Shown: positions 1-64,000 of the stretch, piece by piece
How the letters are laid out: each line of letters opens with the position of its first letter
How positions within the stretch are numbered: the first letter of the stretch is position 1
Assembly: GCA_017621705.1 (NCBI GenBank)
Contig: JAGASR010000036.1
Span: forward strand, 6,837-70,836
Source: Clostridia bacterium
GTDB taxonomy: Bacteria > Bacillota > Clostridia > Oscillospirales > UBA644
Length of the DNA: 64,000 bases
Direction of reading: 5' to 3'
Notes under the pieces: model-generated
What the model was told of the DNA's origin: nothing
The model's database searches: none
Seen by the model: only the letters and a program-made list of their open reading frames with translations
Made by a program: the position numbers and the translations under genes

Positions 1-268
1 AAAGCTCTTCAGGCATAAGCATTGCCCTCGGAACGTCCGCAGAAGTTCGGTTCACGCAATATTTGCAATCGTATATACAATTATTTGTCATTAAAACTTT
101 AAGCAGAGATATACAGCGACCGTCCGCCGTAAAGGAATGACAGACACCTCCGACATTCGTCAGACCTATCTTACCCTTTTGCGGACCTCTTGACGAGCCC
201 GACGACGAACAAGAGACATCATATTTTGCGCCTTCGGTAAGAACTCTGAATTTTTCTTTGAGAGTCAT
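1..268 (-). CDS. putative DNA modification/repair radical SAM protein, N-terminal part only (CDS runs off the left edge)
   Basis: Absent from the ORF track because there is no stop in the window. ATG at 266-268 (minus) lies just after a GAGGGGAG RBS. Translation is MTLKEKFRVLTEGAKYDVSCSSSGSSRG...GVCHSFTADGRCISLLKVLMTNNCIYDCKYCVNR. It carries the CxxxCxxC radical-SAM motif (CIYDCKYC) and the AKYDxSCxSSG N-terminal signature that I associate with the TIGR03916-type family. Confidence 0.75.
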   Translation of the reverse strand, partial: MTLKEKFRVLTEGAKYDVSCSSSGSSRGPQKGKIGLTNVGGVCHSFTADGRCISLLKVLMTNNCIYDCKYCVNRTSADVPRAMLMPEEL

Positions 269-430
269 AATTCTCCCCTCTCAATGTTTTTATTTCGTTT
301 ATGTGAGCATTGTATCACATAAACGAAAGTTTGTCAACACGTTTCGTGAAAATATTTTTATTTATCACGCAAATAAGCAAAAAAATACTCCGACAGGCGA
401 GCTGTCGGAGCGTTTCTGTAAAAATAAAAT

Positions 431-1246
431 TTATCTGTAGATGGATTTGATATAATCTCTGCTCATCTTTGCGGTTTCGAGAACGGGGGTTTCGTAGGAG
501 TTATCCTGTTCAACGATTACCCAACCTGCGCCGCATTCTTCGGAAGCTTTGATGATTGAGGGGAAATCCTGAACGCCGTAACCAACGGGACGGAAACGGA
601 ATTCTTCGGTAACGGATGCTTCTTTATCAATGCCGATAAGAGCATACATATTTTCGCTCTTGGAGCCGACAAAGTCTTTGAGGTGAACTACGGGGCAGTT
701 GCCTGCGTAAGTTTTGATATATTCAACGGGATCTTCGCCTGCAACGCGTACCCAGCAGGTATCGAATTCGGGTTTGATCACGTCAAGACCTGCGGTCTTG
801 TAGAGATAGTCGAGAGCATAAGTGCCGTCGGGCATTTTTTCGAATTCGAAGTCGTGGTTGTGGTAAAGAAGAGCGATTCCGTATTTTTTGCATTCGTCGC
901 TGATCTTCTTGATGTTTTCGAGAACTTTATCGAAATCGGGAGCAGTCGGACGGTGCTCAGGATTCATATAGGGAAGAGCGATGAATTTTGCGCCTACGGT
1001 ATTGTAAGCTGCAACGGTGCCTTCGATATCGCTCATAAGATCACCGTAAGAAACGTGAGCAGAGATACATTCGAGGCCGACATTATCGAGGATCTGACGG
1101 ATCTCGGTTGCGGGAATACCGTACATACCTGCGAGTTCGACGCCATCGTAACCCATTTCTTTAACTGCTTTCATTGCGCCTTCAAAATCTTTTTCAGCGA
1201 CATCTCTGATAGAATAGACCTGAAGACCTACTTTCATTTTGCTCAT
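431..1246 (-). CDS. sugar phosphate isomerase/epimerase (xylose-isomerase-like TIM barrel)
   Basis: ORF 431..1282. Start moved to MSKMKVGLQVYSIRD (ATG 1244-1246), 8 nt after GGAGG. The layout (GYDGVELAG, YHNHDFEF, VHLKD, EQD) is typical of the AP_endonuc_2/TIM family. Confidence 0.8.
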   Translation of the reverse strand: MSKMKVGLQVYSIRDVAEKDFEGAMKAVKEMGYDGVELAGMYGIPATEIRQILDNVGLECISAHVSYGDLMSDIEGTVAAYNTVGAKFIALPYMNPEHRPTAPDFDKVLENIKKISDECKKYGIALLYHNHDFEFEKMPDGTYALDYLYKTAGLDVIKPEFDTCWVRVAGEDPVEYIKTYAGNCPVVHLKDFVGSKSENMYALIGIDKEASVTEEFRFRPVGYGVQDFPSIIKASEECGAGWVIVEQDNSYETPVLETAKMSRDYIKSIYR

Positions 1247-1340
1247 TGCAAAACCTCCAAAAATAATTATTATACTTGACAAAAAACTTAAATTATGATA
1301 AGATAAGTCTGTAAAATATCACATAAAGGTGGTTATTATT

Positions 1341-2345
1341 ATGAAGAAGAAAATTATCGCATATCTCAGCCAGAATGACTTCACTGAAGAAGACGCTAAA
1401 AGACTTACTCACGTAAACGTTGCATTCGGCAGAGTTCACACAGACGGAACTATCGATGAAAGCCATAGCGTTAACGAAAATATCGCTAAATATAAGAGCT
1501 GGAACCCCGATCTTAAATTCGTTCTCTCTCTCGTTCAGGCAGAAGCAAACTCTTTCACTTCCGTTTGCGCAAGCAAAGAAGCTATGAAGAAGATGGGCGA
1601 AGAAGCAGTCAGAATAGTTACTACTACCGATTACGACGGCGTTGACCTCGACTGGGAATACCCCACTGTTCCTTCCAACGGTCAGGATACCTGCCCCGAA
1701 GATAAATACCGCTTTACCGAACTTATCAAAACCCTCAGAGAACACCTCGATGCTACCGGTGACAAATATCTTCTCACCATCGCTGCAGGCGCTGACCTCT
1801 ACTATGCTGAAGGTACAGAACTCGATAAACTCTCTGAATATCTCGACTATATCAACGTAATGACTTACGACCTCAAGTGCGGTTTCCACTCTCTTGCAGG
1901 TCACCACACTCAGCTCTTCTCCTCTACCGGTGACGTATTCAGAAACAGCTGCGACCAGGCTCTCCGTCTTTTCCATTCTTACGGCGTACCCAAGGAAAAA
2001 CTTCTCCTCGGCGCTGCTATGTATTCCAGAAAAGCAGATGATCTCAGAGACAGAAACCACGGTCTTCTCCAGATCTCTCCCAAACCCATGGGTTACGGCC
2101 CCGACTACTCCATCCTTGTTGACAAATATATCAATAAGAACGGCTATGTTCGTTACTGGGACGATGAAGCAAAAGCCCCCTGGCTCTTCAACGGCAGCAC
2201 TCTTATTTCCTACGATGACCCCGAATCCATGACCCTTAAGGCTCAGTACGTTCTTGATAACGATTTCGGCGGCGTTTTCTATTGGGAACACAAGTGCGAC
2301 AGCACCAGAACTCTTCTCGCAGCGCTTTACGAAGTACTCAAATAA
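1341..2345 (+). CDS. glycoside hydrolase family 18 (chitinase/endo-beta-N-acetylglucosaminidase-like), no signal peptide
   Basis: Catalytic DxxDxDxE motif DGVDLDWEYP, plus INVMTYD and FYWE motifs. ATG at 1341 follows AAAGGTGG. The N-terminus MKKKIIAYLSQNDF has no hydrophobic leader. Confidence 0.85.
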   Translation: MKKKIIAYLSQNDFTEEDAKRLTHVNVAFGRVHTDGTIDESHSVNENIAKYKSWNPDLKFVLSLVQAEANSFTSVCASKEAMKKMGEEAVRIVTTTDYDGVDLDWEYPTVPSNGQDTCPEDKYRFTELIKTLREHLDATGDKYLLTIAAGADLYYAEGTELDKLSEYLDYINVMTYDLKCGFHSLAGHHTQLFSSTGDVFRNSCDQALRLFHSYGVPKEKLLLGAAMYSRKADDLRDRNHGLLQISPKPMGYGPDYSILVDKYINKNGYVRYWDDEAKAPWLFNGSTLISYDDPESMTLKAQYVLDNDFGGVFYWEHKCDSTRTLLAALYEVLK

Positions 2346-2413
2346 TTGAACCACTACGTTAAAGTATAGCACAATATTTTCTTATTGTCAAGAAATAAAA
2401 TTGTCAATACAAT

Positions 2414-2448
2414 GGGCACGGAAATAATCCGTGCCCGTTATTTTTATT
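2414..2448. terminator. bidirectional intrinsic terminator between GH18 and lipoprotein paralog 1
   Basis: GGGCACGGA-aataa-TCCGTGCCC followed by gttattttta. Confidence 0.75.
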
Positions 2449-2456
2449 AAAATGAC

Positions 2457-3842
2457 TTATTTGGCAGACTCATTCTGCTGAACAAATTCTGCATTGGGAA
2501 TAACGTATTCTTCGATAAGATTATTTACGGCCTCGGAATATCTTGAAATGATCTCCGCAGAACCGACACCGCGCTTTACGGAGTCCTTTGCATTGGAGAA
2601 ATAATCGTAAATACCGACAATCCAATAATCCCAGCGAACGTTTTCAAGATATGTGGTAAAATATTCAACATCTCTTTTATCATAGAAAATAGTTGAAGCG
2701 TACTGCTCGATATCTTCTTTTGTTTCGTAGCCTTCAAACGGTTCAAACATTCTGTCTATGATCTTTGCCGCAGCCTCGGGATACTGCGCATTGATATAAA
2801 TACCCATGCAGTCAAAGGAATTCACCGCAGATCTCCATACGCCGTATGTTCCGCGAGGGCCGCACGGGAAAGGAACGATACCGTAATCTTCGCTGTCGTA
2901 AATGATCTCGTTTATCATATGAGTCAAAGAAGTGTTTGCAAGTACGATCTCATCGTTAATAAATCTTTCGACCATTTTATAGTGATCGTCAAAAGTTATA
3001 TAATCTGCTTTTTCGGTAAAAAGTTTTGCGCACCAGTCGAATGCTTCGGCAATATTCACGGAATCGAATGCGGGAGAGAAAGTTCCGTCGCTGTTTTTCT
3101 TGACGTAATCGGCGCCGTTCATCATTGCCATATCGAGGGTAAACGTCCATGTTGCATTCATCGCAGTAGCATTGACAGCACCGTCGTCGATCTGATAATC
3201 GGGAAGTATTTTTTCGAAATTTTCCCATGTCCACTCGCCGTTTTCAACGTAATCTCTGGGGTCAACTTTTCCGTAACGTTTTATGAGACCTTCGTTGACC
3301 GCAAAGATGTTATAGGAATACGATGCCTGTTTTCCGGGCCATGCAACGGGTGAAACGGTGTAAACAATGCCGTCTTTCATACCATGTTCAAGAAGACCGA
3401 GTGAACCGAATTTTTCGGAATTCGTATAATCAAGATGATCTTTTAAAATATCAAGAGGATAAAGAACTCCTGCTTTTACGAGATTATAAGGAGTTGTCGT
3501 GCAGGCAATTTCGCCGATATGTGTTCCTGCGGCGATAAACTGGATTGTACTGTCGAGATAGCCGCCGACAGTGACACAGTCGATAGAAATTTCGCAGTTC
3601 CAGTCTTCCGAAATTTCTTTAAGTCTTTTAAGATAAAGATCGGCAAGCAGAGTTCCCTCAGGATACTGGAACGGATGCGCCTCGTCAAACGATTGAACGA
3701 TCACGCATTCATACCCTTCAAGATCGACTTCTGTTGAGCCGAAATCGCTGTATTCGGGTAGAAGTTCAGCTTCTTCTTGCGCGCATGAGCAAATGGTAAA
3801 GCAAAAAGTCAGTAGCAGTAAAAACGATATTATCTTTTTCAT
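2457..3842 (-). CDS. lipoprotein, solute-binding-protein-like, paralog 1 of 7
   Basis: MKKIISFLLLLTFCFTICSCAQ lipoprotein signal (lipobox I-C-S-C). Family motifs present: YNIFAVNE, DPRDYVENGEWTWENFE, MMNGADY, PFPCGPRGTYG, NAQYPEAAA, DRMFEPFEGYET, RWDYW. The motif order resembles family-1 extracellular solute-binding proteins. RBS GAGGTG lies 5 nt upstream. Confidence 0.85.
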   Translation of the reverse strand: MKKIISFLLLLTFCFTICSCAQEEAELLPEYSDFGSTEVDLEGYECVIVQSFDEAHPFQYPEGTLLADLYLKRLKEISEDWNCEISIDCVTVGGYLDSTIQFIAAGTHIGEIACTTTPYNLVKAGVLYPLDILKDHLDYTNSEKFGSLGLLEHGMKDGIVYTVSPVAWPGKQASYSYNIFAVNEGLIKRYGKVDPRDYVENGEWTWENFEKILPDYQIDDGAVNATAMNATWTFTLDMAMMNGADYVKKNSDGTFSPAFDSVNIAEAFDWCAKLFTEKADYITFDDHYKMVERFINDEIVLANTSLTHMINEIIYDSEDYGIVPFPCGPRGTYGVWRSAVNSFDCMGIYINAQYPEAAAKIIDRMFEPFEGYETKEDIEQYASTIFYDKRDVEYFTTYLENVRWDYWIVGIYDYFSNAKDSVKRGVGSAEIISRYSEAVNNLIEEYVIPNAEFVQQNESAK

Positions 3843-3872
3843 TCTCGCACCTCATTTAGTATTTACATAAAA

Positions 3873-3901
3873 ATTATAACATATAAACATATTTATGTCA
3901 A
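3873..3901 (-). promoter_or_regulatory. sigmaA-type promoter of paralog 1
   Basis: On the minus strand, TTGACA (3896-3901), a 17-nt spacer, then TATAAT (3873-3878). Confidence 0.7.
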
Positions 3902-3920
3902 TAAAAGAACTGACGGCGAA

Positions 3921-3949
3921 AACAAAAGCCCGGAAAATACGGGCTTTTA
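3921..3949 (-). terminator. intrinsic terminator of paralog 2
   Basis: AAGCCCG-tattttc-CGGGCTT followed by TTTGTTTT on the minus strand. Confidence 0.75.
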
Positions 3950-3956
3950 TATCATT

Positions 3957-5342
3957 TTAATTTTCAGAGTGTTCAGCTTCGTACTGTTTGATAAACTCGT
4001 AGTTGGGAATTACGTATTTTTCCACATAAATATTCGAAGCATCCGCATGTTTTGCTGCAATTTCAGTACCTGATTTATTGCTTTTTGTAAGAGTTGTTGC
4101 TGTCCTGAAATAGTCGAAAACACCAAATGTGTAGTAGTTCCAACGAGAGTATTTAAGGTATGTTGTAAATAACTCAACATCTCGTTTATCATAAAATATT
4201 CCGGAGGCATATTCTTGTATGTCTTCTATCGTTTCATATCCTTCAAAGGGTTCAAACATACGGTCGAGCACAGTTGCCGCTGCTTCCGGTTCTTTCGCGT
4301 TGACCCAAATAGCCATACTGTCAAATCCTGAATATGCATTCGGATATTCTCCGTATGTTCCGCTGGGTCCCCATGGCATTGAAACTACACCGTAGTTTTT
4401 CGCTTCAAATATCATTTCATTTATCATATGGGAAAAAGATGTTTGTGCAAGAGTCAATGTTCCGTTGTTGAAAGCATCTACCATTTCATAATGACCAAGA
4501 AATGAGATTATATCTTTATGCTTTGCAAATAAATCAGAGCACCAGTCGAAAGTTTCTGTAATTTCGGGAGAGTCAAGTGCGGGAACGACAGTCCCATCGG
4601 AATTTACTTTTATGTAATCCGCACCGTTCATCATTGCAAAGTCTATGATATACCAAGTAAGGTTCATAGCTGTGGCAGTAAATTCACCGTCTTCTATTTG
4701 ATAGTCTGGAAGAACATTCTCAAATGTTTCCCATGTCCATTCGCCGTTTTCGACATATTCTCTGGGGTCTGTTTTGCCGTAACGAGAAATGATATCTTCG
4801 TTAACAGCAAAAATATTATAGGAGTATGCCATTTGTTTACCCGGCCATGAAACAGGAGATACTGTATACGGAACTCCCATATACATTCCCTGTTCTAAAA
4901 GACCGGGTGTTCCGAATTTATCCGCATTTGTATAGTCAAGAAAATCAATGAGGACATCTAACGGATAATACATTCCGGAGGCTGCATTGCCGTGAGGACT
5001 GTGTGTGCACGATATTTCACCAACATATAATCCGGCAATAATTCTGGCTGTTTCTGTTCCGTTTGTTTTATGCAAAGTAACATTGCAGTTTAATTCTGTC
5101 GATATGTCTTTAAGTCTTTGTAAGTACATATCTGCCATGAGAGTTCCCACTGGGTATTGAAACGGACGTTCAAGATCGTATTCCTGAAGAATAGTACATT
5201 CATATCCGTCAAGATCTACTCCGGAATATTCTCCGTTCGGAGCACTGAAATCAAGCAAGAATTCTTCTTCGGTCTGCTGCGAACAGGAACAGAAGCTGAA
5301 AACAAGAAGAAACAGTACAACAAAAGATATTATCTTTTTCAT
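3957..5342 (-). CDS. lipoprotein, solute-binding-protein-like, paralog 2 of 7
   Basis: ORF 3957..5384. Start moved to MKKIISFVVLFLLVFSFCSCSQ (ATG 5340-5342), 7 nt after GAGGG. Same motif set (YNIFAVNE, DPREYVENGEWTWETFE, MMNGADY, NAKEPEAAA, DRMFEPFEGYET, RWNYY). Confidence 0.85.
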   Translation of the reverse strand: MKKIISFVVLFLLVFSFCSCSQQTEEEFLLDFSAPNGEYSGVDLDGYECTILQEYDLERPFQYPVGTLMADMYLQRLKDISTELNCNVTLHKTNGTETARIIAGLYVGEISCTHSPHGNAASGMYYPLDVLIDFLDYTNADKFGTPGLLEQGMYMGVPYTVSPVSWPGKQMAYSYNIFAVNEDIISRYGKTDPREYVENGEWTWETFENVLPDYQIEDGEFTATAMNLTWYIIDFAMMNGADYIKVNSDGTVVPALDSPEITETFDWCSDLFAKHKDIISFLGHYEMVDAFNNGTLTLAQTSFSHMINEMIFEAKNYGVVSMPWGPSGTYGEYPNAYSGFDSMAIWVNAKEPEAAATVLDRMFEPFEGYETIEDIQEYASGIFYDKRDVELFTTYLKYSRWNYYTFGVFDYFRTATTLTKSNKSGTEIAAKHADASNIYVEKYVIPNYEFIKQYEAEHSEN

Positions 5343-5421
5343 AAATTTACCCTCATTCTTTTTTTTAAAATTATAAATAAACATATTGGATTGTTAACGT
5401 AAGCAACAGATAAAAAAAACT

Positions 5422-6009
5422 TTATATTGAAAGGTCGCTTGTTTCATAGAAAGTATCGAATATTTTTTTGAAATCACCGTTATTTTCAAAAAGTATACCG
5501 TCGATACCCGCAAGCTTTGCGCCTTCGAGATTTGATCTGTTATCGTCGATCATAACAACGTCTTCCGCATTAAGACCGACATCAGATAAAACGTACTCGA
5601 AAAATTCTTTGCTCGGCTTTGAAATATGCATCAGGCTTGAGACAAATATTTTATCAAAGAGAGAATAAAGATCGTGTTTTTTAAGGATCCTCTCCAAAAA
5701 CGGATCAATAGCATTTGATAAAAGATATACAGGATATCTTTCTTTCACCTTACGGAGAAATGAAACGAGGTCTTCGTTTATTTCTACAAGGTCATCCCAT
5801 TCGGAACGGATCTGATCTGCGGGAATCCCCGTTCTCTCATAAATACGGCGGTAGGTTTCGTCTTCGTCTATGATCCCTATATCGCCCAAGGAAACAATAT
5901 CTTTTTTTATTTGGTCAGCTTCTTTATCATCAAAATGCCTTCTGAACCATATCGGTGCAATTTCGCAGGAAATTACGCCGAAAAAATCAAAGAAAACAGC
6001 TTTCTTCAT
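5422..6009 (-). CDS. HAD-superfamily hydrolase (subfamily IA-like)
   Basis: N-terminal FFDFFGVI motif I variant, LLSNA, and VMIDDNRSNLEGAKLAGIDGILF motif III/IV. Own TTGAAA-17-TATAAT promoter upstream (about 6040-6070, minus). Confidence 0.7.
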   Translation of the reverse strand: MKKAVFFDFFGVISCEIAPIWFRRHFDDKEADQIKKDIVSLGDIGIIDEDETYRRIYERTGIPADQIRSEWDDLVEINEDLVSFLRKVKERYPVYLLSNAIDPFLERILKKHDLYSLFDKIFVSSLMHISKPSKEFFEYVLSDVGLNAEDVVMIDDNRSNLEGAKLAGIDGILFENNGDFKKIFDTFYETSDLSI

Positions 6010-6105
6010 ATTAATCTCGCCTTATCCTTATAAAATTTATTATTATTCATTATAGCACAAAGCCATACAGATTTCAAGCATTTACGGATATTTTAAGTAA
6101 GACCT

Positions 6106-6135
6106 ATAAAAAACGGACCCTTTATCGGGTCCGTT
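6106..6135 (-). terminator. intrinsic terminator of paralog 3
   Basis: AACGGACCC-gataa-AGGGTCCGTT followed by TTTTT on the minus strand. Confidence 0.8.
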
Positions 6136-6140
6136 CTGAT

Positions 6141-7517
6141 TTATTCATTAAAAGCTTTTTCGTATTGTAAAAAGAATTGATGATTCGGAATTATATATTC
6201 TTCAACCGATTGTTTTGCTTTTCCGAGATATTTTGAAAAGATCTCGGCAGAAGATCGACCTGATCCGGCATCCTCTGTTGCGGAATCAAAAAATTCGAGG
6301 AGATCGGCATTCGGTTCATAATTCCAACGGCTGTTTTTAAAGATCGAAAAGATGAGATCAATATCTCTGCTATCCGAAAAATATGTCCTGTAAAAATCTT
6401 TACGTAAATCCTCCGTCTCGTAATCTTCCCAGACATCGCAAAGGCGGTCAATAATTCTTGCCGATGCAACCGGTTTTTTCGCATTAACGAGAATTCCGAA
6501 GCATGTATTTTCGGAATAGGCGCTCACCCATTTGCCGTATTCACCATTCGGGCCGCAGGGCATGGGAACGATACCGATATTATCGGTATAGCCCATAAAC
6601 CGAATGACCTGATCTATGGAGGTCTGAGTCATAACGAGCTGATCGCCGAGGAATTTCGGAACCATTGTATCATGATCGTCAAAAGAAATGCAGCTTGAAT
6701 ATTGAGAAAAGACATCCGAGCACCAGTCGATAGTCTCGGTTATCTCAGGAGAATCGATTGCAGAGAAAGGTCTTCCTTCTCGAACGGTAACATAATCAGC
6801 GCCGTTCATCAACGCAAAATCGAGAATCGAATGGGTAATATTAACGGATTTTGCGCGGACAGAACCATCGTTGATAACATATTCCGGAAGAATACGTTCA
6901 AATGTATCCCATGTCCATTCGTGATTTTCAAGAAGATCACGGGGATCATCAAGACCGTAGCGTTTAACAAGATTTTCATTAACGGCAAAAATTCCATAAG
7001 AACCGATAGGTATTTGCTTGCCTGGCCATAAAGCGGGACTGACGGTATAAAGATTCCCGTCATATATGCCCTGTTCTAGAATTCCGTAAGCCCCGAATTT
7101 CTCGGAATTTGTATAGTCGATATAATCCTTCAGATCGTTAAGAGGGTGAAATGCGCCGACAGAAACAAGGTTTGACGATCCGATCATATATGCGATCTCG
7201 CAGACATAGCCGCCTGCCATAAGAGTCGGAAAGACAGAGCCGAGATTTTCGCTGCCGTCAATAACAATTTTTATGGAGCAATTCCAGTCGGCGGATATTT
7301 CGGCAATACGTGCTTTCATGATATCGGACTGCAGGTATCCAAAGCGTTCCTGCTCGGACTCGACGAGATCGGACTGCATAATGCTGAATTCATATCCGCC
7401 GAAATCCATAAGAGAATCGAGGCTTCCAGTCTCATAATCAATATCATTGTTCTGAGAACATGAGCATAAAATAAAAATGAATGCGGAAATCAAAACAAAA
7501 GAAATAATTTTTCTCAT
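6141..7517 (-). CDS. lipoprotein, solute-binding-protein-like, paralog 3 of 7
   Basis: ORF 6141..7565. Start is probably MRKIISFVLISAFIFILCSCSQ (ATG 7515-7517), or two codons earlier at 7523, after AAGGGG. Motifs FAVNENL, DPRDLLENHEWTWDTFE, LMNGADY, PMPCGPNGEYG, RWNY. Confidence 0.8.
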   Translation of the reverse strand: MRKIISFVLISAFIFILCSCSQNNDIDYETGSLDSLMDFGGYEFSIMQSDLVESEQERFGYLQSDIMKARIAEISADWNCSIKIVIDGSENLGSVFPTLMAGGYVCEIAYMIGSSNLVSVGAFHPLNDLKDYIDYTNSEKFGAYGILEQGIYDGNLYTVSPALWPGKQIPIGSYGIFAVNENLVKRYGLDDPRDLLENHEWTWDTFERILPEYVINDGSVRAKSVNITHSILDFALMNGADYVTVREGRPFSAIDSPEITETIDWCSDVFSQYSSCISFDDHDTMVPKFLGDQLVMTQTSIDQVIRFMGYTDNIGIVPMPCGPNGEYGKWVSAYSENTCFGILVNAKKPVASARIIDRLCDVWEDYETEDLRKDFYRTYFSDSRDIDLIFSIFKNSRWNYEPNADLLEFFDSATEDAGSGRSSAEIFSKYLGKAKQSVEEYIIPNHQFFLQYEKAFNE

Positions 7518-7536
7518 ATGCATCCCCTTTTTTTTA

Positions 7537-7565
7537 ATTATAACATACGCAAAAAATATTGTCAA
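7537..7565 (-). promoter_or_regulatory. sigmaA-type promoter of paralog 3
   Basis: Minus strand: TTGACA (7560-7565), 17 nt, TATAAT (7537-7542). It directly abuts the terminator of paralog 4. Confidence 0.7.
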
Positions 7566-7568
7566 GGC

Positions 7569-7599
7569 AAAAACGGATCCTTATCGGGTCCGTTTTTTA
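7569..7599 (-). terminator. intrinsic terminator of paralog 4
   Basis: AACGGACCCGATAAGGATCCGTT hairpin followed by TTTTT. The stem sequence is nearly identical to the paralog 3 terminator. Confidence 0.75.
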
Positions 7600-7602
7600 T
7601 TA

Positions 7603-9003
7603 TCAGTTATTTGTTTCTTTGAACTGTTTCATAAGCTCATAGTTGGGAACGACATATTCCTCAACTTTGCTGTTTGCGGCTTCTGCATATTTTTCAATAA
7701 TCTCGGTGCCGGATTTGCCGGACCTAGTCTGAGAAGTTGCGGTTGTAAAATAATCGTAAAGACCGAAATCTACGTAGTTCCAACGGCTGTTCTGATAGAT
7801 ATTCATGAGAAGATCGAGGTCACGTTTATCATAGAAGTAATCCGCCATATATTCCTTACGGTCTTCTTCTGTTTCGTATCCTTCAAACGGATCGAGCATA
7901 CGGTTGATTACCATAGCCGCAGCTTCGGGTTCTTTTGCATTGACGGTGATACCGAAGCTTACGTTTTCAGAATGAGCATTCACCCATTTACCGTAAGTTC
8001 CTTTGGGGCCGCAGGGCATGGGAACAATGCCATAGTTTGATACTTCATAGCTGAAAAATCTGATAACGTGGTCGATCGCGGTCTGTGCGAGGACGACCTC
8101 ATCGTTAAAGAACTGATTGAGCATTTGATCGTGTCCGTTGAAAGTTATACAGTCTTTATAAGTTGTAAAGATCTTTGAGCACCAGTCGAAAGTTTCGCGG
8201 ATTTCTTCGGAGTCAAGAGCGGCAGAAACGGTTCCGTCGCTGTTTTCTTTTACGTAATCGGCACCGTTCATCATCGCAAAGTCGAGAACAGACCAGGTAA
8301 TATTTGCGGCTTTAGTCTGAATGGATCCGTCGTCAATAGTGTATTCAGGAAGAATACGTTCGAAAGTATCCCAGGTCCATTCGCCGTTTTCGAGAAGATC
8401 ACGAGGATCGTCGAGAGCGAAACGGGAAACGAGATTTTCGTTGACGATAAATACGCTGAAAGAAGTTACCGTCTGTTTTCCGGGCCATGCTGCGGGAGTT
8501 ACGGCATACGGAATACCTTTATAAAGAGACTGTTCGAGAAGACCGATAGTACCGACTCTTGCGGCATCGGTATAATCGAGATATTCCTCAACAGCATCGA
8601 GACGGTGATAAAAACCTGCCTTGATAAAAGCGGTCGGACCGGAAGTGAAGATGATTTCACCTACATAGTCGCCGCTCATCATAAGAGGAGTTACGGTATC
8701 GAGACGGATTGTTCCGTCTGTTTTCAAAGTTACTTTGCAGTTAAAATCTTCTGATATCTCATTGATTCTTTCAAGAAGCATATCAGCCATGAGGGTATCG
8801 GTAGGATAAGTCAAAACGCTTGTTGCGCTTTCAGCCATATGGTTCTGCATGATGACACATTCGTAGCCGTCAAAGTCAATAACGGAAGAATCTCCACCAA
8901 GGCCCTTAAGGTCGAGGCTGAAACTTTCTTCCGAAGATTGGGCGCAGGAGCATATTCCGAAAACGAGGCAAATAAGTAAAAGTGCGGAAAATATTTTTTT
9001 CAA
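7603..9003 (-). CDS. lipoprotein, solute-binding-protein-like, paralog 4 of 7 (TTG start)
   Basis: MKKIFSALLLICLVFGICSCAQ. The start codon is TTG (9001-9003), 9 nt after GGGAGG. Family motifs FIVNENL, DPRDLLENGEWTWDTFE, MMNGADY, PMPCGPKGTYG, NAKEPEAAA, DPFEGYET, RWNY. Confidence 0.85.
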   Translation of the reverse strand: MKKIFSALLLICLVFGICSCAQSSEESFSLDLKGLGGDSSVIDFDGYECVIMQNHMAESATSVLTYPTDTLMADMLLERINEISEDFNCKVTLKTDGTIRLDTVTPLMMSGDYVGEIIFTSGPTAFIKAGFYHRLDAVEEYLDYTDAARVGTIGLLEQSLYKGIPYAVTPAAWPGKQTVTSFSVFIVNENLVSRFALDDPRDLLENGEWTWDTFERILPEYTIDDGSIQTKAANITWSVLDFAMMNGADYVKENSDGTVSAALDSEEIRETFDWCSKIFTTYKDCITFNGHDQMLNQFFNDEVVLAQTAIDHVIRFFSYEVSNYGIVPMPCGPKGTYGKWVNAHSENVSFGITVNAKEPEAAAMVINRMLDPFEGYETEEDRKEYMADYFYDKRDLDLLMNIYQNSRWNYVDFGLYDYFTTATSQTRSGKSGTEIIEKYAEAANSKVEEYVVPNYELMKQFKETNN

Positions 9004-9033
9004 AATGCGAGGCCTCCCAATAAATTTTTCTTA

Positions 9034-9062
9034 ATTATAGCATAACAGAGAAGTCAAGTCAA
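9034..9062 (-). promoter_or_regulatory. sigmaA-type promoter of paralog 4
   Basis: Minus strand: TTGACT (9057-9062), 17 nt, TATAAT (9034-9039). Confidence 0.65.
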
Positions 9063-9094
9063 CCCAAAATATGAAACAAATAGATCAAAAAAAG

Positions 9095-9127
9095 CAAAAA
9101 CCCCCGAATATTTATCAAATATCGGGG
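9095..9127 (-). terminator. intrinsic terminator of paralog 5
   Basis: CCCCGATATTT-gat-AAATATTCGGGG followed by a T-run on the minus strand. Confidence 0.75.
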
Positions 9128-9144
9128 ATTTGGAAAAATTCAGT

Positions 9145-10548
9145 TTAAGATTCGGGAGTTTCGAACTGCTTCATGAATTCGTAGTTGGGAACGACATATT
9201 CTTCGATTGCAAGATTTACTCTTTCTGCATTTTTCGAAAGAATTTCAGCAGAAGAGCGTCCTCTCGAGGTCTCACCCTTTGCGGAAGAGAAGAAATCGTA
9301 AATCGGAGCGCTGGGCCAATAGTTCCAACGGCTGTTTTCGAAATAGTTCATAACGAAATCAAGGTCTCTGTCATCAAAGAAATATTCGGAGAGGTAATCT
9401 TTAAGATCGCCTTTTGTTTCATAACCTTCAAAAGGATCGCAGAGACGGTCAATGATCATAGCCGCAGCTTCGGGCTGTTTTGCATTGACAAGGATACCGA
9501 AGCAGACATATTCTGCATAAGCGTTTGCCCATTCACCGTAAGTTCCGTTCGGACCGCAGGGCATGGGGACAACGCCGTAGTTATCCATATCGTAACTCAT
9601 AAATCTGATAATATGGTCAACAGCAGTCTGGGTTATAACGATCTCATCGTTAAGGAATTTGGGAAGCATACCCCAATGATCGTCAAACGAAATGCAGTCG
9701 GAGTGAGTTGTGAAGAGATCGGAACACCAGTCGAGAGTATCTGCAACGGCTTTGGAATCGATCGCGGGAAGAACAGTACCGTCTTCTTCGACTTTGATAT
9801 AGTCCATTCCGTTCATCATCGCAAAGTCGATAAGAGACCAGGAAATATTGAGTGCTTTTGCTTTGACGGAACCGTCGTCGATCTCATACTGGGGAATGAT
9901 CTCGCCGAAATTATCCCAGGTCCACTCGCCGTTTTCGACGTAATCTCTGGGGTCTGTCTTACCGTAGCGCATAACAAGATTTTCATTTACGGCAAAAACG
10001 CCGTATGAAGTTACCATCTGTTTACCCGGCCAGAGAACAGGGCTTACAGCATAGAGCTCACCGTTGAAAACGCCCTGCTCGATAATACCGGAAGAACCGT
10101 ATTTTTCGGAATTTGTATAGTCTATCTGATCTGTCATAACACTGAGGGGATAAAGCATACCGACAGAGGCAAAATTCATGGGGTTCGAAACGTAAATAAA
10201 TTCATGAGCATAGCTTCCGCTCGCAAGGATCGGAAGAAGAGAATTAAGTCTGTCAGAACCGTCGTTTTCAACTTTTATGGTGCAGTTCCAACCTTCCTCT
10301 ATCTCATCAAATCTTTCAAGGATCATATCTGCCATAAGAGTGCTGTCGGGATACGAAAAAAGACCGCCGTCGCCTTCAACAAGGTCTGCCTGCATGATTG
10401 AGCATTCGTAGCCGTCAAGATCGATCGTCGAAGAATCTCCGTTCATGCCGTTTAAATCAAGCAGGAATTCTTCTTCGGTCGTCTGAGCGCAGGAACAGAT
10501 GCCGAAAGCCATAACCGCAAGGAGAAGAAAAGCAATTATTTTTCTCAT
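9145..10548 (-). CDS. lipoprotein, solute-binding-protein-like, paralog 5 of 7
   Basis: MRKIIAFLLLAVMAFGICSCAQ. RBS GGAGG lies 6 nt upstream. Family motifs FAVNENL, DPRDYVENGEWTWDNF, MMNGMDY, PMPCGPNGTYG, NAKQPEAAA, DPFEGYET, RWNYW. Confidence 0.85.
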   Translation of the reverse strand: MRKIIAFLLLAVMAFGICSCAQTTEEEFLLDLNGMNGDSSTIDLDGYECSIMQADLVEGDGGLFSYPDSTLMADMILERFDEIEEGWNCTIKVENDGSDRLNSLLPILASGSYAHEFIYVSNPMNFASVGMLYPLSVMTDQIDYTNSEKYGSSGIIEQGVFNGELYAVSPVLWPGKQMVTSYGVFAVNENLVMRYGKTDPRDYVENGEWTWDNFGEIIPQYEIDDGSVKAKALNISWSLIDFAMMNGMDYIKVEEDGTVLPAIDSKAVADTLDWCSDLFTTHSDCISFDDHWGMLPKFLNDEIVITQTAVDHIIRFMSYDMDNYGVVPMPCGPNGTYGEWANAYAEYVCFGILVNAKQPEAAAMIIDRLCDPFEGYETKGDLKDYLSEYFFDDRDLDFVMNYFENSRWNYWPSAPIYDFFSSAKGETSRGRSSAEILSKNAERVNLAIEEYVVPNYEFMKQFETPES

Positions 10549-10578
10549 TATTTGCCTCCGAATAATTTATTTTTATTT

Positions 10579-10607
10579 ATTATATCATTTAACGGTAAAA
10601 TTGTCAA
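10579..10607 (-). promoter_or_regulatory. sigmaA-type promoter of paralog 5
   Basis: Minus strand: TTGACA (10602-10607), 17 nt, TATAAT (10579-10584). Confidence 0.7.
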
Positions 10608-10608
10608 G

Positions 10609-10642
10609 AAAAAAGAAGCGCTACGTGAACGCTTCTTTTTTA
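10609..10642 (-). terminator. intrinsic terminator of the BMP-family ABC operon
   Basis: AGAAGCG-ttcacgtag-CGCTTCT hairpin flanked by A/T runs, immediately after the stop of the last permease. Confidence 0.7.
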
Positions 10643-10651
10643 CTTTATAAT

Positions 10652-11611
10652 TTATCTTTCTTCTCTGAAATACGGAAGACCGAGACCTGCGGGGGGCTGA
10701 TTTTCACGTTTTTTGCTGACGCTCGTTACGATAAGAACGATGATGGTTACAACGTACGGAAGCATCTGAAGAAGCGGAGTTGCGCTTATATCAAGCTGGA
10801 TCTTGAGAAGAGTGGGAATACGGGAACCTGCAAGATAGAGCATACCGAAAAGAATGGAACCGACGATACTGATATGGGGTTTCCAGAGCGTAAAGATAAC
10901 GAGGGCAACGGCAAGCCAGCCGAGAGCTTCGATACTCTTATAAGCTTCGTAGGAACCTGCATAGTCCATGATATAGAAAAGACCGCCGAGAGCCGCGATA
11001 CCGCTGCCGATACAGGTTGCAACGTATTTATACATAGTTACGTTGATACCTACGGCGTCCGCAGTAGCAGGGTTTTCACCGACTGCACGAAGATGAAGAC
11101 CGACACGGGTACGGGTAAGAACGAACGATGCAACGAGCGCGATAATAAGAGCAAGGTAAACCATTACACCGTTGTATTTAAGAGAATTGGTGCTTTCAGC
11201 AAAGGGAAAACGGAAATAATCGAGAGCGTAAAGGTAGATTGTACCGCCGTTGCCAGCCATACCGTTCATGATGAACTTTGTGGTACCGACGCCGAAAGTT
11301 GTCATCGCAAGACCTGTAACATTCTGATTTGCTTTAAGGGTAACGGTAAGGAAGCTGTAAACAGCACCCATGAGAATACCGCCGATGAATGCGCAGAGGA
11401 TAGAGATTATTACTATAAGCGCAGGAGGGATATTTGTGCCGTTCATAAGTTTGAGAGCAAAACAGCCGCACGCGCCGCCGATACACATGATACCGGGGAT
11501 ACCGAGGTTAAGATGACCTGCTTTTTCGGTGAGGATTTCGCCCGTACAACCGTAAAGGAAAGTCATGCCGAGAGGAATGGAAGTAAGAATATAATCAAGG
11601 AACGGATTCAT
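10652..11611 (-). CDS. ABC transporter permease, BMP/nucleoside family (NupQ/YufQ-like)
   Basis: 319-aa polytopic membrane protein. ATGA-type junction with the upstream permease. Fourth gene in the order lipoprotein-ATPase-permease-permease, as in B. subtilis nupNOPQ. Confidence 0.85.
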   Translation of the reverse strand: MNPFLDYILTSIPLGMTFLYGCTGEILTEKAGHLNLGIPGIMCIGGACGCFALKLMNGTNIPPALIVIISILCAFIGGILMGAVYSFLTVTLKANQNVTGLAMTTFGVGTTKFIMNGMAGNGGTIYLYALDYFRFPFAESTNSLKYNGVMVYLALIIALVASFVLTRTRVGLHLRAVGENPATADAVGINVTMYKYVATCIGSGIAALGGLFYIMDYAGSYEAYKSIEALGWLAVALVIFTLWKPHISIVGSILFGMLYLAGSRIPTLLKIQLDISATPLLQMLPYVVTIIVLIVTSVSKKRENQPPAGLGLPYFREER

Positions 11612-12705
11612 TATTCTTTTTCTCCTTTCTTTTTCGATTCACGAAATTTAAGGCTGTAACTGATAAAGAATTCGCAGCCGATGATGAAGAAAAGAACGAT
11701 ACCGACAACGATATCGGGGAAAGCCGAGTCAATATTGAATCTGGTGGTGATCTGCGCGGAACCCTGCTGCATGAAGGTTATGAATGCGGAAGTTCCGATC
11801 ATGACGAGGGGATTGAATTTTGCAAGCCAGGAAACCATGATTGCGGTAAAGCCCATGCCGCCGACTGTCGTAGTCGTTACGGAATGGTCAAGAGCGCCTA
11901 CGATAAGGAAGCCCGCAAGACCGCAGATAGCGCCGGAAACGATCATAGTTCTGATGATAACTTTGCCGACACCGATACCGATGTAACGAGCGGTGTTTTC
12001 ACTTTCGCCGACAACGGATATCTCATAGCCCTGCTTTGTATAATGGAGATAAATATAAACTATTGCCGTAAGGACAAGAACCGCAACGATAAGAAGCAGA
12101 TATTCATGACCGATAACGGGAAGGTGACCTACGGAGAGAGCACCGAGAACGCTCGAGCCGCTGGGGGTCCAGAGGAGAAGGAAGTATGCGACGAGACCGG
12201 AAGCGACATAATTCATCATAAGGGTGAAAAGAGTTTCGTTGGTGTTCCATTTTGCCTTGAAGATAGCGGGAACACAGCCCCAGATCGCGCCTGCGAGAAT
12301 GGAAGCAACGAACATGAGGATAAGAAGAGGACCGTTGGGAACGTGATCTCCGAGATAGTACGCAACGCCTACAGAAGCAAGCGCACCGATAAGAGTCTGA
12401 CCCTCGGCGCCGATATTCCAGAAGCGCATACGGAATGCGGGAGTTACGGCAAGTGCGATACAAAGAAGGATGGAAGCGTCTTTTGCGAATTTCCAGAGAC
12501 GACGAGAGGAACCGAGTACACCGTCGATCATAGTTTCGATAAACTCAAAGGGATTTGCGTTTATCATGAATACGGAAAGAACGGAGCAAAGAAGAAGGGC
12601 TGCGACAACTGCAACGATACGGATGGTCATCGATTTCCAGAACGGCATCGTATCGCGTTTGACGACGTGGAAGGGAAGTTCATGAGTTTTTTCACGCATT
12701 TTCAT
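11611..12705 (-). CDS. ABC transporter permease, BMP/nucleoside family (NupP/YufP-like)
   Basis: 364-aa polytopic membrane protein. 14-nt overlap with the ATPase gene. Confidence 0.85.
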   Translation of the reverse strand: MKMREKTHELPFHVVKRDTMPFWKSMTIRIVAVVAALLLCSVLSVFMINANPFEFIETMIDGVLGSSRRLWKFAKDASILLCIALAVTPAFRMRFWNIGAEGQTLIGALASVGVAYYLGDHVPNGPLLILMFVASILAGAIWGCVPAIFKAKWNTNETLFTLMMNYVASGLVAYFLLLWTPSGSSVLGALSVGHLPVIGHEYLLLIVAVLVLTAIVYIYLHYTKQGYEISVVGESENTARYIGIGVGKVIIRTMIVSGAICGLAGFLIVGALDHSVTTTTVGGMGFTAIMVSWLAKFNPLVMIGTSAFITFMQQGSAQITTRFNIDSAFPDIVVGIVLFFIIGCEFFISYSLKFRESKKKGEKE

Positions 12706-14260
12706 TGTCGGTTACCTCCTTTTTTTCGGTTTCGGCGGAAGTTTCGGTCTTTGTCATGAGAAGACCGATCTCTTCTTTGGTGGTATTTCTGCCATCGAGA
12801 ATACCCGTAATACGACCTGCGCAGACTACGAGAATACGGTCGCAGAGTTCAACGAGAACGTCAAGGTCCTCGCCGACGAAGATAACGGAAACACCTTTTT
12901 CTTTCTGTTCGGTAAGAAGATCGTAAATGGTATAGGACGAGTTGATATCAAGGCCTCGGACGGGATAAGCCGCCATAAGAACAGTCGGAGAAGCGGCGAT
13001 CTCACGGCCTACGAGGACTTTCTGAACGTTACCGCCGGAAAGACGGCGAACGGGAGTTTTTGTGCTGGGAGTTGCGACTTCGAGCTCTTCAACGATCTTT
13101 TTCGCAAGGTCGCCGGGTTTTTTACGGTCAACGAATATAGAATGACCTTTGCGGTAGCTTCGAAGCATCATATTATCGACAATATCCATATTGCCGACAA
13201 GGCCCATGCCGAGACGGTCTTCGGGAACGAACGACAGTCTGACACCGAGTTCTCTGATCGCTACGGGATCTTTATCTCGGAGGTCTTCGCTCTCCCCTGT
13301 TTTCGGGTTGTGGTAAATGATCTTACCGGTTACAGGGTGGCAAAGGCCTGCGATAGATTCAAGAAGCTCTCTCTGACCGCTGCCTGCGATACCCGCAATA
13401 CCGAGAATCTCGCCTGCACGAGCGGTAAAAGAAATATTATCGAGAACCTTGATACCTTCGGCATCGACCATGTTAAGGCCCTGAACTTCGAGTCTGTCAC
13501 ATGTATTTTTAGGTTCGGGACGCTTGATATTAAGTTCAACTTTTTTGCCGACCATCATTTCGGTAAGCGCGGAAGCGGTCGTTGTTGCAGTGTCGACAGT
13601 AGCAATGTGTTCACCTTTACGGAGAACGGCTACACGGTCGGAAATAGAAAGAACTTCGTGGAGTTTATGGGTGATGATAAGGATAGATTTTCCGTCTTCA
13701 CGCATACGGCGAAGAACGTCGAAAAGCTTGTCAGTCTCCTGCGGAGTAAGAACTGCGGACGGCTCGTCAAGGATGAGGATATCAGCACCTCTGTAAAGAA
13801 CCTTGAGGATCTCGACGGTCTGCTTTTCGGAAACAGACATTTCGTATATCTTCTTTTTGGGGTCAACGTTAAAACCGTATTTATCTGCAAGTTCCTGAAC
13901 TTTACGGTTTACTTCCTTGATATTGTAACGCTGACCGTTTTTAACACCGAGAACGATATTTTCGGCAGCAGTAAAAAGATCTACCAGTTTGAAATGCTGA
14001 TGGATCATGCCTATTCCGTGACGGAAAGCATCTTTGGGTGAACGGATCACAACTTCCTGACCGTCGACAGAAATCGAGCCGCTGTCAGGATAATAAATGC
14101 CGGCAATCATATTCATAAGGGTCGTCTTACCGCATCCGTTTTCGCCGAGGATCGCAAGGATCTCGCCGCGGTAAACGGTCAGATCGACATTTTTATTTGC
14201 CGCCAGACTGCCAAAATATTTGGAAACGTTTTTCAGTTCCAAAGCAACAGGTTTACTCAT
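12692..14260 (-). CDS. ABC transporter ATP-binding protein with duplicated ATPase domains (NupO/RnsB-like)
   Basis: Walker A GENGCGKTT, signature VSEKQ and LSGGNVQK, Walker B ILILDEP. 522 aa, typical of CUT2/BMP-type double-domain ATPases. RBS GGAGGAAAG. Confidence 0.9.
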   Translation of the reverse strand: MSKPVALELKNVSKYFGSLAANKNVDLTVYRGEILAILGENGCGKTTLMNMIAGIYYPDSGSISVDGQEVVIRSPKDAFRHGIGMIHQHFKLVDLFTAAENIVLGVKNGQRYNIKEVNRKVQELADKYGFNVDPKKKIYEMSVSEKQTVEILKVLYRGADILILDEPSAVLTPQETDKLFDVLRRMREDGKSILIITHKLHEVLSISDRVAVLRKGEHIATVDTATTTASALTEMMVGKKVELNIKRPEPKNTCDRLEVQGLNMVDAEGIKVLDNISFTARAGEILGIAGIAGSGQRELLESIAGLCHPVTGKIIYHNPKTGESEDLRDKDPVAIRELGVRLSFVPEDRLGMGLVGNMDIVDNMMLRSYRKGHSIFVDRKKPGDLAKKIVEELEVATPSTKTPVRRLSGGNVQKVLVGREIAASPTVLMAAYPVRGLDINSSYTIYDLLTEQKEKGVSVIFVGEDLDVLVELCDRILVVCAGRITGILDGRNTTKEEIGLLMTKTETSAETEKKEVTDNENA

Positions 14261-14357
14261 TAACTTTCCTCCAAAAAGAAAAATGTCATTTACAAGCCTT
14301 CAGTAAGCCGTTCGACAAAAAAACTACAGTCAAAACGGTTTGCTCGAGGTTTGTTAA

Positions 14358-14389
14358 AACCGAAAACAAGCGGAGCTTTTTGGCTCCGC
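14358..14389 (-). terminator. intra-operon hairpin / partial terminator after the binding-protein gene
   Basis: GCGGAGC-caaaaa-GCTCCGC followed by TTGTTTTCGGTTTT on the minus strand. No convincing promoter between it and the ATPase gene. Confidence 0.55.
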
Positions 14390-14410
14390 CTGTCTTCTGC
14401 GGTATATCTA

Positions 14411-15616
14411 TCAACCGAAATTGGTGTTAAGAAGGGTAATACCGTCGATCTGAATGTCAAAATAAGGAGCAGCGCGGTATTCGGATTCGTGGAAGTAACC
14501 GTCAGCGATAACTTCGGTATCCTTGGTGTAAGCAGCGTCGGTATCAACGTCAGCCATGTAAGAGGTGAGATTTTCGCCGAGAACGGTGAAGGTGGAAACA
14601 TCAAATACTTTAACTTCACCGGAGATGAGTTTTTCTCTGATCTCGTCGATCTTAGCCTGAGTACCTTCAGCAGCAGCGGTGGTGTTGACATCGGTAAGAG
14701 CTACAGAGCCGGTGGAAAGGGTACCGGTCCAGTCAACAGCGATTTCGGTGCCGTTCTGAACGCTTTCGCAGATGTATACGAAATAAGGAGTCCAGTCGAT
14801 CTTGGAAGAAACGATGAAGGTGTTGGGGCAGGAAGCGAGGGTACTACCGTTATAGGATACGTTGGGAACGTTCTTTTCTTCGCAAACGGAAGGAGCGCCC
14901 ATAGAGTCAGCATGCTGGCTGATAAGAACGCAACCGTTGTTGATAAGAGCGGTAGCAGCGTCTTTTTCTTTGATTTCGTCGTACCAGCTGCCGGTGAACT
15001 GAACTTCCATAGTAACTTCGGGGCAAACATATTTAGCGCCGAGGTAGAAAGAGGTGTAACCGGAGATAACTTCAGCGAAGGTGAAAGCGCCTACGTAACC
15101 CATTTTAGCCTGGTCAGCAGTGATGGTGCCGTCAGCGATCATTTCGTTGAGTTTCATACCAGCTGCAACGCCTGCGAGGAATCTGCCTTCGTAGATGGAA
15201 GCAAAAGCGTTGTGGAAGTTGGAGAGTTTTTCAGTGTGAGCCATAGTACCGGTAGCATGGCAGAACTGAACATCGGTAAATTCTTTAGCAGCTTTGAGAA
15301 GATAAGTTTCGTGACCGAAGCTGTCTGCGAAGATAATATCGCAACCTTCGTCTACGAGGTCTGCTGCTGCTTCGTAGCATTCGTTGGACTCGGGGATATT
15401 TTTCTTGAAGATAACCTGTTCTTCAGAAAGGCCGAGTTCAGCAGCTGCGCGGTTAACTGCTTCGATGAAGTTAAGGTCATAGGTGGAAGCCTCGTCGTGA
15501 AGAAGAATTACACCAAGCTTAAAATCATCTTCGGACTGGTCGCAGGAAGCCATGGAAACGCAAAGAGCGAGAACCATAACAACTGCAACGCACATGGATA
15601 AGATTTTCTTGAACAT
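14411..15616 (-). CDS. BMP-family (PnrA/TmpC/NupN-like) nucleoside-binding lipoprotein
   Basis: MFKKILSMCVAVVMVLALCVSMASCDQ lipoprotein signal. A 401-aa BMP-like sequence heads the ABC operon. Confidence 0.85.
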   Translation of the reverse strand: MFKKILSMCVAVVMVLALCVSMASCDQSEDDFKLGVILLHDEASTYDLNFIEAVNRAAAELGLSEEQVIFKKNIPESNECYEAAADLVDEGCDIIFADSFGHETYLLKAAKEFTDVQFCHATGTMAHTEKLSNFHNAFASIYEGRFLAGVAAGMKLNEMIADGTITADQAKMGYVGAFTFAEVISGYTSFYLGAKYVCPEVTMEVQFTGSWYDEIKEKDAATALINNGCVLISQHADSMGAPSVCEEKNVPNVSYNGSTLASCPNTFIVSSKIDWTPYFVYICESVQNGTEIAVDWTGTLSTGSVALTDVNTTAAAEGTQAKIDEIREKLISGEVKVFDVSTFTVLGENLTSYMADVDTDAAYTKDTEVIADGYFHESEYRAAPYFDIQIDGITLLNTNFG

Positions 15617-15726
15617 TGCATGTTCCTCCTAAATTTTTTTGACTTTCCCACTGATTTATGCGGTAGGTCTTTGTCTGTAATATCCATAAAAGCAAGCGCT
15701 TTTACAAATCTTAAAAATACGTTTTT

Positions 15727-15755
15727 ATTGTATAATAAAACTCGAATTTTGTCAA
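15727..15755 (-). promoter_or_regulatory. sigmaA-type promoter of the BMP ABC operon
   Basis: Minus strand: TTGACA (15750-15755), 17 nt, TACAAT (15727-15732). It leaves a ~110-nt leader. Confidence 0.6.
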
Positions 15756-15805
15756 CGAAAAAGCAGTATTTTTAACCTTTTTTTCGAAATTTTCCGTGTT
15801 AAAGC

Positions 15806-15850
15806 GAAAAAGCCCTCACAGGCTCCCGTTTAAAGAGCATTGTGAGGGGC
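15806..15850 (-). terminator. intrinsic terminator of paralog 6
   Basis: GCCCCTCACA...TGTGAGGGC hairpin (20-nt loop) followed by TTTTT on the minus strand. Confidence 0.55.
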
Positions 15851-15860
15851 AATTTTATAT

Positions 15861-17261
15861 TTATTTGGTTCCGGTATACTCTTCGTATTCTTTGATAAAT
15901 TGGTAGTTGGGAACGACATATTCTTCAACGAGAGCATTTGCGGCATCAGCATATCTGTCAAAAATTTCTATAGATGAAGCACCTTTAATAGCCTCATTTT
16001 TGGCCGTATCGAAAAACGAATAAATACCAAGAGTCCAATAATTCCAACGGATATTTTTGAGATAAGAGGTAAAAAAGTCGACATCACGCTTATCAAAGAA
16101 AATATCGGAGGCATAATTTTTAATATCTTCGAGAGTTTCGTATCCCTCGAACGGATCGCACATACGATCTACCACCATTGCGGCGGCTTCGGGCTCTTTG
16201 GCATTGACAAAGACAGCGAAAGAGTCAAAATCCGAGAATACGGAGGGCCAGGTTCCGTATTCTCCGCGCGGGCCGCAGGGCATGGGAACAACGCCGAAAT
16301 TATCCATATCATAAGAAATATCGGCAATAACATTAGAAAAGGAAGTCTGCGTCATAACAAGTTCGCCTGCAAGAAAAACAGGAAGCATCTCATAATGACC
16401 GAGCGTTGTAATACAATCCGAATTGTTTTTGTAAAGACGACCGAACCAATCGATCGATTCACCGATAGCTGGAGAATCAAGAGATGGAAAGGCTGTTCCA
16501 TCTTCATTTACGGAAATAAAACTTGCCCCGTTAGTCATACAGAGCTCTACGATAGACCATGTAAAGTTTACGGCAGTAGCTTTAAATTCACCGTCTTCTA
16601 TCTGATAGTCGGAAATTACGTTTTCGAAAGTATCGTATGTCCATTCACCGTTTTCAACGTAATCACGGGGATCGACTTTTCCGTAACGGGAAATAAGATC
16701 TTCATTGACGGCAAAAATATTATACGAATAACTCATCTGTTTACCTGGCCATGAAACAGGGGCTACGGTATACGGAACACCGTTCATCATACCGATTTCA
16801 AGAAGGCCGAGGCTGCCGAATTTATCAGCATTCATATAATCGATATAATCCCTTAAAGCGTCAAGAGGATAGAAACAACCGGCACGGACAACTCTTGAAG
16901 GCTGATGAGTATAGCCGATTTCTGCGACATGTGTCCCACCTAATATTTTTGCAATAGTACCGTCAAGATAACTGCCGGTCGCATCCGAGCTAAGAGTAAT
17001 ATTGCAATTCATTTCTTTGCCAATATTTGCCATTCGCTGAAGGACCATATCCGACATAAGAGTATCGAGAGGATAAAAGAACGGAGTATCCATACCGAAG
17101 CCCTGAACTATTTCACATTCGTATCCGTCGAGGTCAATTTTTGAAGAATCGGAATTTATTCCGTTAAGATCAAGCAAAAATTCTTCATTCTGAGAACCGG
17201 CACATGAGCAGATGCCGAAAATAAAAACAAAAAGAAGAACACATGAAATAATCTTTTTCAT
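15861..17261 (-). CDS. lipoprotein, solute-binding-protein-like, paralog 6 of 7
   Basis: MKKIISCVLLFVFIFGICSCAG. Family motifs YNIFAVNE, DPRDYVENGEWTYDTFE, PMPCGPRGEYG, NAKEPEAAA, DPFEGYET, RWNYW. No obvious Shine-Dalgarno sequence before the only in-frame ATG. Confidence 0.8.
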   Translation of the reverse strand: MKKIISCVLLFVFIFGICSCAGSQNEEFLLDLNGINSDSSKIDLDGYECEIVQGFGMDTPFFYPLDTLMSDMVLQRMANIGKEMNCNITLSSDATGSYLDGTIAKILGGTHVAEIGYTHQPSRVVRAGCFYPLDALRDYIDYMNADKFGSLGLLEIGMMNGVPYTVAPVSWPGKQMSYSYNIFAVNEDLISRYGKVDPRDYVENGEWTYDTFENVISDYQIEDGEFKATAVNFTWSIVELCMTNGASFISVNEDGTAFPSLDSPAIGESIDWFGRLYKNNSDCITTLGHYEMLPVFLAGELVMTQTSFSNVIADISYDMDNFGVVPMPCGPRGEYGTWPSVFSDFDSFAVFVNAKEPEAAAMVVDRMCDPFEGYETLEDIKNYASDIFFDKRDVDFFTSYLKNIRWNYWTLGIYSFFDTAKNEAIKGASSIEIFDRYADAANALVEEYVVPNYQFIKEYEEYTGTK

Positions 17262-17438
17262 AATAATAAACCATAGCTTTCATTTGGGAATTAGGGCTGA
17301 TTTAAAACCTGCGTGAAAAAGTGTTTTTCACGCTACCCCCAAAGGTTTCATTTTACATATTATAGCATAAATCGAAATACAATGCAATATATAAAAATCT
17401 TATCCCGAGATCAAAAAACCTCTGGATACACACTTATA

Positions 17439-18836
17439 TCAATTATTATCTACGTACTCTTCGTATTCTTTGATAAATTCGTAGTTGGGAACGACGTATT
17501 CTTCAACGAGAGCGCTTGCGGCTTCCGCGTATTTCTCAATAATTTCTGCGGAAGAAGCGCCTTTGATGGCCTCGGACTTGGCGTTGCCAAAATAATCAAA
17601 GATGCCGACTGTCCAGTAGTTCCAGCGTACATCACGAAGATAAGTGGTGAAGAATTCAACGTCACGCTTATCATAGAAGAAGCCCGAAGCATACTGCTGA
17701 ATATCGTCGAGAGTTTCGTATCCTTCAAACGGGTCGCACATGCGGTCGATTACCATTGCGGCGCCCTCAGGTTCTTTTGCGTTGATATAGATACCGAAAG
17801 AGTCAAAGTCGGAAAAGAGGCTGGGCCATTCGCCGTACGTTCCGCGAGGACCGCAGGGCATGGGAACGATGCCGTAGTTACCCATTTCGTAAACGATATC
17901 ACCCATCATATGGGAAAAAGAGGTCTGTGCCATAACGATCTCGCCTGCAAGGAAGCCAGATGTCATTTCGTTATAACCGAGAGTTGTGATACAGTCAGAA
18001 TGATTTGCGTAAAGACGGGAGAACCAGTCGAAAGTCTCTGCAATAGCAGCAGAATTAAGCGCAGGGACAGCACGTCCGTCATCGGTAACGGAAATAAGGC
18101 TTGCGCCGTTCATCATAGCGAGTTCTGCAAGAGACCATGTGAAGTTGACTGCGGTAGCTTCAAAGTCGCCGTCTTCGATCTGGTAATCGGGAATAACTTT
18201 TTCGAAATTATCCCAGGTCCATTCGCCGTTTTCGACATAGTCACGGGGGTCAACTTTACCGTAACGAGCAATAAGATCTTCGTTGACAGAGAAGATATTA
18301 TAAGCATAAGACATCTGCTTACCGGGCCAAGCGACGGGAGCTACGGTATAGGGAACACCGTTCATCATACCGATCTCAAGAAGACCGAGACTGCCGAATT
18401 TATCGGCATTCATATAGTCGAGAAAATCTCTTAAAATATCGAGAGGATAAAGAACGCTTGCCTGAACGAGCTTTGAGGGCTGATGAGTATAACCGATCTC
18501 TGCGACATGAACACCGCCGTAAACCTTTGTGATGGTGCCTTCAAGATAGCTGTTCGGCTCGGCGATAAGAGTAACGGTGCAGTTCAGTTCTTTGCCTATA
18601 TCGGACATTCTTTTGAGCACGAAGTCTGACATAAGCGTATCGAGAGGATAGCAGAACGGCTGTTCAAGGTCAAAGCTCTGAATGATCGCACACTCGTAGC
18701 CGTTAAGGTCGACTGTATCGCCATCGTAAAGATCGTCGATATCCATATCGAAAAATTCGGGCTGTTCGGTCTGCGCACAGGAACAGATTCCAAAGACCAT
18801 GACAAAGAGAAGCAAACAGGAAATTATTTTTTTCAT
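17439..18836 (-). CDS. lipoprotein, solute-binding-protein-like, paralog 7 of 7
   Basis: ORF 17439..18914. Start moved to MKKIISCLLLFVMVFGICSCAQ (ATG 18834-18836), 10 nt after AGGAG. By eye it is most similar to paralog 6. Confidence 0.85.
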   Translation of the reverse strand: MKKIISCLLLFVMVFGICSCAQTEQPEFFDMDIDDLYDGDTVDLNGYECAIIQSFDLEQPFCYPLDTLMSDFVLKRMSDIGKELNCTVTLIAEPNSYLEGTITKVYGGVHVAEIGYTHQPSKLVQASVLYPLDILRDFLDYMNADKFGSLGLLEIGMMNGVPYTVAPVAWPGKQMSYAYNIFSVNEDLIARYGKVDPRDYVENGEWTWDNFEKVIPDYQIEDGDFEATAVNFTWSLAELAMMNGASLISVTDDGRAVPALNSAAIAETFDWFSRLYANHSDCITTLGYNEMTSGFLAGEIVMAQTSFSHMMGDIVYEMGNYGIVPMPCGPRGTYGEWPSLFSDFDSFGIYINAKEPEGAAMVIDRMCDPFEGYETLDDIQQYASGFFYDKRDVEFFTTYLRDVRWNYWTVGIFDYFGNAKSEAIKGASSAEIIEKYAEAASALVEEYVVPNYEFIKEYEEYVDNN

Positions 18837-19005
18837 AAAACGATATCTCCTAAGTTTTTTCATCATTATAGCACATAAGTTTTCGATCCGCAACATAATT
18901 CCATAAAAAGTCAAAAAATAAGTTATATTTTTTTTAGTATATTTTAATTTTACATGTTACAATCAAACCGTAAAATGAAAAATACACTGTGAAGGGAGGA
19001 ACGAA

Positions 19006-19734
19006 ATGCCGAAATTCACATATTCATTTGAACGGTACGAGATGAAATATCTAATAACGCAAGAGCAGAAAACCGGGCTTCTGGATCTGATGAGCAAACA
19101 TATGATCCCCGATGCTTTCGGAAAAAGTTCGATACGGAATATCTACCTTGATACTCCGGACAGACGGCTGATCGTAAACTCTCTCGACCATCCGAAATTC
19201 AAGGAAAAGATGCGGATTCGAAGTTACGGCACAGCGACGGACGATGACACGGTTTTCGTTGAGCTGAAAAGAAAATACAAATCGGTCGTTTATAAACGGA
19301 GAGTTTCGATGACGAACGCAGAGGCTCTCGATTACGTTTTCGGCGGTCCTCCCCCGAAAAATAATCAGATAACCCGTGAGATCGATCGGTTTATGAAATT
19401 TTACGAAAATCTTGAGCCTGCAATGTTTATATCTTATGAACGAGAGGCTTTTTTCGCCAAAGACGACGGGACTTTCCGCATGACATTCGATGAAAATATT
19501 CTTTGGAGAGACCGGGATCTTTCCCTTTGCAAAGAAGCCTACGGAGAGCCGATCCTGCCGCCCGAAACATTTCTTATGGAGATAAAAACGGCGTACTCGA
19601 TCCCTTTATGGCTCACGGCCTTTCTTTCCGAAAACGGGATATTCAAAACGAGTTTTTCAAAATACGGGCTTGCTTTTTCCGCCCAAATGAATAAAAAAAG
19701 AAACGGAAGTATATTAAATGGACAGCTTATTTAA
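19006..19734 (+). CDS. VTC-domain (polyphosphate polymerase / triphosphate-tunnel) protein
   Basis: FERYEMKYLIT, IYLDTPD, MRIRSY and VFVELKRKYKSVVYKRR pattern typical of bacterial VTC (PF09359-like) proteins. RBS GGGAGG. Confidence 0.75.
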   Translation: MPKFTYSFERYEMKYLITQEQKTGLLDLMSKHMIPDAFGKSSIRNIYLDTPDRRLIVNSLDHPKFKEKMRIRSYGTATDDDTVFVELKRKYKSVVYKRRVSMTNAEALDYVFGGPPPKNNQITREIDRFMKFYENLEPAMFISYEREAFFAKDDGTFRMTFDENILWRDRDLSLCKEAYGEPILPPETFLMEIKTAYSIPLWLTAFLSENGIFKTSFSKYGLAFSAQMNKKRNGSILNGQLI

Positions 19735-20407
19735 CGGAATTTTCGATACAACATTAACAAACGTCATAAATGTAAGCGATTTTCTTCTTTGCGTTGCCGT
19801 ATCGATCGTAATCGGCATTATATTTGCCGCAGTTTTTTCGTTCAAGGCGAATTCGTCAAAAAGTTTTCTCATAACGCTCGCCCTGCTTCCCGCAACGGTC
19901 TGCGTCGTTATAATGATGGTAAACGGAAATATCGGCACGGGTGTCGCGGTCGCAGGCGCTTTTTCGCTCGTAAGATTCCGCTCTGCCCCCGGCTCCGCTA
20001 AAGAGATAGCCGCGATCTTTCTCGCAATGGCATCGGGACTTATCGCAGGCATGGGCTATCTTGCATACTCCGCACTTTTTGCGGTGATACTCTGCGCCGC
20101 GTATCTTGTTTTCAACGCCTTCAGTTTCAGAAGCAAAAACAGGATCATTGAAAAAACACTCAATATCACAATTCCCGAAAACCTTGATTACAATGGAGTT
20201 TTCGACGATATTTTCGAAGAATATCTCAAATCCGCTGAGCTTATTTCCGTAAAGACATCGGGCCTCGGAAGTCTGTATAAATTAAAATACGATATAACTC
20301 TGAAGGATCCAGCAAAAGAAAAAGAGATGATCGATGCACTCCGCTGCAGAAACGGAAACCTCGAAATCTGCTGTTCAATAAGAGAAACGAACTCGCTTGA
20401 ATTATAA
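19718..20407 (+). CDS. DUF4956-like membrane protein (usual partner of bacterial VTC-domain proteins)
   Basis: 17-nt overlap with the VTC gene. The N-terminal half has 3-4 TM helices and the C-terminal half is soluble. Family assignment is from memory of the conserved gene pair. Confidence 0.65.
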   Translation: MDSLFNGIFDTTLTNVINVSDFLLCVAVSIVIGIIFAAVFSFKANSSKSFLITLALLPATVCVVIMMVNGNIGTGVAVAGAFSLVRFRSAPGSAKEIAAIFLAMASGLIAGMGYLAYSALFAVILCAAYLVFNAFSFRSKNRIIEKTLNITIPENLDYNGVFDDIFEEYLKSAELISVKTSGLGSLYKLKYDITLKDPAKEKEMIDALRCRNGNLEICCSIRETNSLEL

Positions 20408-20481
20408 AAACGCTTGACAAAAGACTGAAAATATGTTACCATATTTACAATTTTATTATACATAAACAAGGAGATTCAACC

Positions 20482-20742
20482 ATGGATATCAAAGAAATGA
20501 TCACCGACGCTGTTGAAAGAGTCGTTAAAATGCTTAAAGAAGATGATTCTCTTCTCAAGAGATTCAAGACCGAACCCGTAAAGGTTCTCGAAGAGATCAT
20601 CGGCAAAGACCTTCCCGATGAAAAGATCGAAGAAGTTATCGACCTTATCAAAGCTAAACTTGCAGCAGATAAGCTCGACGACACCGTTGACGACATCAAA
20701 GACGCGCTCGGCGGACTCAAGAACCTTTTCGGCAAAAAATAA
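20482..20742 (+). CDS. small acidic helical protein, unknown function
   Basis: 86 aa, K/E/D-rich. RBS AAGGAGA 7 nt upstream, own TTGACA-17-TACCAT promoter (about 20414-20442), and a terminator at 20793-20826. Confidence 0.7.
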   Translation: MDIKEMITDAVERVVKMLKEDDSLLKRFKTEPVKVLEEIIGKDLPDEKIEEVIDLIKAKLAADKLDDTVDDIKDALGGLKNLFGKK

Positions 20743-20792
20743 GGTTCAATCCGAAAGATAAAAGGTTCCCGAATTATAAAACCAAACAGATA

Positions 20793-20826
20793 ACAGGCAC
20801 AGAATAACGACTCTGTGCCTGTTTTA
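20793..20826 (+). terminator. intrinsic terminator
   Basis: ACAGGCACAG-aataacgact-CTGTGCCTGT followed by TTTTA. Confidence 0.8.
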
Positions 20827-20907
20827 ATATAACTGAACAAATATAATCAGTTAAGGAAACCGGGGTTCATCTAACGGTTGAAAAGAGTTAAAATTTCAGG
20901 AGAACAG

Positions 20908-21414
20908 ATGATAAAACATATTGCAAATCTGGTCACGTGTTGTCGTATTTTGGGTAGTGGTTTGTTGTTATTTTTTCCTGCGTTTTCGGTAAAGTTTTAT
21001 ATCATATATATCATCTGCGGTTTTAGTGATATGATAGATGGTACTATCGCAAGAAAGACAAACAGCATCAGTGAATTGGGATCTAAAATCGATACCGTAG
21101 CAGACATTGCGTTTGTAACAGTATCTTTGATTAAAATATTGCCAATAATTAATTTACCTCAATGGGTATGGCTATGGGGTACTGTAATCACAATTATCAA
21201 AATAGGTAATATCATATGGGGATATGCTTTTAAAAAACAGTTCATATCCCTGCATACTATAATGAACAAGATTACGGGATTGTTATTATTCCTTTTGCCG
21301 CTAACATTGTCTTTTGCAGAATTGAAATACAGTTCTATTATAGTGTGTTCTACAGCAACATTCGCAGCAATTCAAGAGGGAGTTTATATTGTAGCAAATC
21401 GTGAAAACCAATAG
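20908..21414 (+). CDS. CDP-alcohol phosphatidyltransferase family protein (short, 168 aa)
   Basis: Signature D-x2-DG-x2-AR-x8-G-x3-D-x3-D, seen as SDMIDGTIARKTNSISELGSKIDTVAD. Start moved to ATG 20908 after AGGAGA. Visibly more A/T-rich than its neighbours. Confidence 0.8.
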   Translation: MIKHIANLVTCCRILGSGLLLFFPAFSVKFYIIYIICGFSDMIDGTIARKTNSISELGSKIDTVADIAFVTVSLIKILPIINLPQWVWLWGTVITIIKIGNIIWGYAFKKQFISLHTIMNKITGLLLFLLPLTLSFAELKYSSIIVCSTATFAAIQEGVYIVANRENQ

Positions 21415-21435
21415 GTCAATCTAAATTCCCTGAAC

Positions 21436-21490
21436 AAAAACCGTCCCCGATATGAGAATCATTTGATGTCTCATATCGGGGACGGTTTTA
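21436..21490. terminator. bidirectional terminator with a perfect 17-bp stem
   Basis: CCGTCCCCGATATGAGA (21441-21457) pairs with TCTCATATCGGGGACGG (21469-21485), flanked by AAAAA and TTTTA. It lies between convergent genes. Confidence 0.85.
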
Positions 21491-21551
21491 AACATTATAA
21501 AATTTTTCTTACACAAATAAGCCTTGAGAAAACGGAAACCTGTGTGTTCTA

Positions 21552-22202
21552 TCAAAGCTTTTTGAGATGTTCGAGAAGTTCTGCGGAAGTTTCGGCAAAT
21601 ACGGTCTGCGGAAGATCGCTGTATGCCTCTTTTGCTCGATATCCCCAGAGAACGGAGACACAGTTCATGCCTGCATTCTGAGCGGTTTTGAAATCTTCGG
21701 GAGAGTCTCCGACAAAAACGGTGTCTTTCGGATCGACATTCATTTTCTCTGCAACAAGAAGAGCGGAAGTCGGATCGGGTTTGAGAGGAAGCCCCTCCTG
21801 TTTTCCCATAACACATGAAAAAGGAATATCGGAAAAATAATGCGCAATGATCTTTTTTGTCTGCTCATCGGGTTTATTCGAAAGAACCGAGATTTTTATT
21901 CCATCATTGACGAGAGATAAAAGAAGTTCACGTATGCCGTCATAATATTCGGTACGGACTGTAAGGTTCCGGGAATACGTTTCACCGTAAAGAGAATAGA
22001 GTTCGGATACGGTCTGATCGTCGGCATTTCCGCCGAGAGCACGAATGACAAGATTGCGCGCTCCGTTGCCTATAAAGGCTTTTAACTGTACAGTCGATAT
22101 AGTCGGCTTGCCGAGTTTTTCGAGAGAAGAGTTCATTGAATATAAAAGATCGGGAACGGTGTTGAGGAGCGTTCCGTCGAGGTCAAAAATTACGCCTTTC
22201 AT
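21552..22202 (-). CDS. HAD hydrolase, phosphoglycolate-phosphatase-like
   Basis: VIFDLDGTLLNT motif I, SNK motif II, and FVGDSPEDFKTAQNAGMNCVSVLWGY motifs III/IV. Confidence 0.8.
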   Translation of the reverse strand: MKGVIFDLDGTLLNTVPDLLYSMNSSLEKLGKPTISTVQLKAFIGNGARNLVIRALGGNADDQTVSELYSLYGETYSRNLTVRTEYYDGIRELLLSLVNDGIKISVLSNKPDEQTKKIIAHYFSDIPFSCVMGKQEGLPLKPDPTSALLVAEKMNVDPKDTVFVGDSPEDFKTAQNAGMNCVSVLWGYRAKEAYSDLPQTVFAETSAELLEHLKKL

Positions 22203-22417
22203 GGGTTTTTCCTTTTATTTTAACGTTTTTACCCACCGTCGGCAGGCATATATATATTATAACTCCAACGTTCAGATTTGTCAATAATAAATTTAAATGT
22301 AAAGGTACACAATTTTACAGCATCGTGAATAATTTATGAACTATCGACGGTAAGGTTGAAAAGTCACAAAAGAAATGATATACTTATATGTATAAATATT
22401 TAACGGGGAGGTGCGGC

Positions 22418-24547
22418 ATGAGATACCTTAATACGGATCCGGAAAGGACATATTTCCGGGTAAAATCTTTTTTCTCGCCCGATGCGGATCTCGGTACGGA
22501 CGCGGCGATAATATACGGTCTTGATTCAACTACTGCAGATCGGCTCAAAGACTGGGGAAATCACGGATACACGACACATTTCATGACGAGCCTTTCGTGG
22601 GGCGATTATTCGGATTATCTGAACGGGAAATACGACGGAAGAAAGCATCTTGACGAGATACAGACGACCGAAGACGGGACCTACGTTCTTCACGGTCTTT
22701 CATCGCCTTATATGGTGCCAACGCTCGAATTTACGGACTATCTTTCGGAAAAGCTTCTGAAGATCGTCGATATGGGCGTTAAAGTTATATTTCTCGAAGA
22801 GCCCGTATTTTTCACCAAAAGCGGTTACAGTGATGCGTTCAAGACAGAGTGGGAGATCTACTACGGTTCACCGTGGCAGGCCCCGGGTTCGTCGGAAGAT
22901 GCGCAGTTCAAAGCATCGAGGCTAAAGGCATTCCTGCTTCGCCGCTGTATCGTCAACGTAAGCACACGACTCAAATACTACGCGAAAAAGAAATACAACT
23001 GTCAGATAAAAATATATTCTGTTTTAAACAGTTTCATAAACTATTCCCAGCGAAATATCATAACTCCGGGCAGAGACCTTGCGACCCGTCCGCAGATAGA
23101 CGGCTTTGCGGCGCAAGTACGTCCGGAAACGGTGAAGATTCCGAAAATTTACAACGGAATAAGGAAAGAGCGTGTTTTCGAAACGGCGTATCTTGAATAC
23201 GGAATCATGCAGGAGCTCGTTGAGAACACAGATAAAGAGATGATCTTTATCCATAATCCTTCCGACGACAAGCCGACGCAGAACTGGCAGGAAAGCAGGG
23301 CAAATTACGAAAAGATCCTTGTTGCATCCTTGCTTTCCCCGAAAATTTCAAAATACGAAGTCTGCCAGTCGCCCGAAAAGATATTCAGGAAAAAAGAGCA
23401 GATTTTAGGTGCAAAACCTGTTCCGAGCGCATATAAGACTGTCCTCATGACCGTCATAAACACATTGAAAAAGATGAGGCAGACGGAAGTTTCGGGCGAA
23501 AATCAGGAAGATACGGTCGGAATATTTATGTCCGATACGGCGATGTTCCAAAGAGAATATCCCGACGGAAACGGCTACAGCTTTGCATATGCGGACTCGA
23601 TAGCGGAATTTTCATGTTTTTACGGTCTTTGTCTGCCGCTGATGTTAAGAGGTCTTCCGATAAGACCGATCGTTCTTGAAAACATTACGGATTCGCACGA
23701 ATATTTAAACAATTATAAAATAGCGGTTTTAAGCTATGAATTCATGAAGCCCCTCTCCCCTGCTTACCACTATGTTTTATCATCATGGGTACGTGACGGC
23801 GGTATACTGATTTATGTTGGGGAAGACAGCGACTCGTTCAACAAAACAGACGAATGGTGGAAGCATTGCGACTGCACATTTTCGTCTCCTGCAGGACATC
23901 TTTTCGACGTCCTCGGAATTGCTCCGAAAATAAAAGCGATGAGAAAGAAACGCTCTACCCTTTCACGTTCTCCGAACTACGGAATGTTTGAAGTCGGCAA
24001 GGGTGCAGTGGCGGTCCTCGACGCAAACCCCGCAAAATGCGCTCAGGATAAGGCGTTTTCGCAGATGCTTATAAAGCTCGTTTCGTCAACCGCGGAAAAA
24101 CGTAATATCGAAATTGAGCAGAAAGGCTATTTTATGCTCAACCGCGGTCCTTACAAAATTTTTGCGACTTTGAACGAAGAATTCAAAGACAATATTCCGT
24201 TAAACGGTAATTTCATCAATCTTCTGAGTGAAAAACTTGAGTACGATACATTGATCGTTGCCGAACCGAACTCGTATCATTTCCTTTACGATATAGATGC
24301 GGCAAAGCTCAAAAAGACAGAAATTATCGCGTGCAGCGCATATACGGAGCAGCTTATCTCAGACGAAAAAATGTTCTCATTTTCAGCGAAAGCGCCGTCT
24401 GACACAAACTGCGTATGCAGACTCTGGCTCAAAGAAGATGCGGAAGTTTTCGTCAACGGTCAAAGCACGGCATTTACAAGAGAAAAAAATACTGTTTTCT
24501 TTTCCTTTGCGGGCGGAGAAAACAAGATAGAAATAATTTATAAGTAA
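22418..24547 (+). CDS. large cytoplasmic protein of unknown function (709 aa)
   Basis: ORF 22388..24547. Start moved to ATG 22418, 6 nt after GGGGAGG. No signal peptide or TM helix, and no family recognised by eye. It forms an operon with the ASRT homologue and a HAD phosphatase. Confidence 0.7.
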   Translation: MRYLNTDPERTYFRVKSFFSPDADLGTDAAIIYGLDSTTADRLKDWGNHGYTTHFMTSLSWGDYSDYLNGKYDGRKHLDEIQTTEDGTYVLHGLSSPYMVPTLEFTDYLSEKLLKIVDMGVKVIFLEEPVFFTKSGYSDAFKTEWEIYYGSPWQAPGSSEDAQFKASRLKAFLLRRCIVNVSTRLKYYAKKKYNCQIKIYSVLNSFINYSQRNIITPGRDLATRPQIDGFAAQVRPETVKIPKIYNGIRKERVFETAYLEYGIMQELVENTDKEMIFIHNPSDDKPTQNWQESRANYEKILVASLLSPKISKYEVCQSPEKIFRKKEQILGAKPVPSAYKTVLMTVINTLKKMRQTEVSGENQEDTVGIFMSDTAMFQREYPDGNGYSFAYADSIAEFSCFYGLCLPLMLRGLPIRPIVLENITDSHEYLNNYKIAVLSYEFMKPLSPAYHYVLSSWVRDGGILIYVGEDSDSFNKTDEWWKHCDCTFSSPAGHLFDVLGIAPKIKAMRKKRSTLSRSPNYGMFEVGKGAVAVLDANPAKCAQDKAFSQMLIKLVSSTAEKRNIEIEQKGYFMLNRGPYKIFATLNEEFKDNIPLNGNFINLLSEKLEYDTLIVAEPNSYHFLYDIDAAKLKKTEIIACSAYTEQLISDEKMFSFSAKAPSDTNCVCRLWLKEDAEVFVNGQSTAFTREKNTVFFSFAGGENKIEIIYK

Positions 24548-24561
24548 AGCGGAGGTTCAAA

Positions 24562-24930
24562 ATGGCAGAATACGGCAAAAAGACATGGCTTATCCCCGAC
24601 GGATACTATGATTCGCAGTTTGTAAAGCAGGTTTCTCACGATGCGGTCTGCGTTCTTAACACGACCGAAAAAGATGCGACGATCAAAATGACCCTTTTCT
24701 TTGAAGACAGAGAAGAAATGGGCGGATTTGAAGCAAAATGCGGCGCGAGAAGAACCCACCATATCCGCATGGATAAGATAAAAAGCATTGACGGCAAATC
24801 CGTTCCGACAGACACACCGTACGCTATCCTCGTTGAAAGCGACGTACCGGTAGTTGTTCAGTATTCGAGACTTGATACTGCGCAGGAAGCTCTTGCGCTT
24901 ATGACAACGATCGCATATGCTGTTGATTGA
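24562..24930 (+). CDS. sensory rhodopsin transducer (ASRT) family protein
   Basis: 122 aa. It aligns by eye along its whole length with Anabaena ASRT / Thermotoga TM1070: IPDGYY...SHDAVCVLN...DATIKMTLFF...RRTHHIRMD...DTPYAILVESDVPVVVQYSRLDTAQEALALMTTIAYAV. Confidence 0.8.
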   Translation: MAEYGKKTWLIPDGYYDSQFVKQVSHDAVCVLNTTEKDATIKMTLFFEDREEMGGFEAKCGARRTHHIRMDKIKSIDGKSVPTDTPYAILVESDVPVVVQYSRLDTAQEALALMTTIAYAVD

Positions 24931-25588
24931 TAACAGAGAAATAAAGCTTGCGATATTCGACATGGACGGTCTGCTTCTCGATTCCGAAAAGATAAACCGA
25001 GAAATGTGGATAAAGACAGCAAAAATGCTCGGTTACGAGATGACTTTCGAGCAGTGGTTCGGTTTACTCGGAACTAACGAGGAATCTGAAAAACAGTATC
25101 TTTACAATCTTTACGGATCCGACTGTCCTGCTGAGAAATTCCGTTCGGTACGAATGAAGCTGATCGGCGAGTATGCCGAAGAATTCGGAATACCCGTAAA
25201 AAAAGGAGCAAAAGAGATTCTTGAATTTTTCAAAGAGAACGGTGTTTCGTGCGTCGTTGCGACCTCATCGGTAAGAGCAAGGGCAGAAAAAATTCTCGAA
25301 AAAGCGGGACTGCTCGGATATTTTGACAGTCTGACATGCGGCGATGAAGTCAAACTCGGAAAGCCCGACCCCGAGCTTTTCGAAAAAGCCGCAAAAAAAG
25401 CAGAAATCGAAGCCGAAAAGTGCGTTGTTTTCGAAGACTCCGAAAACGGAATAATAGCCGCAAGCAGGGCAAAAATGATACCCGTCTGCGTGCCTGATCT
25501 TCAGCCGTCTACGCAAACAGTAAAAGAACTTGCGATAATTATCGAATCTCTCGATAAATTTACGGAAATCACAAAAAAATTTTGCTAA
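24917..25588 (+). CDS. HAD hydrolase, beta-phosphoglucomutase/sugar-phosphatase-like
   Basis: LAIFDMDGLLLDSE motif I, ATSS motif II, K-x-KPDPELF, and VFEDSENGIIAASRA motif IV. 14-nt overlap with the ASRT gene. Confidence 0.8.
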   Translation: MLLIDNREIKLAIFDMDGLLLDSEKINREMWIKTAKMLGYEMTFEQWFGLLGTNEESEKQYLYNLYGSDCPAEKFRSVRMKLIGEYAEEFGIPVKKGAKEILEFFKENGVSCVVATSSVRARAEKILEKAGLLGYFDSLTCGDEVKLGKPDPELFEKAAKKAEIEAEKCVVFEDSENGIIAASRAKMIPVCVPDLQPSTQTVKELAIIIESLDKFTEITKKFC

Positions 25589-25702
25589 ATCATGGAACAT
25601 TTAAATCAATTTAGCAGTCTAAAGTCATACAGGTGAATTGAATTCACCTGTATCTTTGCTATACACACAAAAAAACAAACACACGAAAGGAGGCTGGAGA
25701 CA

Positions 25703-26443
25703 ATTCAACCCGTAATAAAAGTTGAAAATCTCAAGAAGATCTACAAGCTCGGAACAGAGTCCGTAACGGCACTCGGCGGCGTAGATCTGGAGATAAACAA
25801 AGGCGAGATATGTTTTCTTGTCGGCACATCGGGTTCGGGCAAATCCACGCTTCTCAATATGATCGCGGGGTTGGAAAAACCAACATCGGGAACAGTCGTT
25901 CTGAACGGCACGCACATCGAAAAGATGAATGAACGGAAACTTGCGGTATTCAGGCAGAAAAATCTCGGATTCGTTTTCCAGTCATACAATCTTTTACCGA
26001 CGATGACGGCGCAGGAAAACGTGGCGATGCCGCTTATGTTCAGCGGCAAAAAACAGTCTGTACGAGACAAAAAAGCGAAGGCCATGCTTCTCGCCGTAGG
26101 GCTCGGAGCGAGACTTCGCCATAAACCGACACAGATGAGCGGCGGTCAGCAGCAGCGAGTGGCGATCGCAAGAGCTTTTGTTTCCGATCCGCCGATAATT
26201 CTTGCGGACGAACCGACGGGCAACCTCGACTCCTCGACGACCGTTGAAGTAATGAACATGATCGTGGATCTTGTACGTAAAAACAATCAGACGCTCGTAG
26301 TTGTCACCCACGAACCCGAGCTTGCGGTCTACGGAGACAAAGTCGTTCATATCAAAGACGGTATGATCGAACGAATGGAGATCAACAGCGATCCCGTAAG
26401 AAAAATGGAAACACAAAAAACCGAACAAACTTTAAACCAATAA
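25703..26443 (+). CDS. ABC transporter ATP-binding protein, MacB/LolD/FtsE-like (probable non-canonical ATT start)
   Basis: The ORF track starts at 25859 (MIAGLEKP), but the same frame is open from 25637 and encodes (I)[16 protein letters not shown]...[12 protein letters not shown] (Walker A) upstream of that Met. LSGGQQQR signature and [11 protein letters not shown] Walker B follow. AAAGGAGG at 25686-25693. There is no in-frame ATG/GTG/TTG between 25637 and 25859. Confidence 0.8.
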
Positions 26444-26467
26444 ACACCGATTGGAGTAAAACGGAAA

Positions 26468-28669
26468 ATGAAAAAATTATTGACTCTCTTTACCGTCCTT
26501 TGCCTCTGTTTTTCATGCTCATTCGGAGCATTTGCGGCATCGGACACAACCACTTCGGGCGGCACGGACACAGGCACGACTTCCGATCCGTTCGAATCCC
26601 TTTTTCCCGAAGTTTCGGATCCCGTTATAACCGTAAAGCAGAACGTGATCCCGAACCTCAAAGCAGGCACTTCGGGTTTTGCCGAATTTACGGTTGAAAA
26701 CACAAGCTTCAGCTTTGCTTCGGATATTATCCTTACCGTAACTTCCGATTCAGCGGATATCAAGATCGCACCCGAAGACAGCATAATATCCGTAGGCGCG
26801 CTTTCGGCATACGGTTCGTCGAAAGTGGCGGTTCCCGTTTCCGTCTCCCCGTCGGCAAACGGCCAGTATTCGCTGAGCGTAAGCATTTCGTGCGTTACGA
26901 CAACGGGATTTTTCTCTCAGCAGACGTTTAATTTCTCGGGCAAAGCATCTCTCGTCGTTTCCAGAGGAAGCGCAGTTATGCAGCCTGTAATAAAAGATAT
27001 GAAATTTGACGCTGCGGAATATTTTGCAGGCGATCTTCCCGTTCTTTCTTTTACGGTAGAAAACCCCAACGATTTTGCGATATATTCCGTATCCCCCACC
27101 CTTTCGGGATTTGTTGACGGTGCGGTCGATGCGATTTTCCCCGATCAGTCTTTCTATATTGACAGGCTCGGCGCAAATGAATCGAAGACTTTCACCGTTA
27201 AGATGAAAACAAGTGACTCCGTAGCGGCACAGATCTATAATTTCACCCTTAAACTTACCGCAAGCGACGATTTCGGCACCGAATATGCCGCTGAAAAGAG
27301 TGCGTATTTTACAGTCGTCGAAAAAACTGCCGACGAATTTACGGCACAGTCTCCGAGAATCATTATCGACTCTTATAAAATGTCTCCCTCAAACGCACAG
27401 CCCGGCGACACAGTAAGACTGACGATCGATCTTCTGAACCTCGGCGTACTTGATGCGGAAAACGTCAAAGTTTCTCTCGGCGGCTACGATGCGCAGTACA
27501 TAACCCTCCGTGAGATCACACCTGAAAAGACAGTTTCTTCCGTTGATGTAATGAAGACAGCAACCGTCGAATATTCGATGACTCTTTCCTCTGTTTTCCC
27601 GCAGGATACGAATGTTCCCCTGACCGTATTCCTTTCATACGGTGACCTTACGGGTAAGAATTACGCAGACCAGAGCATCATCAATATAATGAGCATTACC
27701 CCCGAAGAAAAACCCGAAGATGAAAAGCCCGGTTTTGAAGTTCCCGTTTATAAGATTCCGAAAGTTATAATCGAAAGCTTCGTTACCGATACCGAACTTA
27801 TCGGCGCGGGCACCGAATTTGATCTTACATTTACTCTTCGAAACACGAGCGAAGATCTGGATGTTGAAAACCTCCGTATAACCCTTGTTGATTCAGGGAC
27901 AAACGCAGGTATCTTCACACCCGTAAACTCCGGTTATTCTTTCTTTATGGATGAAATCGAAAAACTCGGTGAACATACGCTTTCCATTCCGCTTTTTGCA
28001 AAAGTTTCGACCGAATCGGGTATTTACTCACTCAATTTCCAGATAGAATATGAGTATTATGTAAAAACCGGTGAAAAGACCGGCGAATACCGCTCCAATT
28101 CTCTGGTTGAAACGATCTCTCTGAAAGTCGTTCAGCCGATCAATATCGAAGTTTCGAACTTCTACTGCGATTACAGCACATACGCAAACGGTCAGAGCTA
28201 TATCTCTTTCAGTTACAACAACAAGAGCCGTTCGAACCTCTATTTTATGAATATTGATATCGAAGGCAACGCTACCATGGCTGAAGGCAAGCTCGAAATG
28301 GGTTCCATCCCCTCCGGTTACAGCGATTATATCGATTTTGCGATCAATATCGGAGAAGAAATCGGCGAGCAGGAATTTGCGATCGTATTCAATTTCAAAG
28401 ACAGCCTCAATCAGGAATCGAGCATCAGATATCCGTTCACGATGATCGTTGAAGAACAGCCCGTTTACGAAGAACCCGTATACAACGAAGAAGATTTCTA
28501 TATGCCCGAAGTAAGCGAACCTATGGAAGAAGAAACGGGCGCAATTTCAATGACAACATGGATCATCATCGGCGTTGCAGGCGCGGTCGTGATCGCAGTT
28601 GTTATTATAATAATCGTTGTTGCGGTCAAGAAAAAGAAAGCAAAGGAAGAGGAAGATGAGAGTATTTGA
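26468..28669 (+). CDS. secreted repeat protein (CARDB/COG1361-like Ig-fold repeats) with C-terminal TM anchor
   Basis: Signal peptide MKKLLTLFTVLCLCFSCSFGAFA. Several ~110-aa beta-rich repeats of the type ...F.V.N.G...A.NV.V.L.... Acidic stalk, TM helix WIIIGVAGAVVIAVVIIIIVVAV, and a KKKKAKEEEDE tail. It sits between the MacB-type ATPase and permease genes. Confidence 0.7.
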   Translation: MKKLLTLFTVLCLCFSCSFGAFAASDTTTSGGTDTGTTSDPFESLFPEVSDPVITVKQNVIPNLKAGTSGFAEFTVENTSFSFASDIILTVTSDSADIKIAPEDSIISVGALSAYGSSKVAVPVSVSPSANGQYSLSVSISCVTTTGFFSQQTFNFSGKASLVVSRGSAVMQPVIKDMKFDAAEYFAGDLPVLSFTVENPNDFAIYSVSPTLSGFVDGAVDAIFPDQSFYIDRLGANESKTFTVKMKTSDSVAAQIYNFTLKLTASDDFGTEYAAEKSAYFTVVEKTADEFTAQSPRIIIDSYKMSPSNAQPGDTVRLTIDLLNLGVLDAENVKVSLGGYDAQYITLREITPEKTVSSVDVMKTATVEYSMTLSSVFPQDTNVPLTVFLSYGDLTGKNYADQSIINIMSITPEEKPEDEKPGFEVPVYKIPKVIIESFVTDTELIGAGTEFDLTFTLRNTSEDLDVENLRITLVDSGTNAGIFTPVNSGYSFFMDEIEKLGEHTLSIPLFAKVSTESGIYSLNFQIEYEYYVKTGEKTGEYRSNSLVETISLKVVQPINIEVSNFYCDYSTYANGQSYISFSYNNKSRSNLYFMNIDIEGNATMAEGKLEMGSIPSGYSDYIDFAINIGEEIGEQEFAIVFNFKDSLNQESSIRYPFTMIVEEQPVYEEPVYNEEDFYMPEVSEPMEEETGAISMTTWIIIGVAGAVVIAVVIIIIVVAVKKKKAKEEEDESI

Positions 28670-30095
28670 CGTTATAAGACTGGCGTTTAAAAATCTCTTC
28701 CGAAGAAAAGCAAGGACGGTGCTAACGCTTCTCGGTATAGTCGTAGGCGCGGTATCCGTTATAATAATGATATCTATCGGTCTCGGTCTTGACCAGTCTA
28801 AGCAAGAACTTTTGTCACAGTTTACAAGTCTTGAAAAAATAACGGTATACAGGCGTTACGATTACGATGATTCTATCGGTCAAAGTATTATCGGCAACGC
28901 ACTCAACGATGCCGCCGTTGAATCGTTCAAGCAAATAGAGAACGTAAAAGCCGTTACTCCTTTAATGGATCTCGGTTCAACGAAGCTTGTAAGCGGTAAG
29001 AAAGTTTTCGACTGGGCATGGATACAGGGTATGGACCCCGAAGCAATGCCTCACTTTGAGGAATTTGACAATCTGAAAGACGGTGGACTTATCCCTGCGA
29101 TCGACGATGACGAAAAAACGATAGATGTTATTTTGGGATACAATATTCCGTATCAATTCTATAATCCGAAAAAAAGAGGAGACCAGGAATCGATATGGAA
29201 CGAAAGGTATAACGGTGAAGGCGAAGACACAAGAGAATTGCGAATAGATCCGATGAACGATCTTATAAAGCTCACGTTCGACCATTCTTACGGAAACCCT
29301 CCGAATATTGATCTTTCGGGAGGATCCACGGAAGTAACGCCGATAAAAAGAACAAAGTTTTACAATTTACGTGTAGTCGGCTATCTCGCATTTGACCCCG
29401 ATTATACTACAAACGATGCCATATATATGTCGATCGAAGACATGAAATATCTTGAAAAAGAATATCAGAAATATATGGAACAAAATCAAAGCGGTTATTA
29501 CAACGGCAATTCGGAAGAGCAGGAATATTCCCAGGTATACGTCAAAGCAGAAAATATGAATGATGTTTCCGATATTCAGAAAAAAATAGAGGAAATGGGA
29601 TATTCGACTTCGAGCTATATGTCGTATGTTGAACCGCTTCAGCAGAAGATCGAAAGCGACCAGTTTTTATTCCTTGCTATCGGATGTATCGCATTCTTCG
29701 TTGCGGCGCTCAATATTATCAATACAATGATGATGTCGACATACGAAAGAACGAGAGAGATCGGCATAATGAAAGTTCTGGGCTGCAAAATAAGTGATAT
29801 AAGAAACCTTTTCCTGCTTGAAGCTGGACTGATGGGCTTTTGCGGAGGTGTCATAGGCGTCCCGATAAGCTACGTGGTTTCATACATAATAAATTATATG
29901 CAGGCGCAGCAGAATACGGCAGATATGGGATATTACGTCGATCCGTCGCTTGTAAGTTCAGGTTCTTCGATTATTCCGATCTGGCTCTGCATTGCGGCTA
30001 TAGTGTTCTCCGCGCTCGTCGGATTTGTCTCGGGATTGTACCCGTCGATACGTGCAATGAAGCTTTCAGCGCTCGAAGCGATCAAAAACGAATAG
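28656..30095 (+). CDS. ABC transporter permease, FtsX/MacB family with large extracytoplasmic domain
   Basis: Start moved to MRVFDVIRLAFKNLFRRKARTVLT (ATG 28656), which is the typical MacB N-terminus. C-terminal FtsX 3-TM bundle with REIGIMKVLG motif. 14-nt overlap with the upstream gene. Confidence 0.85.
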   Translation: MRVFDVIRLAFKNLFRRKARTVLTLLGIVVGAVSVIIMISIGLGLDQSKQELLSQFTSLEKITVYRRYDYDDSIGQSIIGNALNDAAVESFKQIENVKAVTPLMDLGSTKLVSGKKVFDWAWIQGMDPEAMPHFEEFDNLKDGGLIPAIDDDEKTIDVILGYNIPYQFYNPKKRGDQESIWNERYNGEGEDTRELRIDPMNDLIKLTFDHSYGNPPNIDLSGGSTEVTPIKRTKFYNLRVVGYLAFDPDYTTNDAIYMSIEDMKYLEKEYQKYMEQNQSGYYNGNSEEQEYSQVYVKAENMNDVSDIQKKIEEMGYSTSSYMSYVEPLQQKIESDQFLFLAIGCIAFFVAALNIINTMMMSTYERTREIGIMKVLGCKISDIRNLFLLEAGLMGFCGGVIGVPISYVVSYIINYMQAQQNTADMGYYVDPSLVSSGSSIIPIWLCIAAIVFSALVGFVSGLYPSIRAMKLSALEAIKNE

Positions 30096-30124
30096 TCTTT
30101 CATAAAAAATTCATATTTACGGAC

Positions 30125-30153
30125 TTGAAATTTAAGTCCGAATGTGATATAAT
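30125..30153 (+). promoter_or_regulatory. sigmaA-type promoter of rpmE
   Basis: TTGAAA (30125-30130), 17 nt, TGaTATAAT extended -10 (TATAAT 30148-30153). Confidence 0.7.
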
Positions 30154-30194
30154 ATATCGAAATTGTTATCATAGCCGAAAGGGGAGTGTAAGTC

Positions 30195-30395
30195 ATGAAG
30201 GAAGGAATCCATCCCAAATATCAGGATACCGTTATTAAGTGCGTCTGCGGAAATGAGATCCCCACTCGCTCCACAAAGACCGATATCCACGTTGAAATTT
30301 GCTCTAAATGCCATCCGTTCTTTACCGGCAAACAGAAATTAGTCGATACAGGCGGACGTGTAGACAGATTCAAGAAAAAATTCAAACTGCAGTAA
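30195..30395 (+). CDS. rpmE: 50S ribosomal protein L31 (Zn-ribbon type A)
   Basis: [20 protein letters not shown]...[26 protein letters not shown] is the canonical L31 sequence with CxC/CxxC. Confidence 0.95.
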
Positions 30396-31814
30396 TAAAT
30401 ACAACGCAGCAAAGATGATCACATCACCGACGGACGAATATAAAGTCCCGTCGGTGATTTTTTCTGTTTCGGAGCAAAAAACCGCGGTGGTATTATTCGG
30501 TACGGATGCCGTGATTTCGCCCATGCTCGAAATCACGCAGGAAATACCCGTATTCGCGGCGCATACAACGCTCCTGCCGGACTCGACGGCACGCAGGACA
30601 GCGTGAGACAGATGACGGTAAAGCGCAGAAGATTTTCCGAACCATGAATCGTTTGTCATGATGACCGTTATATCCGAACCGTCGGCGGAATTTTGTCTGT
30701 TGAGAGAAGAAAAAAGAGACTCAAAGCAAATAAGAAAACCGATATCGCAAACGGGAGTTTCTATCACCCCTCCTCTGCCGCCGAATGAAATATTACCGAC
30801 AAGGTCGGAAGGAAGAATGCCGAAAGGATCATATTCGCCGAAAGGAACGAGGCGGCGTTTTCTGTATGACCCAAGAACGGAGCCGTCGGGGGAAGAAACA
30901 TGTGCGGAATTGAATATCTGACCGTTTTCTTCCTCGAAACAGCCGAAAACGATGCAGGAATCAAGTTTTTTTGAAAGCGATGAAAAAGCGGAAACGGCGG
31001 AAACGTTATCAGTCCAAGGATAAGAAGTTTCGGGCAGAATGATAAGAGACGGTTCGTTTTCTTCACAGATAAGGCGGCAAAGTTCGGAATAAAGAAAAAG
31101 AGTATCGGTTTTATCGGTCGTCCATTTACCGTCAGCGGCAATGTTACCCTGAACTATGGCGACCGATATTTTTTCACCCGTTAAAGGCCGTGCCATCCGC
31201 AGAAAGCCAAATGAAAGATTTGAGAAAAATACGGCAATCGCAACGAAAAAATAAAAGATAAATCTTTTTTTGTTTTTAATTTCGGATAACGCAAGCGCGA
31301 AAAAACCGTTAATAACGATAATAATTAAAGAAACCGAAAGCGAACCGCCGACAGAAGCGGTCTGTAAAAACGGAGTAAAGCACGAAACTGAAGCTGCAAG
31401 GCTCGTCCACGGAAAGCTGAATCTGCCCATTGCCGAAGGAATGAATTCAGACAAAAGATAAGAAAAAGTAAACGAAAAAAGGAACGGAAAACCGCTTTTC
31501 GAGAAGAAATAAAAAGGCAGAAAACCGACCGTTAAAATCATTCCGCCGATAACGGAAAGCGCCAGAAGGGCGAAGAAAGTAAGCCCTAAGGACGGCAGAT
31601 AACCGTTAAAATACAGCTCGAAAATCCACAGACAAGAGCCTCCCCAAAGAGCAAAACCGTAAAAAAATGAGTACGGCAAACATTTTTCGGGAGATTTTTT
31701 GCAGATAAAAGCAAACAGTGTCGGGGCGAAAAACGAAAGGATCGAAAAACATCTTTCGGCTCCGGCAAGGGCGGTAAAAAGACCCGAAATAAAACTGCAA
31801 ACAAAACTTATCAT
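30339..31814 (-). CDS. lnt: apolipoprotein N-acyltransferase-like protein (CN-hydrolase domain with N-terminal polytopic membrane domain)
   Basis: Multi-TM N-terminal half. Catalytic E-K-C triad context: [32 protein letters not shown]. The 3' end overlaps rpmE by 57 nt on the opposite strand. Confidence 0.8.
30423..30463 (+). terminator. intrinsic terminator of rpmE, embedded in the antisense lnt coding sequence
   Basis: ATCACCGACGG (30423-30433) pairs with CCGTCGGTGAT (30448-30458), followed by TTTTTT. Confidence 0.8.
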
Positions 31815-31886
31815 AACAAGACGGTTCCTTTCGATATTGCAAAGAGCGCAAACATCAAATTTTCACATAATTGTCAAACAGAAAGC

Positions 31887-31915
31887 TTGACAAAACGGGG
31901 CAAAAATTGTATTAT
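31887..31915 (+). promoter_or_regulatory. sigmaA-type promoter upstream of the DUF1349-gltX-glnS block
   Basis: TTGACA (31887-31892), 17 nt, TATTAT (31910-31915). Confidence 0.6.
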
Positions 31916-31999
31916 ATAAGTTGATATAAATACTATGTTTATATTGGTAGATAAGAGAAAAAAATATACGATAATCCAACAGTAAGGAGAATAAATTTT

Positions 32000-32635
32000 A
32001 TGAAAAACCTTCTTGCAAACTTCAAAAAAAGTAATTTTAAGTATCTTAACGTCGAAGAGGATGACGACAGCTCCGTTCTTTTCACGAAAGAAGACGGTAT
32101 ATCCCTCATCCCCGAAGAAAATTCCAGCTTTTACCGCGCACCCGACGGAACTAAGAACCGTTCAAACGCTATTTTCATGTATATCGAAGCTGAAGGCGAT
32201 TTCATCGTAAGAGCACACGTTGACCATAACTTCATCTACGAAGGCGATGCTGCAAGCATTATGGTCAGAGTTGACGACGATAACTGGGCAAAGCTCTGCT
32301 TTGAAAAATCCGAAACCGGCACAAACTCTCTCGTAAGCTCCGTAACATACGACGGCTGGTCCGACAGAGCTATCGGCGAAACGTATTCCTGGGATAACGT
32401 ACGCCTTTATTTTGTAAGAAAAGGCAATACGTTCGGAATGTATTACTCTCCCGATGACAAGCATAAACGCCTCATCCGCTATTTCAGACTCGATGCTCCC
32501 GAAAAGATTCAGGTTGGTATGATGGCACAGTCTCCCCACGGCGAAGGCGATGCTGTTATGAACTTCTATTCTTTCGACATTGAATATATCTCCGTCGGCA
32601 GTATCGAAGAAGGCGCACTTGACCATTTCTGTTAA
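32000..32635 (+). CDS. DUF1349-like (concanavalin-type beta-sandwich) protein
   Basis: 211 aa. Beta-rich, with no signal peptide. The pattern GDFIVRAHV...DAASIMVRVDDDNWAKLCFE...VRLYFVRKGNTF resembles DUF1349 proteins. RBS AAGGAGA. Confidence 0.5.
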   Translation: MKNLLANFKKSNFKYLNVEEDDDSSVLFTKEDGISLIPEENSSFYRAPDGTKNRSNAIFMYIEAEGDFIVRAHVDHNFIYEGDAASIMVRVDDDNWAKLCFEKSETGTNSLVSSVTYDGWSDRAIGETYSWDNVRLYFVRKGNTFGMYYSPDDKHKRLIRYFRLDAPEKIQVGMMAQSPHGEGDAVMNFYSFDIEYISVGSIEEGALDHFC

Positions 32636-32670
32636 TCAATCGACCGTTAAAAAATATAAAGGAATAAAAA

Positions 32671-34323
32671 ATGGATAATCTTAAGCTTGCGGAACTTCTT
32701 TTTCCGCACATAACAAAAACCACCGAATATTACGAAGAAAAATATCCCCCGAGAAATCTTCCAGAGGGCGCAAGAGTAACCCGTATAGCACCCAGCCCGA
32801 CAGGTTATCTTCATATCGGCGCGCTTTACGGTGCGGTTACCGACGAAAGAACCGCTCACCTTACGAACGGTGTTTTCTATCTCAGAATAGAAGACACAGA
32901 CTCGAAGCGTGAAGTTTCGGGTGCCGCAGACCTTTTCATTACCATGTTCGAAAAATACGGCATGAAATTTGACGAAGGAGCTGTCAGCGGCGGCGACAAA
33001 GGTGACTACGGCCCGTACAGACAGAGCGAAAGAACCGAAATTTACCAGACTTTTGCAAAACAGCTCATCGCAGAAGGCAAGGCATATCCTTGTTTCTGTA
33101 CCGATACCGAGATCGAAAAGATCAGAAACGAGCAGGAAGCCGCAGGCGAAAACCCCGGTTATTACGGTAAATGGGCAGTCTGGAGAGATGCCGAAATAGA
33201 AAAAGTTGAGCAGGCTCTCGCAGAAAAGAAACCGTTCGTTGTTCGTCTCCGTTCGACAGGCGACCCCTCAAAGAGAGTTAAACTCACCGATGCAATAAAG
33301 GGCGACCTCGAATTCCCGCAGAACAATCAGGACTTTGTAATCCTTAAATCGGACGGAACTCCCCCCTACCATTTCGCTCATGCGATCGACGATCATCTTA
33401 TGAGAACGACCCACGTTGTCCGCGGCGAAGAATGGCTCGCTACTCTTCCGTGGCACGTTGAACTTTTTGCGGCTCTCGGCTTCAAACGTCCCGTTTTCTG
33501 CCACACCGCAAATATCATGAAGCTCGATAACGGCTCGAAGAGAAAGATCTCCAAGAGAAAAGACCCCGAAGCGGACGTTGCGATGTTCCTTCGCGAAGGT
33601 TATCCGCAGAGCGCACTTATAGAATACGTTCTCACTCTTCTCAACTCCAACTTTGAAGACTGGCGCAGAGCAAACCCGACCGCAGACAAAAACGAGTTCC
33701 CGTTCTCCTTCAAGAAAATGGGTGTTTCGGGTCCGCTTTTCGACTTTGAAAAACTTTACGATATCTGTAAAGACGTTGTTTCGAGAATGGACGCAGAGAC
33801 CGTTTACGAAAACGTTGTTGCATGGACTGCTGAATACGATCCCGAATTCAATGCGGTTCTGACGAAAGATCCGCAGTACGCAAAAGATATTCTCTCTATC
33901 GGCAGAGGCGGTTCGAAGCCGAGAAAAGACTTTGGTCTCTGGAAAGAAGTCAGAGAATACATGGGCTTTTTCTACAACGAGCTTTTCGCTCCCGAATACT
34001 GCTTCCCCGAAAATCTCGCAAAAGAAGATATCATTGCGGTTCTCGAAAAATATCCGTCCGTATTTGACGAAAACGACGATCAGCAGCAGTGGTTCGAAAA
34101 ACTCAAGACTGTCGCTTCATCTATCGGATTTGCGGCAGATACCAAAGAATACAAGAAAAATCCCGATGCATTCAAAGGCCATGTCGGCGATATCGCAATG
34201 ATGCTGAGAGTTGCGCTTACCGGTAAGCAGGTATCTCCCGATACCTTTGCCGTTATCCGTATTCTCGGAAAAGACGAAATGACAAACAGACTTAAAAAAT
34301 GCATCGATTCTATAAAAGGTTAA
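32671..34323 (+). CDS. gltX: glutamate--tRNA ligase (long form)
   Basis: Class I HIGH motif PSPTGYLHIGAL, RIEDTD, KMSKS-type KISKRK, and PPYHFAHAIDDHLM. Confidence 0.85.
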   Translation: MDNLKLAELLFPHITKTTEYYEEKYPPRNLPEGARVTRIAPSPTGYLHIGALYGAVTDERTAHLTNGVFYLRIEDTDSKREVSGAADLFITMFEKYGMKFDEGAVSGGDKGDYGPYRQSERTEIYQTFAKQLIAEGKAYPCFCTDTEIEKIRNEQEAAGENPGYYGKWAVWRDAEIEKVEQALAEKKPFVVRLRSTGDPSKRVKLTDAIKGDLEFPQNNQDFVILKSDGTPPYHFAHAIDDHLMRTTHVVRGEEWLATLPWHVELFAALGFKRPVFCHTANIMKLDNGSKRKISKRKDPEADVAMFLREGYPQSALIEYVLTLLNSNFEDWRRANPTADKNEFPFSFKKMGVSGPLFDFEKLYDICKDVVSRMDAETVYENVVAWTAEYDPEFNAVLTKDPQYAKDILSIGRGGSKPRKDFGLWKEVREYMGFFYNELFAPEYCFPENLAKEDIIAVLEKYPSVFDENDDQQQWFEKLKTVASSIGFAADTKEYKKNPDAFKGHVGDIAMMLRVALTGKQVSPDTFAVIRILGKDEMTNRLKKCIDSIKG

Positions 34324-34336
34324 GGACATAAATTAT

Positions 34337-35983
34337 ATGGAAGAAACGACTAATTTTATTCACGAAATTATAGATTCCGACCTTGCGGAAGGCAGAGCAA
34401 CGCATATTCATACACGTTTTCCGCCCGAGCCGAACGGTTATCTTCATATCGGCAGCGCGAAAGCAATCTGGATAAACTGGTCTACCGCGCAGAAATACGG
34501 CGGTGAATTCAACCTCCGTTTTGACGACACAAACCCTGTCAAAGAAGATACCGAATACGTTGAAGCTATCGAAAACGACCTCAAATGGCTCGGCGCTGTT
34601 CCCAACGGCGGCATCTATTACGGTTCCGACTATTTCGACAAATGCTATGAATTTGCCATCAAACTCATAAAAGAAGGCAAAGCATACGTTTGCGATCTTT
34701 CGAAAGATGAAATGGAACAGTACCGCGGAACTCTTACCGAACCCGGTAAAAACAGCCCGTACAGAGACCGTTCCGTAGAAGAAAACCTCGATCTTTTCGA
34801 AAGAATGAAAAACGGAGAATTCCCCGACGGTGCAAAGACTCTCCGCGCAAAGATCGATATGGCATCGCCCAATATGAACATGAGAGACCCTGCGATCTAC
34901 AGAATCGTTCATACCTCTCATCACAGACAGGGCAACAAATGGTGCATCTACCCGCTTTACGACTATGCGCACCCCATTCAGGATGCACTTGAAGGCATCA
35001 CCCACTCCCTCTGCTCCATCGAATTTGAAAACCACAGACCTCTTTACAACTGGGTCGTAGACAATATCGATTTTGAAGAAAAGCCGCATCAGTGGGAATT
35101 TGCAAGACTTAACATGACGTATACCGTTATGAGTAAGCGTTATCTTCGTCAGCTCGTAGAAGAAAAGCACGTTGACGGTTGGGACGACCCCCGTATGCCC
35201 ACCCTCTGCGCGCTCAGAAGAAGAGGTTACACTCCTTCTGCGATCTTTGATTTTGTAAAGAGAGCAGGCGTTGCAAAAGCATACAGTATTGTTGATATTC
35301 AGCTTCTTGAGCATTGCATCAGAGAAGAGCTCAACACGACCGCACAGAGAAGAATCGCCGTTCTTGACCCGATCAAGGTAACGATCACAAACTTCCCCGA
35401 AGGCGAGACCGAATATTTCGAAGTTCCCAACAATCCGCAGGATCCCGAAGCAGGTTCGAGAAAAGTTCCGTTCACAAAACATCTTTATATCGACAGAAGC
35501 GACTTTGCGGAAGTTCCGCCGCCGAAATTCTTCAGACTCAAACCCGGCGGAGAAGTCAGACTCATGGGCTCATACATTATTAAATATGAAGATATCGTAA
35601 AAGACGAAAACGGCAATATCGTTGAGATCCTCTGTTCCTGCGACCGTGAAACAGCTGCAGGCGTTCCCGCAGACGGAAGAAAGATCAAAGGAACTATCCA
35701 TTGGCTTTCTCAGGAAACAGCGCTCGATACTACCGTTCATATTTACGACAGACTTTTCACTCTTGAAAATGTATTTGATATTCCTGAAAATTCTTCTATC
35801 ATGGACTATGTAAACCATGATTCTCATACCGTTATAACCAACGCAAAACTCGAACCGGCTCTCGCAGACGCAAAGGCGGAAGAGCATTTCCAGTTTGTAA
35901 GAACAGGCTATTTCGTAAAAGATACAAAAGAAGAAAACAGCTATAATCTTACTGTAAGCTTAAAAGACAGTTATAAGGCTTAA
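34337..35983 (+). CDS. glnS: glutamine--tRNA ligase
   Basis: RFPPEPNGYLHIGSAKAI, LRFDDTNP, YPLYDYAHPIQDALEGITHSLC, and VMSKR are canonical GlnRS motifs. Confidence 0.92.
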   Translation: MEETTNFIHEIIDSDLAEGRATHIHTRFPPEPNGYLHIGSAKAIWINWSTAQKYGGEFNLRFDDTNPVKEDTEYVEAIENDLKWLGAVPNGGIYYGSDYFDKCYEFAIKLIKEGKAYVCDLSKDEMEQYRGTLTEPGKNSPYRDRSVEENLDLFERMKNGEFPDGAKTLRAKIDMASPNMNMRDPAIYRIVHTSHHRQGNKWCIYPLYDYAHPIQDALEGITHSLCSIEFENHRPLYNWVVDNIDFEEKPHQWEFARLNMTYTVMSKRYLRQLVEEKHVDGWDDPRMPTLCALRRRGYTPSAIFDFVKRAGVAKAYSIVDIQLLEHCIREELNTTAQRRIAVLDPIKVTITNFPEGETEYFEVPNNPQDPEAGSRKVPFTKHLYIDRSDFAEVPPPKFFRLKPGGEVRLMGSYIIKYEDIVKDENGNIVEILCSCDRETAAGVPADGRKIKGTIHWLSQETALDTTVHIYDRLFTLENVFDIPENSSIMDYVNHDSHTVITNAKLEPALADAKAEEHFQFVRTGYFVKDTKEENSYNLTVSLKDSYKA

Positions 35984-36015
35984 CAAATAAAAAATTTTTA
36001 TAAGAGGTGCTAAAA

Positions 36016-37188
36016 ATGGATTTTGTACGTTTAGGCATAATCGGTCTTGGTAACATGGGTTCCGGTCATATCGGAAACTACCTCGCAGGCAGACTTAAAA
36101 ATGTTAAAATAACAGCTATCTGCGATATCGACCCCGAAAAACTTGCGGCTGCAAGCGAAAAACTCGGCTCAGAAGTTAAAACATTTGCAACATCCGAAGA
36201 ACTTATCCGTTCCGGCGAAGTTGACGCGATCCTTATCGCTACCCCCCACTATTTCCACCCGACGATCGCTATCGACGGTTTCAAAAACGGACTTCATGTT
36301 CTTTCCGAAAAGCCTGCAGGCGTTTACACCAAGGCTGTTCGTGAAATGAACGAAGTTGCTGAAAAATCCGGCAAAGTTTTCGGTTTGATGTTTAACCAGA
36401 GAACGAACCCTGCATATCAGAAGCTTAAAGAAATGATGGATACAGGTGTACTCGGTGAAATGACAAGAGCTACCTGGATCATTACCGACTGGTACAGAAC
36501 TCAGGCATACTACAACTCCGGCGGATGGCGTGCTACATGGGCAGGCGAAGGCGGCGGCGTTCTTCTCAACCAGTGCCCCCACCAGATCGACCTCATGCAG
36601 TGGATCTGCGGCGTTCCGAAGAGAGTTTTTGCACAGGCTGATTTCGGTATGTACCACGATATCGAAGTTGAAGACAACGTAACCGCTGTTTACGAATACG
36701 AAAACGGTGCGAAAGGTCTTTTCGTTACAACCACAGGCGAATACCCCGGTACAAACAGATTTGAAGTTTCCGGCGACCTCGGTAAAGTTGTTATCGAGCA
36801 CGGTAAATTTACCTATTACAAAAACAACGGCTCCGTTAAGGCAAATACAATGGGCGGAGATAACGGTTTCGGCGGTCTCAGTTGCGAAAAAGAAGAGATC
36901 GTTTTTGATAACGGCGGCGAACAGCACGTCGGCATCCTCAACAACTTTGTTGACTGCATCCTCAACGGCACTCCCCTCCTCGCTCCCGGTGTTGAAGGTA
37001 TCAGAGGTCTTACGGTTTCCAACGCTATGCATCTTTCCGCTTGGACAGGCGGCTGGGTAGACGTTCCGTTCGACGAAGATAAATTCTACGATATTCTCAA
37101 AGAAAAAATCGAAACTTCGAGATATGTAAAACCCGAAACTACTTCGAAAGCTGCTGTTGATATTTCCAACACATACGGAAACAAATAA
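36016..37188 (+). CDS. Gfo/Idh/MocA family oxidoreductase, copy 1
   Basis: N-terminal Rossmann motif LGIIGLGNMG, then EKP. Start moved to ATG 36016, 6 nt after AAGAGGTG. Confidence 0.85.
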   Translation: MDFVRLGIIGLGNMGSGHIGNYLAGRLKNVKITAICDIDPEKLAAASEKLGSEVKTFATSEELIRSGEVDAILIATPHYFHPTIAIDGFKNGLHVLSEKPAGVYTKAVREMNEVAEKSGKVFGLMFNQRTNPAYQKLKEMMDTGVLGEMTRATWIITDWYRTQAYYNSGGWRATWAGEGGGVLLNQCPHQIDLMQWICGVPKRVFAQADFGMYHDIEVEDNVTAVYEYENGAKGLFVTTTGEYPGTNRFEVSGDLGKVVIEHGKFTYYKNNGSVKANTMGGDNGFGGLSCEKEEIVFDNGGEQHVGILNNFVDCILNGTPLLAPGVEGIRGLTVSNAMHLSAWTGGWVDVPFDEDKFYDILKEKIETSRYVKPETTSKAAVDISNTYGNK

Positions 37189-37209
37189 GCAAAAAAAGAG
37201 GTGTCTGTA

Positions 37210-38382
37210 ATGGAAAACGTCCGTTTAGGCATAATCGGCCTCGGCAACATGGGTTACAGCCATGTAAAAAACTATGTTACGGGCAAACTTAAAAACGTTA
37301 AACTGACAGCGATTTGCGACATCGACGAAAAGAGACTCGAAATCGTCAGCAAAGAGCTCGGTCCCGAAGTTAAAACATACAATACATCCGAAAAACTTAT
37401 CCGTTCGGGAGAAGTTGATGCGATAGTTATTGCAACTCCGCACTATTTCCATCCCCCGATCGCTATTGACGGTTTCAAAAACGGACTTCACGTTTTAACC
37501 GAAAAGCCTGCAGGGGTTTACACCAAAGCTGTTCGTGAAATGAATGCGGAAGCGGAAGCATCTGGCAAAGTTTTCGGAATCATGTATAATCAGAGAACGA
37601 ATCCCGCGTATCAGAAGCTCAAAGCAATGGTTGAAAGCGGCGAACTCGGCGAGTTGACAAGAGTTGTCTGGATCATTACCGACTGGTACAGAACCCAGGC
37701 ATACTACAATTCGGGCGGCTGGCGCGCAACCTGGGCAGGCGAAGGCGGCGGCGTTCTTCTCAATCAGTGTCCTCACCAGATCGATCTTATGCAGTGGATC
37801 TGCGGCGTTCCGAAACGTGTTTTTGCAAAAGCTGAATTCGGTAAATTTCATAATATTGAAGTTGAAGACTGCGTTACTGCGATGTACGAATACGAAAACG
37901 GCGCTACGGGTATGTTCATGACGACAACGGGCGAATTTCCCGGAACGAACAGACTCGAGATCGCAGGAGACCTCGGAAAAGTCGTTATCGAAGGCGGCAA
38001 GTTCATTCATTATAAGAACAGTACTTCCGTCAGAGAAAACACGATGGACACATCCTCAAGATATGTCGGTCCGACTTGCGAAGTCGAAGAGATCAAGTTT
38101 GACAATGCGGGCGAACAGCACGCAGGTATAATGAACAACTTTATCGATTCTATAATCAACGGCACTCCCCTCCTCGCTCCAGGTATCGAGGGCATAAGAG
38201 GTCTTACCGTTTCAAATGCTATGCATCTTTCGGCATGGACAGGCGACTGGGTGGAAATTCCGTTCGATGAAGATAAATATTATGATCTTCTGAAAGAAAA
38301 GATCGATAATTCAACATTTGTCAAACCCGAAGTTGCTCCCGGCTCTGTTGAAGAAATTTCGGGAACGTACTCAAATAATTAA
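37210..38382 (+). CDS. Gfo/Idh/MocA family oxidoreductase, copy 2 (tandem paralog)
   Basis: Same length and motifs as copy 1. There are long identical stretches (WIITDWYRTQAYYNSGGWRATWAGEGGGVLLNQCPHQIDLMQWICGVPKRVFA). ATG 37210 lies 6 nt after an identical AAGAGGTG RBS. Confidence 0.85.
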   Translation: MENVRLGIIGLGNMGYSHVKNYVTGKLKNVKLTAICDIDEKRLEIVSKELGPEVKTYNTSEKLIRSGEVDAIVIATPHYFHPPIAIDGFKNGLHVLTEKPAGVYTKAVREMNAEAEASGKVFGIMYNQRTNPAYQKLKAMVESGELGELTRVVWIITDWYRTQAYYNSGGWRATWAGEGGGVLLNQCPHQIDLMQWICGVPKRVFAKAEFGKFHNIEVEDCVTAMYEYENGATGMFMTTTGEFPGTNRLEIAGDLGKVVIEGGKFIHYKNSTSVRENTMDTSSRYVGPTCEVEEIKFDNAGEQHAGIMNNFIDSIINGTPLLAPGIEGIRGLTVSNAMHLSAWTGDWVEIPFDEDKYYDLLKEKIDNSTFVKPEVAPGSVEEISGTYSNN

Positions 38383-38383
38383 A

Positions 38384-39736
38384 ATGAGAAATAAAAACAG
38401 TATAAATTTTACTGAGGGGAAAATTCTTTCCCCTCTTCTCATGTTCTGCTTGCCTATTTTTGCGGCGCTTTTCCTGCAGGCGATGTACGGTGCGGTAGAC
38501 TTGATGGTGATCGGTCAGTTCGACGATGCGGCAGGTGTATCGGGTGTCGGTACGGGAAGCGCAGTTATGATGCTCGTAACGACAATAATAAACGGCTTTG
38601 CAGTCGGCACGACCGTAATGATAGGCAGAAGAATAGGCGAAAACGCACCCGAAAAAGCAGGCAAAGCGATCGGCGCTTCGATCTTTCTTTTTGCGATACT
38701 TTCCATTGTTTTGACGGTTCTTATGCTTGTTTACGCTGAGCCGCTCGCACGGCTGATGAAAGCGCCTGAAGAAGCTTTTGATGAGACGGTCACATATGTC
38801 CGCATCTGTTCATCAGGTATCATTTTCATCACGGCGTATAACGTTATCGGCGGTATTTTCAGAGGTCTCGGAAACTCGACGCTTCCGATGATATTCGTTG
38901 CGATAGCATGTGTTGTAAATATTATCGGCGACCTTTTATTTGTTGCGGTATTTAAAATGAACGTTGCAGGTGCGGCGCTCGCGACGATAATGGCGCAGAT
39001 GGTTTCTGTAATTCTGTCACTTGTAATAATAAGAAGGCAGAAGCTTCCGTTTAAATTTACGCTCAAAGATATAGGTTTTCATAAAGAAGAGCTGAAAACG
39101 ATCATAAAGATCGGTTCGCCCATATCTTTTCAAGATGCACTAACGCACTTTTCATTCCTTATGATAAATGCGATAACGAACAACATAGGTCTTGCGGAAT
39201 CGGCAGGATACGGTGTTGCGGAAAGAGTAACGGGATTTATTTTCCTCGTTCCGTCGGCAGTAATGTCGGGAATTACCGCATTTGTAGCGCAAAACTACGG
39301 TGCGGGTAAGCTCGACAGAGCGCGTCAAGGTATGAAAACGGGAATCTTTGCAGGAAGTATAGGCGGTCTTGTGCTTTTCCTTCTCGGATTTTTCTTTGCC
39401 GAACCGCTTTCATCGATATTCGCAAACGATCCTGCAGTAATCGAACAGGCGGCGTTATACTTAAAAGGCTTTTCTTCGGACTGTCTTTTGACTTGTACGC
39501 TTTTCAGCTTTATCGGTTACTTCAACGGCTGCGGAGAGACGACGTGCGTTATGCTGCAAGGTATTACGGCATCGTTCTTATTCAGAGTTCCGCTTTCGTG
39601 GCTGCTTGCAAATATCGAAGGCGCTTCGCTCATGACGATCGGCTTTGCCGCTCCGCTCGCAACGGTTTACGGCATAATCTTCTGCATTGTCGCCTACATT
39701 TTAATATCGAAAAAGCAGAACAAGATAATAACATAG
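38384..39736 (+). CDS. MATE family efflux transporter
   Basis: Start moved to MRNKNSINFTEGKILSPLLMFCLPIFAALFLQAMYGAVDLMVIGQF (ATG 38384, 1 nt after the upstream stop). 12-TM MATE-like layout. Confidence 0.85.
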   Translation: MRNKNSINFTEGKILSPLLMFCLPIFAALFLQAMYGAVDLMVIGQFDDAAGVSGVGTGSAVMMLVTTIINGFAVGTTVMIGRRIGENAPEKAGKAIGASIFLFAILSIVLTVLMLVYAEPLARLMKAPEEAFDETVTYVRICSSGIIFITAYNVIGGIFRGLGNSTLPMIFVAIACVVNIIGDLLFVAVFKMNVAGAALATIMAQMVSVILSLVIIRRQKLPFKFTLKDIGFHKEELKTIIKIGSPISFQDALTHFSFLMINAITNNIGLAESAGYGVAERVTGFIFLVPSAVMSGITAFVAQNYGAGKLDRARQGMKTGIFAGSIGGLVLFLLGFFFAEPLSSIFANDPAVIEQAALYLKGFSSDCLLTCTLFSFIGYFNGCGETTCVMLQGITASFLFRVPLSWLLANIEGASLMTIGFAAPLATVYGIIFCIVAYILISKKQNKIIT

Positions 39737-39737
39737 G

Positions 39738-39768
39738 AAAACAGCCCTTTAAAAGGGCTGTTTTTTTA
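39738..39768. terminator. bidirectional terminator
   Basis: CAGCCC-tttaaaa-GGGCTG followed by TTTTTTT. It lies between the convergent MATE and DUF3021 genes. Confidence 0.7.
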
Positions 39769-40188
39769 CTTCAGATTTTCATTAAGTCGGCTTCCGAGAG
39801 TTCTGATGCAGATAAAAACCGTTATCCACACGATAAAATAAACGACAACAAATATGAGCGAAAAAATAAGAAGGACTGCAGGCTCGAAGGGGATCCATGA
39901 ATTGATTATATAACAAAGGCTATATGAAACATAAAGCGATAAAAAATGGACAAAAAGCGATTTTGCGATCGGCCAATGCTCGATCTGATTGAAAATACTG
40001 GCCCCCGCGTGGACGAATGCAAGAATATAAGTAGAAACGATACTCGTAAAAACATCCGTTCCGCTGAGACTGAAATCATCGAGTGTGAGATGTATGATCA
40101 AAAAAACGATGCCGCAAATTATCGGGCCGAAACCTCCGAACATCATACCTCTGATAAAAAATTCTTTCATATAACTGTTTTTTCTCAT
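39766..40188 (-). CDS. DUF3021-like small membrane protein
   Basis: 140 aa with 4 TM helices. ATGA overlap with the upstream LytTR gene. This pairing is characteristic of DUF3021. Confidence 0.65.
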   Translation of the reverse strand: MRKNSYMKEFFIRGMMFGGFGPIICGIVFLIIHLTLDDFSLSGTDVFTSIVSTYILAFVHAGASIFNQIEHWPIAKSLFVHFLSLYVSYSLCYIINSWIPFEPAVLLIFSLIFVVVYFIVWITVFICIRTLGSRLNENLK

Positions 40189-40622
40189 TTTAAACCTATC
40201 CTTTCTTTAACTCTTTTAACTTGACGACGGGAAACATAATCTTTATATCCGTTTTTTAATATTACGGTCAATGAGCCGCCGAGAGAAGCGCCGAACTTTG
40301 AAATTTTGCGGATATTGCAAAGACACGACTGATTGATCTTCACAAAATCAGCCGAAACGAGCTCTTCGATCTCATAAAGCCGTTGATTTATTCTGAATTT
40401 TCCGCTGTCCGTCAAAGCATAGATCTTGTTTTCTTCAACGATAAAACAATAAATTTCCGTTACGAAAAGCTTTACGGTATCGCGGTTTTCGTCATAGCCG
40501 AGAAGCTCCGTCTCGATATTTGAAATATACGATTCTATATCTTCGATCTGTTTTGTTCGCTGTTTTGCATAAATAAGTACTTTTTCTTCACATGAATTAT
40601 CTATGATCGTCTGAAATTTCAT
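40185..40622 (-). CDS. LytTR-family DNA-binding protein (no receiver domain)
   Basis: Start moved to MKFQTIIDN (ATG 40620-40622) after AAAGGAGGAAG. C-terminal LytTR pattern FVKINQSCLCNIRKI...LKNGYKDYVSRRQVKRVKE. Confidence 0.75.
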   Translation of the reverse strand: MKFQTIIDNSCEEKVLIYAKQRTKQIEDIESYISNIETELLGYDENRDTVKLFVTEIYCFIVEENKIYALTDSGKFRINQRLYEIEELVSADFVKINQSCLCNIRKISKFGASLGGSLTVILKNGYKDYVSRRQVKRVKERIGLK

Positions 40623-40749
40623 TTGTCTTCCTCCTTTGATAACAGTATACCACAACCGATTTTTTTGTCAACGGTTTCAGAGCGTTCGGTCAATTTGAAA
40701 ATGTAAGCGGTAAAATATCCGATTATTTCAAAAAAACAAAAAAGTTATA

Positions 40750-40778
40750 TTGACTTTTGATGATTGCTGTGATATAAT
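40750..40778 (+). promoter_or_regulatory. sigmaA-type promoter of the riboswitch-led operon
   Basis: TTGACT (40750-40755), 17 nt, TGaTATAAT (TATAAT 40773-40778). Confidence 0.7.
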
Positions 40779-40794
40779 TTCGTTGTTAATCAAA

Positions 40795-41052
40795 TATTGC
40801 AATACGGTTCGGGCGATGCCCGATAAGAGGGAAGTTCGGTGCAAATCCGTCGCAACTGCCATTACCGTAAAAGTCGGAAAACTCACCGTAAAAGCAAGGC
40901 AAGAAACATTTTTGGGCAAAGAAGAATGCAGCCGTTTCGGAATAACAGGATAGGTGTACCCTTTTATATCTTTGCTTCAAACTTTTGCCTGCAATTCAAT
41001 GAAACAGTTGCGTCTTCTTCGGTAAAAACGGAGAAAGACGCTTTTTTTGTTT
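40795..41052 (+). promoter_or_regulatory. cobalamin (B12) riboswitch with terminator-type expression platform
   Basis: Core strings AAGAGGGAAGTTCGGTGCAAATCCG, CGCAACTGCC and AAGTCGGAAAAC..CACCG, with possible P1 ACGGT (40804-40808) / ACCGT (40885-40889). Downstream hairpin GCGTCTTCTTC...GAGAAAGACGC plus TTTTTTT (about 41009-41048). Downstream genes encode DUF4430 and ECF proteins. Confidence 0.7.
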
Positions 41053-41066
41053 TGAAAGGAACGCAA

Positions 41067-41342
41067 ATGAGCGAGAAATTTGACAGGCAATCGTGTATAT
41101 CTCTGTTGAAAGAAAAGAAAAAAGAACTTGATGCCGCAGGCGATGACCGTTTTCCGAAAAGATCGGATTTTACGGAAGAACAGATCGTTGCGATCAAAGC
41201 GTTTCTGGGACCGTGGCCGAGAGCACTCGAGGAATCAGGCTTAAAGCAAGCCGACCCGAACAGAGAGACAGACAAAATGCAGAAAAGAATTGCGTTAAAA
41301 CGTAAAAAAACAGAGATCAAAAAGGTAAAAAAGGGCTCATGA
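41067..41342 (+). CDS. small basic protein, unknown function (possible homing-endonuclease-associated-repeat-like motif)
   Basis: The ORF 40839..41342 N-terminus lies in the riboswitch. Start moved to MSEKFDRQ (ATG 41067) after GAAAGGAA. Motif RFPKRSDFTEEQIVAIKAFLGPWPRALEESGLK and a K-rich tail. Confidence 0.55.
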   Translation: MSEKFDRQSCISLLKEKKKELDAAGDDRFPKRSDFTEEQIVAIKAFLGPWPRALEESGLKQADPNRETDKMQKRIALKRKKTEIKKVKKGS

Positions 41343-41398
41343 CCGTGTTTTTAACCTTTTTAAGGTAAAATAAAAAAACAAAAAGGAATGATCTCAAA

Positions 41399-42184
41399 AT
41401 GAAAAAAATTATCAGAATTATGATCGTCTTGGCGATGCTCTTCACCCTTTGCGCTGTCCCGATGGCGGCACAAGGCGTTGAAGTCACGGTAACGATCGCA
41501 AACGGCGATATTATGGTTCACGACACAGTTTCCGTATCGGATGCTGACGGCGACGGTGTTATCTCCATTGCCGATGCTCTCTATGCGGCACACGAAGAAA
41601 ATTACGACGGCGGCGCAAGCGCAGGTTTCGGCACAGAAGATACCCAATGGGGCATCTCGCTCATGAAACTTTGGGGCGTTGAAAACGGCGGAAGCTACGG
41701 CTATCAGATAAACAACGGCAACCCGATGAGCCTTGCTGATCCCGTTAAAGACGGCGACTACGTTTACGCTTACGTTTATACCGATACCGTCGGTTTTTCC
41801 GATACTTACACTTTCTTTAACGAACTTACCGTTAAAGCCACAGAAGGTCAGTCCATTGATCTTACTCTTTCTGCCGCAGGTTACGATGAAAACTGGGCAC
41901 CGATAACTCTTCCCGTTGAAGGCGCAGTTATTACCGTTAACGGCGAAAAGACAGAATTTGTAACCGATGCAGAAGGTAAAGTTTCTGTCAAAATCGACGA
42001 AGCAGGCGAATACACAATCAGCGCTGTATCCGAGACCATGACTCTCGTTCCCCCTGTTTGCACTGCGACCGTTACGGCTGAGTCTAACCCCTCAACTTCC
42101 GACAGCGATATGATGATCTTTGCAGTCACCGCGATCGTTGCAATCGGCGCTGTCATGATGATAAGAAAAAAGGAATGTAAATGA
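41399..42184 (+). CDS. secreted DUF4430-domain protein with Ig-like domain and C-terminal TM anchor
   Basis: Signal peptide MKKIIRIMIVLAMLFTLCAVPMAAQG. DUF4430-like pattern VTVTIANGDIMV...ISIADALYAAH...YGYQINNGNPMSLADPVKDGDYVYAY. C-terminal MMIFAVTAIVAIGAVMMIRKK. Confidence 0.7.
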   Translation: MKKIIRIMIVLAMLFTLCAVPMAAQGVEVTVTIANGDIMVHDTVSVSDADGDGVISIADALYAAHEENYDGGASAGFGTEDTQWGISLMKLWGVENGGSYGYQINNGNPMSLADPVKDGDYVYAYVYTDTVGFSDTYTFFNELTVKATEGQSIDLTLSAAGYDENWAPITLPVEGAVITVNGEKTEFVTDAEGKVSVKIDEAGEYTISAVSETMTLVPPVCTATVTAESNPSTSDSDMMIFAVTAIVAIGAVMMIRKKECK

Positions 42185-43842
42185 GAAATAAGATAATATC
42201 CGTTATTTTAGCGGTAATTTTTATCTGCGCATCACTCGGAATATCTACATTTGCTCAAATGAATACCGTCGGGGAGATCAATGATCTCCTCGACGATATT
42301 GTTGCTTTTAACCTTAACAAAGAAAACGAGAATGATACGCTTAAATGGCTCGCAAGCGGCGCGGGAAACGGAACCGAATTTTACGCAATTGCATTTTCAC
42401 AGAGGATCCCAGAATCTTCTCCGAGTTCGAGATACGATCTTTCGGATTTTGCGAAAGCAATGGAGAAGTTTCTTGACGAAAACGAAGTAAAAAATGCGGT
42501 AACAAAGCAGAAATACGCACTTTCGCTTATTGCGTCGGGCAAGGAAGACTCAAAATACGTTAACGAAATAACTAATTCAACGATCGGCGAGCTCGGAATA
42601 ATGAGCTTCGTTTTCGGTCTTCATCTTTTGAATAACGGTGCGGTTAGCGAAACACATACTGTCGAGACTGTTACAGACAAGCTTCTTTCTCTTCAGCTTG
42701 AAGACGGCGGATGGGCTTTGACGGGACAGTATTCGGACGTTGATATAACGGCGATGACCGTTCAGGCTCTTGCTCCGCACAGAGAAACGAATGATGAGAT
42801 TTCTGCGGCAATCGACAAAGCGATAGCGACGTTATCTCAAAAACAGTTTGACGACGGTGATTTTGCAAGTTACGGTGTTGCAAATCCGGACAGCGTAGCA
42901 CAGGTCATGATAGCTTTAACGTCTGTCGGTATAGATCCGTTAAGCGATGAAAGATTTATAAAAAACGAAAAAACGGTTCTTGACGGCATAAAAAAATATA
43001 TGCTCGAAGACGGAAGTTTCAAGCATACCGAAGACGGCGAATCAAACTACATGGCGACATACCAGGTTTTTCTCGGACTTACGGCGCTGAACAGATTTTA
43101 CGCAGACAAGGGTTCCCTTTTCATCTTTGAAGAGGAAGAGGAACCTATTATCACAGAAGATCCCGTTGAAAACGAACCGGAAAAAGAAGAAACCGTTGAA
43201 CAAAAAGAACCTGAAAAAATTGAGGAAGATATCCCCGAAGAGCCGCCTGTCAAAGACATTGTAAATATAAAGAGCGGCGGATACAAGCTTTGGGTAAGCG
43301 TGGCGGTGGCAGGAATTGCCGTTATTCTGATGATAATATGCGTCATCAAAAAGCAAAAAACAGGCACTTTTATTTTGATCGCGGCAGCGGCGACGTTGGT
43401 TATATGCATAGTATTTTTTACTGATATTCAGACGGCTGACAACTACTACTCGGCGGTCCCCGAAAAAGGTGAAACGGTCGGCACTGTTACAATGCAGATC
43501 CGTTGCGATAAGATCAAAGATCAGCAAGCGGATCATATTCCCGAAGACGGCGTAATCCTTGATACGACTGAATTTGCGATCGATTCGGACGACACGGTCT
43601 ACGATATCCTTACAGAGGCGGCAAGGAAATATACTTTACACCTTGAAAGCACCGGCGGTGACGGAATGAAATATATGTCCGGTATCAATTATATTTATGA
43701 ACTTGCATACGGCGATCTTTCGGGATGGGTTTATCTTGTCAACGGAGAAAGACCGTCTGTCGGATGCGATGCATACAAATTAAGCGACGGAGACGTCATT
43801 GAGTGGCACTACTCGCTCGAACTCGGCAACGATATTGACTGA
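42181..43842 (+). CDS. membrane protein with alpha/alpha-toroid (prenyltransferase/squalene-oxidase-repeat) domain, acidic linker, TM hairpin and C-terminal DUF4430 domain (transcobalamin-like architecture)
   Basis: Signal/anchor MRNKIISVILAVIFICASLGISTFA. Repeats LQLEDGGWA, KQFDDGDFA, MLEDGSFKH. E-rich linker, then two TM helices (YKLWVSVAVAGIAVILMIICVI, FILIAAAATLVICIVFF). C-terminal TVYDILTEAARKY...SGINYIYELAYGDLSGWVYLVNGERPSVGCDAYKLSDGDVIEWHYS is a strong DUF4430 pattern. Confidence 0.75.
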   Translation: MRNKIISVILAVIFICASLGISTFAQMNTVGEINDLLDDIVAFNLNKENENDTLKWLASGAGNGTEFYAIAFSQRIPESSPSSRYDLSDFAKAMEKFLDENEVKNAVTKQKYALSLIASGKEDSKYVNEITNSTIGELGIMSFVFGLHLLNNGAVSETHTVETVTDKLLSLQLEDGGWALTGQYSDVDITAMTVQALAPHRETNDEISAAIDKAIATLSQKQFDDGDFASYGVANPDSVAQVMIALTSVGIDPLSDERFIKNEKTVLDGIKKYMLEDGSFKHTEDGESNYMATYQVFLGLTALNRFYADKGSLFIFEEEEEPIITEDPVENEPEKEETVEQKEPEKIEEDIPEEPPVKDIVNIKSGGYKLWVSVAVAGIAVILMIICVIKKQKTGTFILIAAAATLVICIVFFTDIQTADNYYSAVPEKGETVGTVTMQIRCDKIKDQQADHIPEDGVILDTTEFAIDSDDTVYDILTEAARKYTLHLESTGGDGMKYMSGINYIYELAYGDLSGWVYLVNGERPSVGCDAYKLSDGDVIEWHYSLELGNDID

Positions 43843-43875
43843 TTTTACGTAAAACAAATGAAAGGAGGAACAGAT

Positions 43876-44754
43876 ATGAAAGCTTTTGACGGATATAATC
43901 CGATCGCAGTCTTTATTTATTATGCGGCGGTTGTGAGCGTTGGAATGTTCTGCATGAACCCGTGGATTATCGGATTTTCACTCGTCGGCGCGCTTGTGAC
44001 GTTCTTTATCCGCAACAAACTTTCGGGCGCAAAATCGCATTTGTTCTTCCTTTTAATGTTTGCCGTGATGGTAATAATAAACCCTCTTTTCAATCATAAC
44101 GGCGTTACGGTTTTGCTCGTAATAAACGATAATCCGATAACCCTAGAAGCGATAATTTACGGCATAGCATCGGGCGCAATGATAATCGGAATAATCTACT
44201 GGTTCCGCTCATTTTCGCAGATAATGACGAGTGATAAACTGCTTTATCTGCTCGGAAGCATCTCTCCGAAATTTGCGCTGATCCTTTCGATGACACTTAG
44301 GTATATTCCCCTTTTCGAAAAGCAGACACAAAAAGTCGTACATGCACAGCAAGCTTTAGGCCTTTACAGAGATGATGATTTTCTCAGCAAGATCAGAGGA
44401 GGAATAAGGGTCTTTTCGGTAATGGTAACATGGGTTCTGGAAAACGGAGTGATAACCTCGGACAGCATGACGGCACGCGGTTACGGAATTACGAAACGCA
44501 CACATTTTTCGATTTTCAAATTCAGAAGGCATGATATTATTTTAACGGTAACGACGGTGATCCTTTTCGCCGTAATGCTTCCTACGCTGATAACGGGCGC
44601 AATAAATTTTGAATACTATCCGAAGATCGTCGGAGAAGAAACAACGGTCTTTTCGGTACTCGCATATATTTCATACGGAATTCTGGCATTTTTACCGACT
44701 ATAACGGAAGCGGAGGAGAAGATAAGATGGAAATACTTAAAATCGAAGATCTGA
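43876..44754 (+). CDS. ECF transporter transmembrane (T) component, CbiQ family
   Basis: Start moved to ATG 43876 after AAAGGAGG. Polytopic. C-terminal ARG-type coupling motif SDSMTARGYG. Confidence 0.8.
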   Translation: MKAFDGYNPIAVFIYYAAVVSVGMFCMNPWIIGFSLVGALVTFFIRNKLSGAKSHLFFLLMFAVMVIINPLFNHNGVTVLLVINDNPITLEAIIYGIASGAMIIGIIYWFRSFSQIMTSDKLLYLLGSISPKFALILSMTLRYIPLFEKQTQKVVHAQQALGLYRDDDFLSKIRGGIRVFSVMVTWVLENGVITSDSMTARGYGITKRTHFSIFKFRRHDIILTVTTVILFAVMLPTLITGAINFEYYPKIVGEETTVFSVLAYISYGILAFLPTITEAEEKIRWKYLKSKI

Positions 44755-46361
44755 GCTTTTCATACCCGCTTTGCGAGAAAAAAGCGCTGAAAAATATTTC
44801 TTTTACGGTAGAGCGCGGAGATTTTGTGACTGTTTGCGGCGCCACGGGAAGCGGTAAATCGACCCTTATGCGTATGCTCAAAAAAGAGCTCATACCGCTC
44901 GGCGAATTGACGGGTAAAGTATACTATAAAGGCAAAGACCTTGACACATTAAGCGAAAAAGAGACGACGTGTTCGATCGGATTTGTAGCACAGCGACCCG
45001 AAGAGCAGATCGTTACGGATAAAGTCTGGCACGAACTTGCGTTCGGTCTTGAAAATATGGGACTGCCGAAAGACGTTATAAGAAGACGTGTTTCGGAAAT
45101 GACATGTTATTTCGGAATAGAGGACTGGTTCGAAAAGAGCGTAAACGAGCTTTCGGGCGGTCAGAAGCAGCTATTGAACCTCGCATCCGTAATGGTCATG
45201 CAGCCCGATATCTTGATTCTGGACGAACCGACAGCACAGCTTGACCCGATTGCGGCATCGGACTTTATCGCAACGCTTTCAAAGTTAAACAGAGATCTTT
45301 CGCTGACGGTCGTTATTACCGAACACAGACTCGAAGACGTCATCCCCGCCGGAAACAAGCTCCTTGCAATGGAAAACGGAGAGATCGTCAAATACGGAGA
45401 AACGAGATCGGCAATCAGCGCGCTTTACGGCAACAAAACGCTTATCGAAGGCATGCCCGCGGCTGTTAGGATCTTCAATAATTTCGAGATCAACACCCCC
45501 TGCCCTCTTACGGTCAGGGAAGGACGCGATTTTATCGAAAAGAATTTCAGCAACGAAATTCGGTCTGCAGACAAAAAAGAGCAGAAAAACGAGAAAAAAG
45601 ATGCCGTTCTTGAATTTTCGGACGTTTATTTCAGATACGAACGCGATCTTCCGGATATTCTTCGCGGACTTGACTTTACCGTATACGAAAACGAGATATT
45701 CTGCATCCTCGGAGGCAATGGGTCGGGTAAATCGACGAGCCTTTCCGCGGCGGCAGGCATCAATAAGCCGTATTCCGGAAATATAAAGGTTTTCGGTAAG
45801 AAGATAAAGGATTATAAAAACGGAGATCTTTATAAAAACTGTCTGTCTCTTTTGCCGCAGGACGTTCAGACCGTATTTTTAAAGAATACGGTAAAAGAGG
45901 AGCTTGCGGATGTGAATATGGACACATCGGATCTTCCGTATGACCTTTCCGAGCTTAACGAGAGACATCCCTACGATATTTCGGGCGGACAGCAGCAACT
46001 TCTTGCGCTTGCGAAAGTGCTTTCGACGAAGCCGAAACTTCTGCTTCTGGACGAGCCGACAAAAGGTCTCGATGCTTATGCGAAAAAGTCGATAATGGAC
46101 GTACTCAAAAAGCTCCGCGCCCTCGGAATGACGATCGTTTGCGTAACGCACGACGTTGAATTTGCGGCAGACTGCGCAGACAGATGCGCAATGTTTTTCA
46201 GAGGAGAGATAACATCGTGCTCTTCCCCGAAAGAATTTTTCTCCGGCAACAGTTTTTACACTACTGCGGCAAACAGAATGACGCGCGGTTATTACGGCGG
46301 AGTGACGACGGTTGCGGATGCCGTTGAAATAATGAAAAAGAACGGAGCGGCGACGAAATGA
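44727..46361 (+). CDS. ECF transporter ATPase, fused EcfA1-EcfA2
   Basis: Two Walker A motifs (GATGSGKST, GGNGSGKST), two signatures (LSGGQKQ, ISGGQQQ) and two Walker B motifs (LILDEPT, LLLDEPT). 28-nt overlap with the T gene. Confidence 0.9.
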   Translation: MEILKIEDLSFSYPLCEKKALKNISFTVERGDFVTVCGATGSGKSTLMRMLKKELIPLGELTGKVYYKGKDLDTLSEKETTCSIGFVAQRPEEQIVTDKVWHELAFGLENMGLPKDVIRRRVSEMTCYFGIEDWFEKSVNELSGGQKQLLNLASVMVMQPDILILDEPTAQLDPIAASDFIATLSKLNRDLSLTVVITEHRLEDVIPAGNKLLAMENGEIVKYGETRSAISALYGNKTLIEGMPAAVRIFNNFEINTPCPLTVREGRDFIEKNFSNEIRSADKKEQKNEKKDAVLEFSDVYFRYERDLPDILRGLDFTVYENEIFCILGGNGSGKSTSLSAAAGINKPYSGNIKVFGKKIKDYKNGDLYKNCLSLLPQDVQTVFLKNTVKEELADVNMDTSDLPYDLSELNERHPYDISGGQQQLLALAKVLSTKPKLLLLDEPTKGLDAYAKKSIMDVLKKLRALGMTIVCVTHDVEFAADCADRCAMFFRGEITSCSSPKEFFSGNSFYTTAANRMTRGYYGGVTTVADAVEIMKKNGAATK

Positions 46362-47044
46362 TAACGATAAAAAATGCCGCTCTTCGAAAAGTTTTAAAAA
46401 TAATCATTCCGTTTTTGCTTGTACCTTTGGCGCTTGCGATCGGAATATTCGTCCTTGAAGAAAAAAGTTACACTTTCATCAGCATTGCGGTAAGTATTCT
46501 TGCTCTCGTTCTTTTCATAAGCGGTTTTGAGAAGAAAAAGACGGGCACTCGCAGGCTGGTTATCGTTGCGGTCATGACGGCGCTTTCGGTCGTCGGAAGA
46601 TTTATTCCGCTGTTTAAACCGATAACTGCGCTTACAGTCATAACAGCGGTCTATATCGGCGGCGAGGCAGGATTTCTCGTCGGTGCGATGTCTGCGTTGG
46701 TTTCAAATTTCTGGTTCGGCCAGGGACCGTGGACACCTTTTCAGATGTTTGCATGGGGAATGATCGGTCTTATAGGCGGCCTTCTTTCAAAATATCTGAA
46801 AAAAAGTCATGCTCTTCTGATAATATACGGTGTGTTTTCAGGAATCGTTTACTCGTTTGTAATGGACTTATGGGCAGTGCTTTGGCATAACGATGTTCTG
46901 ACTGCGGAAATCTACATTGCGGCGCTCGTAACGGCGATACCGTATACGGTAATCTATTCCGTTTCAAACATGATTTTCTTTGCCCTGCTAGCAAAACCGT
47001 TCGGAGAGAAATTGGAAAGAGTAAAGTTGAAGTACGGAGTGTAA
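46358..47044 (+). CDS. ECF transporter substrate-specific (S) component, candidate corrinoid-specific
   Basis: 228 aa with about 6 TM helices. ATGA overlap with the ATPase gene. Last gene of the riboswitch-led operon. Confidence 0.7.
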   Translation: MITIKNAALRKVLKIIIPFLLVPLALAIGIFVLEEKSYTFISIAVSILALVLFISGFEKKKTGTRRLVIVAVMTALSVVGRFIPLFKPITALTVITAVYIGGEAGFLVGAMSALVSNFWFGQGPWTPFQMFAWGMIGLIGGLLSKYLKKSHALLIIYGVFSGIVYSFVMDLWAVLWHNDVLTAEIYIAALVTAIPYTVIYSVSNMIFFALLAKPFGEKLERVKLKYGV

Positions 47045-47051
47045 AAAACTG

Positions 47052-47084
47052 AAGGAACCGCACAAGAATGCGGTTCCTTATTGC
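47052..47084. terminator. bidirectional terminator
   Basis: AAGGAACCGCA-caagaa-TGCGGTTCCTT followed by ATT. Confidence 0.75.
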
Positions 47085-47094
47085 ATTTACTCTG

Positions 47095-47412
47095 TTATTC
47101 TAAACAAATATGTCTGTTGCTACTGACGATCTCAATTTGAATATCTTTTTCGAAAGATGATTCGTAGTGTTTAAATCGTCTCAAAATCGATATCATTTTT
47201 TCTGCTGCATCTTCGAATTCACGTTCAATAACATCAAGACCGATAATTTCGATGAAAATCGGTTCACCATACATATCTGTCAGGCAATCCCAAAACGCAT
47301 CCCAATTACAACCGTAATAATCGGGAAAATCCAACGATACCTGAATAATCTTATGCATCTCCATATAATATTTAACATTGCTGAAATTGATCGTATATTT
47401 CTTTTGACTCAT
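47095..47412 (-). CDS. barstar-family (barnase inhibitor) immunity protein, orphan
   Basis: The motif LDFPDYYGCNWDAFWDCLTD matches the barstar-family signature (fPdYyG.NlDAlwDcLtd). Start is at the second ATG (47410-47412) or the first (47413-47415), after AGGAGAG. Confidence 0.75.
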   Translation of the reverse strand: MSQKKYTINFSNVKYYMEMHKIIQVSLDFPDYYGCNWDAFWDCLTDMYGEPIFIEIIGLDVIEREFEDAAEKMISILRRFKHYESSFEKDIQIEIVSSNRHICLE

Positions 47413-47442
47413 CATACTCTCCTAAGGTATATTGGTTAACAG

Positions 47443-47474
47443 AACCCTCGGCAAGAAATATCTTGCCGAGGGTT
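47443..47474 (-). terminator. GC-rich hairpin after GH3 (probable terminator, weak U-tract)
   Basis: AACCCTCGGCAAGA-tatt-TCTTGCCGAGGGTT, 26 nt after the GH3 stop. Confidence 0.5.
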
Positions 47475-47499
47475 TACTATAACATAAATTGCTGAAAAA

Positions 47500-49581
47500 T
47501 TAAGATCTGATAGAGATATCGACAGTCTTGCAAAGCTCGTCTTTAACGGGGGAGCAAGTGCCGACGTAGATAACAGCGTCGCTGTCTTCGAGGAGAAGAT
47601 CGCCGTCGTTGTTATAAAGCATAAATCTGTCAACGGGGATATCAAATGTAACAGATTTCTTTTCTCCTGCCTTGAGCCAAACTTTATCGAACGCAATGAG
47701 CTGGTAAATGGGAGCTTCGGGTTTATTTTTATGACCGATATAGACCTGAACGACTTCGCCGCCGTCGCGTTTACCGAGGTTCTTTATATCGCAGGTAACA
47801 GTAGCACCGTTAACGCCGACAACTGCATCGCAGGAAACGTTGGAGATTTCATATTTATTATAGCCGATACCGTAGCCGAACGGATAGAGGGGTTTTTCGG
47901 TCATATAACGGTAGGTTCTGCCCTTGAGGGAGTAATCGGTATATTCGGGGAGCTGATCGTCGGAAGCGTAGAACGTTACGGGAAGTTTAGCGGTGGGCTC
48001 AACTTCGCCGAAGATGATCTCAGCGAGAGCCTTGCCACCGTCCTGACCGGGATAGAAGCACTGAAGAACAGCATCAGCCTGCTCGTCAGCAAAACGGAGA
48101 TCGATAGCGCTGCCGGAAACGTTGACAACGATAACGGGTTTGCCGACAGCCTTGATCATATTGAAAAGATCGAGCTGTGGCTTGGGAAGAGCGAGACCGG
48201 GCTTATCGCCGCCGAGGTCGCTGTTGTAAGCGTCGCCTTCTTCGCCTTCAAGCTGGGGATTGAGACCGAGACAGAGAACGACAACATCAGCGTATTTTGC
48301 GGCAATGAGAGCTTCTTCTATACTGCCGTGGTCGCCGCCGTCATTGGTATGTCTGGAACCGAGAGCATAACGGACTTCTTTGCCGTATTTTTTAGCGGCA
48401 TTGCGGATACCGTAAAGAGGAGTGGTATATTCGGAAGGAGTACCGTTATAGTTACCGAGGAGAACGGTGAGAGCATCAGCGTTCGGGCCGATAACTGCGA
48501 TATTTTTGATATTATCATCCTGTTTAAGGGGAAGTATACCGTTATTTTTAAGGAGAACGGTACAGCTTCTGGACATTTCGAGAGCGAGCTGTCTGTGTTC
48601 GGGGCAGTCAACTTTGGAATACGGAATGGAATCGTATTCGGTTTCGTCGAACATACCGAGATCGAAACGAGCTTCAAAAAGTTTTTCGCAGGCTTTGGTG
48701 ATGGTTTCTTCGCTTACGAGACCTTCCGCAACTGCAACTTTAAGATATTTGAACGCAGAGCCGCAGTTCATATAGCAGCCGTTATTAACAGCGAGAGCCG
48801 CACTTTCGGCTTCGTTTTTGGTGAGCTTATGGAAAGCGTTAATATCGCAGATCGCACCGCAGTCGGAAACAACATATCCGTCAAAAGCCCATTCGCCGTA
48901 AAGGATATCCTGAAGAAGTCTCTTAGAACCGCATGCAGGTTCGCCGTTTACACGGTTATATGCGCCCATGACAGCCGCAGGACGAGCTTTTTCGATAACG
49001 TATTTGAAAGCCGCGAGATAAGTTTCGCGAAGATCTTTTTCGTTAACGATAGAGTCGAAAGCATGTCTGCCCTTTTCGGGACCGCTGTGTGCGGCATAGT
49101 GTTTAAGGGTTGCGTCAACTTTTCTGTATTTCGGGTTTTCTTCGAAACCGTACTGCATACCTTCAACGAATGCAACACCCATTTCTGCGGTGAGGTACGG
49201 GTCTTCGCCGTATGTCTCATGGCCTCTGCCCCAACGGGGGTCACGGAAGATATTGATGTTGGGAGACCAGCAGGTAAGGCCCTGATAAATTCTGGTTCTG
49301 CCGAATTTTTTATATTCGTTATATTTTGCACGGGCTTCGGTGGAGATAGCATCTGCAACTTTTTTCATAAGAACTTTATCGAACGATGCAGCCATACCGA
49401 TAGCCTGGGGGAAAATGGTTGCAACACCGCTTCTTGCATAGCCGTGAAGCGCTTCGTTCCACCAGTTATATTCGGGAACGCCGAGTCTTTCGACAGCGGC
49501 AGCTTCGTGAGTGAGCTGAGAAAGTTTTTCGGGAAGAGTCATCTGCGCAACGAGCGCCTTTGCCCTTTCTTTACTTGTCAT
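47500..49581 (-). CDS. glycoside hydrolase family 3 (beta-glucosidase/beta-xylosidase-like), cytoplasmic
   Basis: FRDPRWGRGHETYGEDP, KHYAAHSGPE, GYVVSDCGAI (nucleophile region), and C-terminal fibronectin-like domain. No signal peptide. Confidence 0.9.
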   Translation of the reverse strand: MTSKERAKALVAQMTLPEKLSQLTHEAAAVERLGVPEYNWWNEALHGYARSGVATIFPQAIGMAASFDKVLMKKVADAISTEARAKYNEYKKFGRTRIYQGLTCWSPNINIFRDPRWGRGHETYGEDPYLTAEMGVAFVEGMQYGFEENPKYRKVDATLKHYAAHSGPEKGRHAFDSIVNEKDLRETYLAAFKYVIEKARPAAVMGAYNRVNGEPACGSKRLLQDILYGEWAFDGYVVSDCGAICDINAFHKLTKNEAESAALAVNNGCYMNCGSAFKYLKVAVAEGLVSEETITKACEKLFEARFDLGMFDETEYDSIPYSKVDCPEHRQLALEMSRSCTVLLKNNGILPLKQDDNIKNIAVIGPNADALTVLLGNYNGTPSEYTTPLYGIRNAAKKYGKEVRYALGSRHTNDGGDHGSIEEALIAAKYADVVVLCLGLNPQLEGEEGDAYNSDLGGDKPGLALPKPQLDLFNMIKAVGKPVIVVNVSGSAIDLRFADEQADAVLQCFYPGQDGGKALAEIIFGEVEPTAKLPVTFYASDDQLPEYTDYSLKGRTYRYMTEKPLYPFGYGIGYNKYEISNVSCDAVVGVNGATVTCDIKNLGKRDGGEVVQVYIGHKNKPEAPIYQLIAFDKVWLKAGEKKSVTFDIPVDRFMLYNNDGDLLLEDSDAVIYVGTCSPVKDELCKTVDISIRS

Positions 49582-49804
49582 ATAATTAACCTCCGTTTAA
49601 CGGTAGTATTTTCTAACTGTTTCAGTATAACATATTTTCATAATTTTGTCAATGTAACAAAAAAAAAATGATTTGTTTTTCCGATTAATTCCCGTAATAA
49701 ATTCGAACGTTAAAAAAAGAATAATATCGGACAGTTCACAAAAAATACAGAAAAAAGAGGGAACTTTTCCGTCCGAAAATCATCTTATTAAACGGAGAAT
49801 TATC

Positions 49805-50302
49805 ATGCGCCGAATAAATCTTATTTTAACGGCATTTTTTATTTTTACGATCACTTTTTTTTACGGGTGCGACGGCGCCGAAAAACAGGACTATCTTTCG
49901 GAGAGCGCAAGAACGTTAATGACCCGTATTGAAAAAAATACGGTACTTGAAGCGACGAGAGAATATATCCCCGAAAACCCGAACAGTAAAGATATTCTGA
50001 AAAACTACTATAAAATCGACGACCCGAAGATCCTCGATGATTTTTGCATACTTTTACCGTCGGGCAAAAACATTTCGGAGATCGCAATCTTTAATTTTTC
50101 AACAGAAGAAGCAAGACTGCAGATCGAGACGGCGGTTGAGAACCGAAAAGAGAATATCGTTTCTGTTTGTAAAGCTCTATACCCTGCCAAAGTATCGATT
50201 GCGGAAAGCGGAGAGATACTAAAATTTTCGAATGCAACGATCATGATAATAACGCCGAACAACAACGAAACCGTCAAAAACATCATTGACAACAAGGCTT
50301 GA
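49805..50302 (+). CDS. DUF4358-like lipoprotein
   Basis: Start moved to MRRINLILTAFFIFTITFFYGCDG (lipobox F-Y-G-C). The pattern ILKNYYKIDDPKILDDFCILLPSGKNISEIAIFNF resembles DUF4358, which commonly neighbours MBOAT genes. Confidence 0.6.
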   Translation: MRRINLILTAFFIFTITFFYGCDGAEKQDYLSESARTLMTRIEKNTVLEATREYIPENPNSKDILKNYYKIDDPKILDDFCILLPSGKNISEIAIFNFSTEEARLQIETAVENRKENIVSVCKALYPAKVSIAESGEILKFSNATIMIITPNNNETVKNIIDNKA

Positions 50303-50378
50303 TCTGTGGTATAATTAAAATGTATAATATCCGAAGATCCGGCAGATAATATATTAATAAAAAAACAAGGAGAAAGTC

Positions 50379-51800
50379 ATGCTTTTCAGCTCTCTTTTAT
50401 TTCTATTCTGCTTTTTGCCGATAACGCTGTTCCTCTATTTTATAATGCCCAGAGGCAAGAAAAATGTATGGAAAAACACTGTTCTTTTCGTGGTTTCCAT
50501 TATTTTCTATGCGTGGGGGGAACCGACGTATATTCTTCTGATGCTGTTTACGATCCTGCACAACTACATATTTGCTCTGTTTATAGACAAATACAGGCAG
50601 ACGAAACCGCACATTGCAAAGACACTGATAATTGTATCGGTCATTTTAAACCTCGGATGCCTCGGATTTTTCAAATACAGCAATTTCTTTATCGATAATA
50701 TAAACAATATTTTCGGGTTAGGCATTAAATTCCTTGAAGTCGTTCTCCCCATAGGTATTTCGTTCTACACTTTCCAGACAATGTCTTATACAATAGACGT
50801 TTACCGCGGAGCGACCTCTGTTCAGAGAAATCTTATCAGCTTCGGCGCATACGTAACGCTCTTTCCGCAGCTTATCGCAGGCCCGATCGTTCAGTATAAA
50901 ACCATTGCGGAACAGCTTGATAACAGAACCGATGAGATGAAAACTTTCGGCGACGGCATAAAGATTTTCTCTGTAGGTCTTGCAAAAAAGGTCCTTCTCG
51001 CAAACAATATCGGCGCTCTCTGGACGACCGTTTCGGAACTTCCGCAATCCGAACTTACCGTTATGACGGCATGGCTCGGTATTATTGCTTTTGCATTCCA
51101 AATCTATTTTGACTTTTCGGGTTACTCCGATATGGCTATCGGTCTCGGCAGAATGTTCGGCTTTGAGTTCTGCATGAACTTCAACTATCCGTATATTTCC
51201 CAGTCTGCTACAGAATTCTGGAGAAGATGGCATATGTCTCTCGGCGCATGGTTCCGCGAATATCTTTATATTCCTCTCGGCGGAAACAGAGTAGCTAAAT
51301 GGAAATTCTTCAGAAACATCTTTATTGTCTGGTTCTGCACGGGTTTCTGGCACGGTGCAGGTTGGAACTTCATTATCTGGGGCCTTTACTTCGGCGTGCT
51401 TCTCGTAATCGAAAAACAGTTCCTTCTCAAATGGATGGAAAAGATTCCGAGAGTTTTCAGACATATTTATCTTCTCGTTATCGTTCTTATAAGCTGGGTA
51501 TTCTTTGCGATCGAAGATATGTCGGTCTGCGGAAAATATCTTGCGACAATGTTCGGCTTCGGCGGTGTTCCGTTTGCGGACGAACGATTTGTTTATCTGC
51601 TTTTGACGAATGCTGTGATCCTTGTTGTTCTTATTTTTGCGGCAATGCCGACCTTACCGTATATCAAAAACAAACTCATGCCCAAATACGGAAAAGCTCT
51701 GGAGATCGCTGCGATCCCGGCATCACTTGTAATATGGTTTCTTGTTACGGCAAGCCTTGTTTCCGGCAGCTTTAACCCGTTCTTATACTTCAGATTCTAA
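50379..51800 (+). CDS. MBOAT family O-acyltransferase (AlgI/DltB/PatA-like)
   Basis: Polytopic. Conserved FWRRWHMSLGAWFREYLYIPLGGNR block with catalytic His. RBS AAGGAGA. Confidence 0.9.
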   Translation: MLFSSLLFLFCFLPITLFLYFIMPRGKKNVWKNTVLFVVSIIFYAWGEPTYILLMLFTILHNYIFALFIDKYRQTKPHIAKTLIIVSVILNLGCLGFFKYSNFFIDNINNIFGLGIKFLEVVLPIGISFYTFQTMSYTIDVYRGATSVQRNLISFGAYVTLFPQLIAGPIVQYKTIAEQLDNRTDEMKTFGDGIKIFSVGLAKKVLLANNIGALWTTVSELPQSELTVMTAWLGIIAFAFQIYFDFSGYSDMAIGLGRMFGFEFCMNFNYPYISQSATEFWRRWHMSLGAWFREYLYIPLGGNRVAKWKFFRNIFIVWFCTGFWHGAGWNFIIWGLYFGVLLVIEKQFLLKWMEKIPRVFRHIYLLVIVLISWVFFAIEDMSVCGKYLATMFGFGGVPFADERFVYLLLTNAVILVVLIFAAMPTLPYIKNKLMPKYGKALEIAAIPASLVIWFLVTASLVSGSFNPFLYFRF

Positions 51801-51811
51801 ACTAAAACATC

Positions 51812-53167
51812 ATGAAAACGAAAACAATTTACGTCTGCTCCGAATGCGGAGCAGCAAGCCCCAAATGGTCGGGTAAATGCCCCGAATGCGGCGCATGGAA
51901 CACTCTTAACGAAGAGATCGTATCTGAAAAACCCGAAAAATCGGTAAAAAAGACCGCGGCGAGCGCGGTAAACGGAAACATTCCAGTTAAGCTTAAAGAA
52001 ATAACGGGAAAAGAAGAAGCACGAATGTCTACGGGCATCGGTGAGCTTGACAGAGTCCTCGGCGGCGGTATAGTCAAAGGTTCTCTGGTGCTTGTTTCGG
52101 GCGAACCGGGTATCGGTAAATCGACGATCCTTCTTCAGATCTGCGAACAGCTCGGCGAAAGCATTTCGATACTTTACGTTTCGGGAGAAGAATCGCCGAA
52201 GCAGCTCAGACTGCGTGCGGACAGACTCGGCGTTAAAAGCGAAAATCTTTTTATACTTGCGCAGACTGATATAGAAACGATCTGCGAGCAGGCGGCGGAG
52301 AAAAATCCGGGGCTTGTTATCATCGACTCGATCCAGACGATGAGCCACGAAAGCGTATCATCCGCACCGGGTAGTGTTTCTCAGGTAAGAGAATGCACGG
52401 CGGCGCTGATGAGATTTGCGAAATCGAAAGAGATACCTGTTTTTATAGTCGGTCACGTCAATAAAGAAGGATCTATCGCAGGCCCGAAAGTTATGGAACA
52501 TATGGTAGACGCGGTTCTGTATTTCGAAGGCGAAAGAAATATTGAATACAGAATGCTCCGCGCCGTCAAAAACCGATTCGGCTCGACAAACGAGATCGGC
52601 GTTTTTGAAATGACGGGCACGGGACTCAAAGAGATCGGAAATCCGTCGGCAGTATTTTTGCAGGGCAAGCCCTCAAATATTTCAGGTATTGCGACGGTCT
52701 GCGTTCTTGAAGGCACCCGTCCGATAATCGCAGAAGTTCAGGCGCTCGTCGCCCCTACCCCGTTTCCTGCGCCGAGACGAGTTTCCGTCGGCTTTGATTA
52801 CGGCAGATTCAATCTCCTGATCGCAGTCCTCGAAAAGAGATGCAAAATGTTTTTCGGGACTTCGGACGTTTACATAAATGTCATCGGCGGTCTTCGCATC
52901 GACGAGCCTGCGGCAGACCTTGCGGTCGCTGTTGCTCTCGCATCGGGACTTAAAGATTTCATAATCCCCGAAGATACGATACTTATAGGCGAAGTCGGTC
53001 TTGCGGGAGAGATAAGAGCCGTGACAGCGCTTGAAAAGCGAGTTTCCGAAGCAAAAGCGCTCGGATTTAAGAGAGCTGTAATCCCTTCAAGAAACCGCAT
53101 AGATTTCAATTCGGAAATAGAACTTGTCCCCGTAGATAATATAAGAGACGTTTTCAATAAAATATAA
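51812..53167 (+). CDS. radA: DNA repair protein RadA/Sms
   Basis: Zn finger CSECGAASPKWSGKCPECGAWNT, Walker A GEPGIGKST, KNRFG motif, and Lon-protease-like C-terminal domain. Confidence 0.95.
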   Translation: MKTKTIYVCSECGAASPKWSGKCPECGAWNTLNEEIVSEKPEKSVKKTAASAVNGNIPVKLKEITGKEEARMSTGIGELDRVLGGGIVKGSLVLVSGEPGIGKSTILLQICEQLGESISILYVSGEESPKQLRLRADRLGVKSENLFILAQTDIETICEQAAEKNPGLVIIDSIQTMSHESVSSAPGSVSQVRECTAALMRFAKSKEIPVFIVGHVNKEGSIAGPKVMEHMVDAVLYFEGERNIEYRMLRAVKNRFGSTNEIGVFEMTGTGLKEIGNPSAVFLQGKPSNISGIATVCVLEGTRPIIAEVQALVAPTPFPAPRRVSVGFDYGRFNLLIAVLEKRCKMFFGTSDVYINVIGGLRIDEPAADLAVAVALASGLKDFIIPEDTILIGEVGLAGEIRAVTALEKRVSEAKALGFKRAVIPSRNRIDFNSEIELVPVDNIRDVFNKI

Positions 53168-53199
53168 AAAAAGAGCTGATCGTTTGATCAGCTCTTTTG
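53166..53199. terminator. bidirectional terminator
   Basis: AGAGCTGATC-gttt-GATCAGCTCT flanked by AAAAAA and TTTT. Confidence 0.8.
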
Positions 53200-53226
53200 G
53201 TTTACAGACAAACCATTTATAACTGT

Positions 53227-54300
53227 CTATATATTCTCCATATTGGCTATTTTCCAGCCGTTTTCGGTTTTTATCAGTATTATTTTATAATTCGAATGAT
53301 ATGTTTCAGTGGAATACTGCAGTTCAACGACATAATCAAAAGATATTTCCGCAAGGATTTGTGTATCGGTATATTCTTCATATCTGAGAATTTCAAAATT
53401 TTCCAACCCCGAATTTAAAATTTCAGGGTTATACATAGTCCAGGAACTGTTGAAATTTTCGACTACTTTTGCGTATTCTGAACCTTCAAGAACATATTGC
53501 AAATAATTATTCATTTCCTTTTCAAGAGAAATTACATGAATATATTCATTCATTGCCCTACGGAGAAAATCACACATATAGCGGTAATTAATTTCTTTTC
53601 TGGAAAAGATAAGAGATTTTTGATCATCACGGAAAACCTGAGTATACGGTTCTCCCAATATGGAAGTAACAGTAAAAATCGGTTCTTTTATAAATCCGTC
53701 AATTTCATAGGTTATATATTTCGGTGACTCAATTCCGTTTATTTCGGGATATTCGGAAACTGTTTCAGTTCTTATAATATATTTTTCGTCTACAGAAATA
53801 CCGTCTGCATAAAGAATATATCCGTTCGGTATTGTTACGGTATATTTCCCTAGAAAATCGAACGGTTCACAGCTCTCTATCTTCCATGTCTTAAACCCGT
53901 ATTTTGTTTTTTTATCAGATATTGAAAGAATTACATAGCCGAGGCGTTCACCGTTTCCGTAGATATTATATCTGACAGTATCCACACCCGAATGAGAAGA
54001 ACTTTCAAGGAATGTCAGATCTTTATTTTCGTAACGCTGACGCAGGACTGAAATACATTCTTCCGAACCCGCAAAGTCTGTCTGAACAAACTTTGAATAC
54101 ACAAAAGGATAGCTGTATTCTCCGTTTTCAATTTTTTTCAGATAATTTTCGACGACTTTGTACGGCTGACTTGATTCGAAGTCTTCAAGAACGGAGTTTG
54201 TAAACAGCAATCCGAAAATGCAGATCACGCAAAGAATCATTATAAAGCCAAGGTAAAATAACCAAAAAGCACTGATTTTCGTTTTTTTTCTATTCAACAT
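53227..54300 (-). CDS. membrane-anchored protein of unknown function
   Basis: ORF 53227..54321. Start moved to MLNRKKTKISAFWLFYLGFIMILCVICIFGLLF (ATG 54298-54300), 6 nt after GGAGG. Single N-terminal TM helix. A/T-rich. Confidence 0.65.
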   Translation of the reverse strand: MLNRKKTKISAFWLFYLGFIMILCVICIFGLLFTNSVLEDFESSQPYKVVENYLKKIENGEYSYPFVYSKFVQTDFAGSEECISVLRQRYENKDLTFLESSSHSGVDTVRYNIYGNGERLGYVILSISDKKTKYGFKTWKIESCEPFDFLGKYTVTIPNGYILYADGISVDEKYIIRTETVSEYPEINGIESPKYITYEIDGFIKEPIFTVTSILGEPYTQVFRDDQKSLIFSRKEINYRYMCDFLRRAMNEYIHVISLEKEMNNYLQYVLEGSEYAKVVENFNSSWTMYNPEILNSGLENFEILRYEEYTDTQILAEISFDYVVELQYSTETYHSNYKIILIKTENGWKIANMENI

Positions 54301-55297
54301 CCGGGACCTCCGAAACAGCAAAACAAGTGGGAATTCTGCCCGGACCGTAGAGAGAACAGCACTTTGTGACTATCTCCCCTTCATAGACCATAAGAGAAGA
54401 TGAACCGCCGTCGAGATTGCAGGCATTTACTGCACCGTATTTTACCATAACATCAATAAGATCCTGATACGTTGCACCCAAGCTCTGAGACTGTCTTCCG
54501 TCAATAACAAGAAGAAGAACTGCTCCGTCCGCACGCTGACCGATCGCGGTCCTAGGATTAAGACCGAGACTGAAACCGCTGACATTCGTCGGTTGTCCGT
54601 CCTTTATCAATATCGGCGAAAATGAAATCGCATCTCTTAATCCCATAGAGATTGCATCGTCGGCAGTCATTTTATCCACTATAAGCTTATTATCGGAATT
54701 AAACCCCACAATGGTATACGCTCTTGTTTCGTCACCGCAGAAAAGAATTTCTCCGTTGCTTATGACCACGCCCATTGGCATATCTCCGCCATTATCGGCA
54801 TACGCGCCACCGTTTATTGCCGCAACGGAATTGCTCGATTCCGCAAGTTCTTTTAATTTCATTCCTTTTCCGTTTTCCTGAAACGGTTGAGATGTTACTA
54901 CCGAAACTCTTGAAGGATCAGCAATTATCAACATTTTTCCGTTATAAGTTGATCCCGATATATTTACAAGCTCGATTTCCGGTCTCTTTTCTTCGGGAAT
55001 TTCAGTCACGACTTCCGAAACCGGTGGAATATCGTCCGAGTTCTCTTCATCGGGAGCGAAATCCACTCTGCCTATACCCTGCGTTATTTTCTCTATTTCT
55101 TCATCGGAAAGAAACCATTGAGCAAGAAATCTTCCGTTATAAGTTTCCATTACGGTTGAAACAAAAATATTTCTTGCCGCAACAGACGGACCGTAGTGAA
55201 TGCTTTTTAACACACCGAACATGAAAGAAACGCCGAAAACGCCTGCCGTAAAGCAGACGATAAATATTCTAAAAATAATTTTCAGTGTCTTTTTCAT
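54290..55297 (-). CDS. phosphodiester glycosidase family (DUF2233) protein, N-terminally anchored
   Basis: N-terminal TM helix. AINGGAYADNGG and ACNLDGGSSS motifs are typical of the family. Confidence 0.75.
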   Translation of the reverse strand: MKKTLKIIFRIFIVCFTAGVFGVSFMFGVLKSIHYGPSVAARNIFVSTVMETYNGRFLAQWFLSDEEIEKITQGIGRVDFAPDEENSDDIPPVSEVVTEIPEEKRPEIELVNISGSTYNGKMLIIADPSRVSVVTSQPFQENGKGMKLKELAESSNSVAAINGGAYADNGGDMPMGVVISNGEILFCGDETRAYTIVGFNSDNKLIVDKMTADDAISMGLRDAISFSPILIKDGQPTNVSGFSLGLNPRTAIGQRADGAVLLLVIDGRQSQSLGATYQDLIDVMVKYGAVNACNLDGGSSSLMVYEGEIVTKCCSLYGPGRIPTCFAVSEVPDVE

Positions 55298-55403
55298 GAT
55301 AACGATCCAGATAAAGCGTTTTTTTTTATTATAGCATATTATATCATTAATAGCAACAGATTACGTTAATTTCTCATACTTTTTTATAAGTTTCATTACA
55401 GAC

Positions 55404-55438
55404 AAAAAAGAACTGACTTTTTAAGTCAGTTCTTTTTA
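55404..55438. terminator. intrinsic terminator after the histidine kinase gene
   Basis: AGAACTGACTT-ttt-AAGTCAGTTCT flanked by A and T runs. Confidence 0.75.
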
Positions 55439-56659
55439 TCTAAAAATAATAGATATATTCAAAATCTTTCCGTTCGGTGAGAAAGCGGAAACTATAGCTT
55501 TATGAGTTTCAGCAATAGCCTTTGCAACCGAAAGACCTATTCCGTGACCGCCTGTTTTGGAATTACGGGAATTATCGGAGCGGACAAATCGGTCGAAAAG
55601 TCGGTCGTGATTCCCCGTGGAAATACCGTCCACCGTATTTTCAAAAGATAACACAGCGCCCCTGCCCTGTTTTTTTAACGAAACGATAATCTCCGCATTT
55701 TCGTTTGAGTATTTGACGGCATTATCCGCAAGGATCGAAACAAGCTGACGGAGCATCGGGTCATTGCCAATAACAGAAATATCGGCATCGATATGAGTAG
55801 TCAGCATTTTATCTTTTGAAGAAGCGAGAGTATAGAATGGTTCGAGACTTTCGATGACGATTTGAGAAAGAGAGACGTTATTCATCGCAGGCTCTTTGCC
55901 CTCTTCCATTCGGGAGAGAGTTATGAGATTCTGCGTTAAACCCGAAAGATTTTCAACTTGATTTTTGATGCTGTTTGTCCATTCGCTTTCGCCGTTTTCA
56001 GCCTCTATGACCTCGGCATTTGCGCTGATGATCGCAAGCGGTGTTTTGATCTCGTGACTTGCATCGGTTATAAATCTGCGCTGTTTTTCATAGCTTTCCG
56101 CGATCGGTCGGACAATCACGCCCGAAAAGATCAAAACAAGTATAAAAACAGCGGCAAGACCGATAACCGAAATAAAAATACCCGAAAAAGCAAAAGAACG
56201 GAAAGTCGAAAGCGATCGGAAACAATCGAGAAAGACTATTATCGATCCTTTTTCGGTATCAGCAAGACCAAAGCGGTAGTTGCTGTAAAAACCGCTGCTC
56301 TCGTCGTGTAAAAACACGTTTTTTGCCATTTCCTCGGCTTCCGAAATATCAATTGCGGCGACAAAATCTATGTCAAAAACAACGGGATTACCTTCTCTGT
56401 CGAGACGAACCGTAAAATAGCGTGTTTCAAACGGAGTTTCGGGGGAAAACGGTTTATGTTCAAACGGTTTTTTATCGGGAGAAAATTCGGCACGGGGAAA
56501 TCTTCCGTCGTTTGATAGGATCATATCAATGGTCGTATCGGCCGTCGAAACAAGATTAAAATAGTTGACGGTTATCATGCCGCCGATAATGACCGTCAAA
56601 ACAGCGGTAACTGCGAGCATTGCGGCAATTATAAATTTGCGGCGCATTTTTTTGATCAT
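55436..56659 (-). CDS. sensor histidine kinase
   Basis: Two TM helices. H-box FITDASHEIKTPLA, N box DNAVKY, G boxes GGHGIGLS. Confidence 0.9.
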   Translation of the reverse strand: MIKKMRRKFIIAAMLAVTAVLTVIIGGMITVNYFNLVSTADTTIDMILSNDGRFPRAEFSPDKKPFEHKPFSPETPFETRYFTVRLDREGNPVVFDIDFVAAIDISEAEEMAKNVFLHDESSGFYSNYRFGLADTEKGSIIVFLDCFRSLSTFRSFAFSGIFISVIGLAAVFILVLIFSGVIVRPIAESYEKQRRFITDASHEIKTPLAIISANAEVIEAENGESEWTNSIKNQVENLSGLTQNLITLSRMEEGKEPAMNNVSLSQIVIESLEPFYTLASSKDKMLTTHIDADISVIGNDPMLRQLVSILADNAVKYSNENAEIIVSLKKQGRGAVLSFENTVDGISTGNHDRLFDRFVRSDNSRNSKTGGHGIGLSVAKAIAETHKAIVSAFSPNGKILNISIIFR

Positions 56660-56674
56660 AAATTATACGCCACC

Positions 56675-57349
56675 TTACTGTTTTTCGACTGTATAGCCGG
56701 AATTTCGGACTGCAGTTATTCTGATATCGGAGCCTATTGCAGTCAGTTTTTTACGAAGATACGAAATATAAACCCAGACGACGTTTATTTCGGTTTCGCT
56801 GTCGTACCCCCATATTTTTTCCATGAAGCGTTCGGACGAAATGAGCTGTCCCGGATGAGAAATCAGCATCTGCATCATCTGAAATTCTTTGCTTGCAAGG
56901 CGAAGGGTGGTGAGCGGACCGGAAAGCTCAAAAGAAGAGGTATCGAGCGACGTATTGCCGAATCTCAAAACAGAGTCGGAAACCTCGGAAGAACGGCGCC
57001 TTAACATGGCGCGGATACGGGCAAGGAGCTCTTTTGAAGAATACGGCTTTGTCAGATAATCATCGGCGCCGCAATCGAGCCCTTCGACAAGATCGTCGGT
57101 TTCGGAGCGAGCCGTTAAAATAAGGACGGGAATATTATTGCCTTCGGCTCTTATCTGACGGAGAACAGAAAGCCCATCAAGTTTCGGCATCATGATATCG
57201 AGAATCGCGCCGTCATAGTCTCCGTTCTGCAAATAACAAAGGGCATCTTCGCCGTCATAAACAGCATCGACAGAATAATTATTATGTTTCAGGATCGCAA
57301 CAATAGCATTTGAAAGCTCTTTTTCGTCCTCGGCAAGAAGAAGTTTCAC
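56675..57349 (-). CDS. response regulator, OmpR/PhoB family (GTG start)
   Basis: Receiver domain (LLAEDE, ILDIMMPKLDG, LTA, K) plus winged-helix C-terminus (VWVYISYLRKKL). GTG at 57347-57349 after AAAGGGA. Confidence 0.9.
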   Translation of the reverse strand: MKLLLAEDEKELSNAIVAILKHNNYSVDAVYDGEDALCYLQNGDYDGAILDIMMPKLDGLSVLRQIRAEGNNIPVLILTARSETDDLVEGLDCGADDYLTKPYSSKELLARIRAMLRRRSSEVSDSVLRFGNTSLDTSSFELSGPLTTLRLASKEFQMMQMLISHPGQLISSERFMEKIWGYDSETEINVVWVYISYLRKKLTAIGSDIRITAVRNSGYTVEKQ

Positions 57350-57419
57350 AAATTACGTCCCTTTCTGATAAAAATACGCTGAAAAGCCCATGATTACCGA
57401 TTTTGAAACAAAAATCTTA

Positions 57420-57448
57420 TTGACAAAACCGAAAGTTCATGGTATACT
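57420..57448 (+). promoter_or_regulatory. sigmaA-type promoter of trxA
   Basis: TTGACA (57420-57425), 17 nt, TATACT (57443-57448). Confidence 0.7.
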
Positions 57449-57504
57449 TAAATTGATTTTACCATAATTAAAGTTTTTTGTCAATAAAAATAAGAGGTGC
57501 AAAA

Positions 57505-57813
57505 ATGGCATACGTAGTAATAACATCTGAAAATTTTGAAGCAGAAGTTCTCAAGTCCGAAAAACCCGTTCTCGTAGATTTCTGGGCAACATGGTGCGGC
57601 CCCTGCAGAATGATCGCTCCCATCGTTGAACAGATCGCAGATGAAAACGAGGATATCAAAGTATGTAAAGTTGACGTTGACGATCAGCCCGAACTCACTT
57701 CGAGCTTCGGTATCCAGAGCATTCCCACCCTTATCGTTTTCAAGAACGGCGAGATCGTAAACAAAGCAGTCGGCGCACGTTCCAAAGAAGACATTCTCGC
57801 AATGGTAAAATAA
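57505..57813 (+). CDS. trxA: thioredoxin
   Basis: Start moved to MAYVVITSENF after AAGAGGTG. Active site WATWCGPCRM. Confidence 0.95.
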   Translation: MAYVVITSENFEAEVLKSEKPVLVDFWATWCGPCRMIAPIVEQIADENEDIKVCKVDVDDQPELTSSFGIQSIPTLIVFKNGEIVNKAVGARSKEDILAMVK

Positions 57814-57817
57814 TCGG

Positions 57818-58396
57818 TTAAACAAGATTCAGACGCTTTTTGATCGCATTTGAAATGGCATAGACCGCATCCAGATTTCTCGGACGGCCTGTATCCGAAC
57901 TGTATGCAGAGCCGAATATTTCATTGAGAACAGACGGATCGCCGCGGTCGAATGCGACCGATAAGGCATAACGCATACTGCGCTCGATCTTAGAGACAGT
58001 TGTGTTATATTCGGAAGTCAAAACTGAATAGATATGTCCCGAAACATTTGTGTGATAATTTTCATTGACGGCATACATGACCGCAGTACGAAGATAGTAA
58101 AATCCGCGAACATTTTCGGGAATACCTATTTGTATGAGAAAATCGCCGACCGTCCTTTCCGAAACAATGATGTGTTGGTCTTCCGACCTGTTCCTGTTTC
58201 GCGGAATGAAATTCGAAAGGCAGTTTCCGACCTTTGACATCTCGATCGCACCGAACGGAATAACGAGATAGAACATATCATTTTCTCTGTTTTTTATAAT
58301 ATGTGCGTTCCCGAGAGAAACAATTTTCTCTCCCAACGATAAAATTTTACGCACGAACTTTCCCCCACAAACTTTTTTTCGAAAATAATCGAGCAT
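57818..58396 (-). CDS. Spo0A C-terminal (DNA-binding) domain protein without receiver domain; start uncertain
   Basis: C-terminal GFYYLRTAVMYAVNE...HIYSVLTSEYNTTVSKIERSMRYALSVAFDRGDP..LNEIFG...RPRNLDAVYAISNAIKKRL matches the Spo0A_C pattern. The ORF track start (TTG 58516) lies upstream of a canonical promoter, so the first ATG after it (58394-58396) is used. ATG 58274-58276 is also possible. Confidence 0.6.
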   Translation of the reverse strand: MLDYFRKKVCGGKFVRKILSLGEKIVSLGNAHIIKNRENDMFYLVIPFGAIEMSKVGNCLSNFIPRNRNRSEDQHIIVSERTVGDFLIQIGIPENVRGFYYLRTAVMYAVNENYHTNVSGHIYSVLTSEYNTTVSKIERSMRYALSVAFDRGDPSVLNEIFGSAYSSDTGRPRNLDAVYAISNAIKKRLNLV

Positions 58397-58448
58397 AACC
58401 GAAGATTTTCGACAAATATTTTCGCTGTTTTTCGCGTTTTCTACCTTA

Positions 58449-58477
58449 ATTATACCTTTTTTAACGCAATCTGTCAA
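58449..58477 (-). promoter_or_regulatory. sigmaA-type promoter inside the annotated 5' end of ORF 57818..58516
   Basis: Minus strand: TTGACA (58472-58477), 17 nt, TATAAT (58449-58454). Confidence 0.65.
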
Positions 58478-58528
58478 CAATAAACACAATGTAAAGCAAA
58501 ACACTTTTACAGACAATGAGGAGTAAAT

Positions 58529-59389
58529 ATGGATTTCAGAATTTCACTCACCGGAGATCTCGGCAGCGGCAAAAGCACTGTCGGTAAAATTCTTTCAGAA
58601 AAATACGATGCAAAAATCTATTCTACGGGTCCCATCATTCGCAAGATGGCAGAAGACAGGGGGCTTTCTGTAGGAGACTTCAACAAGCTCATGGAGTCTG
58701 ATCCGAAGATCGACAATGAAATGGACGACCGCCTCAAGCTTCTTTCAAAAGAACCCGGCAATCTTATTATCGACTCAAGAATGGCTTGGTTTTTTACGGA
58801 AGGAACATTCCGTGTCTATCTTGCAACCGCGATCGAAGAATCCGCAAAAAGAATTTTCAATGACCCCTCACGTAAATCCGAAACATTTAAAACAGTTGAA
58901 GAAGCTGAAAAAAAGATTCGTGAACGCAAACAGAGCGAAAATCTCAGATACAAAAACCTTTACGGCGCAGACTGCAGCTTTATGGGAAACTATGACCTTG
59001 TAGTTGATACTACCGCCTCCCCTGCCGAAGCGGCGGCTGAAATTATCAGCGAATCATACAAAAAATATCTGAACGGCGAAGAAACCGTTAAAATATATAT
59101 GTACGGCGGTCGTCTCCTTCCGACTTACGAAATCTCTGAAGAAGAAATCAAGACCGCAGTAGAAACTAAAGATGAGCCTCTCGATACACCCGTTAATATT
59201 ACGGTTTGCAACGGCGAGATGTTTATAACAAATAAAGAAGATGCAGTAAAAGCTCTTCGCTGTGTCGCTACTGGAAACAACCTCATTCCCTGTGTTGCAG
59301 AATACACGAACACTGCACTCGAAGTTGCAGACAATGCGAAAGCGAAATGGAAAAATACGGTAGACGAAATCAAGCCGAAGAAGAAATAA
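58529..59389 (+). CDS. cytidylate-kinase-like P-loop protein with ~100-aa C-terminal extension
   Basis: Walker A LTGDLGSGKSTVG. Cytidylate_kin2-like N-terminal ~180 aa and an extra C-terminal domain of unknown type. RBS GAGGAG. Confidence 0.65.
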   Translation: MDFRISLTGDLGSGKSTVGKILSEKYDAKIYSTGPIIRKMAEDRGLSVGDFNKLMESDPKIDNEMDDRLKLLSKEPGNLIIDSRMAWFFTEGTFRVYLATAIEESAKRIFNDPSRKSETFKTVEEAEKKIRERKQSENLRYKNLYGADCSFMGNYDLVVDTTASPAEAAAEIISESYKKYLNGEETVKIYMYGGRLLPTYEISEEEIKTAVETKDEPLDTPVNITVCNGEMFITNKEDAVKALRCVATGNNLIPCVAEYTNTALEVADNAKAKWKNTVDEIKPKKK

Positions 59390-59397
59390 TCACAAAA

Positions 59398-59432
59398 ACC
59401 ACCGGAAAATATATAAAAACCGGTGGTTTTAC
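59398..59432 (+). terminator. intrinsic terminator
   Basis: AACCACCGG-aaaatatataaaaa-CCGGTGGTT followed by TTT. Confidence 0.7.
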
Positions 59433-59449
59433 TTAAAGGAGATAAATTC

Positions 59450-61621
59450 ATGACAGATACAGCAAAAAATAAACAATACATCAGCGATTCAAGTCTTCTG
59501 TCTGAATGGGACTGGGAGAAGAACACAGAACTCGGTCTTGATCCTGAAAAACTATCACACGGAAGCACTAAATATGCATATTGGATTTGTGAAAAAGGTC
59601 ATCACTATAAAGCACGAATTGATCACCGTTTCATTATGAAATCAGGTTGCCCGTATTGTGCCGGAAAAATCCCAATTAATGGCGAGAATGACTTGGCTTC
59701 ACAATATCCAGAACTGATAAAAGAGTGGAACTATAATAAAAACGACAAAGAACCTCAAGATTATATATATGGATCAAATAAAAAAGTATGGTGGATTTGT
59801 CAAAAATGCGGACATGAATGGCAGACAGCCATATCTCATAGAACTAAAAGAGATACAGGTTGCCCTATATGTGCAAAAGAACAAAGAGTTAATACAAGAA
59901 ACAAAAAATTTATTGTCCAACGAGGCTCTTTAGCAGAAAATATGCCTGAACTATGTGCTGAATGGGATTATCAAAAGAATGCCCCACTAATACCCGATGA
60001 TGTAACTATAAAATCCAATAAAAAAGTGTGGTGGATTTGTCAAAAATGTGGGTTATCTTATGGTCAAACTGTCGCTAATCATAGTATTGGAGAAGGCTGT
60101 CCTGCTTGTGCAGGGAAAAATGTGGTTGAAGGACATAATGATCTTCAATCACAAAGGTCGAAAATCCTAAAAAGAAAAAACGCACCACTTAATAGTAATT
60201 TAAAACACAAGAACATTACAGCCTATACAAATAAATATGTGGTTAAAAGAAATAACAATCTTCAATCTCAAGGTATAAATATCCCAAAAGAAAAAAGTAC
60301 AACACCTAATAGTGATTTAAAACACAAGTACATTACAACCTATGCAAATAAATATGTGGTTGAAGGCCAAAATGATCTTCAATCGCAATGCCCCGATATT
60401 GTAAAAGAGTGGCATCCAACACTTAATGGGGAATTAAAGCCTAATCAAGTTACAGCATATAATGATAGACGAATATGGTGGCATTGTTCAAAATGCAACT
60501 ATGATTGGGAAGCAACGATCTATTCAAGAACAGGACTGGGTACAGGTTGTCCTGCTTGTGCTGGAAGAGTTGTAATAAAAGGGAAAAATGACCTATCAAC
60601 AACATATCCGGAAATAGCTAAACAATGGCATCCAACAAAAAATAATGGATTGTTGCCATCAGAAGTAACGGCAAAAAGCAATAAGCCAGTCTGGTGGCTG
60701 TGTGACAAAGGGCATGAATGGAAAACCCGAATTGCTACAAGGACAAGAGGTAGAGGCTGTCCTGAATGTGCAAAAGTTAATAGAGGCAAGTCTCGAACTA
60801 AAACCACTGTATTAAAAAAGGGAAGTTTAAAAGACAATTATCCAGAATTAGCGAAACAGTGGCATCCAACAAAAAATAAAGACCTTACCCCCGAAATGAT
60901 ATCTTCAGGTTCCTCGAAGAAAGTTTGGTGGCAGTGTGAACTTGGACATGAATGGAAAGCAAATATAAATTCAAGAACTAAAGGGAACGGATGCCCAATC
61001 TGTGCTAAAGAATCTTTCACTTCATATCCTGAACAAATTATTTTTTATTATCTATCCAAAGTAACGAGAACAATTAATAGATATGAAATAGAAGGAAATG
61101 AAATTGATGTTTTTCTTCCGGATCTTTCTGTTGGAATAGAATATAATAGTACATATTATCACAAAGATAGAAGGGATTCCGATATCAAAAAAGTTTCTTT
61201 CTTTTCACAAAGAGGAATTAAGGTTATCAGAATAGAAGAAGGAGAAATAGATACTTTTGATGATGATGTAATTATTTATAAATATAAAGATAAATATTAT
61301 AAAGATTTCGAAATAATTATAACGCAGTTATTGTCAAGGCTTTCACTTCCAATGGTAGATGTAAATATCGAAAGAGATTCCCTAGAAATCTATAGCTCAT
61401 ATTTAACAGATAAAGGAAATGAAAGTTTGGCAGTCCAAAAACCTCAAATAGCCAAAGAATGGAATTATGAAAAAAATAAAGGACTAACACCTGAACAAGT
61501 TACATATGGATCAGATATTAAAGTATGGTGGAAATGTTCTAAATGTAATTATGAATGGGTCGCAGCCATTAGTTCCAGAAAAAATAGTAAATGTCCTCAA
61601 TGCCATAAAAAAGATTTATGA
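59450..61621 (+). CDS. multi-zinc-ribbon (DUF4379-like, 7 intact repeats) protein with PD-(D/E)XK / DUF559-like nuclease domain
   Basis: Start moved to MTDTAKNK (ATG 59450) after AAAGGAGA. Repeated module L..EW...KN..L.P..V...S.KKVWW.C..GHEW...I..RT...GCP.CA(G/K), six copies before and one copy after a segment EIDVFLPDLSVGIEYNSTYYH...GIKVIRIEE (D...D-x-(I/V)-E-Y core). A/T-rich, with codon usage unlike its neighbours. Confidence 0.75.
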   Translation: MTDTAKNKQYISDSSLLSEWDWEKNTELGLDPEKLSHGSTKYAYWICEKGHHYKARIDHRFIMKSGCPYCAGKIPINGENDLASQYPELIKEWNYNKNDKEPQDYIYGSNKKVWWICQKCGHEWQTAISHRTKRDTGCPICAKEQRVNTRNKKFIVQRGSLAENMPELCAEWDYQKNAPLIPDDVTIKSNKKVWWICQKCGLSYGQTVANHSIGEGCPACAGKNVVEGHNDLQSQRSKILKRKNAPLNSNLKHKNITAYTNKYVVKRNNNLQSQGINIPKEKSTTPNSDLKHKYITTYANKYVVEGQNDLQSQCPDIVKEWHPTLNGELKPNQVTAYNDRRIWWHCSKCNYDWEATIYSRTGLGTGCPACAGRVVIKGKNDLSTTYPEIAKQWHPTKNNGLLPSEVTAKSNKPVWWLCDKGHEWKTRIATRTRGRGCPECAKVNRGKSRTKTTVLKKGSLKDNYPELAKQWHPTKNKDLTPEMISSGSSKKVWWQCELGHEWKANINSRTKGNGCPICAKESFTSYPEQIIFYYLSKVTRTINRYEIEGNEIDVFLPDLSVGIEYNSTYYHKDRRDSDIKKVSFFSQRGIKVIRIEEGEIDTFDDDVIIYKYKDKYYKDFEIIITQLLSRLSLPMVDVNIERDSLEIYSSYLTDKGNESLAVQKPQIAKEWNYEKNKGLTPEQVTYGSDIKVWWKCSKCNYEWVAAISSRKNSKCPQCHKKDL
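60121..60354 (+). repeat. two 117-bp (39-codon) tandem units inside the zinc-ribbon gene, with a third unit continuing into repeat 4
   Basis: TGTGGTT(G/A)AA(G/A)G...AATGATCTTCAATC(A/T/G)CAA recurs at 60121, 60238 and 60355 (period exactly 117). The units encode VVEGHNDLQSQ.../VVKRNNNLQSQ.../VVEGQNDLQSQ... but lack the Cys pairs. Confidence 0.8.
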
Positions 61622-61644
61622 TATATTACTAATAAAAAAAAGTT

Positions 61645-61685
61645 AAAACACAGTCCTCAAAAATAAATCGAGAACTGTGTTTTTC
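61645..61685. terminator. bidirectional terminator
   Basis: AAAACACAGT...ACTGTGTTTT with flanking A/T runs. It lies between convergent genes. Confidence 0.65.
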
Positions 61686-61687
61686 AT

Positions 61688-62752
61688 TTATTTCATATAA
61701 TCCGCGCAAGCTTTGATATATGCGATGACGTTTTCGACGGGGACTTCGGGTTCGAGAAGATGTGTCGGACAGACGAAGAGGCCTCCTTTTTCGCCTGCGA
61801 TATCGAGGTTTTCGAAGACGGTACGTCTGACATCGTCGGGAGTTCCGAAAGGCATGACGCTCTGGGTGCCGAGCGTTCCGTGGAAAGAAAGTCTGTCGCC
61901 GTATTTTTCATGAAGATCGCGAAAATCCATAGTTTCGGGCTGAACGGGGTTGAGAACATCAATACCCGCTTTGATGAGCGAGGGAATGAGCTCAGTCACA
62001 CGTCCGCATGAATGATAAAAGACAACTATATCGGGATTTATCGCGCGTGCGGCATCGATAACGCGCTTATGACGAGGCATGAGCCATTCTTCGTAAAGAC
62101 CGATACTCATCATGATCGTATGCTGCATACCGATATCGTCGCCGAGGAAAATCGCATCGGCGCCTGCTTCGGCATACGCTTCGGCCTGCATGACGGCAAT
62201 ATCCGTGACTTTATCGAGAAGAACGGTCGCCATTTCGTCCTCGGAAAGCATATCGCACATCAGATTTTCCATGCCACGCATATACCATGATCTTTCCCAG
62301 ACGGTCGTCTGCATCGCACCCATTGCGGGGCGACCGTTTGCATGGATACGGTCAGTCTGAGCTTTCATTTCGGGAAGCATGGATTTATCAAATACGGGGA
62401 ACGGATACTCGAGTATCTGCTCGACGGAATCGAATTTATCCATCGGATGATGCATATACGTCATATGATATGCATATTTTGAGCCGGGTTCATGGGCAAC
62501 GCCCCAACCGTTTATCGAAGTGCCTTCTTTGAACGATTTATCTTTATAATATTTATCGCGAAAAACATTGCCGTCGGTCCATTTTGCGGAAATTCCTGGG
62601 ATATAATCGACATCCCAGGGGACATCTATCGGATTTTCTTTGATATATTCATTATATTTCTGCGAAAGAGACGGACACATACTAAAAGAAACAGGCATTC
62701 TTTCATAGCCTTTTCTTTTTGCTATGGAGATAAAATTTTCTCTGTCAGTCAT
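61688..62752 (-). CDS. uroporphyrinogen decarboxylase (URO-D) family protein, non-haem context
   Basis: 354 aa. The pattern ADAIFLGDDIGMQ, FYHSCGRVTELIPSLIKAGIDVLNPVQPE, FGTPDDVRRTV and PEVPVENVIA is typical of URO-D/MtaA-like TIM barrels. RBS GGAGGA. Confidence 0.7.
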   Translation of the reverse strand: MTDRENFISIAKRKGYERMPVSFSMCPSLSQKYNEYIKENPIDVPWDVDYIPGISAKWTDGNVFRDKYYKDKSFKEGTSINGWGVAHEPGSKYAYHMTYMHHPMDKFDSVEQILEYPFPVFDKSMLPEMKAQTDRIHANGRPAMGAMQTTVWERSWYMRGMENLMCDMLSEDEMATVLLDKVTDIAVMQAEAYAEAGADAIFLGDDIGMQHTIMMSIGLYEEWLMPRHKRVIDAARAINPDIVVFYHSCGRVTELIPSLIKAGIDVLNPVQPETMDFRDLHEKYGDRLSFHGTLGTQSVMPFGTPDDVRRTVFENLDIAGEKGGLFVCPTHLLEPEVPVENVIAYIKACADYMK

Positions 62753-62782
62753 ACTTTTATCCTCCGTATATTATTTAGAAGA

Positions 62783-64000
62783 TTATTTTTCAATTCTGAA
62801 CAGTCTTGCGGTACGTTTTTTCAGACCTGCGGTGAGCGTATTTCCGTTAAAGGAATACGAAGTCTCAAGACTTACGGGATAAATACATTCTGCATTTGAG
62901 ATCTTGATATTTTTAAGAGGAATATCAAAAGTATCTTCTTCTCCGTCAATTCTCCAGACTGCAAGATAGATCTTGTCGCCGCAGTCGAGACCGAAAGAGA
63001 ACCATCCGTCGGAAAAATGAGGCATGCCTGTGGGATAGATAGGAAGTGCGGTTTTTATGTCGTTACGGATCTGTTTGTATACGGAAATCGCTTCCGAAAC
63101 CATTTCGAAGCCTTCGGGAGAAATTTCGGCAAGATGACCGCTCTGATGGATACGGACAAGAATTGCGTTGACCATATTCAATGCGACATTTTCGACATCG
63201 GCATTTCTGAGCGGATATGCCCAGACAGCGCACTGTTCGGGGCAGATGCCTGCGGAAGAAGCGGCGGCAATAACAGCATTTTTAAGGTAATCGGTCTGGT
63301 CACTGCTGGACTGGATGCTGTGACGGGAAAGCAAAGCGTATGTCGCGCGCATAGCACCGCTGGAGCAACATTCGATCGTCAGTTCGGGATATTTTGCAAA
63401 GACTTCATCCAGCCATGCAAGGTATGCTCGGTTATGACGAAGAAGACCGTCACAGAGGCTGTCGCTTCCGCATTCGGTACCGATACCTGCTTCGATATTG
63501 TAGTCCATTTTGATATAACCAACACCGTATTCGCAGACAAGGCGGTCGATTACGCCGAGAGTATATGCTCTGACGTCGGGATTGGAGAAATCGAGCTGAT
63601 AACGACCGTGGTCGATGACACGCTTACCGTGACGCATAAAGAACCAGTCGTCGGGCAGTTTATTTGCAAGCGGGCAATGAATACCCATTACTTCAATTTC
63701 AAGCCAGAGGCCCGGGATCATACCTTTTGATCTGATATAGTTAAGAGGTTCCTGAATACCGCCGGGAAAACGTGATTTTGAAGGCATCCATTCGCCGACG
63801 CCTGTCCACCAGTCTCCGTCGGAATACCAGCCGCAGTCGATACAGAAATATTCACAGCCTGCTTTTGCCGCCGCATCGATAAGGGGGAATAATTTCTGAG
63901 TTGTCGGGTCACCGCCGAGGCAGTTCATATAGTCGTTAAAAATAACGGGGAGTTTATCGTTATCGATATTGGGGCGACGGATCGCTCTGCGATATTTTGT
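62783..64000 (-). CDS. alpha-galactosidase, GH36, C-terminal ~400 aa (CDS continues beyond the right edge)
   Basis: CEYFCIDCGWY, GVGEWMPSKSRFPGG, GLWLEIE, IKMDYN (nucleophile region), CSSGAMR. The frame stays open upstream of the ORF-track Met (…PVIFNDYMNCLGG) to position 64000. Confidence 0.85.
   Translation of the reverse strand, partial: TKYRRAIRRPNIDNDKLPVIFNDYMNCLGGDPTTQKLFPLIDAAAKAGCEYFCIDCGWYSDGDWWTGVGEWMPSKSRFPGGIQEPLNYIRSKGMIPGLWLEIEVMGIHCPLANKLPDDWFFMRHGKRVIDHGRYQLDFSNPDVRAYTLGVIDRLVCEYGVGYIKMDYNIEAGIGTECGSDSLCDGLLRHNRAYLAWLDEVFAKYPELTIECCSSGAMRATYALLSRHSIQSSSDQTDYLKNAVIAAASSAGICPEQCAVWAYPLRNADVENVALNMVNAILVRIHQSGHLAEISPEGFEMVSEAISVYKQIRNDIKTALPIYPTGMPHFSDGWFSFGLDCGDKIYLAVWRIDGEEDTFDIPLKNIKISNAECIYPVSLETSYSFNGNTLTAGLKKRTARLFRIEK

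Follow-up and report, generated by a model that had tools for sequence, protein, structure and literature searches.

Seven diverged lipoproteins with a predicted MalE-like fold, encoded apart from MalFG-type permease genes in a Clostridia bacterium

Binding proteins determine what an ABC importer takes up, and their genes are usually read together with adjacent permease genes. The stretch of DNA analysed here (64,000 nucleotides from a Clostridia bacterium, hereafter the window) carries an array of seven paralogous lipoprotein genes resembling those of sugar-binding proteins, with no such permease beside them, which raises the question of what these proteins do and by what route, if any, their ligands would enter the cell.

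The array and its predicted transcription units

Seven minus-strand ORFs of near-equal length are present, as the original prediction had it, encoding lipoproteins of 458-467 aa that can be aligned over their full length (41-71% pairwise identity, mean 52%). Copies 6 and 7, already singled out by eye, are the closest pair in an all-pairs alignment (71% identical), and copy 3 is the most divergent of the seven. The signal and motif blocks described as shared occur in every copy, although not letter-perfect: copy 3 carries the variants DFGGYEF and DVWEDYET, copy 2 the variant PWGP, and the last residue of RWNYW varies among copies. An HMM built from the seven copies recovered exactly those seven from the six-frame translation of the whole window (E 1e-225 to 1e-258), with no eighth copy, and therefore the array is not due to chance. 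The copies are given below, with their orthologues in a syntenic array of SIG516 (locus L010) where these were assigned.

2457..3842, minus strand: copy 1, SBP-fold lipoprotein of 461 aa; family HMM 810 bits, SBP_bac_1 18.9 bits (below cut-off)
3957..5342, minus strand: copy 2, 461 aa; recognised as an ORF and by the family HMM, no Pfam SBP match; orthologue L010 13011-14405, 69% identical
6141..7517, minus strand: copy 3, 458 aa; SBP_bac_1 28.4 bits, just over the cut-off; orthologue L010 11457-12893, 65% identical
7603..9003, minus strand: copy 4, 466 aa, TTG start; no Pfam SBP match; orthologue L010 8449-9876, 71% identical
9145..10548, minus strand: copy 5, 467 aa; orthologue L010 9986-11407, 79% identical, dN/dS 0.09
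15861..17261, minus strand: copy 6, 466 aa, the copy modelled structurally (AF2 model, Foldseek); SBP_bac_8 40.2 bits
17439..18836, minus strand: copy 7, 465 aa; SBP_bac_8 34.5 bits; orthologue L010 5283-6683, 82% identical, dN/dS 0.06

Every copy is predicted to be its own, monocistronic transcription unit with a near-consensus sigma-70 promoter, and terminators were predicted for most of them; this one-gene-one-promoter layout, established at the level of sequence, comprises the following elements.

2414..2436, minus strand: terminator hairpin after copy 1
3873..3901, minus strand: copy 1 promoter, TTGACA, 17-nt spacer, TG-TATAAT, 12/12
3924..3948, minus strand: terminator hairpin after copy 2
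5370..5397, minus strand: copy 2 promoter, 11/12
6112..6135, minus strand: terminator hairpin after copy 3
7537..7565, minus strand: copy 3 promoter, 12/12, extended -10
7569..7592, minus strand: hairpin and T-run after copy 4, read from the sequence
9034..9062, minus strand: copy 4 promoter, 11/12, extended -10
9096..9127, minus strand: hairpin and T-run after copy 5, read from the sequence
10579..10607, minus strand: copy 5 promoter, 12/12, extended -10
17359..17387, minus strand: copy 6 promoter, TTGCAT, 17-nt spacer, TG-TATAAT
18865..18893, minus strand: copy 7 promoter, TTGCGG, 17-nt spacer, TG-TATAAT

Downstream of the copy 6 promoter comes a ~90-nt leader that contains a hairpin and a uORF of 9 codons. 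No Rfam RNA elements were found anywhere in the window, and neither invertible promoter elements nor slippage-prone repeats were seen in the regions upstream of the copies. With promoters of this kind, the copies are apparently expressed individually and strongly.

Genes of other families lie within and beside the array:

431..1240, minus strand: xylose-isomerase-like TIM-barrel protein (AP_endonuc_2), conserved neighbour by Pfam and synteny
1329..2345, plus strand: GH18 glycoside hydrolase without signal peptide, conserved array neighbour, Pfam 190 bits
5422..6009, minus strand: HAD-family hydrolase, encoded between copies 2 and 3; separate promoter at 6049-6077
10652..15616, minus strand: complete BMP/PnrA-type ABC importer between copies 5 and 6 (Pfam BPD_transp_2 in two genes, ABC_tran and Bmp)
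10652-11611 and 11611-12705, minus strand: BPD_transp_2 permeases of this importer
12692-14260, minus strand: its double-NBD ATPase
14411-15616, minus strand: its Bmp lipoprotein (Pfam Bmp)
15727-15755: the operon's own promoter

Predicted fold, lipoprotein anchor and family recognition

The AlphaFold (AF2) model of copy 6 (pLDDT 90.4, pTM 0.84) predicts a type-II (MalE-like, cluster D) binding protein with two alpha/beta lobes and a hinge, the fold that had been proposed from the sequence and that we take as established by prediction. A Foldseek comparison of this model with the PDB gave 807 matches with E<=0.001, the best of them with E ~1e-14, TM-scores of 0.5-0.7 and 12-16% identity; the best 50 that were listed are, with few exceptions, binding proteins of the MalE type or constructs with fused MBP, including 1eu8 (T. 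litoralis TMBP), 7c6z (a Thermus beta-glycoside binder), 6dtq, 6rjy (AbnE) and 5ysf. The arabino-oligosaccharide binder AbnE was also the sole informative PDB match by sequence. Specific to the family are a long C-terminal helix (residues 430-464 in the copy 6 model) and the invariant polar motifs EPFEGYET and F.D.RD.

The N-terminus of every copy consists of M[KR]KI, a hydrophobic stretch and the lipobox pattern (I/V/M)(C/S)(S)C, whose Cys20 is invariant in 46/46 family members, and residues 19-39 after the lipobox are modelled with low confidence, as a tether would be. With an established lipoprotein signal, an invariant lipobox Cys and a putative flexible tether, the family is predicted to be one of surface lipoproteins. 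Pfam SBP matches (E<=0.01) were obtained for 17/46 members (13 to SBP_bac_8 and 4 to SBP_bac_1). Within the array, copies 3, 6 and 7 pass the Pfam gathering cut-off (SBP_bac_1 PF01547 or SBP_bac_8 PF13416), copies 1 and 5 fall under it, no SBP match was obtained for copies 2 and 4, and none of the seven has a match in NCBIfam. The Bmp domain (PF02608) and DUF576, the domain of the S. aureus tandem lipoproteins, likewise gave no match in any of the seven, the latter at E<=1 in Pfam. Since standard annotation mostly fails to recognise the members, many of them are filed as hypothetical proteins; the suspicion that the family is uncharacterised was therefore well founded, most members lying below Pfam detection.

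Clade-wide expansion and genomic surroundings

The window's array of seven is one site of an expansion that spans the clade, a scale that had been missed along with the embedded ABC importer and the HAD hydrolase gene. Expansion of the family was seen in ~7 species of ruminant-gut Clostridia for which MAGs are the only source; each genome has at least 16-21 family genes, of which as many as eight follow one another in tandem. Further, the syntenic array of SIG516 contains 1:1 orthologues that are 65-82% identical, against 41-71% between paralogues; copy 1 is an extra member of the copy-2 lineage without such a partner. Orthologue dN/dS is ~0.06-0.12, with dS saturated, and no long identical DNA tracts are shared between copies. 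The copies are old and diverged, and the orthologues are kept under purifying selection. On account of the saturated synonymous sites, the low dN/dS and the lack of long identical tracts, we rejected gene conversion and antigenic variation as explanations. In single assemblies (L002, L019), some copies are interrupted.

Residues that are conserved within orthologue groups and differ between paralogues concentrate at positions 53-60, 91-108, 115-126, 304-316 and 406-412. These stretches fall just past beta-strand ends, where cleft loops are expected, and their correspondence to the ligand loops of MalE is approximate, as the hhalign alignment to MalE (probability 0.4%, hinge strand misplaced) served for rough anchoring only. 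These patterns suggest that paralogue-specific residues line the predicted binding cleft, and the 1:1 orthologues, their low dN/dS and the lack of identical tracts suggest a distinct, conserved task for every paralogue; both fit the earlier proposal that the diversified copies reflect an expansion of substrate range.

The search for a transporter covered the window and ~1.16 Mb of clade loci within 10 kb of ~183 family genes (0.90 Mb from species representatives and 0.26 Mb of extra metagenome sequence, ~5-10% of each genome at assumed sizes). In all of this DNA there were 0 HMM matches to MalFG-type permeases even at E<=10, with E. coli MalG detected at 76.6 bits as a control, so that the absence first remarked for the window holds there and around the family at large. 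MalFG-type permeases were present in 6/6 outgroup loci of the nearest relatives outside the clade, and a regular-expression search for the permease EAA loop motif matched outgroup permeases only. No MalK/MsmK-type ATPase occurs in the window or the sampled clade loci, where the ABC ATPases are all ECF, BMP or MacB-like. The linkage to two BPD_transp_1 permease genes that defines CUT1 systems is therefore missing from the sampled loci, and these binding proteins are shown to be orphans only in the sense that their genes are not linked to permease genes.

A conserved partner gene was likewise not found: when ORFs were clustered across 61 clade loci and the window, any other family was limited to 2-3 loci per genome at most. 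The neighbour families that recur are MatE, URO-D, HAD, hexapeptide acetyltransferase, ABC ATPase and class II aldolase, and the membrane proteins near arrays (Na/H exchangers, Rce1-like, MFS_1, TrkH, DUF1538, MatE) include no sugar transporter. LacI/AraC-type regulators are lacking nearby. The only importers with sugar-uptake potential in the sampled DNA are BPD_transp_2 systems, namely the embedded operon, which is missing from the orthologous SIG516 array, and a second, independent system in a fucose-isomerase/DUF4838 locus (L070, L074, L075), where a family gene lies at a distance of 4.5 kb. With such a transporter in only 2/~87 contexts, BPD_transp_2 was rejected as a general partner, and the embedded BMP/PnrA-type importer is probably not the partner of the lipoproteins.

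Genes flanking family members encode mostly carbohydrate-metabolism enzymes (GH18, GH36/melibiase, DUF4838, fucose isomerase and others); GH18 holds the same position at L010, L011 and L134, and one DUF4838 gene stops 25 nt upstream of a family gene. As a signal peptide is absent in 3/3 neighbour enzymes checked (the window GH18, the window melibiase and the L070 DUF4838), sugars would have to be imported to reach them.

Candidate roles and comparison with known systems

Our best explanation, to which we give an even chance, is that the proteins are specialised surface oligosaccharide receptors sharing a few unlinked translocators. Each gene would be transcribed singly from its near-consensus sigma-70 promoter, and the product, a divergent MalE-like (CUT1-type, cluster D) solute-binding protein, would be exported, lipidated at Cys20 and anchored to the membrane through a flexible ~20-residue tether. 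Each paralogue may bind a different carbohydrate in the cleft between its lobes, and receptors with bound sugar would dock on a single MalFG-type translocator, or on a few, whose genes lie elsewhere in the genome and which serve many binding proteins in common, after which the imported sugars would be degraded by the intracellular enzymes encoded beside the receptor genes (GH18, GH36/melibiase, DUF4838 and fucose isomerase, among others). The age of the copies, the purifying selection on them, their clade-wide expansion and the absence of linked permeases in the sampled loci are established here; the sugar ligands, the paralogue-specific specificities and the shared translocator are inferred. 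The predicted fold and lipoprotein anchor, the conserved orthologues, the paralogue-specific residues in the predicted cleft loops, the neighbouring enzymes that would need imported sugars and the permeases beside the nearest outgroup relatives (6/6) argue for this model, as does, by analogy, the precedent of many OppA proteins in Borrelia. Against it count the lack of any MalFG permease or MalK/MsmK ATPase in the ~1.2 Mb sampled and of any hub locus, with a family gene beside permeases, in the sampled loci; in the many-to-one systems known to us, at least one binding-protein gene remains beside permease genes. A ratio of at least 20 receptors per translocator would be unprecedented, and promoters so close to consensus, with no LacI/AraC-type regulator gene nearby, are not what sugar-uptake operons induced by their substrate typically show.

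It is conceivable, though doubtful, that the MalE fold has been recruited, in at least 20 genes per genome, for a job independent of MalFG, either as a glycan-capture coat or with a translocator of another class such as BPD_transp_2. Taken by itself, the coat, for which CUT1 translocators would have been lost or left unused by these proteins, appears unlikely, although it is the main rival of the receptor model. The lipoproteins would cover the cell and retain glycans, whether soluble or polymer-bound, or fix the cell to plant fibre, mucus or other microbes, much as SusD-type or adhesive binding proteins do. Such a role would agree with the lack of CUT1 permeases and ATPases in ~1.2 Mb around ~183 family genes and of a conserved membrane partner nearby, with the strong and apparently unregulated promoter on every copy, and with the long C-terminal helix (430-464) and invariant polar motifs, which are atypical of transport binding proteins; moreover, some family-1 binding proteins of B. 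infantis stick to epithelial cells (PMC3057974). Binding alone, however, does not explain why the genes are paired with those of intracellular glycosidases and enzymes of sugar catabolism, free oligosaccharides would be a better match than polymers for a closed-cleft fold, and sampling of only ~5-10% per genome (assumed sizes) leaves room for a distant translocator. Delivery to the embedded BMP/BPD_transp_2-type importer draws on its position between copies 5 and 6, on the second such system near a family gene and on the lack of other sugar-capable importers in the sampled DNA. We consider it very unlikely, as the operon encodes a separate Bmp binding protein under a promoter of its own, is absent from the orthologous array and has a counterpart in so few contexts; no cluster-D binding protein is known to work across classes with a CUT2/BMP-type translocator.

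A variable surface coat against phage or host antibody, or a set of decoy receptors, in which paralogues would alter the surface and not the nutrient range, could account for the large number of paralogues, each under a strong promoter of its own, and for the copies interrupted in single assemblies. It becomes highly improbable in view of the 1:1 orthologue conservation across species at dN/dS ~0.1 or less, the absence of gene-conversion tracts, the variable positions fixed inside each orthologue group, and upstream regions with neither invertible promoter elements nor slippage-prone repeats. The least probable of these readings is that the proteins are ligand sensors signalling through a membrane kinase or chemoreceptor, in the manner of MalE-Tar or three-component sugar sensors, as the original prediction had allowed. 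The MalE-like fold does serve in sensing in other bacteria, and the window holds one two-component pair (55436-57349), but its distance from the array is 37 kb, arrays in the clade loci or the window have no recurrent kinase or chemoreceptor family beside them, and at least 20 sensors without partners are implausible.

An uncultured rumen and hindgut clade thus carries ~20 receptors per genome apart from any permease gene found. If one or two translocators are shared by them, no many-to-one arrangement described so far would be as extreme; the clade would lend itself to the study of how a single transporter works with many receptors, and the arrangement would point to a cross-feeding, oligosaccharide-scavenging rumen lifestyle. 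If the genomes have no such translocator, the fold would have gained a transport-independent surface role, and a MalFG-independent job would be a new use of solute-binding proteins. Either way, the paralogues offer a ready panel of diverged, predicted glycan-binding modules.

For arrays of orphan sugar-binding proteins, the literature provided general precedents only. With the CUT1 binding proteins MalE, TMBP and AbnE the family shares the predicted two-lobe type-II fold, the Gram-positive lipoprotein anchor and the motif order (N-E-D-L strand, TW(D/E)xF, GxxPxP, PEAA helix); it differs in being only 12-16% identical to any solved structure, with most members below Pfam detection, 40-50 residues longer, with the long C-terminal helix and the EPFEGYET and F.D.RD motifs, and monocistronic, without linkage to MalFG-type permeases in the sampled loci. 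The Lpl (DUF576) clusters of Staphylococcus aureus are tandem paralogous lipoprotein genes tied to virulence; they share the tandem layout, whereas fold and family are unrelated and the link is not to nutrient binding. The SusD-like lipoproteins of Bacteroidota, outer-membrane bacteria, have an all-helical TPR-like fold and are always encoded with a SusC TonB-dependent transporter; as many paralogous surface lipoproteins that capture glycans, they are an analogy for a transport-free role, although the fold differs. In Borrelia, three of the five OppA genes adjoin permease genes. The Opp system of Borrelia burgdorferi, with five OppA binding proteins and one translocator (PMC5736914), resembles the family in its diverged paralogous binding lipoproteins, separate promoters and genes partly remote from permeases; it is a peptide-binding, cluster C system of five receptors with a permease hub, whereas the family here is of sugar type, numbers 16-21 or more, and has no such hub in its sampled loci. 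The paralogue count would fit a type with many receptors and one translocator, of which the translocators were not seen in the sampled DNA. Bifidobacterium longum subsp. infantis has 20 family-1 solute-binding-protein genes with differing glycan specificities, some of them adhesive (PMC3057974). Those proteins are ordinary SBP_bac_1 members, described as parts of ABC importers, whereas the family here is at the margin of Pfam recognition and has no permease genes coupled to it; both are a lineage-specific surplus of ~20 lipoproteins of sugar-binding type in bacteria specialised for the gut.

Sequence, predicted fold and distribution of the lipoproteins

The seven minus-strand ORFs of the original prediction were recovered at exactly the predicted coordinates, and encode predicted MalE-like lipoproteins of 458-467 aa that are alignable end to end:

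2457-3842, minus strand: copy 1
3957-5342, minus strand: copy 2
6141-7517, minus strand: copy 3
7603-9003, minus strand: copy 4
9145-10548, minus strand: copy 5
15861-17261, minus strand: copy 6
17439-18836, minus strand: copy 7

Pairwise identity ranged from 41 to 71% (mean 52%), the highest value being that of copies 6 and 7, which had been guessed to be the closest pair. An HMM of the seven copies, run against the six-frame translation of the window, retrieved the same seven (E 1e-225 to 1e-258) and no further family member. As anticipated, all carry a lipoprotein signal, with an M(K/R)KI start, a hydrophobic stretch and a lipobox, and the lipidated Cys20 is invariant in 46 of 46 family members. 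The proposed motif blocks are all present, although several copies depart from them by 1-2 residues.

The Pfam cut-offs for SBP_bac_1 or SBP_bac_8 were passed by only three of the seven copies, two having no match at all, and 17 of 46 relatives matched either model at E<=0.01; an NCBIfam search of the seven copies returned no match, and a sequence profile search of the PDB gave one informative match, AbnE, which binds arabino-oligosaccharides (E 9e-6). For copy 6, an AlphaFold model based on an alignment of 46 sequences reached a pLDDT of 90.4 and a pTM of 0.84; residues 19-39 form a tether modelled with low confidence, and residues 430-464 an additional long helix at the C-terminus. Foldseek matched this model in the PDB to MalE-type carbohydrate-binding proteins (E ~1e-14, 12-16% identity), including binders of trehalose/maltose, beta-glycosides, maltose, arabino-oligosaccharides and sophoro-oligosaccharides, as well as UgpB and UspC. 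Model and matches thus support the earlier "SBP-like" reading, and the assignment of copies 1-7 to a divergent lineage within the cluster-D, CUT1-type binding proteins (CUT1 being sugar ABC importers with MalF/MalG-type permeases) is supported at the level of predicted structure.

Only 41 relatives, each from a Clostridia, Ruminococcaceae or Oscillospiraceae MAG, came up in a word-indexed protein search; when 1.84 billion cluster representatives were searched exhaustively with a profile, 279 clusters matched at E<=1e-30. Among species-representative genomes the family occurs chiefly in about seven MAG species from the ruminant gut (SIG516, Tb.RUG.167, Tb.RUG.171 [GCA_016281915.1], RUG12846, RGIG2778 [GCA_017427285.1], MAG48 and SRR10912533_bin.8), with at least 16-21 full-length copies per species in the fetched loci alone and a longest tandem run of eight; the window itself derives from an 84-kb scaffold of a ruminant gastrointestinal metagenome. 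In two related loci, family copies are interrupted by frameshifts or stop codons in individual metagenome assemblies (L002, 93-1548 and 7005-8449; L019, 9941-11380) and are intact in sister assemblies, which could be due to errors of assembly, to true pseudogenes or to switching.

Transporter genes and transcription units around the arrays

A permease HMM was built from the MalF/MalG-type proteins of six outgroup loci, the nearest relatives outside the clade (two seeds Pfam-confirmed as BPD_transp_1), and scored E. coli MalG, the control, at 76.6 bits. It gave zero matches even at E<=10 in the window, in agreement with the original prediction, and likewise in 0.90 Mb of clade loci taken from the genome collection and 0.26 Mb of further metagenome loci, this DNA together holding ~183 family genes. 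Scanning for the EAA loop motif of such permeases with a regular expression led to the same result, and no MalK/MsmK-type ATPase was found in the DNA sampled around family genes. All six outgroup loci have MalF/MalG-type permeases within 10 kb. With samples of ~170 kb per genome from seven genomes and an assumed genome size of 2-3 Mb, ~10 randomly placed CUT1 systems per genome should have left several in the sampled DNA, whereas none was found, which suggests, under that genome size, that the clade has few CUT1 systems or none. Beyond the family itself, no gene family was found repeatedly beside the arrays, and the membrane proteins near them are unrelated to sugar uptake.

Two features of the array had been overlooked, namely a HAD hydrolase gene between copies 2 and 3, and a complete importer that interrupts the array:

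10652-15616, minus strand: BMP/PnrA-type ABC importer (two BPD_transp_2 permeases, double-NBD ATPase, Bmp lipoprotein)

A second importer of this type was seen at a distance of 4.5 kb from a family gene, in a locus that also encodes L-fucose isomerase and a DUF4838 protein (L070, L074, L075).

Promoter and terminator reading indicates that every copy is a separate transcription unit. Copies 1-5 have perfect or near-perfect TTGACA-17-TGnTATAAT promoters 30-60 nt upstream, and all three exact 12/12 matches in the 19.5 kb scanned are located upstream of a family copy; at copies 6 and 7 the -10 element is of the extended type and the -35 box is weaker, and each of copies 1-6 is followed by a terminator made up of a hairpin and a T-run. 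The same one-gene-one-promoter layout was observed in another genome, in an array of eight copies that belong to a distant subfamily (L007). No sugar-responsive regulator gene is present in or beside the window array. One copy has a leader that the others lack:

17262-17387, minus strand: region upstream of copy 6, with a leader of ~90 nt

The leader contains a perfect 10-bp hairpin (GCGTGAAAAA-CAC-TTTTTCACGC) and a 9-codon uORF starting GTG AAA AAC, preceded by a GGGGG Shine-Dalgarno site, which looks like the relic of an older MKN... start; the present ATG of copy 6 has no clear Shine-Dalgarno site.

Genes neighbouring the family

The genes adjoining family members are mainly carbohydrate enzymes:

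Window, L010 (the SIG516 array) and L134: GH18 and xylose-isomerase-like TIM barrel
Beside family genes: GH36/melibiase
Beside family genes: L-fucose isomerase, class II aldolase, sugar acetyltransferase
L070 8146-11404 and L007 1-2208: DUF4838 protein gene, directly upstream of a family gene

In L070 the DUF4838 gene ends 25 nt ahead of the family gene, and the two may constitute a two-gene operon for an intracellular enzyme resembling glycosidases and a receptor at the surface. Three proteins were checked for a signal peptide, the GH18 and melibiase of the window and the DUF4838 protein of L070, and none has one. Intracellular glycosidases require imported substrates, and this is the main argument for receptors that feed a transporter.

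Other genes were observed nearby. Uroporphyrinogen-decarboxylase-family genes occur near arrays of several genomes (61688-62752, minus strand; L004, L007, L010, L042, L134), and are apparently numerous in the clade. An apolipoprotein N-acyltransferase (Lnt) homologue with LNT_N and CN_hydrolase domains (30339-31814, minus strand) adjoins an ABC set:

25859-30095, plus strand: MacB/FtsX-type ABC set (ATPase, 733-aa protein at 26468-28669 without Pfam match, FtsX/MacB_PCD permease)

Lnt is unusual in Clostridia, and could be relevant to a lineage with at least 20 abundant lipoproteins. Directly beside the array, 19006-20407 (plus strand) encodes a VTC-domain protein and a DUF4956 membrane protein, which we take to be putatively polyphosphate-related. 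A 719-aa ORF (22388-24547, plus strand) has no Pfam match, nor has the 646-aa plus-strand ORF that overlaps a 693-aa minus-strand ORF at 47500-49671. Tandem class I Glu/Gln-type tRNA synthetase genes (32671-35983 and 36007-38382, plus strand) precede two GFO/IDH/MocA oxidoreductase paralogues of 393 aa, also in tandem, and a 732-aa protein consists of seven DUF4379 treble-clef zinc-finger repeats (59423-61621, plus strand).

Maintenance of the copies and candidate functions

The SIG516 array is syntenic with that of the window, flanking GH18 and AP_endonuc_2 genes included; copies 2-7 have 1:1 orthologues in it (65-82% identity), and copy 1 represents an old extra duplication within the copy-2 lineage. 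Synonymous sites are saturated in both orthologue and paralogue comparisons, dN/dS is 0.06-0.12 wherever computable, and DNA identity between copies is at most ~79% over 60-300-nt stretches. Judged from these values, the copies are old, each kept by purifying selection, and have escaped homogenisation by gene conversion, which argues against antigenic variation; a variable surface coat is accordingly a very improbable function.

Positions conserved in orthologues and differing between paralogues (53-60, 91-108, 115-126, 304-316 and 406-412, copy 6 numbering) cluster after the C-terminal ends of beta-strands in the copy 6 model; in the binding-protein fold, cleft-lining loops sit just past these ends. 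These clusters presumably correspond to the MalE D14/K15, W62-R66, W230 and W340 regions in a rough, low-confidence alignment. The motifs DPRDY.ENG.W, G(I/V)VP.P.GP, EPFEGYET and F.D.RD are nearly invariant even across subfamilies 25-30% identical, which suggests a common partner or common ligand moiety. The C-terminal P-N likewise counts among the family-invariant motifs.

Our leading reading, held with middling confidence, is that the family comprises specialised surface oligosaccharide receptors sharing one or few unlinked translocators: strongly expressed and surface-tethered, they would hand oligosaccharides to MalFG-type translocators encoded at distant loci. Glycan capture or adhesion independent of transport is the main rival, and would fit the complete absence of CUT1 components from the sampled DNA and the constitutive-looking promoters; the intracellular enzymes favour uptake, and we consider this rival rather unlikely. 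Delivery to the embedded BPD_transp_2 importer is improbable: such importers occur in two independent contexts only, the window and the L070-type fucose locus, and the embedded operon is missing from the orthologous array of SIG516. A sensory role for the lipoproteins is the least probable of all.

Neither the fold nor the general notion of unlinked binding proteins is new. The family itself is new, being Pfam-marginal and without a characterised member, as had been suspected, and so are the strict one-gene-one-promoter layout and, across the clade in the sampled loci, the at least 16-21 receptors per genome uncoupled from any permease gene. Shared translocators serving this many receptors would take to an extreme both the Borrelia OppA arrangement (PMC5736914) and the family-1 binding-protein expansion of B. 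infantis (PMC3057974).

Follow-up and report, generated by a model that had tools for sequence, protein, structure and literature searches.

The vitamin B12 transporter ECF-CbrT of Lactobacillus delbrueckii (PDB 6FNP; Santos et al. 2018, PMC5997447) transports both cobalamin and cobinamide, and hemin is not a competitor (PMC5997447). Like the operon described here, it combines EcfT, two ABC ATPase domains and an S component, and g6, the S component of the present locus, matches CbrT over nearly its full length. However, CbrT, a group II S component, relies on a general, shared ECF module and has no extracytoplasmic partners, whereas the operon studied here encodes a dedicated ECF module with fused ATPases, an S component extended at its N terminus by about 60 aa, and a pair of cotranscribed surface proteins.

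Such systems are widespread and were predicted already in 2007, when the computational work of Burroughs, Balaji, Iyer and Aravind derived a role in B12 scavenging from domain architectures and CbiO/CbiQ neighborhoods (PMC1796856); carriers of these operons are usually without B12 biosynthesis genes (Burroughs et al. 2007, PMC1796856). [quoted passage not shown] Riboswitch control, a CbrT-type S component, a transmembrane hairpin between toroid and SLBB domain, and g1 do not feature in the 2007 work (PMC1796856), and the beta-grasp domain of g2 has diverged so far that sequence methods do not assign it to that clade.

Among operons with this gene set, experimental work exists only for the "ECF-like" operon lsa1836-1840 of L. 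sakei, which was first auto-annotated as cobalamin transport and was then assigned by experiment to heme uptake, with no riboswitch reported (Verplaetse et al., bioRxiv 10.1101/864751). [quoted passage not shown] In L. sakei these domains lie on two proteins, whereas here they are joined in one protein, g3, via a transmembrane hairpin, and the present locus has in addition a beta-like/Ig wall-anchored protein (g2) and g1. Given this study and the 2007 prediction, the view of the first-pass annotation that the gene combination was uncharacterized has to be abandoned; the new details are the transmembrane-split transcobalamin architecture, the dedicated small cytoplasmic first gene and the P6-less aptamer.

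Animal transcobalamin, intrinsic factor and haptocorrin share with g3 an alpha6/alpha6 toroid and a beta-grasp domain, the DUF4430 beta-domain being common to them. The animal carriers are soluble and contiguous, whereas the two domains of g3 are separated by an acidic, disordered linker and a transmembrane hairpin. A further parallel is the surface cobamide relay of Bacteroides thetaiotaomicron, in which BtuG, BtuH and BtuJ feed BtuB (PMC8941943, PMC13616437). By analogy, the predicted system would likewise be riboswitch controlled, with high-affinity surface binders passing cobamides to a membrane transporter; however, the Btu proteins have unrelated folds (beta-propeller, DUF4465 and others) and are outer-membrane lipoproteins serving a TonB-dependent transporter, whereas the present locus is Gram-positive and combines wall- or membrane-anchored TC-like proteins with an ECF importer.

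We consider it likely that the operon as a whole is a self-contained system for the corrinoid-repressed capture and import of vitamin B12 (cobamide). This function, put forward in the first-pass annotation, is well supported computationally by riboswitch homology, the fold of g3, the CbrT-like S component and the conservation of the gene set; the identity of the ligand, its binding by g2 and g3 and its transfer to g6 are inferred, as is the direction of regulation.

Organization and conservation of the operon

The operon occupies the + strand of the window (the whole 64-kb stretch of DNA that was analyzed) and consists of six genes, g1 to g6 (Table 1); seven had been claimed initially, although the accompanying product list also held six. 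The consensus promoter was confirmed, with 11 of 12 matches and the top + strand score in the scanned 8-kb region, and both of its hexamers are kept in two other loci, L001 and L002. The coupled junctions were also as described: the reading frames overlap by ATGA at 42181 and again at 46358, and by 28 nt at 44727. The set g2-g3-EcfT-EcfAA'-S is retained in about 70 of 80 species-level loci, and the flanking genes are wholly different between loci that keep the g2-g3-ECF set. No other B12-related genes were seen elsewhere in the 64-kb window. The host is a gut or rumen Clostridia bacterium, an uncultured Oscillospiraceae-type Clostridium.

A strong terminator had been placed at 47052-47084; the hairpin is real, but the tail that follows it on the + strand, ATTGCATTTA, is weak. 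Since the tail on the - strand, CAGTTTTTTA, is a good T-run, the hairpin looks like a bidirectional terminator, probably common to the operon and the convergent barstar gene.

Table 1. Positions of operon features in the window, with protein domains given by residue
Feature	Position	Strand	Description
Promoter	40750..40778	+	Sigma-70-type; TTGACT, 17 nt, TATAAT, extended -10 TG
Aptamer	40788..40904	+	Cobalamin-clan riboswitch, short type without P6 hairpin
Aptamer P1	40803-40808 with 40885-40890	+	Paired
Aptamer P2	40809-40814 with 40818-40823	+	Paired
B12-box-like element	40871-40887	+	AAGTCGGAAAACTCACC
Linker and expression-platform region	40905..41009	+	Between aptamer and terminator
Leader intrinsic terminator	41010..41053	+	Stem 41010-41022 with 41029-41041, then TTTTTTTGTTTT
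g1	41067..41342	+	91-aa basic cytoplasmic protein; single PF18780 "homing-endonuclease-associated repeat"; first gene
g2	41399..42184	+	261-aa secreted surface protein, signal peptide
g2 beta-grasp domain	residues ~27-130		N-terminal; transcobalamin-beta-like predicted fold
g2 Ig-like domain	residues ~136-226
g2 sorting signal			LPXTG-like: NPSTSD, hydrophobic stretch, then RKK
g3	42181..43842	+	553-aa membrane-tethered transcobalamin-like protein
g3 signal peptide	residues 1-26
g3 toroid	residues ~30-320		Alpha/alpha-toroid domain
g3 linker	residues 321-365		Acidic, disordered
g3 transmembrane hairpin	residues 370-390 and 396-414		KKQK cytoplasmic loop; from hydropathy
g3 beta-domain	residues ~430-553		DUF4430
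g4	43858..44754	+	EcfT, CbiQ-type transmembrane coupling subunit
g5	44727..46361	+	Fused EcfA-EcfA' ATPase, two ABC_tran domains
g6	46358..47044	+	CbrT-like ECF S component, N-terminal extension of ~60 aa
3' hairpin	47052..47079	.	GC-rich, 11-12 bp, between convergent g6 and barstar genes

The leader riboswitch

The cobalamin riboswitch proposed for the leader misses the Rfam threshold but is upheld by comparison with the leaders of orthologous loci. When the whole window was searched with Rfam, no family attained its gathering score; in a local search, RF00174 scored 28.5 bits (E = 3e-5) against positions 40789-40904, below its gathering cut-off of 31.5 because the P6 hairpin is deleted. Model R1, which was built from seven orthologous-locus riboswitches with the window left out, scored 77.5 bits (E = 1e-16) against the window leader and matched 54 loci at E < 1e-6, invariably on the + strand and upstream of the first gene. 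RF00174 itself is found directly upstream of the operon in 7 of 16 orthologous loci (37-103 bits), and RF01689 occupies the same position in eight Ruminococcus-type loci. Altogether, a cobalamin-clan aptamer of one of three types precedes the operon in 62 of the 76 loci with upstream sequence, and in eight such loci no aptamer was detected at the thresholds used here. Compensatory changes affect 18 of the 29 predicted pairs in an alignment of 25 leaders. Sequence comparison thus makes the leader homologous to genuine cobalamin riboswitches preceding orthologous operons.

The leader terminator was also borne out: its stem arms are 13 nt long (12 pairs and one bulge; 41010-41041) and are followed by TTTTTTTGTTTT at 41042-41053. 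At high intracellular corrinoid levels, the ligand would bind the aptamer and transcription would end at this terminator; at low levels, read-through would extend into the six translationally coupled genes.

The canonical four-way junction includes P6. This hairpin is missing from just three leaders, those of the window, L001 and L002, with 2 nt in place of the 15-28 nt seen elsewhere, and its absence, together with the score under the Rfam threshold, means that a response to ligand is not guaranteed in this organism. The leader could be the remnant of a decayed riboswitch, the B12 uptake operon being constitutive or otherwise regulated in this lineage, as might be suggested by the restricted loss of P6, the subthreshold RF00174 score and a whole-leader fold energy that is not unusual (z = -1.2). 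However, the promoter, the aptamer core, much of the linker and the terminator are better conserved between the window and L002 than the encoded proteins, which are just 52-65% identical. Conservation of the linker lies chiefly in its 5' half, and the linker region forms a long hairpin in the minimum free energy structure. P1 differs by compensatory changes (ACGGT/ACCGT versus ACGAT/ATCGT), and the terminator stem of L002 is likewise preserved through compensatory changes relative to the window. This conservation and these changes point to purifying selection on the RNA; the P6-less aptamer therefore appears to be under selection, and we regard decay as unlikely.

Proposed corrinoid capture and import

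The hydropathy-based topology of g3 puts both of its domains outside the cell. The DUF4430 assignment of this 553-aa protein was confirmed (PF14478, E = 1.9e-16; 60.7 bits, well above the cut-off at 23.8), and its alpha/alpha repeats form a toroid in the predicted structure (AF2 model, pLDDT 82.7), but prenyltransferase/squalene-cyclase matches stayed under the Pfam thresholds. In agreement with the suggested kinship to transcobalamin, the top 15 Foldseek matches of g3 in the PDB were transcobalamin, intrinsic factor and haptocorrin (E = 3e-8 to 8e-6), with alignments to transcobalamin-type proteins that span about 550 columns and both domains at an identity of about 11-13%. PF01122, the eukaryotic cobalamin-binding protein family, gave no match to g3, and in sequence comparisons the alpha-domain lies closer to the toroids of terpene cyclases than to transcobalamin. 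The match of the predicted fold to the three carriers is stronger evidence than DUF4430 alone. The g3 family comprises 14,620 clusters at 50% identity.

For g2, secretion and C-terminal anchoring were corroborated by the signal peptide and the LPXTG-like anchor, but the DUF4430 label could not be sustained: the DUF4430 HMM matched neither g2 nor any of 32 members of its family at E <= 1, and hhalign gave a probability of only 7-14% for g2 against the g3 beta-domain. Foldseek aligned the AF2 model (pLDDT 85.9) with the TC beta-domain of 5no0 (E = 1e-3, TM 0.64, rmsd 3.1 A) and with Rib/Ig domains (E = 4e-4); the model resembles the TC beta-domain modestly, and at the fold level only. The g2 family (1,867 clusters) shows a PxTG[DN] anchor in its alignment, with a dockerin in its place in some members.

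All three ECF subunits were recovered. The CbiQ-type assignment of g4 was reproduced with PF02361 (28 bits, cut-off 25), and the top PDB sequence match of this protein (E = 4e-6) is EcfT of L. delbrueckii, chain 5d3m_D, which is also present in 6fnp. The fused EcfA is equally clear, with PF00005 present twice (E = 1.8e-55) and TIGR04520 at 326.9 bits, above its cut-off (315). That g6 is an S component was substantiated by PF07155 (48.1 bits against 26.7), and the six transmembrane segments first described were amended to a core resembling CbrT that is preceded by about 60 additional N-terminal residues, which include extra hydrophobic segments. Its top PDB sequence match is CbrT (6fnp_A, E = 5.8e-10; residues 60-227 against chain positions 5-177 of 182), so that among solved structures g6 is nearest in sequence to a proven B12 ECF subunit.

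We propose that g3 is a bacterial transcobalamin, its toroid and DUF4430 beta-grasp domains facing outward, held at the membrane by the transmembrane hairpin between them, and clamping the corrinoid in the manner of transcobalamin, intrinsic factor and haptocorrin. Wall-anchored g2, whose Ig-like stalk would display another beta-grasp domain of transcobalamin-beta-like predicted fold, may serve as an outer element that captures or relays the corrinoid. The corrinoid would be handed to g6, and the dedicated EcfT and fused EcfAA' would import it with ATP.

It is decidedly unlikely, in our judgment, that g2 and g3, rather than feeding the transporter, serve surface sequestration or storage of corrinoids (competitive hoarding) or another role, with the ECF-CbrT-type importer taking up free corrinoid alone. 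ECF-CbrT does function without an extracytoplasmic binding protein (PMC5997447), five loci consist of riboswitch, g2 and g3 with no adjacent ECF module, and the dockerin of some g2 homologues would put them on the cellulosome, off the membrane. However, gene order and translational coupling tie g2 and g3 to the ECF genes in about 70 of 80 loci, and the transmembrane hairpin of g3 keeps both domains at the membrane plane, beside the likely site of the S component.

The L. sakei findings raise the question of whether the operon encodes an importer of heme or another noncorrin tetrapyrrole, with heme-binding TC-like surface proteins and a heme-specific S component. Deletion of lsa1836-1840 cut both the heme-sensor signal and 57Fe-hemin uptake, overexpression increased both, and Lsa1839 and Lsa1840 were modeled as TC beta- and alpha-like proteins (bioRxiv 10.1101/864751). 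Heme binding was, however, based on docking, and the authors left heme versus cobalamin specificity open (bioRxiv 10.1101/864751). Moreover, g6 is nearest to CbrT, whose transport hemin does not inhibit (PMC5997447), and a heme-specific system is hard to square with cobalamin-clan riboswitches of three aptamer types at 62 of 76 loci. We therefore consider this specificity highly improbable.

Within the proposed corrinoid capture and import system, g1 may act as a conserved cytoplasmic accessory protein. Hydropathy analysis of g1 found no hydrophobic segment. Its match to PF18780 (22.6 bits) is under the cut-off of 26, and many of the 978 clusters in its family have a precomputed PF18780 match. 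A member of this family is the first gene of the operon at about 40 of 80 loci and likewise in all three further contexts.

Operon organization and the dedicated transporter

We consider it likely that the operon, taken as a whole, is a corrinoid-repressed capture-and-import system. Corrinoid capture and import had been proposed in the first-pass annotation, and the proposal is supported by the riboswitch homology of the leader, the transcobalamin-like fold matches of the surface proteins, the similarity of the S component to CbrT, and the linkage of these genes. The elements of the operon all lie on the + strand within positions 40750-47084, and six genes (g1 to g6), not the seven originally counted, were found; the junctions between them are as had been claimed, with ATGA overlaps at 42181 and 46358 and a 28-nt overlap at 44727. 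The strong terminator proposed to close the operon stood in part: the hairpin is present; however, its good T-run lies on the - strand, and the element is therefore best read as a bidirectional terminator shared by the operon and a convergent barstar gene. This barstar (barnase-inhibitor) gene adjoins the operon at 47095-47415 (-), and no barnase-like gene was found among the neighboring genes scanned around the operon.

Elements of the operon and their positions in the window
Element	Description	Position	Strand
Promoter	near-consensus: TTGACT, 17 nt, TATAAT, with TG	40750-40778	+
Leader	about 290 nt; terminator hairpin (12 pairs, one bulge), then TTTTTTTGTTTT	terminator, 41010-41053	+
g1	91 aa	41067-41342	+
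g2	261 aa	41399-42184	+
g3	553 aa	42181-43842	+
g4	298 aa	43858-44754	+
g5	544 aa	44727-46361	+
g6	228 aa	46358-47044	+
3' hairpin	GC-rich	47052-47079	

The three distal genes encode the ECF module that had been recognized from the sequence, each above its curated cut-off: g4 is a CbiQ-type EcfT (28 versus 25 bits), g5 is a fused EcfA-A' (TIGR04520, 326.9 versus 315), and g6 is an ECF S component (PF07155, 48.1 versus 26.7). EcfT, two EcfA domains, and an S component in one operon place g4 to g6 in group I, that of the dedicated ECF transporters. Against PDB sequences, g6 matched 6fnp_A best (E = 5.8e-10), along almost the entire chain, followed among S components by 4hzu_S (E = 0.049); judged by sequence, g6 is nearer to CbrT, the B12 S component of Lactobacillus delbrueckii, than to the other S components among solved structures. 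The 6FNP structure is that of ECF-CbrT, a biochemically established system that transports cobalamin and cobinamide in proteoliposomes without inhibition by hemin (PMC5997447).

A scan of the genome collection with the g3 family profile found at least 350 species-level relatives, of which 80 loci were kept (numbered L001 onward). The ECF genes of the window overlap or are coupled. Their order is conserved, within the run g2-g3-EcfT-EcfAA'-S, in about 70 of the 80 loci. Four loci (L021, L038, L061, and L067) have the rearranged order riboswitch-g1-EcfT-EcfAA'-S followed by g2-g3. The first gene, g1, is a member of a genuine family (978 clusters); roughly half of the 80 loci, and all three further contexts, have it at the head of this operon. 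Its product is basic and cytoplasmic, has no signal peptide, and carries a single PF18780 "homing-endonuclease-associated repeat," which scores 22.6, below the cut-off of 26. At L022, about 1.5 kb of extra sequence (4804-6351) separates g1 from g2.

The surface proteins g2 and g3

The DUF4430 domain (PF14478, the transcobalamin-like C-terminal SLBB domain) that had been noted in g3 was recovered at residues 470-545 (60.7 bits against a cut-off of 23.8; E = 1.9e-16), and the likeness to transcobalamin (TC) and intrinsic factor (IF) raised in the first-pass annotation is borne out by the predicted fold. AlphaFold2, given 32 family members, models g3 with confidence (mean pLDDT, 82.7), and the top 15 Foldseek matches of the model in the PDB are TC, IF, and haptocorrin (HC) (E = 3e-8 to 8e-6), with alignments of about 550 columns that take in both domains. 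The rmsd of these matches is high because the domains are placed differently relative to each other in the model. The model points to the two-domain architecture of the TC/IF/HC family, an alpha/alpha toroid followed by a beta-domain. At the sequence level, kinship to the animal proteins is limited to the beta-domain; PF01122 (the eukaryotic cobalamin-binding protein family) gave no match to g3 at E <= 0.01, and a search of PDB sequences with g3 (phmmer) or with the family profile returned no TC, IF, or HC chains, only terpene-cyclase toroids. The two domains of g3 are parted by a disordered acidic linker (residues 321-365) and by transmembrane helices at 370-390 and 396-414 with a KKQK loop between them. 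Together with the N-terminal signal peptide, this predicted hairpin topology places the toroid and the beta-domain both outside the cell, tethered to the membrane. The g3 family is very large: clustering at 50% identity gives 14,620 clusters (E <= 1e-3).

The toroid of g3 (window 42181-43140; residues about 30-320) is nearer in sequence to the repeats of squalene-hopene cyclase and drimenyl-diphosphate synthase (profile E about 3e-9) than to the TC alpha-domain, and the overall predicted fold match favors transcobalamin despite this cyclase-like sequence, which is relevant to how the animal B12 carriers arose. An enzymatic toroid of the terpene-cyclase or prenyltransferase type was considered and rejected, since the prenyltransferase and squalene-cyclase toroid matches in Pfam are below threshold, the domain is predicted to be extracellular and is fused to a B12-type beta-domain, and a B12 riboswitch lies upstream. 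The segment DVDITA (residues 186-191) is reminiscent of the DXDDTA motif of squalene-hopene cyclase; in the family-profile alignment it falls on a different cyclase repeat, so that nothing is concluded from the likeness.

The protein encoded by g2 begins with a signal peptide, continues with a beta-grasp N-domain and an Ig-like domain, and ends in a putative LPXTG-like sorting signal. In the window the C terminus reads NPSTSD, a hydrophobic segment (residues 235-258), and RKK, a degenerate form of the motif; homologues carry PxTG[DN] at the anchor, and PF00746 matched 5 of 32. The assignment of g2 to DUF4430 in the first-pass annotation did not hold at the sequence level. At E <= 1, no DUF4430 HMM match was obtained for g2 or for the 32 family members scanned, BLASTP found no link between the g2 N-domain and the g3 beta-domain, hhalign with full and cropped family alignments gave only 7-14% probability for the same relationship, and the g2 family profile found no DUF4430 link among PDB sequences. 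The predicted N-domain does match the beta-domain of human TC (5no0) in Foldseek (E = 1e-3, TM 0.64, rmsd 3.1 Å, 20% identity), and the secondary-structure order of the predicted model, beta-beta-alpha-hairpin-beta-beta, fits the one that defines the transcobalamin-like SLBB clade (PMC1796856). A relationship of g2 to DUF4430 is therefore supported by predicted fold only. In some g2 homologues (P0147 and P0159) a type I dockerin replaces the LPXTG-like anchor, which would attach a candidate B12-binding module to the scaffold of a cellulosome.

The putative leader riboswitch

The leader had been read as a cobalamin riboswitch of family RF00174, and by gathering score that membership failed. No Rfam family reached its gathering score in a scan of the whole window, and in a permissive local search of 801 nt, RF00174 (clan CL00101) matched positions 40789-40904 with 28.5 bits (E = 3.1e-5) against a curated gathering score of 31.5 bits. 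Because this score, taken alone, is borderline, the leader was tested by comparison with related loci, and its homology to orthologous leaders was upheld. RF00174 was found above the Rfam gathering threshold directly upstream of the operon in 7 of the 16 loci scanned (37-103 bits), and a covariance model (R1) derived from those seven leaders, with the window not among them, gave the leader of the window 77.5 bits (E = 1e-16). With E < 1e-6 as the limit, R1 matched 54 loci; every match was on the + strand, 150-450 nt ahead of the operon's first gene. Eight Ruminococcus-type loci that were weak with R1 (L066, L043, L071, L033, L026, L042, L074, and L076) have RF01689 (AdoCbl-II) above threshold in the same place. 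A solid cobalamin-clan aptamer was found in 62 of the 76 loci having upstream sequence. Three aptamer forms thus precede the operon, namely long RF00174 (L058, L021, L038, and L039), short RF00174 (L049, L035, and L007), and RF01689, and the presence of three types on one uptake system suggests either aptamer turnover or differing selectivity for corrinoid forms.

The cmscan alignment of the window leader spans RF00174 model positions 1-189, including the core motifs, and the conserved core (the P1-P5 helices, the GGGAA junction, and the B12 box) is present. When 25 orthologous short-type leaders were aligned, the core columns were invariant, and compensatory changes occurred in 18 of the 29 pairs of their consensus structure. 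The P6 hairpin that completes the four-way junction is absent from the window leader, the whole P6 region being missing, and the low Rfam score is due to this deletion. P6 is replaced by 2 nt in the window, L001, and L002, whereas the other short-type leaders have a hairpin of 15-28 nt; the sites without P6 lie at 40868-40873 in the window, about 4551-4556 in L001, and about 5714-5719 in L002. Without P6, the junction would be three-way in place of the canonical four-way form.

A leader reduced in this way could have decayed and be non-functional in this lineage. We regard this as unlikely, in view of the conservation and covariation seen against L002: the proteins of the two loci are only 52-65% identical, yet conservation extends over the promoter hexamers, the aptamer core, the terminator, and much of the linker, and both P1 and the terminator stem carry compensatory substitutions. 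The terminator, a hairpin at 41010-41041 with a U-tract, lies downstream of the aptamer. The reduced leader does not look like debris, and the P6-less aptamer appears to be under selection; since the trait occurs in three fairly divergent genomes and the RNA bears signs of purifying selection, it may be a functional minimal variant. For RNA structure-function work, the leader offers a naturally minimized cobalamin aptamer. At L008, a second strong cobalamin riboswitch match (R1, 135.7 bits) lies at 13096-13295 (+), about 1.2 kb downstream of the operon, and no convincing ORF was found behind it.

The proposed capture and import, and known systems

The capture-and-import model is built on what was observed, namely the operon anatomy, the family assignments, the fold matches, the linkage, and the homology of the riboswitch; the ligand, its binding and hand-off, and the direction of regulation are what we infer. 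Under the model, a corrinoid bound to the leader aptamer would favor the terminator and switch the operon off, and B12 limitation would allow the six proteins to be made. The membrane protein g3 would then clamp the corrinoid between its toroid and beta-domain in the manner of transcobalamin, held at the membrane by its hairpin, with wall-anchored g2 as an outer capture or relay site, and the ligand would pass to CbrT-like g6 for import by the dedicated ECF module. Five loci (L060, L064, L073, L077, and L078) have the riboswitch followed by g2-g3 without adjacent ECF genes, and this standalone pair may work with a transporter encoded elsewhere, or alone. Sequestration at the surface by g2 and g3, with no hand-off to the transporter, is for the operon itself quite unlikely in our estimate.

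The first-pass annotation took the gene combination to be uncharacterized, a view that the literature corrects. In 2007, Burroughs, Balaji, Iyer, and Aravind described bacterial TC-like SLBB proteins that carry signal peptides and anchors of the Gram-positive type; they reported that SLBB can be fused to alpha/alpha toroids and to Ig domains, that paralogues occur in pairs within one operon, and that CbiO/CbiQ genes are neighbors. The same paper predicted B12 scavenging and suggested that low-GC Gram-positive bacteria were the source of animal transcobalamin (PMC1796856). The operon is therefore not new as a kind, and its B12 role is a predicted one. Furthermore, lsa1836-1840 of L. sakei codes for an S component, a fused AA', EcfT, and TC-beta-like and TC-alpha-like proteins; deletion and complementation experiments connected this operon with heme uptake (Verplaetse et al., bioRxiv 10.1101/864751). 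Compared by published description, it has the same five components as the window operon, where, however, g3 combines alpha and beta in one protein and g2 contributes a second beta-like domain. The L. sakei work raises the prospect that the window operon imports heme, although the authors left heme versus cobalamin specificity open (bioRxiv 10.1101/864751); the distribution of the riboswitch and the similarity of g6 to CbrT argue against heme as the ligand here, and we hold that reading to be very unlikely. The corrinoid model is preferred, and the operon offers a direct route to settle heme versus B12 for ECF systems of the L. sakei type. The likeness of g2 and g3 to BtuG, BtuH, and BtuJ of Bacteroides is functional only, given that neither protein has a Pfam match to the Bacteroides binder families (beta-propeller BtuG, DUF4465 BtuJ, and others) and the top Foldseek matches are unrelated.

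Our literature searches found no biochemical study of B12 (corrinoid) binding by bacterial TC-like proteins, and a 2026 review describes Gram-positive extracellular cobamide capture as "entirely uncharacterized," with no mention of these proteins (PMC13616437). Members of gut and rumen communities compete for cobamides, and this type of operon, present in at least 350 species-level genomes and with a g3 family of more than 14,000 clusters at 50% identity, is for that reason a strong candidate for the missing cobamide-capture system of Gram-positive Clostridia. Three details appear to be undescribed: the transcobalamin architecture split by a transmembrane hairpin, the dedicated g1, and the P6-less aptamer. 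It is conceivable, but on balance doubtful, that all of the following hold jointly: that gut and rumen Clostridia capture cobamides outside the cell mainly through this operon family; that it works as a three-tier relay from a wall-anchored beta-grasp/Ig protein through a membrane-tethered "split" bacterial transcobalamin to ECF-CbrT; that g1 (PF18780) is a system-specific cytoplasmic accessory, a new role; and that the minimal cobalamin aptamer, with a three-way rather than a four-way junction, functions in this lineage. Current understanding is not overturned, and the overall picture would not surprise a specialist; the 2007 prediction becomes a set of concrete, testable constructs, and the locus makes an acknowledged open question directly testable. 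Human transcobalamin and intrinsic factor also gain a tractable bacterial counterpart, which may be related to their ancestor.

Gut and rumen samples are the source of the carriers, which are uncultured Oscillospiraceae, Lachnospiraceae, Ruminococcus, and related Clostridia; the flanks of the operon differ completely between genomes. In the window, the flanks hold unrelated housekeeping functions (GluRS/GlnRS, oxidoreductases, MATE, DUF3021/LytTR, barstar, GH3, RadA, and Spo0A), and no B12 biosynthesis or B12-dependent genes occur among the 20 flanking genes scanned. A pair made up of a LytTR regulator and a DUF3021 membrane protein immediately precedes the operon in divergent orientation (39766-40655, -), and a similar pair is found about 1.3 kb downstream of g2-g3 in L060 (9947-10805, +) and L078 (7421-8279, +); this proximity could reflect chance or a loose association. 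The window also carries tandem paralogue pairs on the + strand, one of class I Glu/Gln-tRNA-synthetase-family genes (32671-35983) and one of GFO/IDH/MocA oxidoreductases (36007-38382).

Follow-up and report, generated by a model that had tools for sequence, protein, structure and literature searches.

The window analysed here, i.e., the whole stretch of 64,000 nucleotides, carries on its forward strand an operon in which a promoter, a near-threshold cobalamin riboswitch and a probable terminator are followed by the genes for a 91-aa protein, a 261-aa protein, the target protein of this study, EcfT, EcfA-A' and a CbrT-like S-component, in that order. These genes are closely spaced, with overlaps of 4 and 28 nt. 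The promoter-like site (40750..40778), of the sigma-70 type with an extended -10 element (TTGACT-17-TATAAT, 11/12 matches), ends 10 nt upstream of a compact cobalamin riboswitch aptamer (40789..40904), which is class-II-like and devoid of the ~70-nt peripheral extension. This aptamer matches RF00174 over the full model span and has the B12-box core, at a score (28.5 bits, E 4.2e-5 in 1.1 kb) that lies below the gathering threshold of 31.5. At the corresponding positions of related loci, Cobalamin or AdoCbl-II riboswitches are found above threshold in 14 cases out of 23; the AdoCbl-II match of one related locus (L002) is sub-threshold, and another (L069) has no riboswitch match within the searched stretch 4000-5400. 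Finally, a stem-loop followed by a U-tract (41010..41055) folds at -20.7 kcal/mol (z = -3.5), a value equalled by none of 200 shuffled sequences. From its sequence and folding, it is a probable riboswitch-controlled intrinsic terminator, the expression platform of the riboswitch.

The first gene of the operon (41067..41342) encodes a 91-aa protein with a basic C-terminal tail and no signal peptide. According to tblastn searches, 49 or more of the 80 related loci conserve it, and it invariably comes first after the riboswitch position; its only family match is a weak one to Pfam HNH_repeat (E 1.3e-4), with no meaningful sequence match in the PDB. The second gene (41399..42184) encodes a constant partner of the target, a 261-aa surface protein. 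Its signal peptide is followed by an alpha/beta domain of ~105 aa that includes a DxDxDG loop, then by an Ig-like (CarboxypepD_reg-like) domain, and the protein ends in a membrane anchor, the latter being replaced by LPXTG or a dockerin in some homologues. It adjoins the homologue of the target in 75/80 loci, and in the window its stop codon shares the sequence ATGA with the start codon of the target gene. In the AF2 model of this protein (pLDDT 88.6), for which all Foldseek matches are Ig-like, the N-terminal domain displays the same order of secondary-structure elements as DUF4430/SLBB, but neither profile-profile nor Pfam searches reveal any DUF4430 similarity, and this domain corresponds to no Pfam family.

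Downstream of the target lie the genes for an ECF transporter. The transmembrane coupling component EcfT (CbiQ family; 43858..44754) is identified by PF02361 (28 bits for a cut-off of 25) and by its conserved position, while the next gene (44727..46361) encodes a fused EcfA-EcfA' ATPase with two ABC domains (ABC_tran matched twice, E 1.8e-55; ECF_ATPase_1 at 326.9 bits for a cut-off of 315). The last gene (46358..47044) encodes a CbrT-like S-component (PF07155, E 1.7e-12). Among solved structures, 6fnp_A is its best relative, with a match that covers aa 60-227, nearly the full length, at E 5.8e-10. 6FNP is ECF-CbrT, the B12 transporter of L. delbrueckii (PMC5997447). The order of the six genes is kept in ~60 of 80 related species genomes and rearranged yet linked in ~8 others, so that linkage to the ECF genes amounts to ~68/80 overall. 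With a near-threshold riboswitch match upstream and a CbrT-like S-component closing the operon, the link to B12 drawn in the preliminary description is supported.

The target gene (42181..43842) encodes a protein of 553 aa, exactly as previously delimited. Its N-terminus (aa 1-26; 42181..42258) consists of MRNK, a hydrophobic core and STFA/Q, and it looks like the signal peptide or anchor that had been proposed: hydropathy identifies a hydrophobic segment at aa 3-25, directly after MRNK, and the AF2 model has a helix at residues 2-19, followed by residues of low confidence (20-27). Next comes an alpha/alpha toroid domain (aa ~28-320; 42262..43140), delineated from the AF2 model, Foldseek and the family profile, in which ~290 aa form 13 helices mostly predicted at pLDDT >90. 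The (Q/L)xxDG(G/D/S)(W/F) repeats reported earlier are indeed present and conserved among 65 relatives (D175-G176-G177-W178, G226, D277-G278-S279-F280). At the sequence level, the target on its own just misses the Pfam threshold for Prenyltrans (23.2 bits, E 5e-5, cut-off 26.5) and matches SQHop_cyclase_C at E 2.7e-4. Among the 65 relatives, 54 match SQHop_cyclase_C (best E 1.2e-7) and 41 match Prenyltrans (best E 2.1e-8) at E<=1, while the family profile retrieves drimenyl diphosphate synthase and squalene-hopene cyclase from the PDB (E 1e-9 to 7e-7, the first of these enzymes at 1e-9). The toroid assignment is therefore supported by the family profile and by the helical fold of the AF2 model, but not by the target sequence taken alone. 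As for the Cobalamin_bind family (PF01122), it does not match the target at E<=1, nor is it one of the 25 families that match most of the 65 relatives at the same threshold, and no transcobalamin chain is retrieved from the PDB by the family profile at E<=1.

The toroid is followed by an acidic, Glu/Pro/Thr-rich tether (aa ~321-366; 43141..43278), which appears disordered in the AF2 model (pLDDT <50 over aa 329-365) and has a biased composition in homologues (16% E, 13% T, 9% S, 8% D). It includes the Glu-rich linker noticed from the start (aa ~326-366, pLDDT <50), and it is of variable length, the homologues spanning 510-660 aa. Beyond the tether, a transmembrane hairpin (aa 367-414; 43279..43422) is made of two helices joined by the loop KKQKTGT and ends with a conserved T-D-[FI]-Q motif. 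Both hydropathy and the AF2 model agree with the preliminary description on these helices (aa 368-389 and 394-413; pLDDT ~94). The residues of the transmembrane helices are weakly conserved except for their hydrophobicity, while a juxtamembrane motif, T-D-F-Q-S-A-D-D-Y-Y, is conserved after TM2.

The C-terminal part of the protein is a DUF4430/SLBB beta-grasp domain (aa ~430-553; 43468..43839), the counterpart of the beta domain of transcobalamin; TCN proteins carry DUF4430 at their C-terminal end (PMC4350170). PF14478 matches aa 470-545 well above the cut-off (E 1.9e-16, 60.7 bits vs. 23.8), and all 65 relatives match it too. The AF2 model shows the element order beta-beta-alpha, inserted hairpin, beta-beta, and is similar to the DUF4430 structure from R. 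gnavus (3u7z; TM 0.68). Considered as a whole, the model (pLDDT 86.9) features the helical toroid, then the beta-grasp domain. When it is compared to the PDB with Foldseek, transcobalamin, intrinsic factor and haptocorrin occupy all of the first 15 ranks (E 1.7e-8 to 1.9e-6; TM on the target 0.57-0.66), in alignments of ~550 columns covering both domains, whereas the terpene cyclases and prenyltransferases that come later align to the toroid only. Hence, the structural comparison with transcobalamin called for at the outset indicates that the modelled fold of the target is closest to the animal B12 carriers, even though identity to transcobalamin is 10-13% and rmsd 6-15 A in these alignments, values which do not fix domain orientation or ligand contacts.

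To determine on which side of the membrane the two halves might lie, we relied on 118 full-length homologues, which also provide the counts for the layout and the hairpin. The complete layout (signal peptide, toroid, tether, hairpin and DUF4430) recurs in 118/118, far beyond chance, and the hairpin is thus found in all of them. Its loop is always short (3-10 residues, median 7), Lys/Arg-rich and positively charged, its net charge never being below +2 and averaging +4, while the 15 residues following TM2 have a mean charge of -2.3. By the positive-inside rule, such a short basic loop with an acidic flank should be cytoplasmic, and both the toroid and DUF4430 should be outside, which favours the outward-facing arrangement initially suggested over one with the domains on opposite sides. 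Likewise, MRNK with its hydrophobic core and the charge bias of the hairpin predict that the target is exported to the cell surface.

The family is large: the cluster representatives collected by the family profile number 15,069 with a limit of E<=1e-3 and still 4,559 with E<=1e-30, and relatives are encoded in at least 572 species genomes. It is very widespread among gut Clostridia, in Oscillospiraceae, Lachnospiraceae, Ruminococcus and relatives, which is at odds with the view that the domain combination is unusual. Nor is the idea of a prokaryotic relative of the B12 carrier fold a new one. Burroughs et al. 2007 (PMC1796856) already inferred that bacterial fusions of a toroid and SLBB encoded in CbiO/CbiQ operons are B12 scavengers in hosts without B12 synthesis, and considered that the animal B12 carriers probably derive from these proteins. 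Three parts are newly noted, namely the tether formed by the hairpin, the constant partner of 261 aa and the 91-aa product of the first gene; we found no published descriptions of them in the literature, while the core idea dates from 2007.

Altogether, we consider it likely that the target is an extracytoplasmic corrinoid-capture protein built like transcobalamin and serving the riboswitch-controlled B12 importer of the ECF-CbrT type encoded in the same operon. In this scheme, B12 scarcity would lead the riboswitch to permit transcription past the terminator. The target would then insert into the membrane with its basic loop in the cytoplasm and its toroid and DUF4430 outside, the beta domain being held ~15-20 residues from the membrane and the toroid at the end of an acidic leash of 45 to >100 residues. 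The two domains would close round a corrinoid, as in transcobalamin, and, because the clamp is proposed to be anchored beside the transporter, the ligand could be handed to the CbrT-like S-component and imported by the EcfT/EcfA-A' module using ATP. The 261-aa surface protein, translationally coupled to the target, would probably aid capture or hand-over. Regarding the origin of the hairpin, the simplest scenario would be a fusion in which an alpha protein anchored by its C-terminus was joined to a beta protein that had a signal-anchor at its N-terminus. To our knowledge, ECF transporters are generally held to work without extracytoplasmic binding proteins, which is why the hand-over to CbrT is a step that we infer; unlike this general property, the present operon has two conserved proteins predicted to be extracytoplasmic.

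Several other readings deserve consideration. The closest in spirit is that the target binds B12 without feeding the transporter, as a surface store, a competitive sequestering device (B12 piracy) or a sensor, the hairpin being an anchor only. Apart from hydrophobicity, the transmembrane residues are too weakly conserved to hint at a specific docking surface within the membrane, the L. delbrueckii ECF-CbrT functions without such a partner (PMC5997447), and ~5/80 loci show no ECF genes within their flanks, all of which would suit this reading. Yet, the strict co-operonic linkage to EcfT/EcfAA'/CbrT in most genomes, the close spacing and overlaps of the genes, and the conserved juxtamembrane motif after TM2 speak for a connection to the transporter, and acquisition fits expression under B12 limitation, so that we regard it as unlikely. 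The ligand itself might also differ, if the clamp and its ECF transporter imported heme or another non-corrin tetrapyrrole, as proposed for the split alpha/beta homologues Lsa1840/Lsa1839 of Lactobacillus sakei, in a preprint that reports the docking of heme into a model of the alpha/beta heterodimer, and for which the related ECF operon was deleted to test its part in heme uptake (bioRxiv 10.1101/864751). Here, this is very unlikely: B12-class riboswitches lie upstream, both in the window (sub-threshold) and in more than half of the relatives searched, the S-component is nearest to CbrT, and cobalamin uptake by the characterised ECF-CbrT was not subject to competition by hemin (PMC5997447).

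Two further readings bear on the protein itself. At face value, the sequence profiles, which match class II terpene synthases and squalene-hopene cyclase rather than transcobalamin, and a conserved D-V-D-x-T-A motif reminiscent of the DxDDTA motif of cyclases might suggest that the toroid is an extracytoplasmic enzyme of the terpene-cyclase/prenyltransferase type, or a binder of glycans or isoprenoids, with DUF4430 binding another soluble ligand and the likeness to transcobalamin being architectural only. However, DxDD is not intact, the motif reading D186-V-D188-[V/I/A]189-T-A: at least 62/65 relatives carry V, I or A at position 189, where Asp is not among the four commonest residues. Moreover, there is a single toroid of ~290 aa, located outside the membrane, the full-length structural matches to B12 carriers outrank every cyclase and the operon context is B12-specific, which makes an enzyme or such a binder extremely improbable. 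A different topology, in which the helices would not form a membrane hairpin or DUF4430 would be cytoplasmic, hence no clamp, could be entertained insofar as the predicted topology comes solely from hydropathy, charge bias and the AF2 model. It is nonetheless scarcely plausible, considering the helical hairpin of the model and the recurrence, in 118/118 homologues, of two hydrophobic helices of ~20 residues (mean hydropathy ~3.0) around a Lys/Arg-rich loop of 3-10 residues, when the toroid and DUF4430 would be separated only if the chain crossed the membrane an odd number of times from one to the other.

The interest of the preferred reading, that of a corrinoid clamp serving ECF-CbrT, comes from the competition for B12 and related cobamides within gut and rumen communities. 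How Bacteroides acquires B12 (BtuB/G/H) has been studied in detail, whereas Firmicutes are less well known in this respect (PMC8941943), and the present family is the obvious candidate for surface B12 capture in Oscillospiraceae, Lachnospiraceae, Ruminococcus and relatives. The selectivity of the clamp for cobamides could influence which bacteria win which corrinoid, and if the clamp does feed ECF-CbrT, it would be a clear case of an ECF transporter with an extracytoplasmic binding protein. A broader scenario, which we put forward tentatively and do not hold to be the probable one, is that ECF-CbrT of gut and rumen Clostridia is binding-protein-assisted, with a hairpin clamp born from a fusion and its 261-aa partner passing corrinoids directly to the S-component, and that these proteins represent the living lineage behind the animal B12 carriers; if true, it would break the rule of ECF transporters working without such proteins. 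The target also lends itself, as a tractable bacterial model, to the study of the transcobalamin fold and of the bacterial ancestry proposed for the animal carriers. What makes these observations valuable is the prospect of testing them by experiment, together with the newly noted parts.

Among known systems, BtuG of Bacteroides, a surface-exposed B12-binding accessory protein of BtuB systems, is a functional analogue of the target, as it captures B12 at the surface of gut anaerobes and belongs to riboswitch-controlled B12 transport loci. The same applies to BtuH, from the same bacteria (PMC8941943). However, the folds of BtuG and BtuH (beta-propeller, Ig-like/other domains) are unrelated to that of the target, and both are Gram-negative outer-membrane lipoproteins whose transporter is TonB-dependent instead of being of the ECF type. 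The genes for Lsa1840 (alpha-like) and Lsa1839 (beta-like) of L. sakei share their neighbours with the target gene, namely EcfT, a fused EcfA-A' and an S-component (Lsa1836-1838; 10.1101/864751). In the lsa1836-1840 operon, both modules are predicted to be exported, and an ECF system with extracytoplasmic binding proteins was noted there too (10.1101/864751). The two halves are nevertheless made as two proteins that are both equipped with an export signal, in contrast to a single chain passing through the membrane, and that operon was assigned to heme (10.1101/864751), whereas the riboswitch and the similarity to CbrT point to B12 here.

The bacterial toroid and SLBB proteins described by Burroughs et al. 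2007 (PMC1796856) share with the target the position of the toroid, N-terminal to SLBB/DUF4430, as in the Desulfotomaculum example, along with a signal peptide, low-GC Gram-positive hosts and an inferred B12-scavenging role, while their operons similarly include a CbiO-like ATPase, a CbiQ-like membrane protein and a further extracytoplasmic protein. In the part of their text that was consulted, there is no mention of a transmembrane hairpin between the domains, of riboswitch control, of a CbrT-like S-component, of the 91-aa gene or of the 261-aa partner; the second protein of their operons is a paralogous SLBB protein, frequent but not obligatory, in contrast to the 261-aa partner of the target, for which no DUF4430 similarity was detected. 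RUMGNA_00854 of Ruminococcus gnavus (3U7Z) has the same beta-grasp domain, but as a stand-alone DUF4430 of 96 residues, annotated as putative metal-binding and devoid of both toroid and hairpin.

Finally, mammalian transcobalamin, intrinsic factor and haptocorrin hold B12 between an alpha6/alpha6 barrel and a small beta domain. These carriers (2BB5, 2PMV, 4KKI) and the target have their domains in the same order, an N-terminal alpha/alpha barrel and a C-terminal DUF4430, even though the alpha domain of the former belongs to PF01122, a family without match in the target, which has no sequence-level PDB match to them either. The mammalian proteins are soluble and have a short flexible linker where the target has an acidic tether and a membrane hairpin. 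As extracellular corrinoid binders that deliver their ligand to a membrane uptake system, they would play a role comparable to the one proposed here, with endocytic receptors as recipients in their case and, according to our proposal, an ECF transporter in that of the target.

The open reading frame at 42181..43842 (+) encodes 553 residues, begins with an N-terminal signal (MRNK, a hydrophobic core and STFA/Q) and has three hydrophobic segments according to hydropathy (aa 3–25, 369–392 and 394–416). Pfam places a DUF4430 domain at aa 470–545 (E 1.9e-16, over the cut-off); the matches in the toroid are weaker, with Prenyltrans at aa 144–297 falling short of its cut-off (23.2 versus 26.5 bits) and SQHop_cyclase_C reaching an E-value of 2.7e-4. 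When 65 relatives were aligned, the resulting profile recognised, by way of the DGGW-type repeats, class II terpene synthases of solved structure as well as squalene-hopene cyclase, with E-values of 1e-9 to 7e-7. All the features listed in the preliminary description were recovered from the ORF, hydropathy, Pfam and profile analyses, each in its place. Within the DUF4430 domain, C442 (nt 43504–43506) is invariant among the 65 relatives and C529 (nt 43765–43767) is kept in 62 of them; these cysteines could form a disulfide, or one of them could be a cobalt ligand as in BtuM.

The hairpin separating the two domains is present in 118/118 full-length homologues, in which it follows the pattern YKxW, TM1, a basic loop (e.g., KKRNKKN), TM2 and TDFQSADDYY. 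Its loop is 3–10 residues long (median 7) and carries a mean net charge of +4 (minimum +2), while the 15 residues C-terminal to TM2 have a mean charge of −2.3. By the positive-inside rule, such a basic loop should be cytoplasmic, which, together with the N-terminal signal, leads to the prediction that both the toroid and the DUF4430 domain are extracytoplasmic. The arrangement first proposed, two outward-facing domains tethered by a transmembrane hairpin, is thus also the one predicted from the homologues.

According to the AlphaFold2 model computed from the alignment of 65 relatives (mean pLDDT 86.9), the protein consists of a helical domain (aa 28–320), a disordered stretch (aa 329–365, pLDDT <50), two long helices (368–389 and 394–413, pLDDT ~94) and a C-terminal domain with the element order beta-beta-alpha-(beta hairpin)-beta-beta. 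When this model was compared to the PDB with Foldseek, ranks 1–15 were occupied by transcobalamin, intrinsic factor and haptocorrin (E 1.7e-8 to 1.9e-6; target-normalised TM 0.57–0.66), with alignments of ~550 columns spanning both domains, which bears out the original reading of an alpha/alpha toroid plus a beta domain as in transcobalamin. These carriers were followed by drimenyl diphosphate synthases, other terpene cyclases and prenyltransferases, aligned over the toroid only (~280 columns), and 3U7Z, a stand-alone DUF4430 protein, aligned with the C-terminal domain. As modelled, the protein clearly shares its architecture with the carriers, but since identity in the structural alignments is 10–13% and rmsd 6–15 Å, any likeness in domain orientation or ligand contacts is only putative. 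At the sequence level, neither Pfam nor a profile search of PDB sequences assigned the toroid to Cobalamin_bind, and no transcobalamin or DUF4430 chain was matched among PDB sequences by the family profile or by the beta domain alone, so that the link to transcobalamin rests on the Pfam DUF4430 match and on structure.

Six genes form a tight operon, with the transcobalamin-like one in third place; they encode a 91-aa protein (41067–41342, +), a 261-aa surface protein (41399–42184, +), the transcobalamin-like protein and, as identified by family models, EcfT (43858–44754, +), a fused EcfA-A' ATPase (44727–46361, +) and an S-component (46358–47044, +). The best solved relative of the latter is 6FNP chain A (E 5.8e-10, nearly full length); the 6FNP structure is that of ECF-CbrT, which has been characterised in L. 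delbrueckii as an importer of B12 and cobinamide (PMC5997447). Genes on either side bear no relation to the operon and comprise those for MATE efflux, barstar and a GH3 glycosidase as well as a LytTR/DUF3021 pair. The genes for the LytTR DNA-binding protein (156 aa) and the DUF3021 membrane protein (140 aa) overlap (39766..40655, −) and lie divergently, directly upstream of the operon promoter, and the barstar-family (barnase inhibitor) gene (47095..47415, −; E 1.4e-19) lies directly downstream of the operon.

The leader features a near-consensus promoter (40750–40778, +; sequence match), a compact cobalamin riboswitch aptamer devoid of the ~70-nt peripheral extension (40789–40904, +; 28.5 bits, E 4.2e-5 locally) and a hairpin with a U-tract, a probable terminator, directly preceding the 91-aa gene (41010–41055, +; −20.7 kcal/mol, z −3.5). 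The aptamer scores 3 bits below the Rfam gathering score; at the gathering threshold, Rfam returned no match over the whole window, and the riboswitch was detected only in E-value mode. Among related loci, a Cobalamin or AdoCbl-II riboswitch above the Rfam gathering threshold lies upstream, on the operon strand, in 14 of the 23 examined; the related locus L002 has a sub-threshold match and L069 none within the 1.4 kb searched. Compact riboswitches without the peripheral extension are frequent in this operon family (40789–40904 in the window, L014 4896–4971, L016 2924–2999, L026 866–945 and L002 4663–4738), and part of the family's riboswitches score higher with AdoCbl-II (RF01689) than with RF00174. 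Several, including that of the window, fall barely below the gathering scores, and threshold-based annotation will therefore miss such leaders.

The 91-aa ORF, unannotated-looking and with a basic C-terminal tail, was recovered from at least 49 of 80 loci and invariably opens the operon behind the leader, even when operon order is rearranged. It has no signal peptide, and its matches are a weak Pfam HNH_repeat and PDB sequences at E ≥0.04; it is predicted to be a small cytoplasmic protein of the B12 uptake operon. The 261-aa partner is translationally coupled to the transcobalamin-like protein, its stop overlapping the next start (ATGA). In its model (AF2 pLDDT 88.6), the signal peptide is followed by an alpha/beta domain of ~105 aa, an Ig-like domain of the CarboxypepD_reg-like type and a C-terminal membrane anchor, for which some homologues substitute LPXTG or a dockerin. 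The alpha/beta domain has an invariant DxDxDG loop (D48–D59), EF-hand/dockerin-like, and, in the model, the element order of the DUF4430 domain, of the transcobalamin-type beta-grasp-like kind. As for sequence, this N-terminal domain belongs to no Pfam family, and a member-by-member Pfam scan of the partner family gave no DUF4430 match. In hhalign comparisons asking whether the partner could be the second, paralogous SLBB/DUF4430 protein described in 2007, full-length single sequences gave no link, full-length profiles aligned the signal peptides alone, and the domain-restricted comparison reached 3.8% probability; Foldseek returned only Ig-like matches, from the second domain.

Relatives of the transcobalamin-like protein were found in at least 572 genomes (one genome per species). 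Among the matches listed, nearly all are Clostridia of gut and rumen (Oscillospiraceae, Lachnospiraceae, Ruminococcus, Acutalibacteraceae, Christensenella), the closest being an Oscillospiraceae MAG (85%). An exhaustive profile search yielded 15,069 cluster representatives (50% identity) at E ≤1e-3, of which 4,559 pass E ≤1e-30; the top 150 have E <1e-178, and nearly all of these cover most of the profile. The 261-aa gene adjoins the homologue in 75/80 loci, while EcfT, EcfAA' and CbrT lie downstream in ~60 and upstream in ~8. This swapped order, with the transporter genes ahead of the two surface-protein genes, is seen in L008, L022, L035, L048 and L054, and partly in L051 and L079; where detected, the leader stays in front, as judged from the riboswitch of L008 and from the 91-aa gene in L008, L035 and L048, which shows that the transporter and surface-protein blocks move as units.

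Under B12 limitation, the leader would permit read-through and, judging from the charge bias, the protein would insert with its hairpin loop inside. The beta domain would then sit near the membrane, spaced from it by the conserved TDFQSADDYY segment, and the toroid on an acidic leash of 45 to >100 residues, whose length varies, given homologue sizes of 510 to 660 aa. Given the fold, the two domains would clamp a corrinoid in the manner of transcobalamin and, given the operon linkage, hand it to the CbrT-like S-component for import by the ECF module. Any other topology would require the universal charge bias to be disregarded. A role limited to sequestration is possible. Heme, the ligand proposed in L. 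sakei, is disfavoured by the riboswitch class, by the similarity to CbrT and by the lack of competition by hemin in ECF-CbrT of L. delbrueckii (PMC5997447). At face value, the matches to terpene synthases might suggest an enzymatic cyclase, but this is disfavoured too: the DxDD motif is degenerate (D-V-D-[V/I/A], the last residue being V, I or A in at least 62 of 65 relatives) and the genomic context is B12-specific, so that an enzyme role was rejected.

The simplest origin of the hairpin would be the fusion of an alpha protein, bearing a C-terminal anchor and a basic stop-transfer tail, to a beta protein that contributed a basic n-region and a signal-anchor. The one observation pointing to it is the L. 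sakei operon, where the alpha and beta halves are separate genes (bioRxiv 10.1101/864751). We can but infer this fusion, because a beta-only homologue search found no genuine split forms (beta protein with N-terminal anchor) among close relatives, yielding fragments and miscalled genes alone (e.g., P0275, which retains both TM helices).

In databases, the family is named only “DUF4430 domain-containing protein”, and full-text literature searches (DUF4430, bacterial transcobalamin-like, prenyltransferase with cobalamin riboswitch) retrieved no experimental work on it. Nor did we find in the literature descriptions of the obligatory transmembrane hairpin, of the constant 261-aa partner and 91-aa first gene, or of any explicit connection with S-components of the CbrT type and with class-II-like riboswitches. 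Burroughs et al. (2007; PMC1796856) defined the SLBB superfamily and reported that bacterial SLBB domains can be fused to either side of an alpha/alpha toroid. They also described signal peptides, Gram-positive anchors, operons with a second, paralogous SLBB protein, CbiO and CbiQ, and host genomes lacking B12 synthesis, and they inferred that the proteins scavenge B12 and that the animal carriers are of bacterial origin. Transcobalamin-like proteins have also been described beside an ECF transporter in L. sakei (bioRxiv 10.1101/864751). Since the 2007 study covered most of it, a toroid–DUF4430 surface protein is of a kind already known from prediction and will not surprise the specialist.
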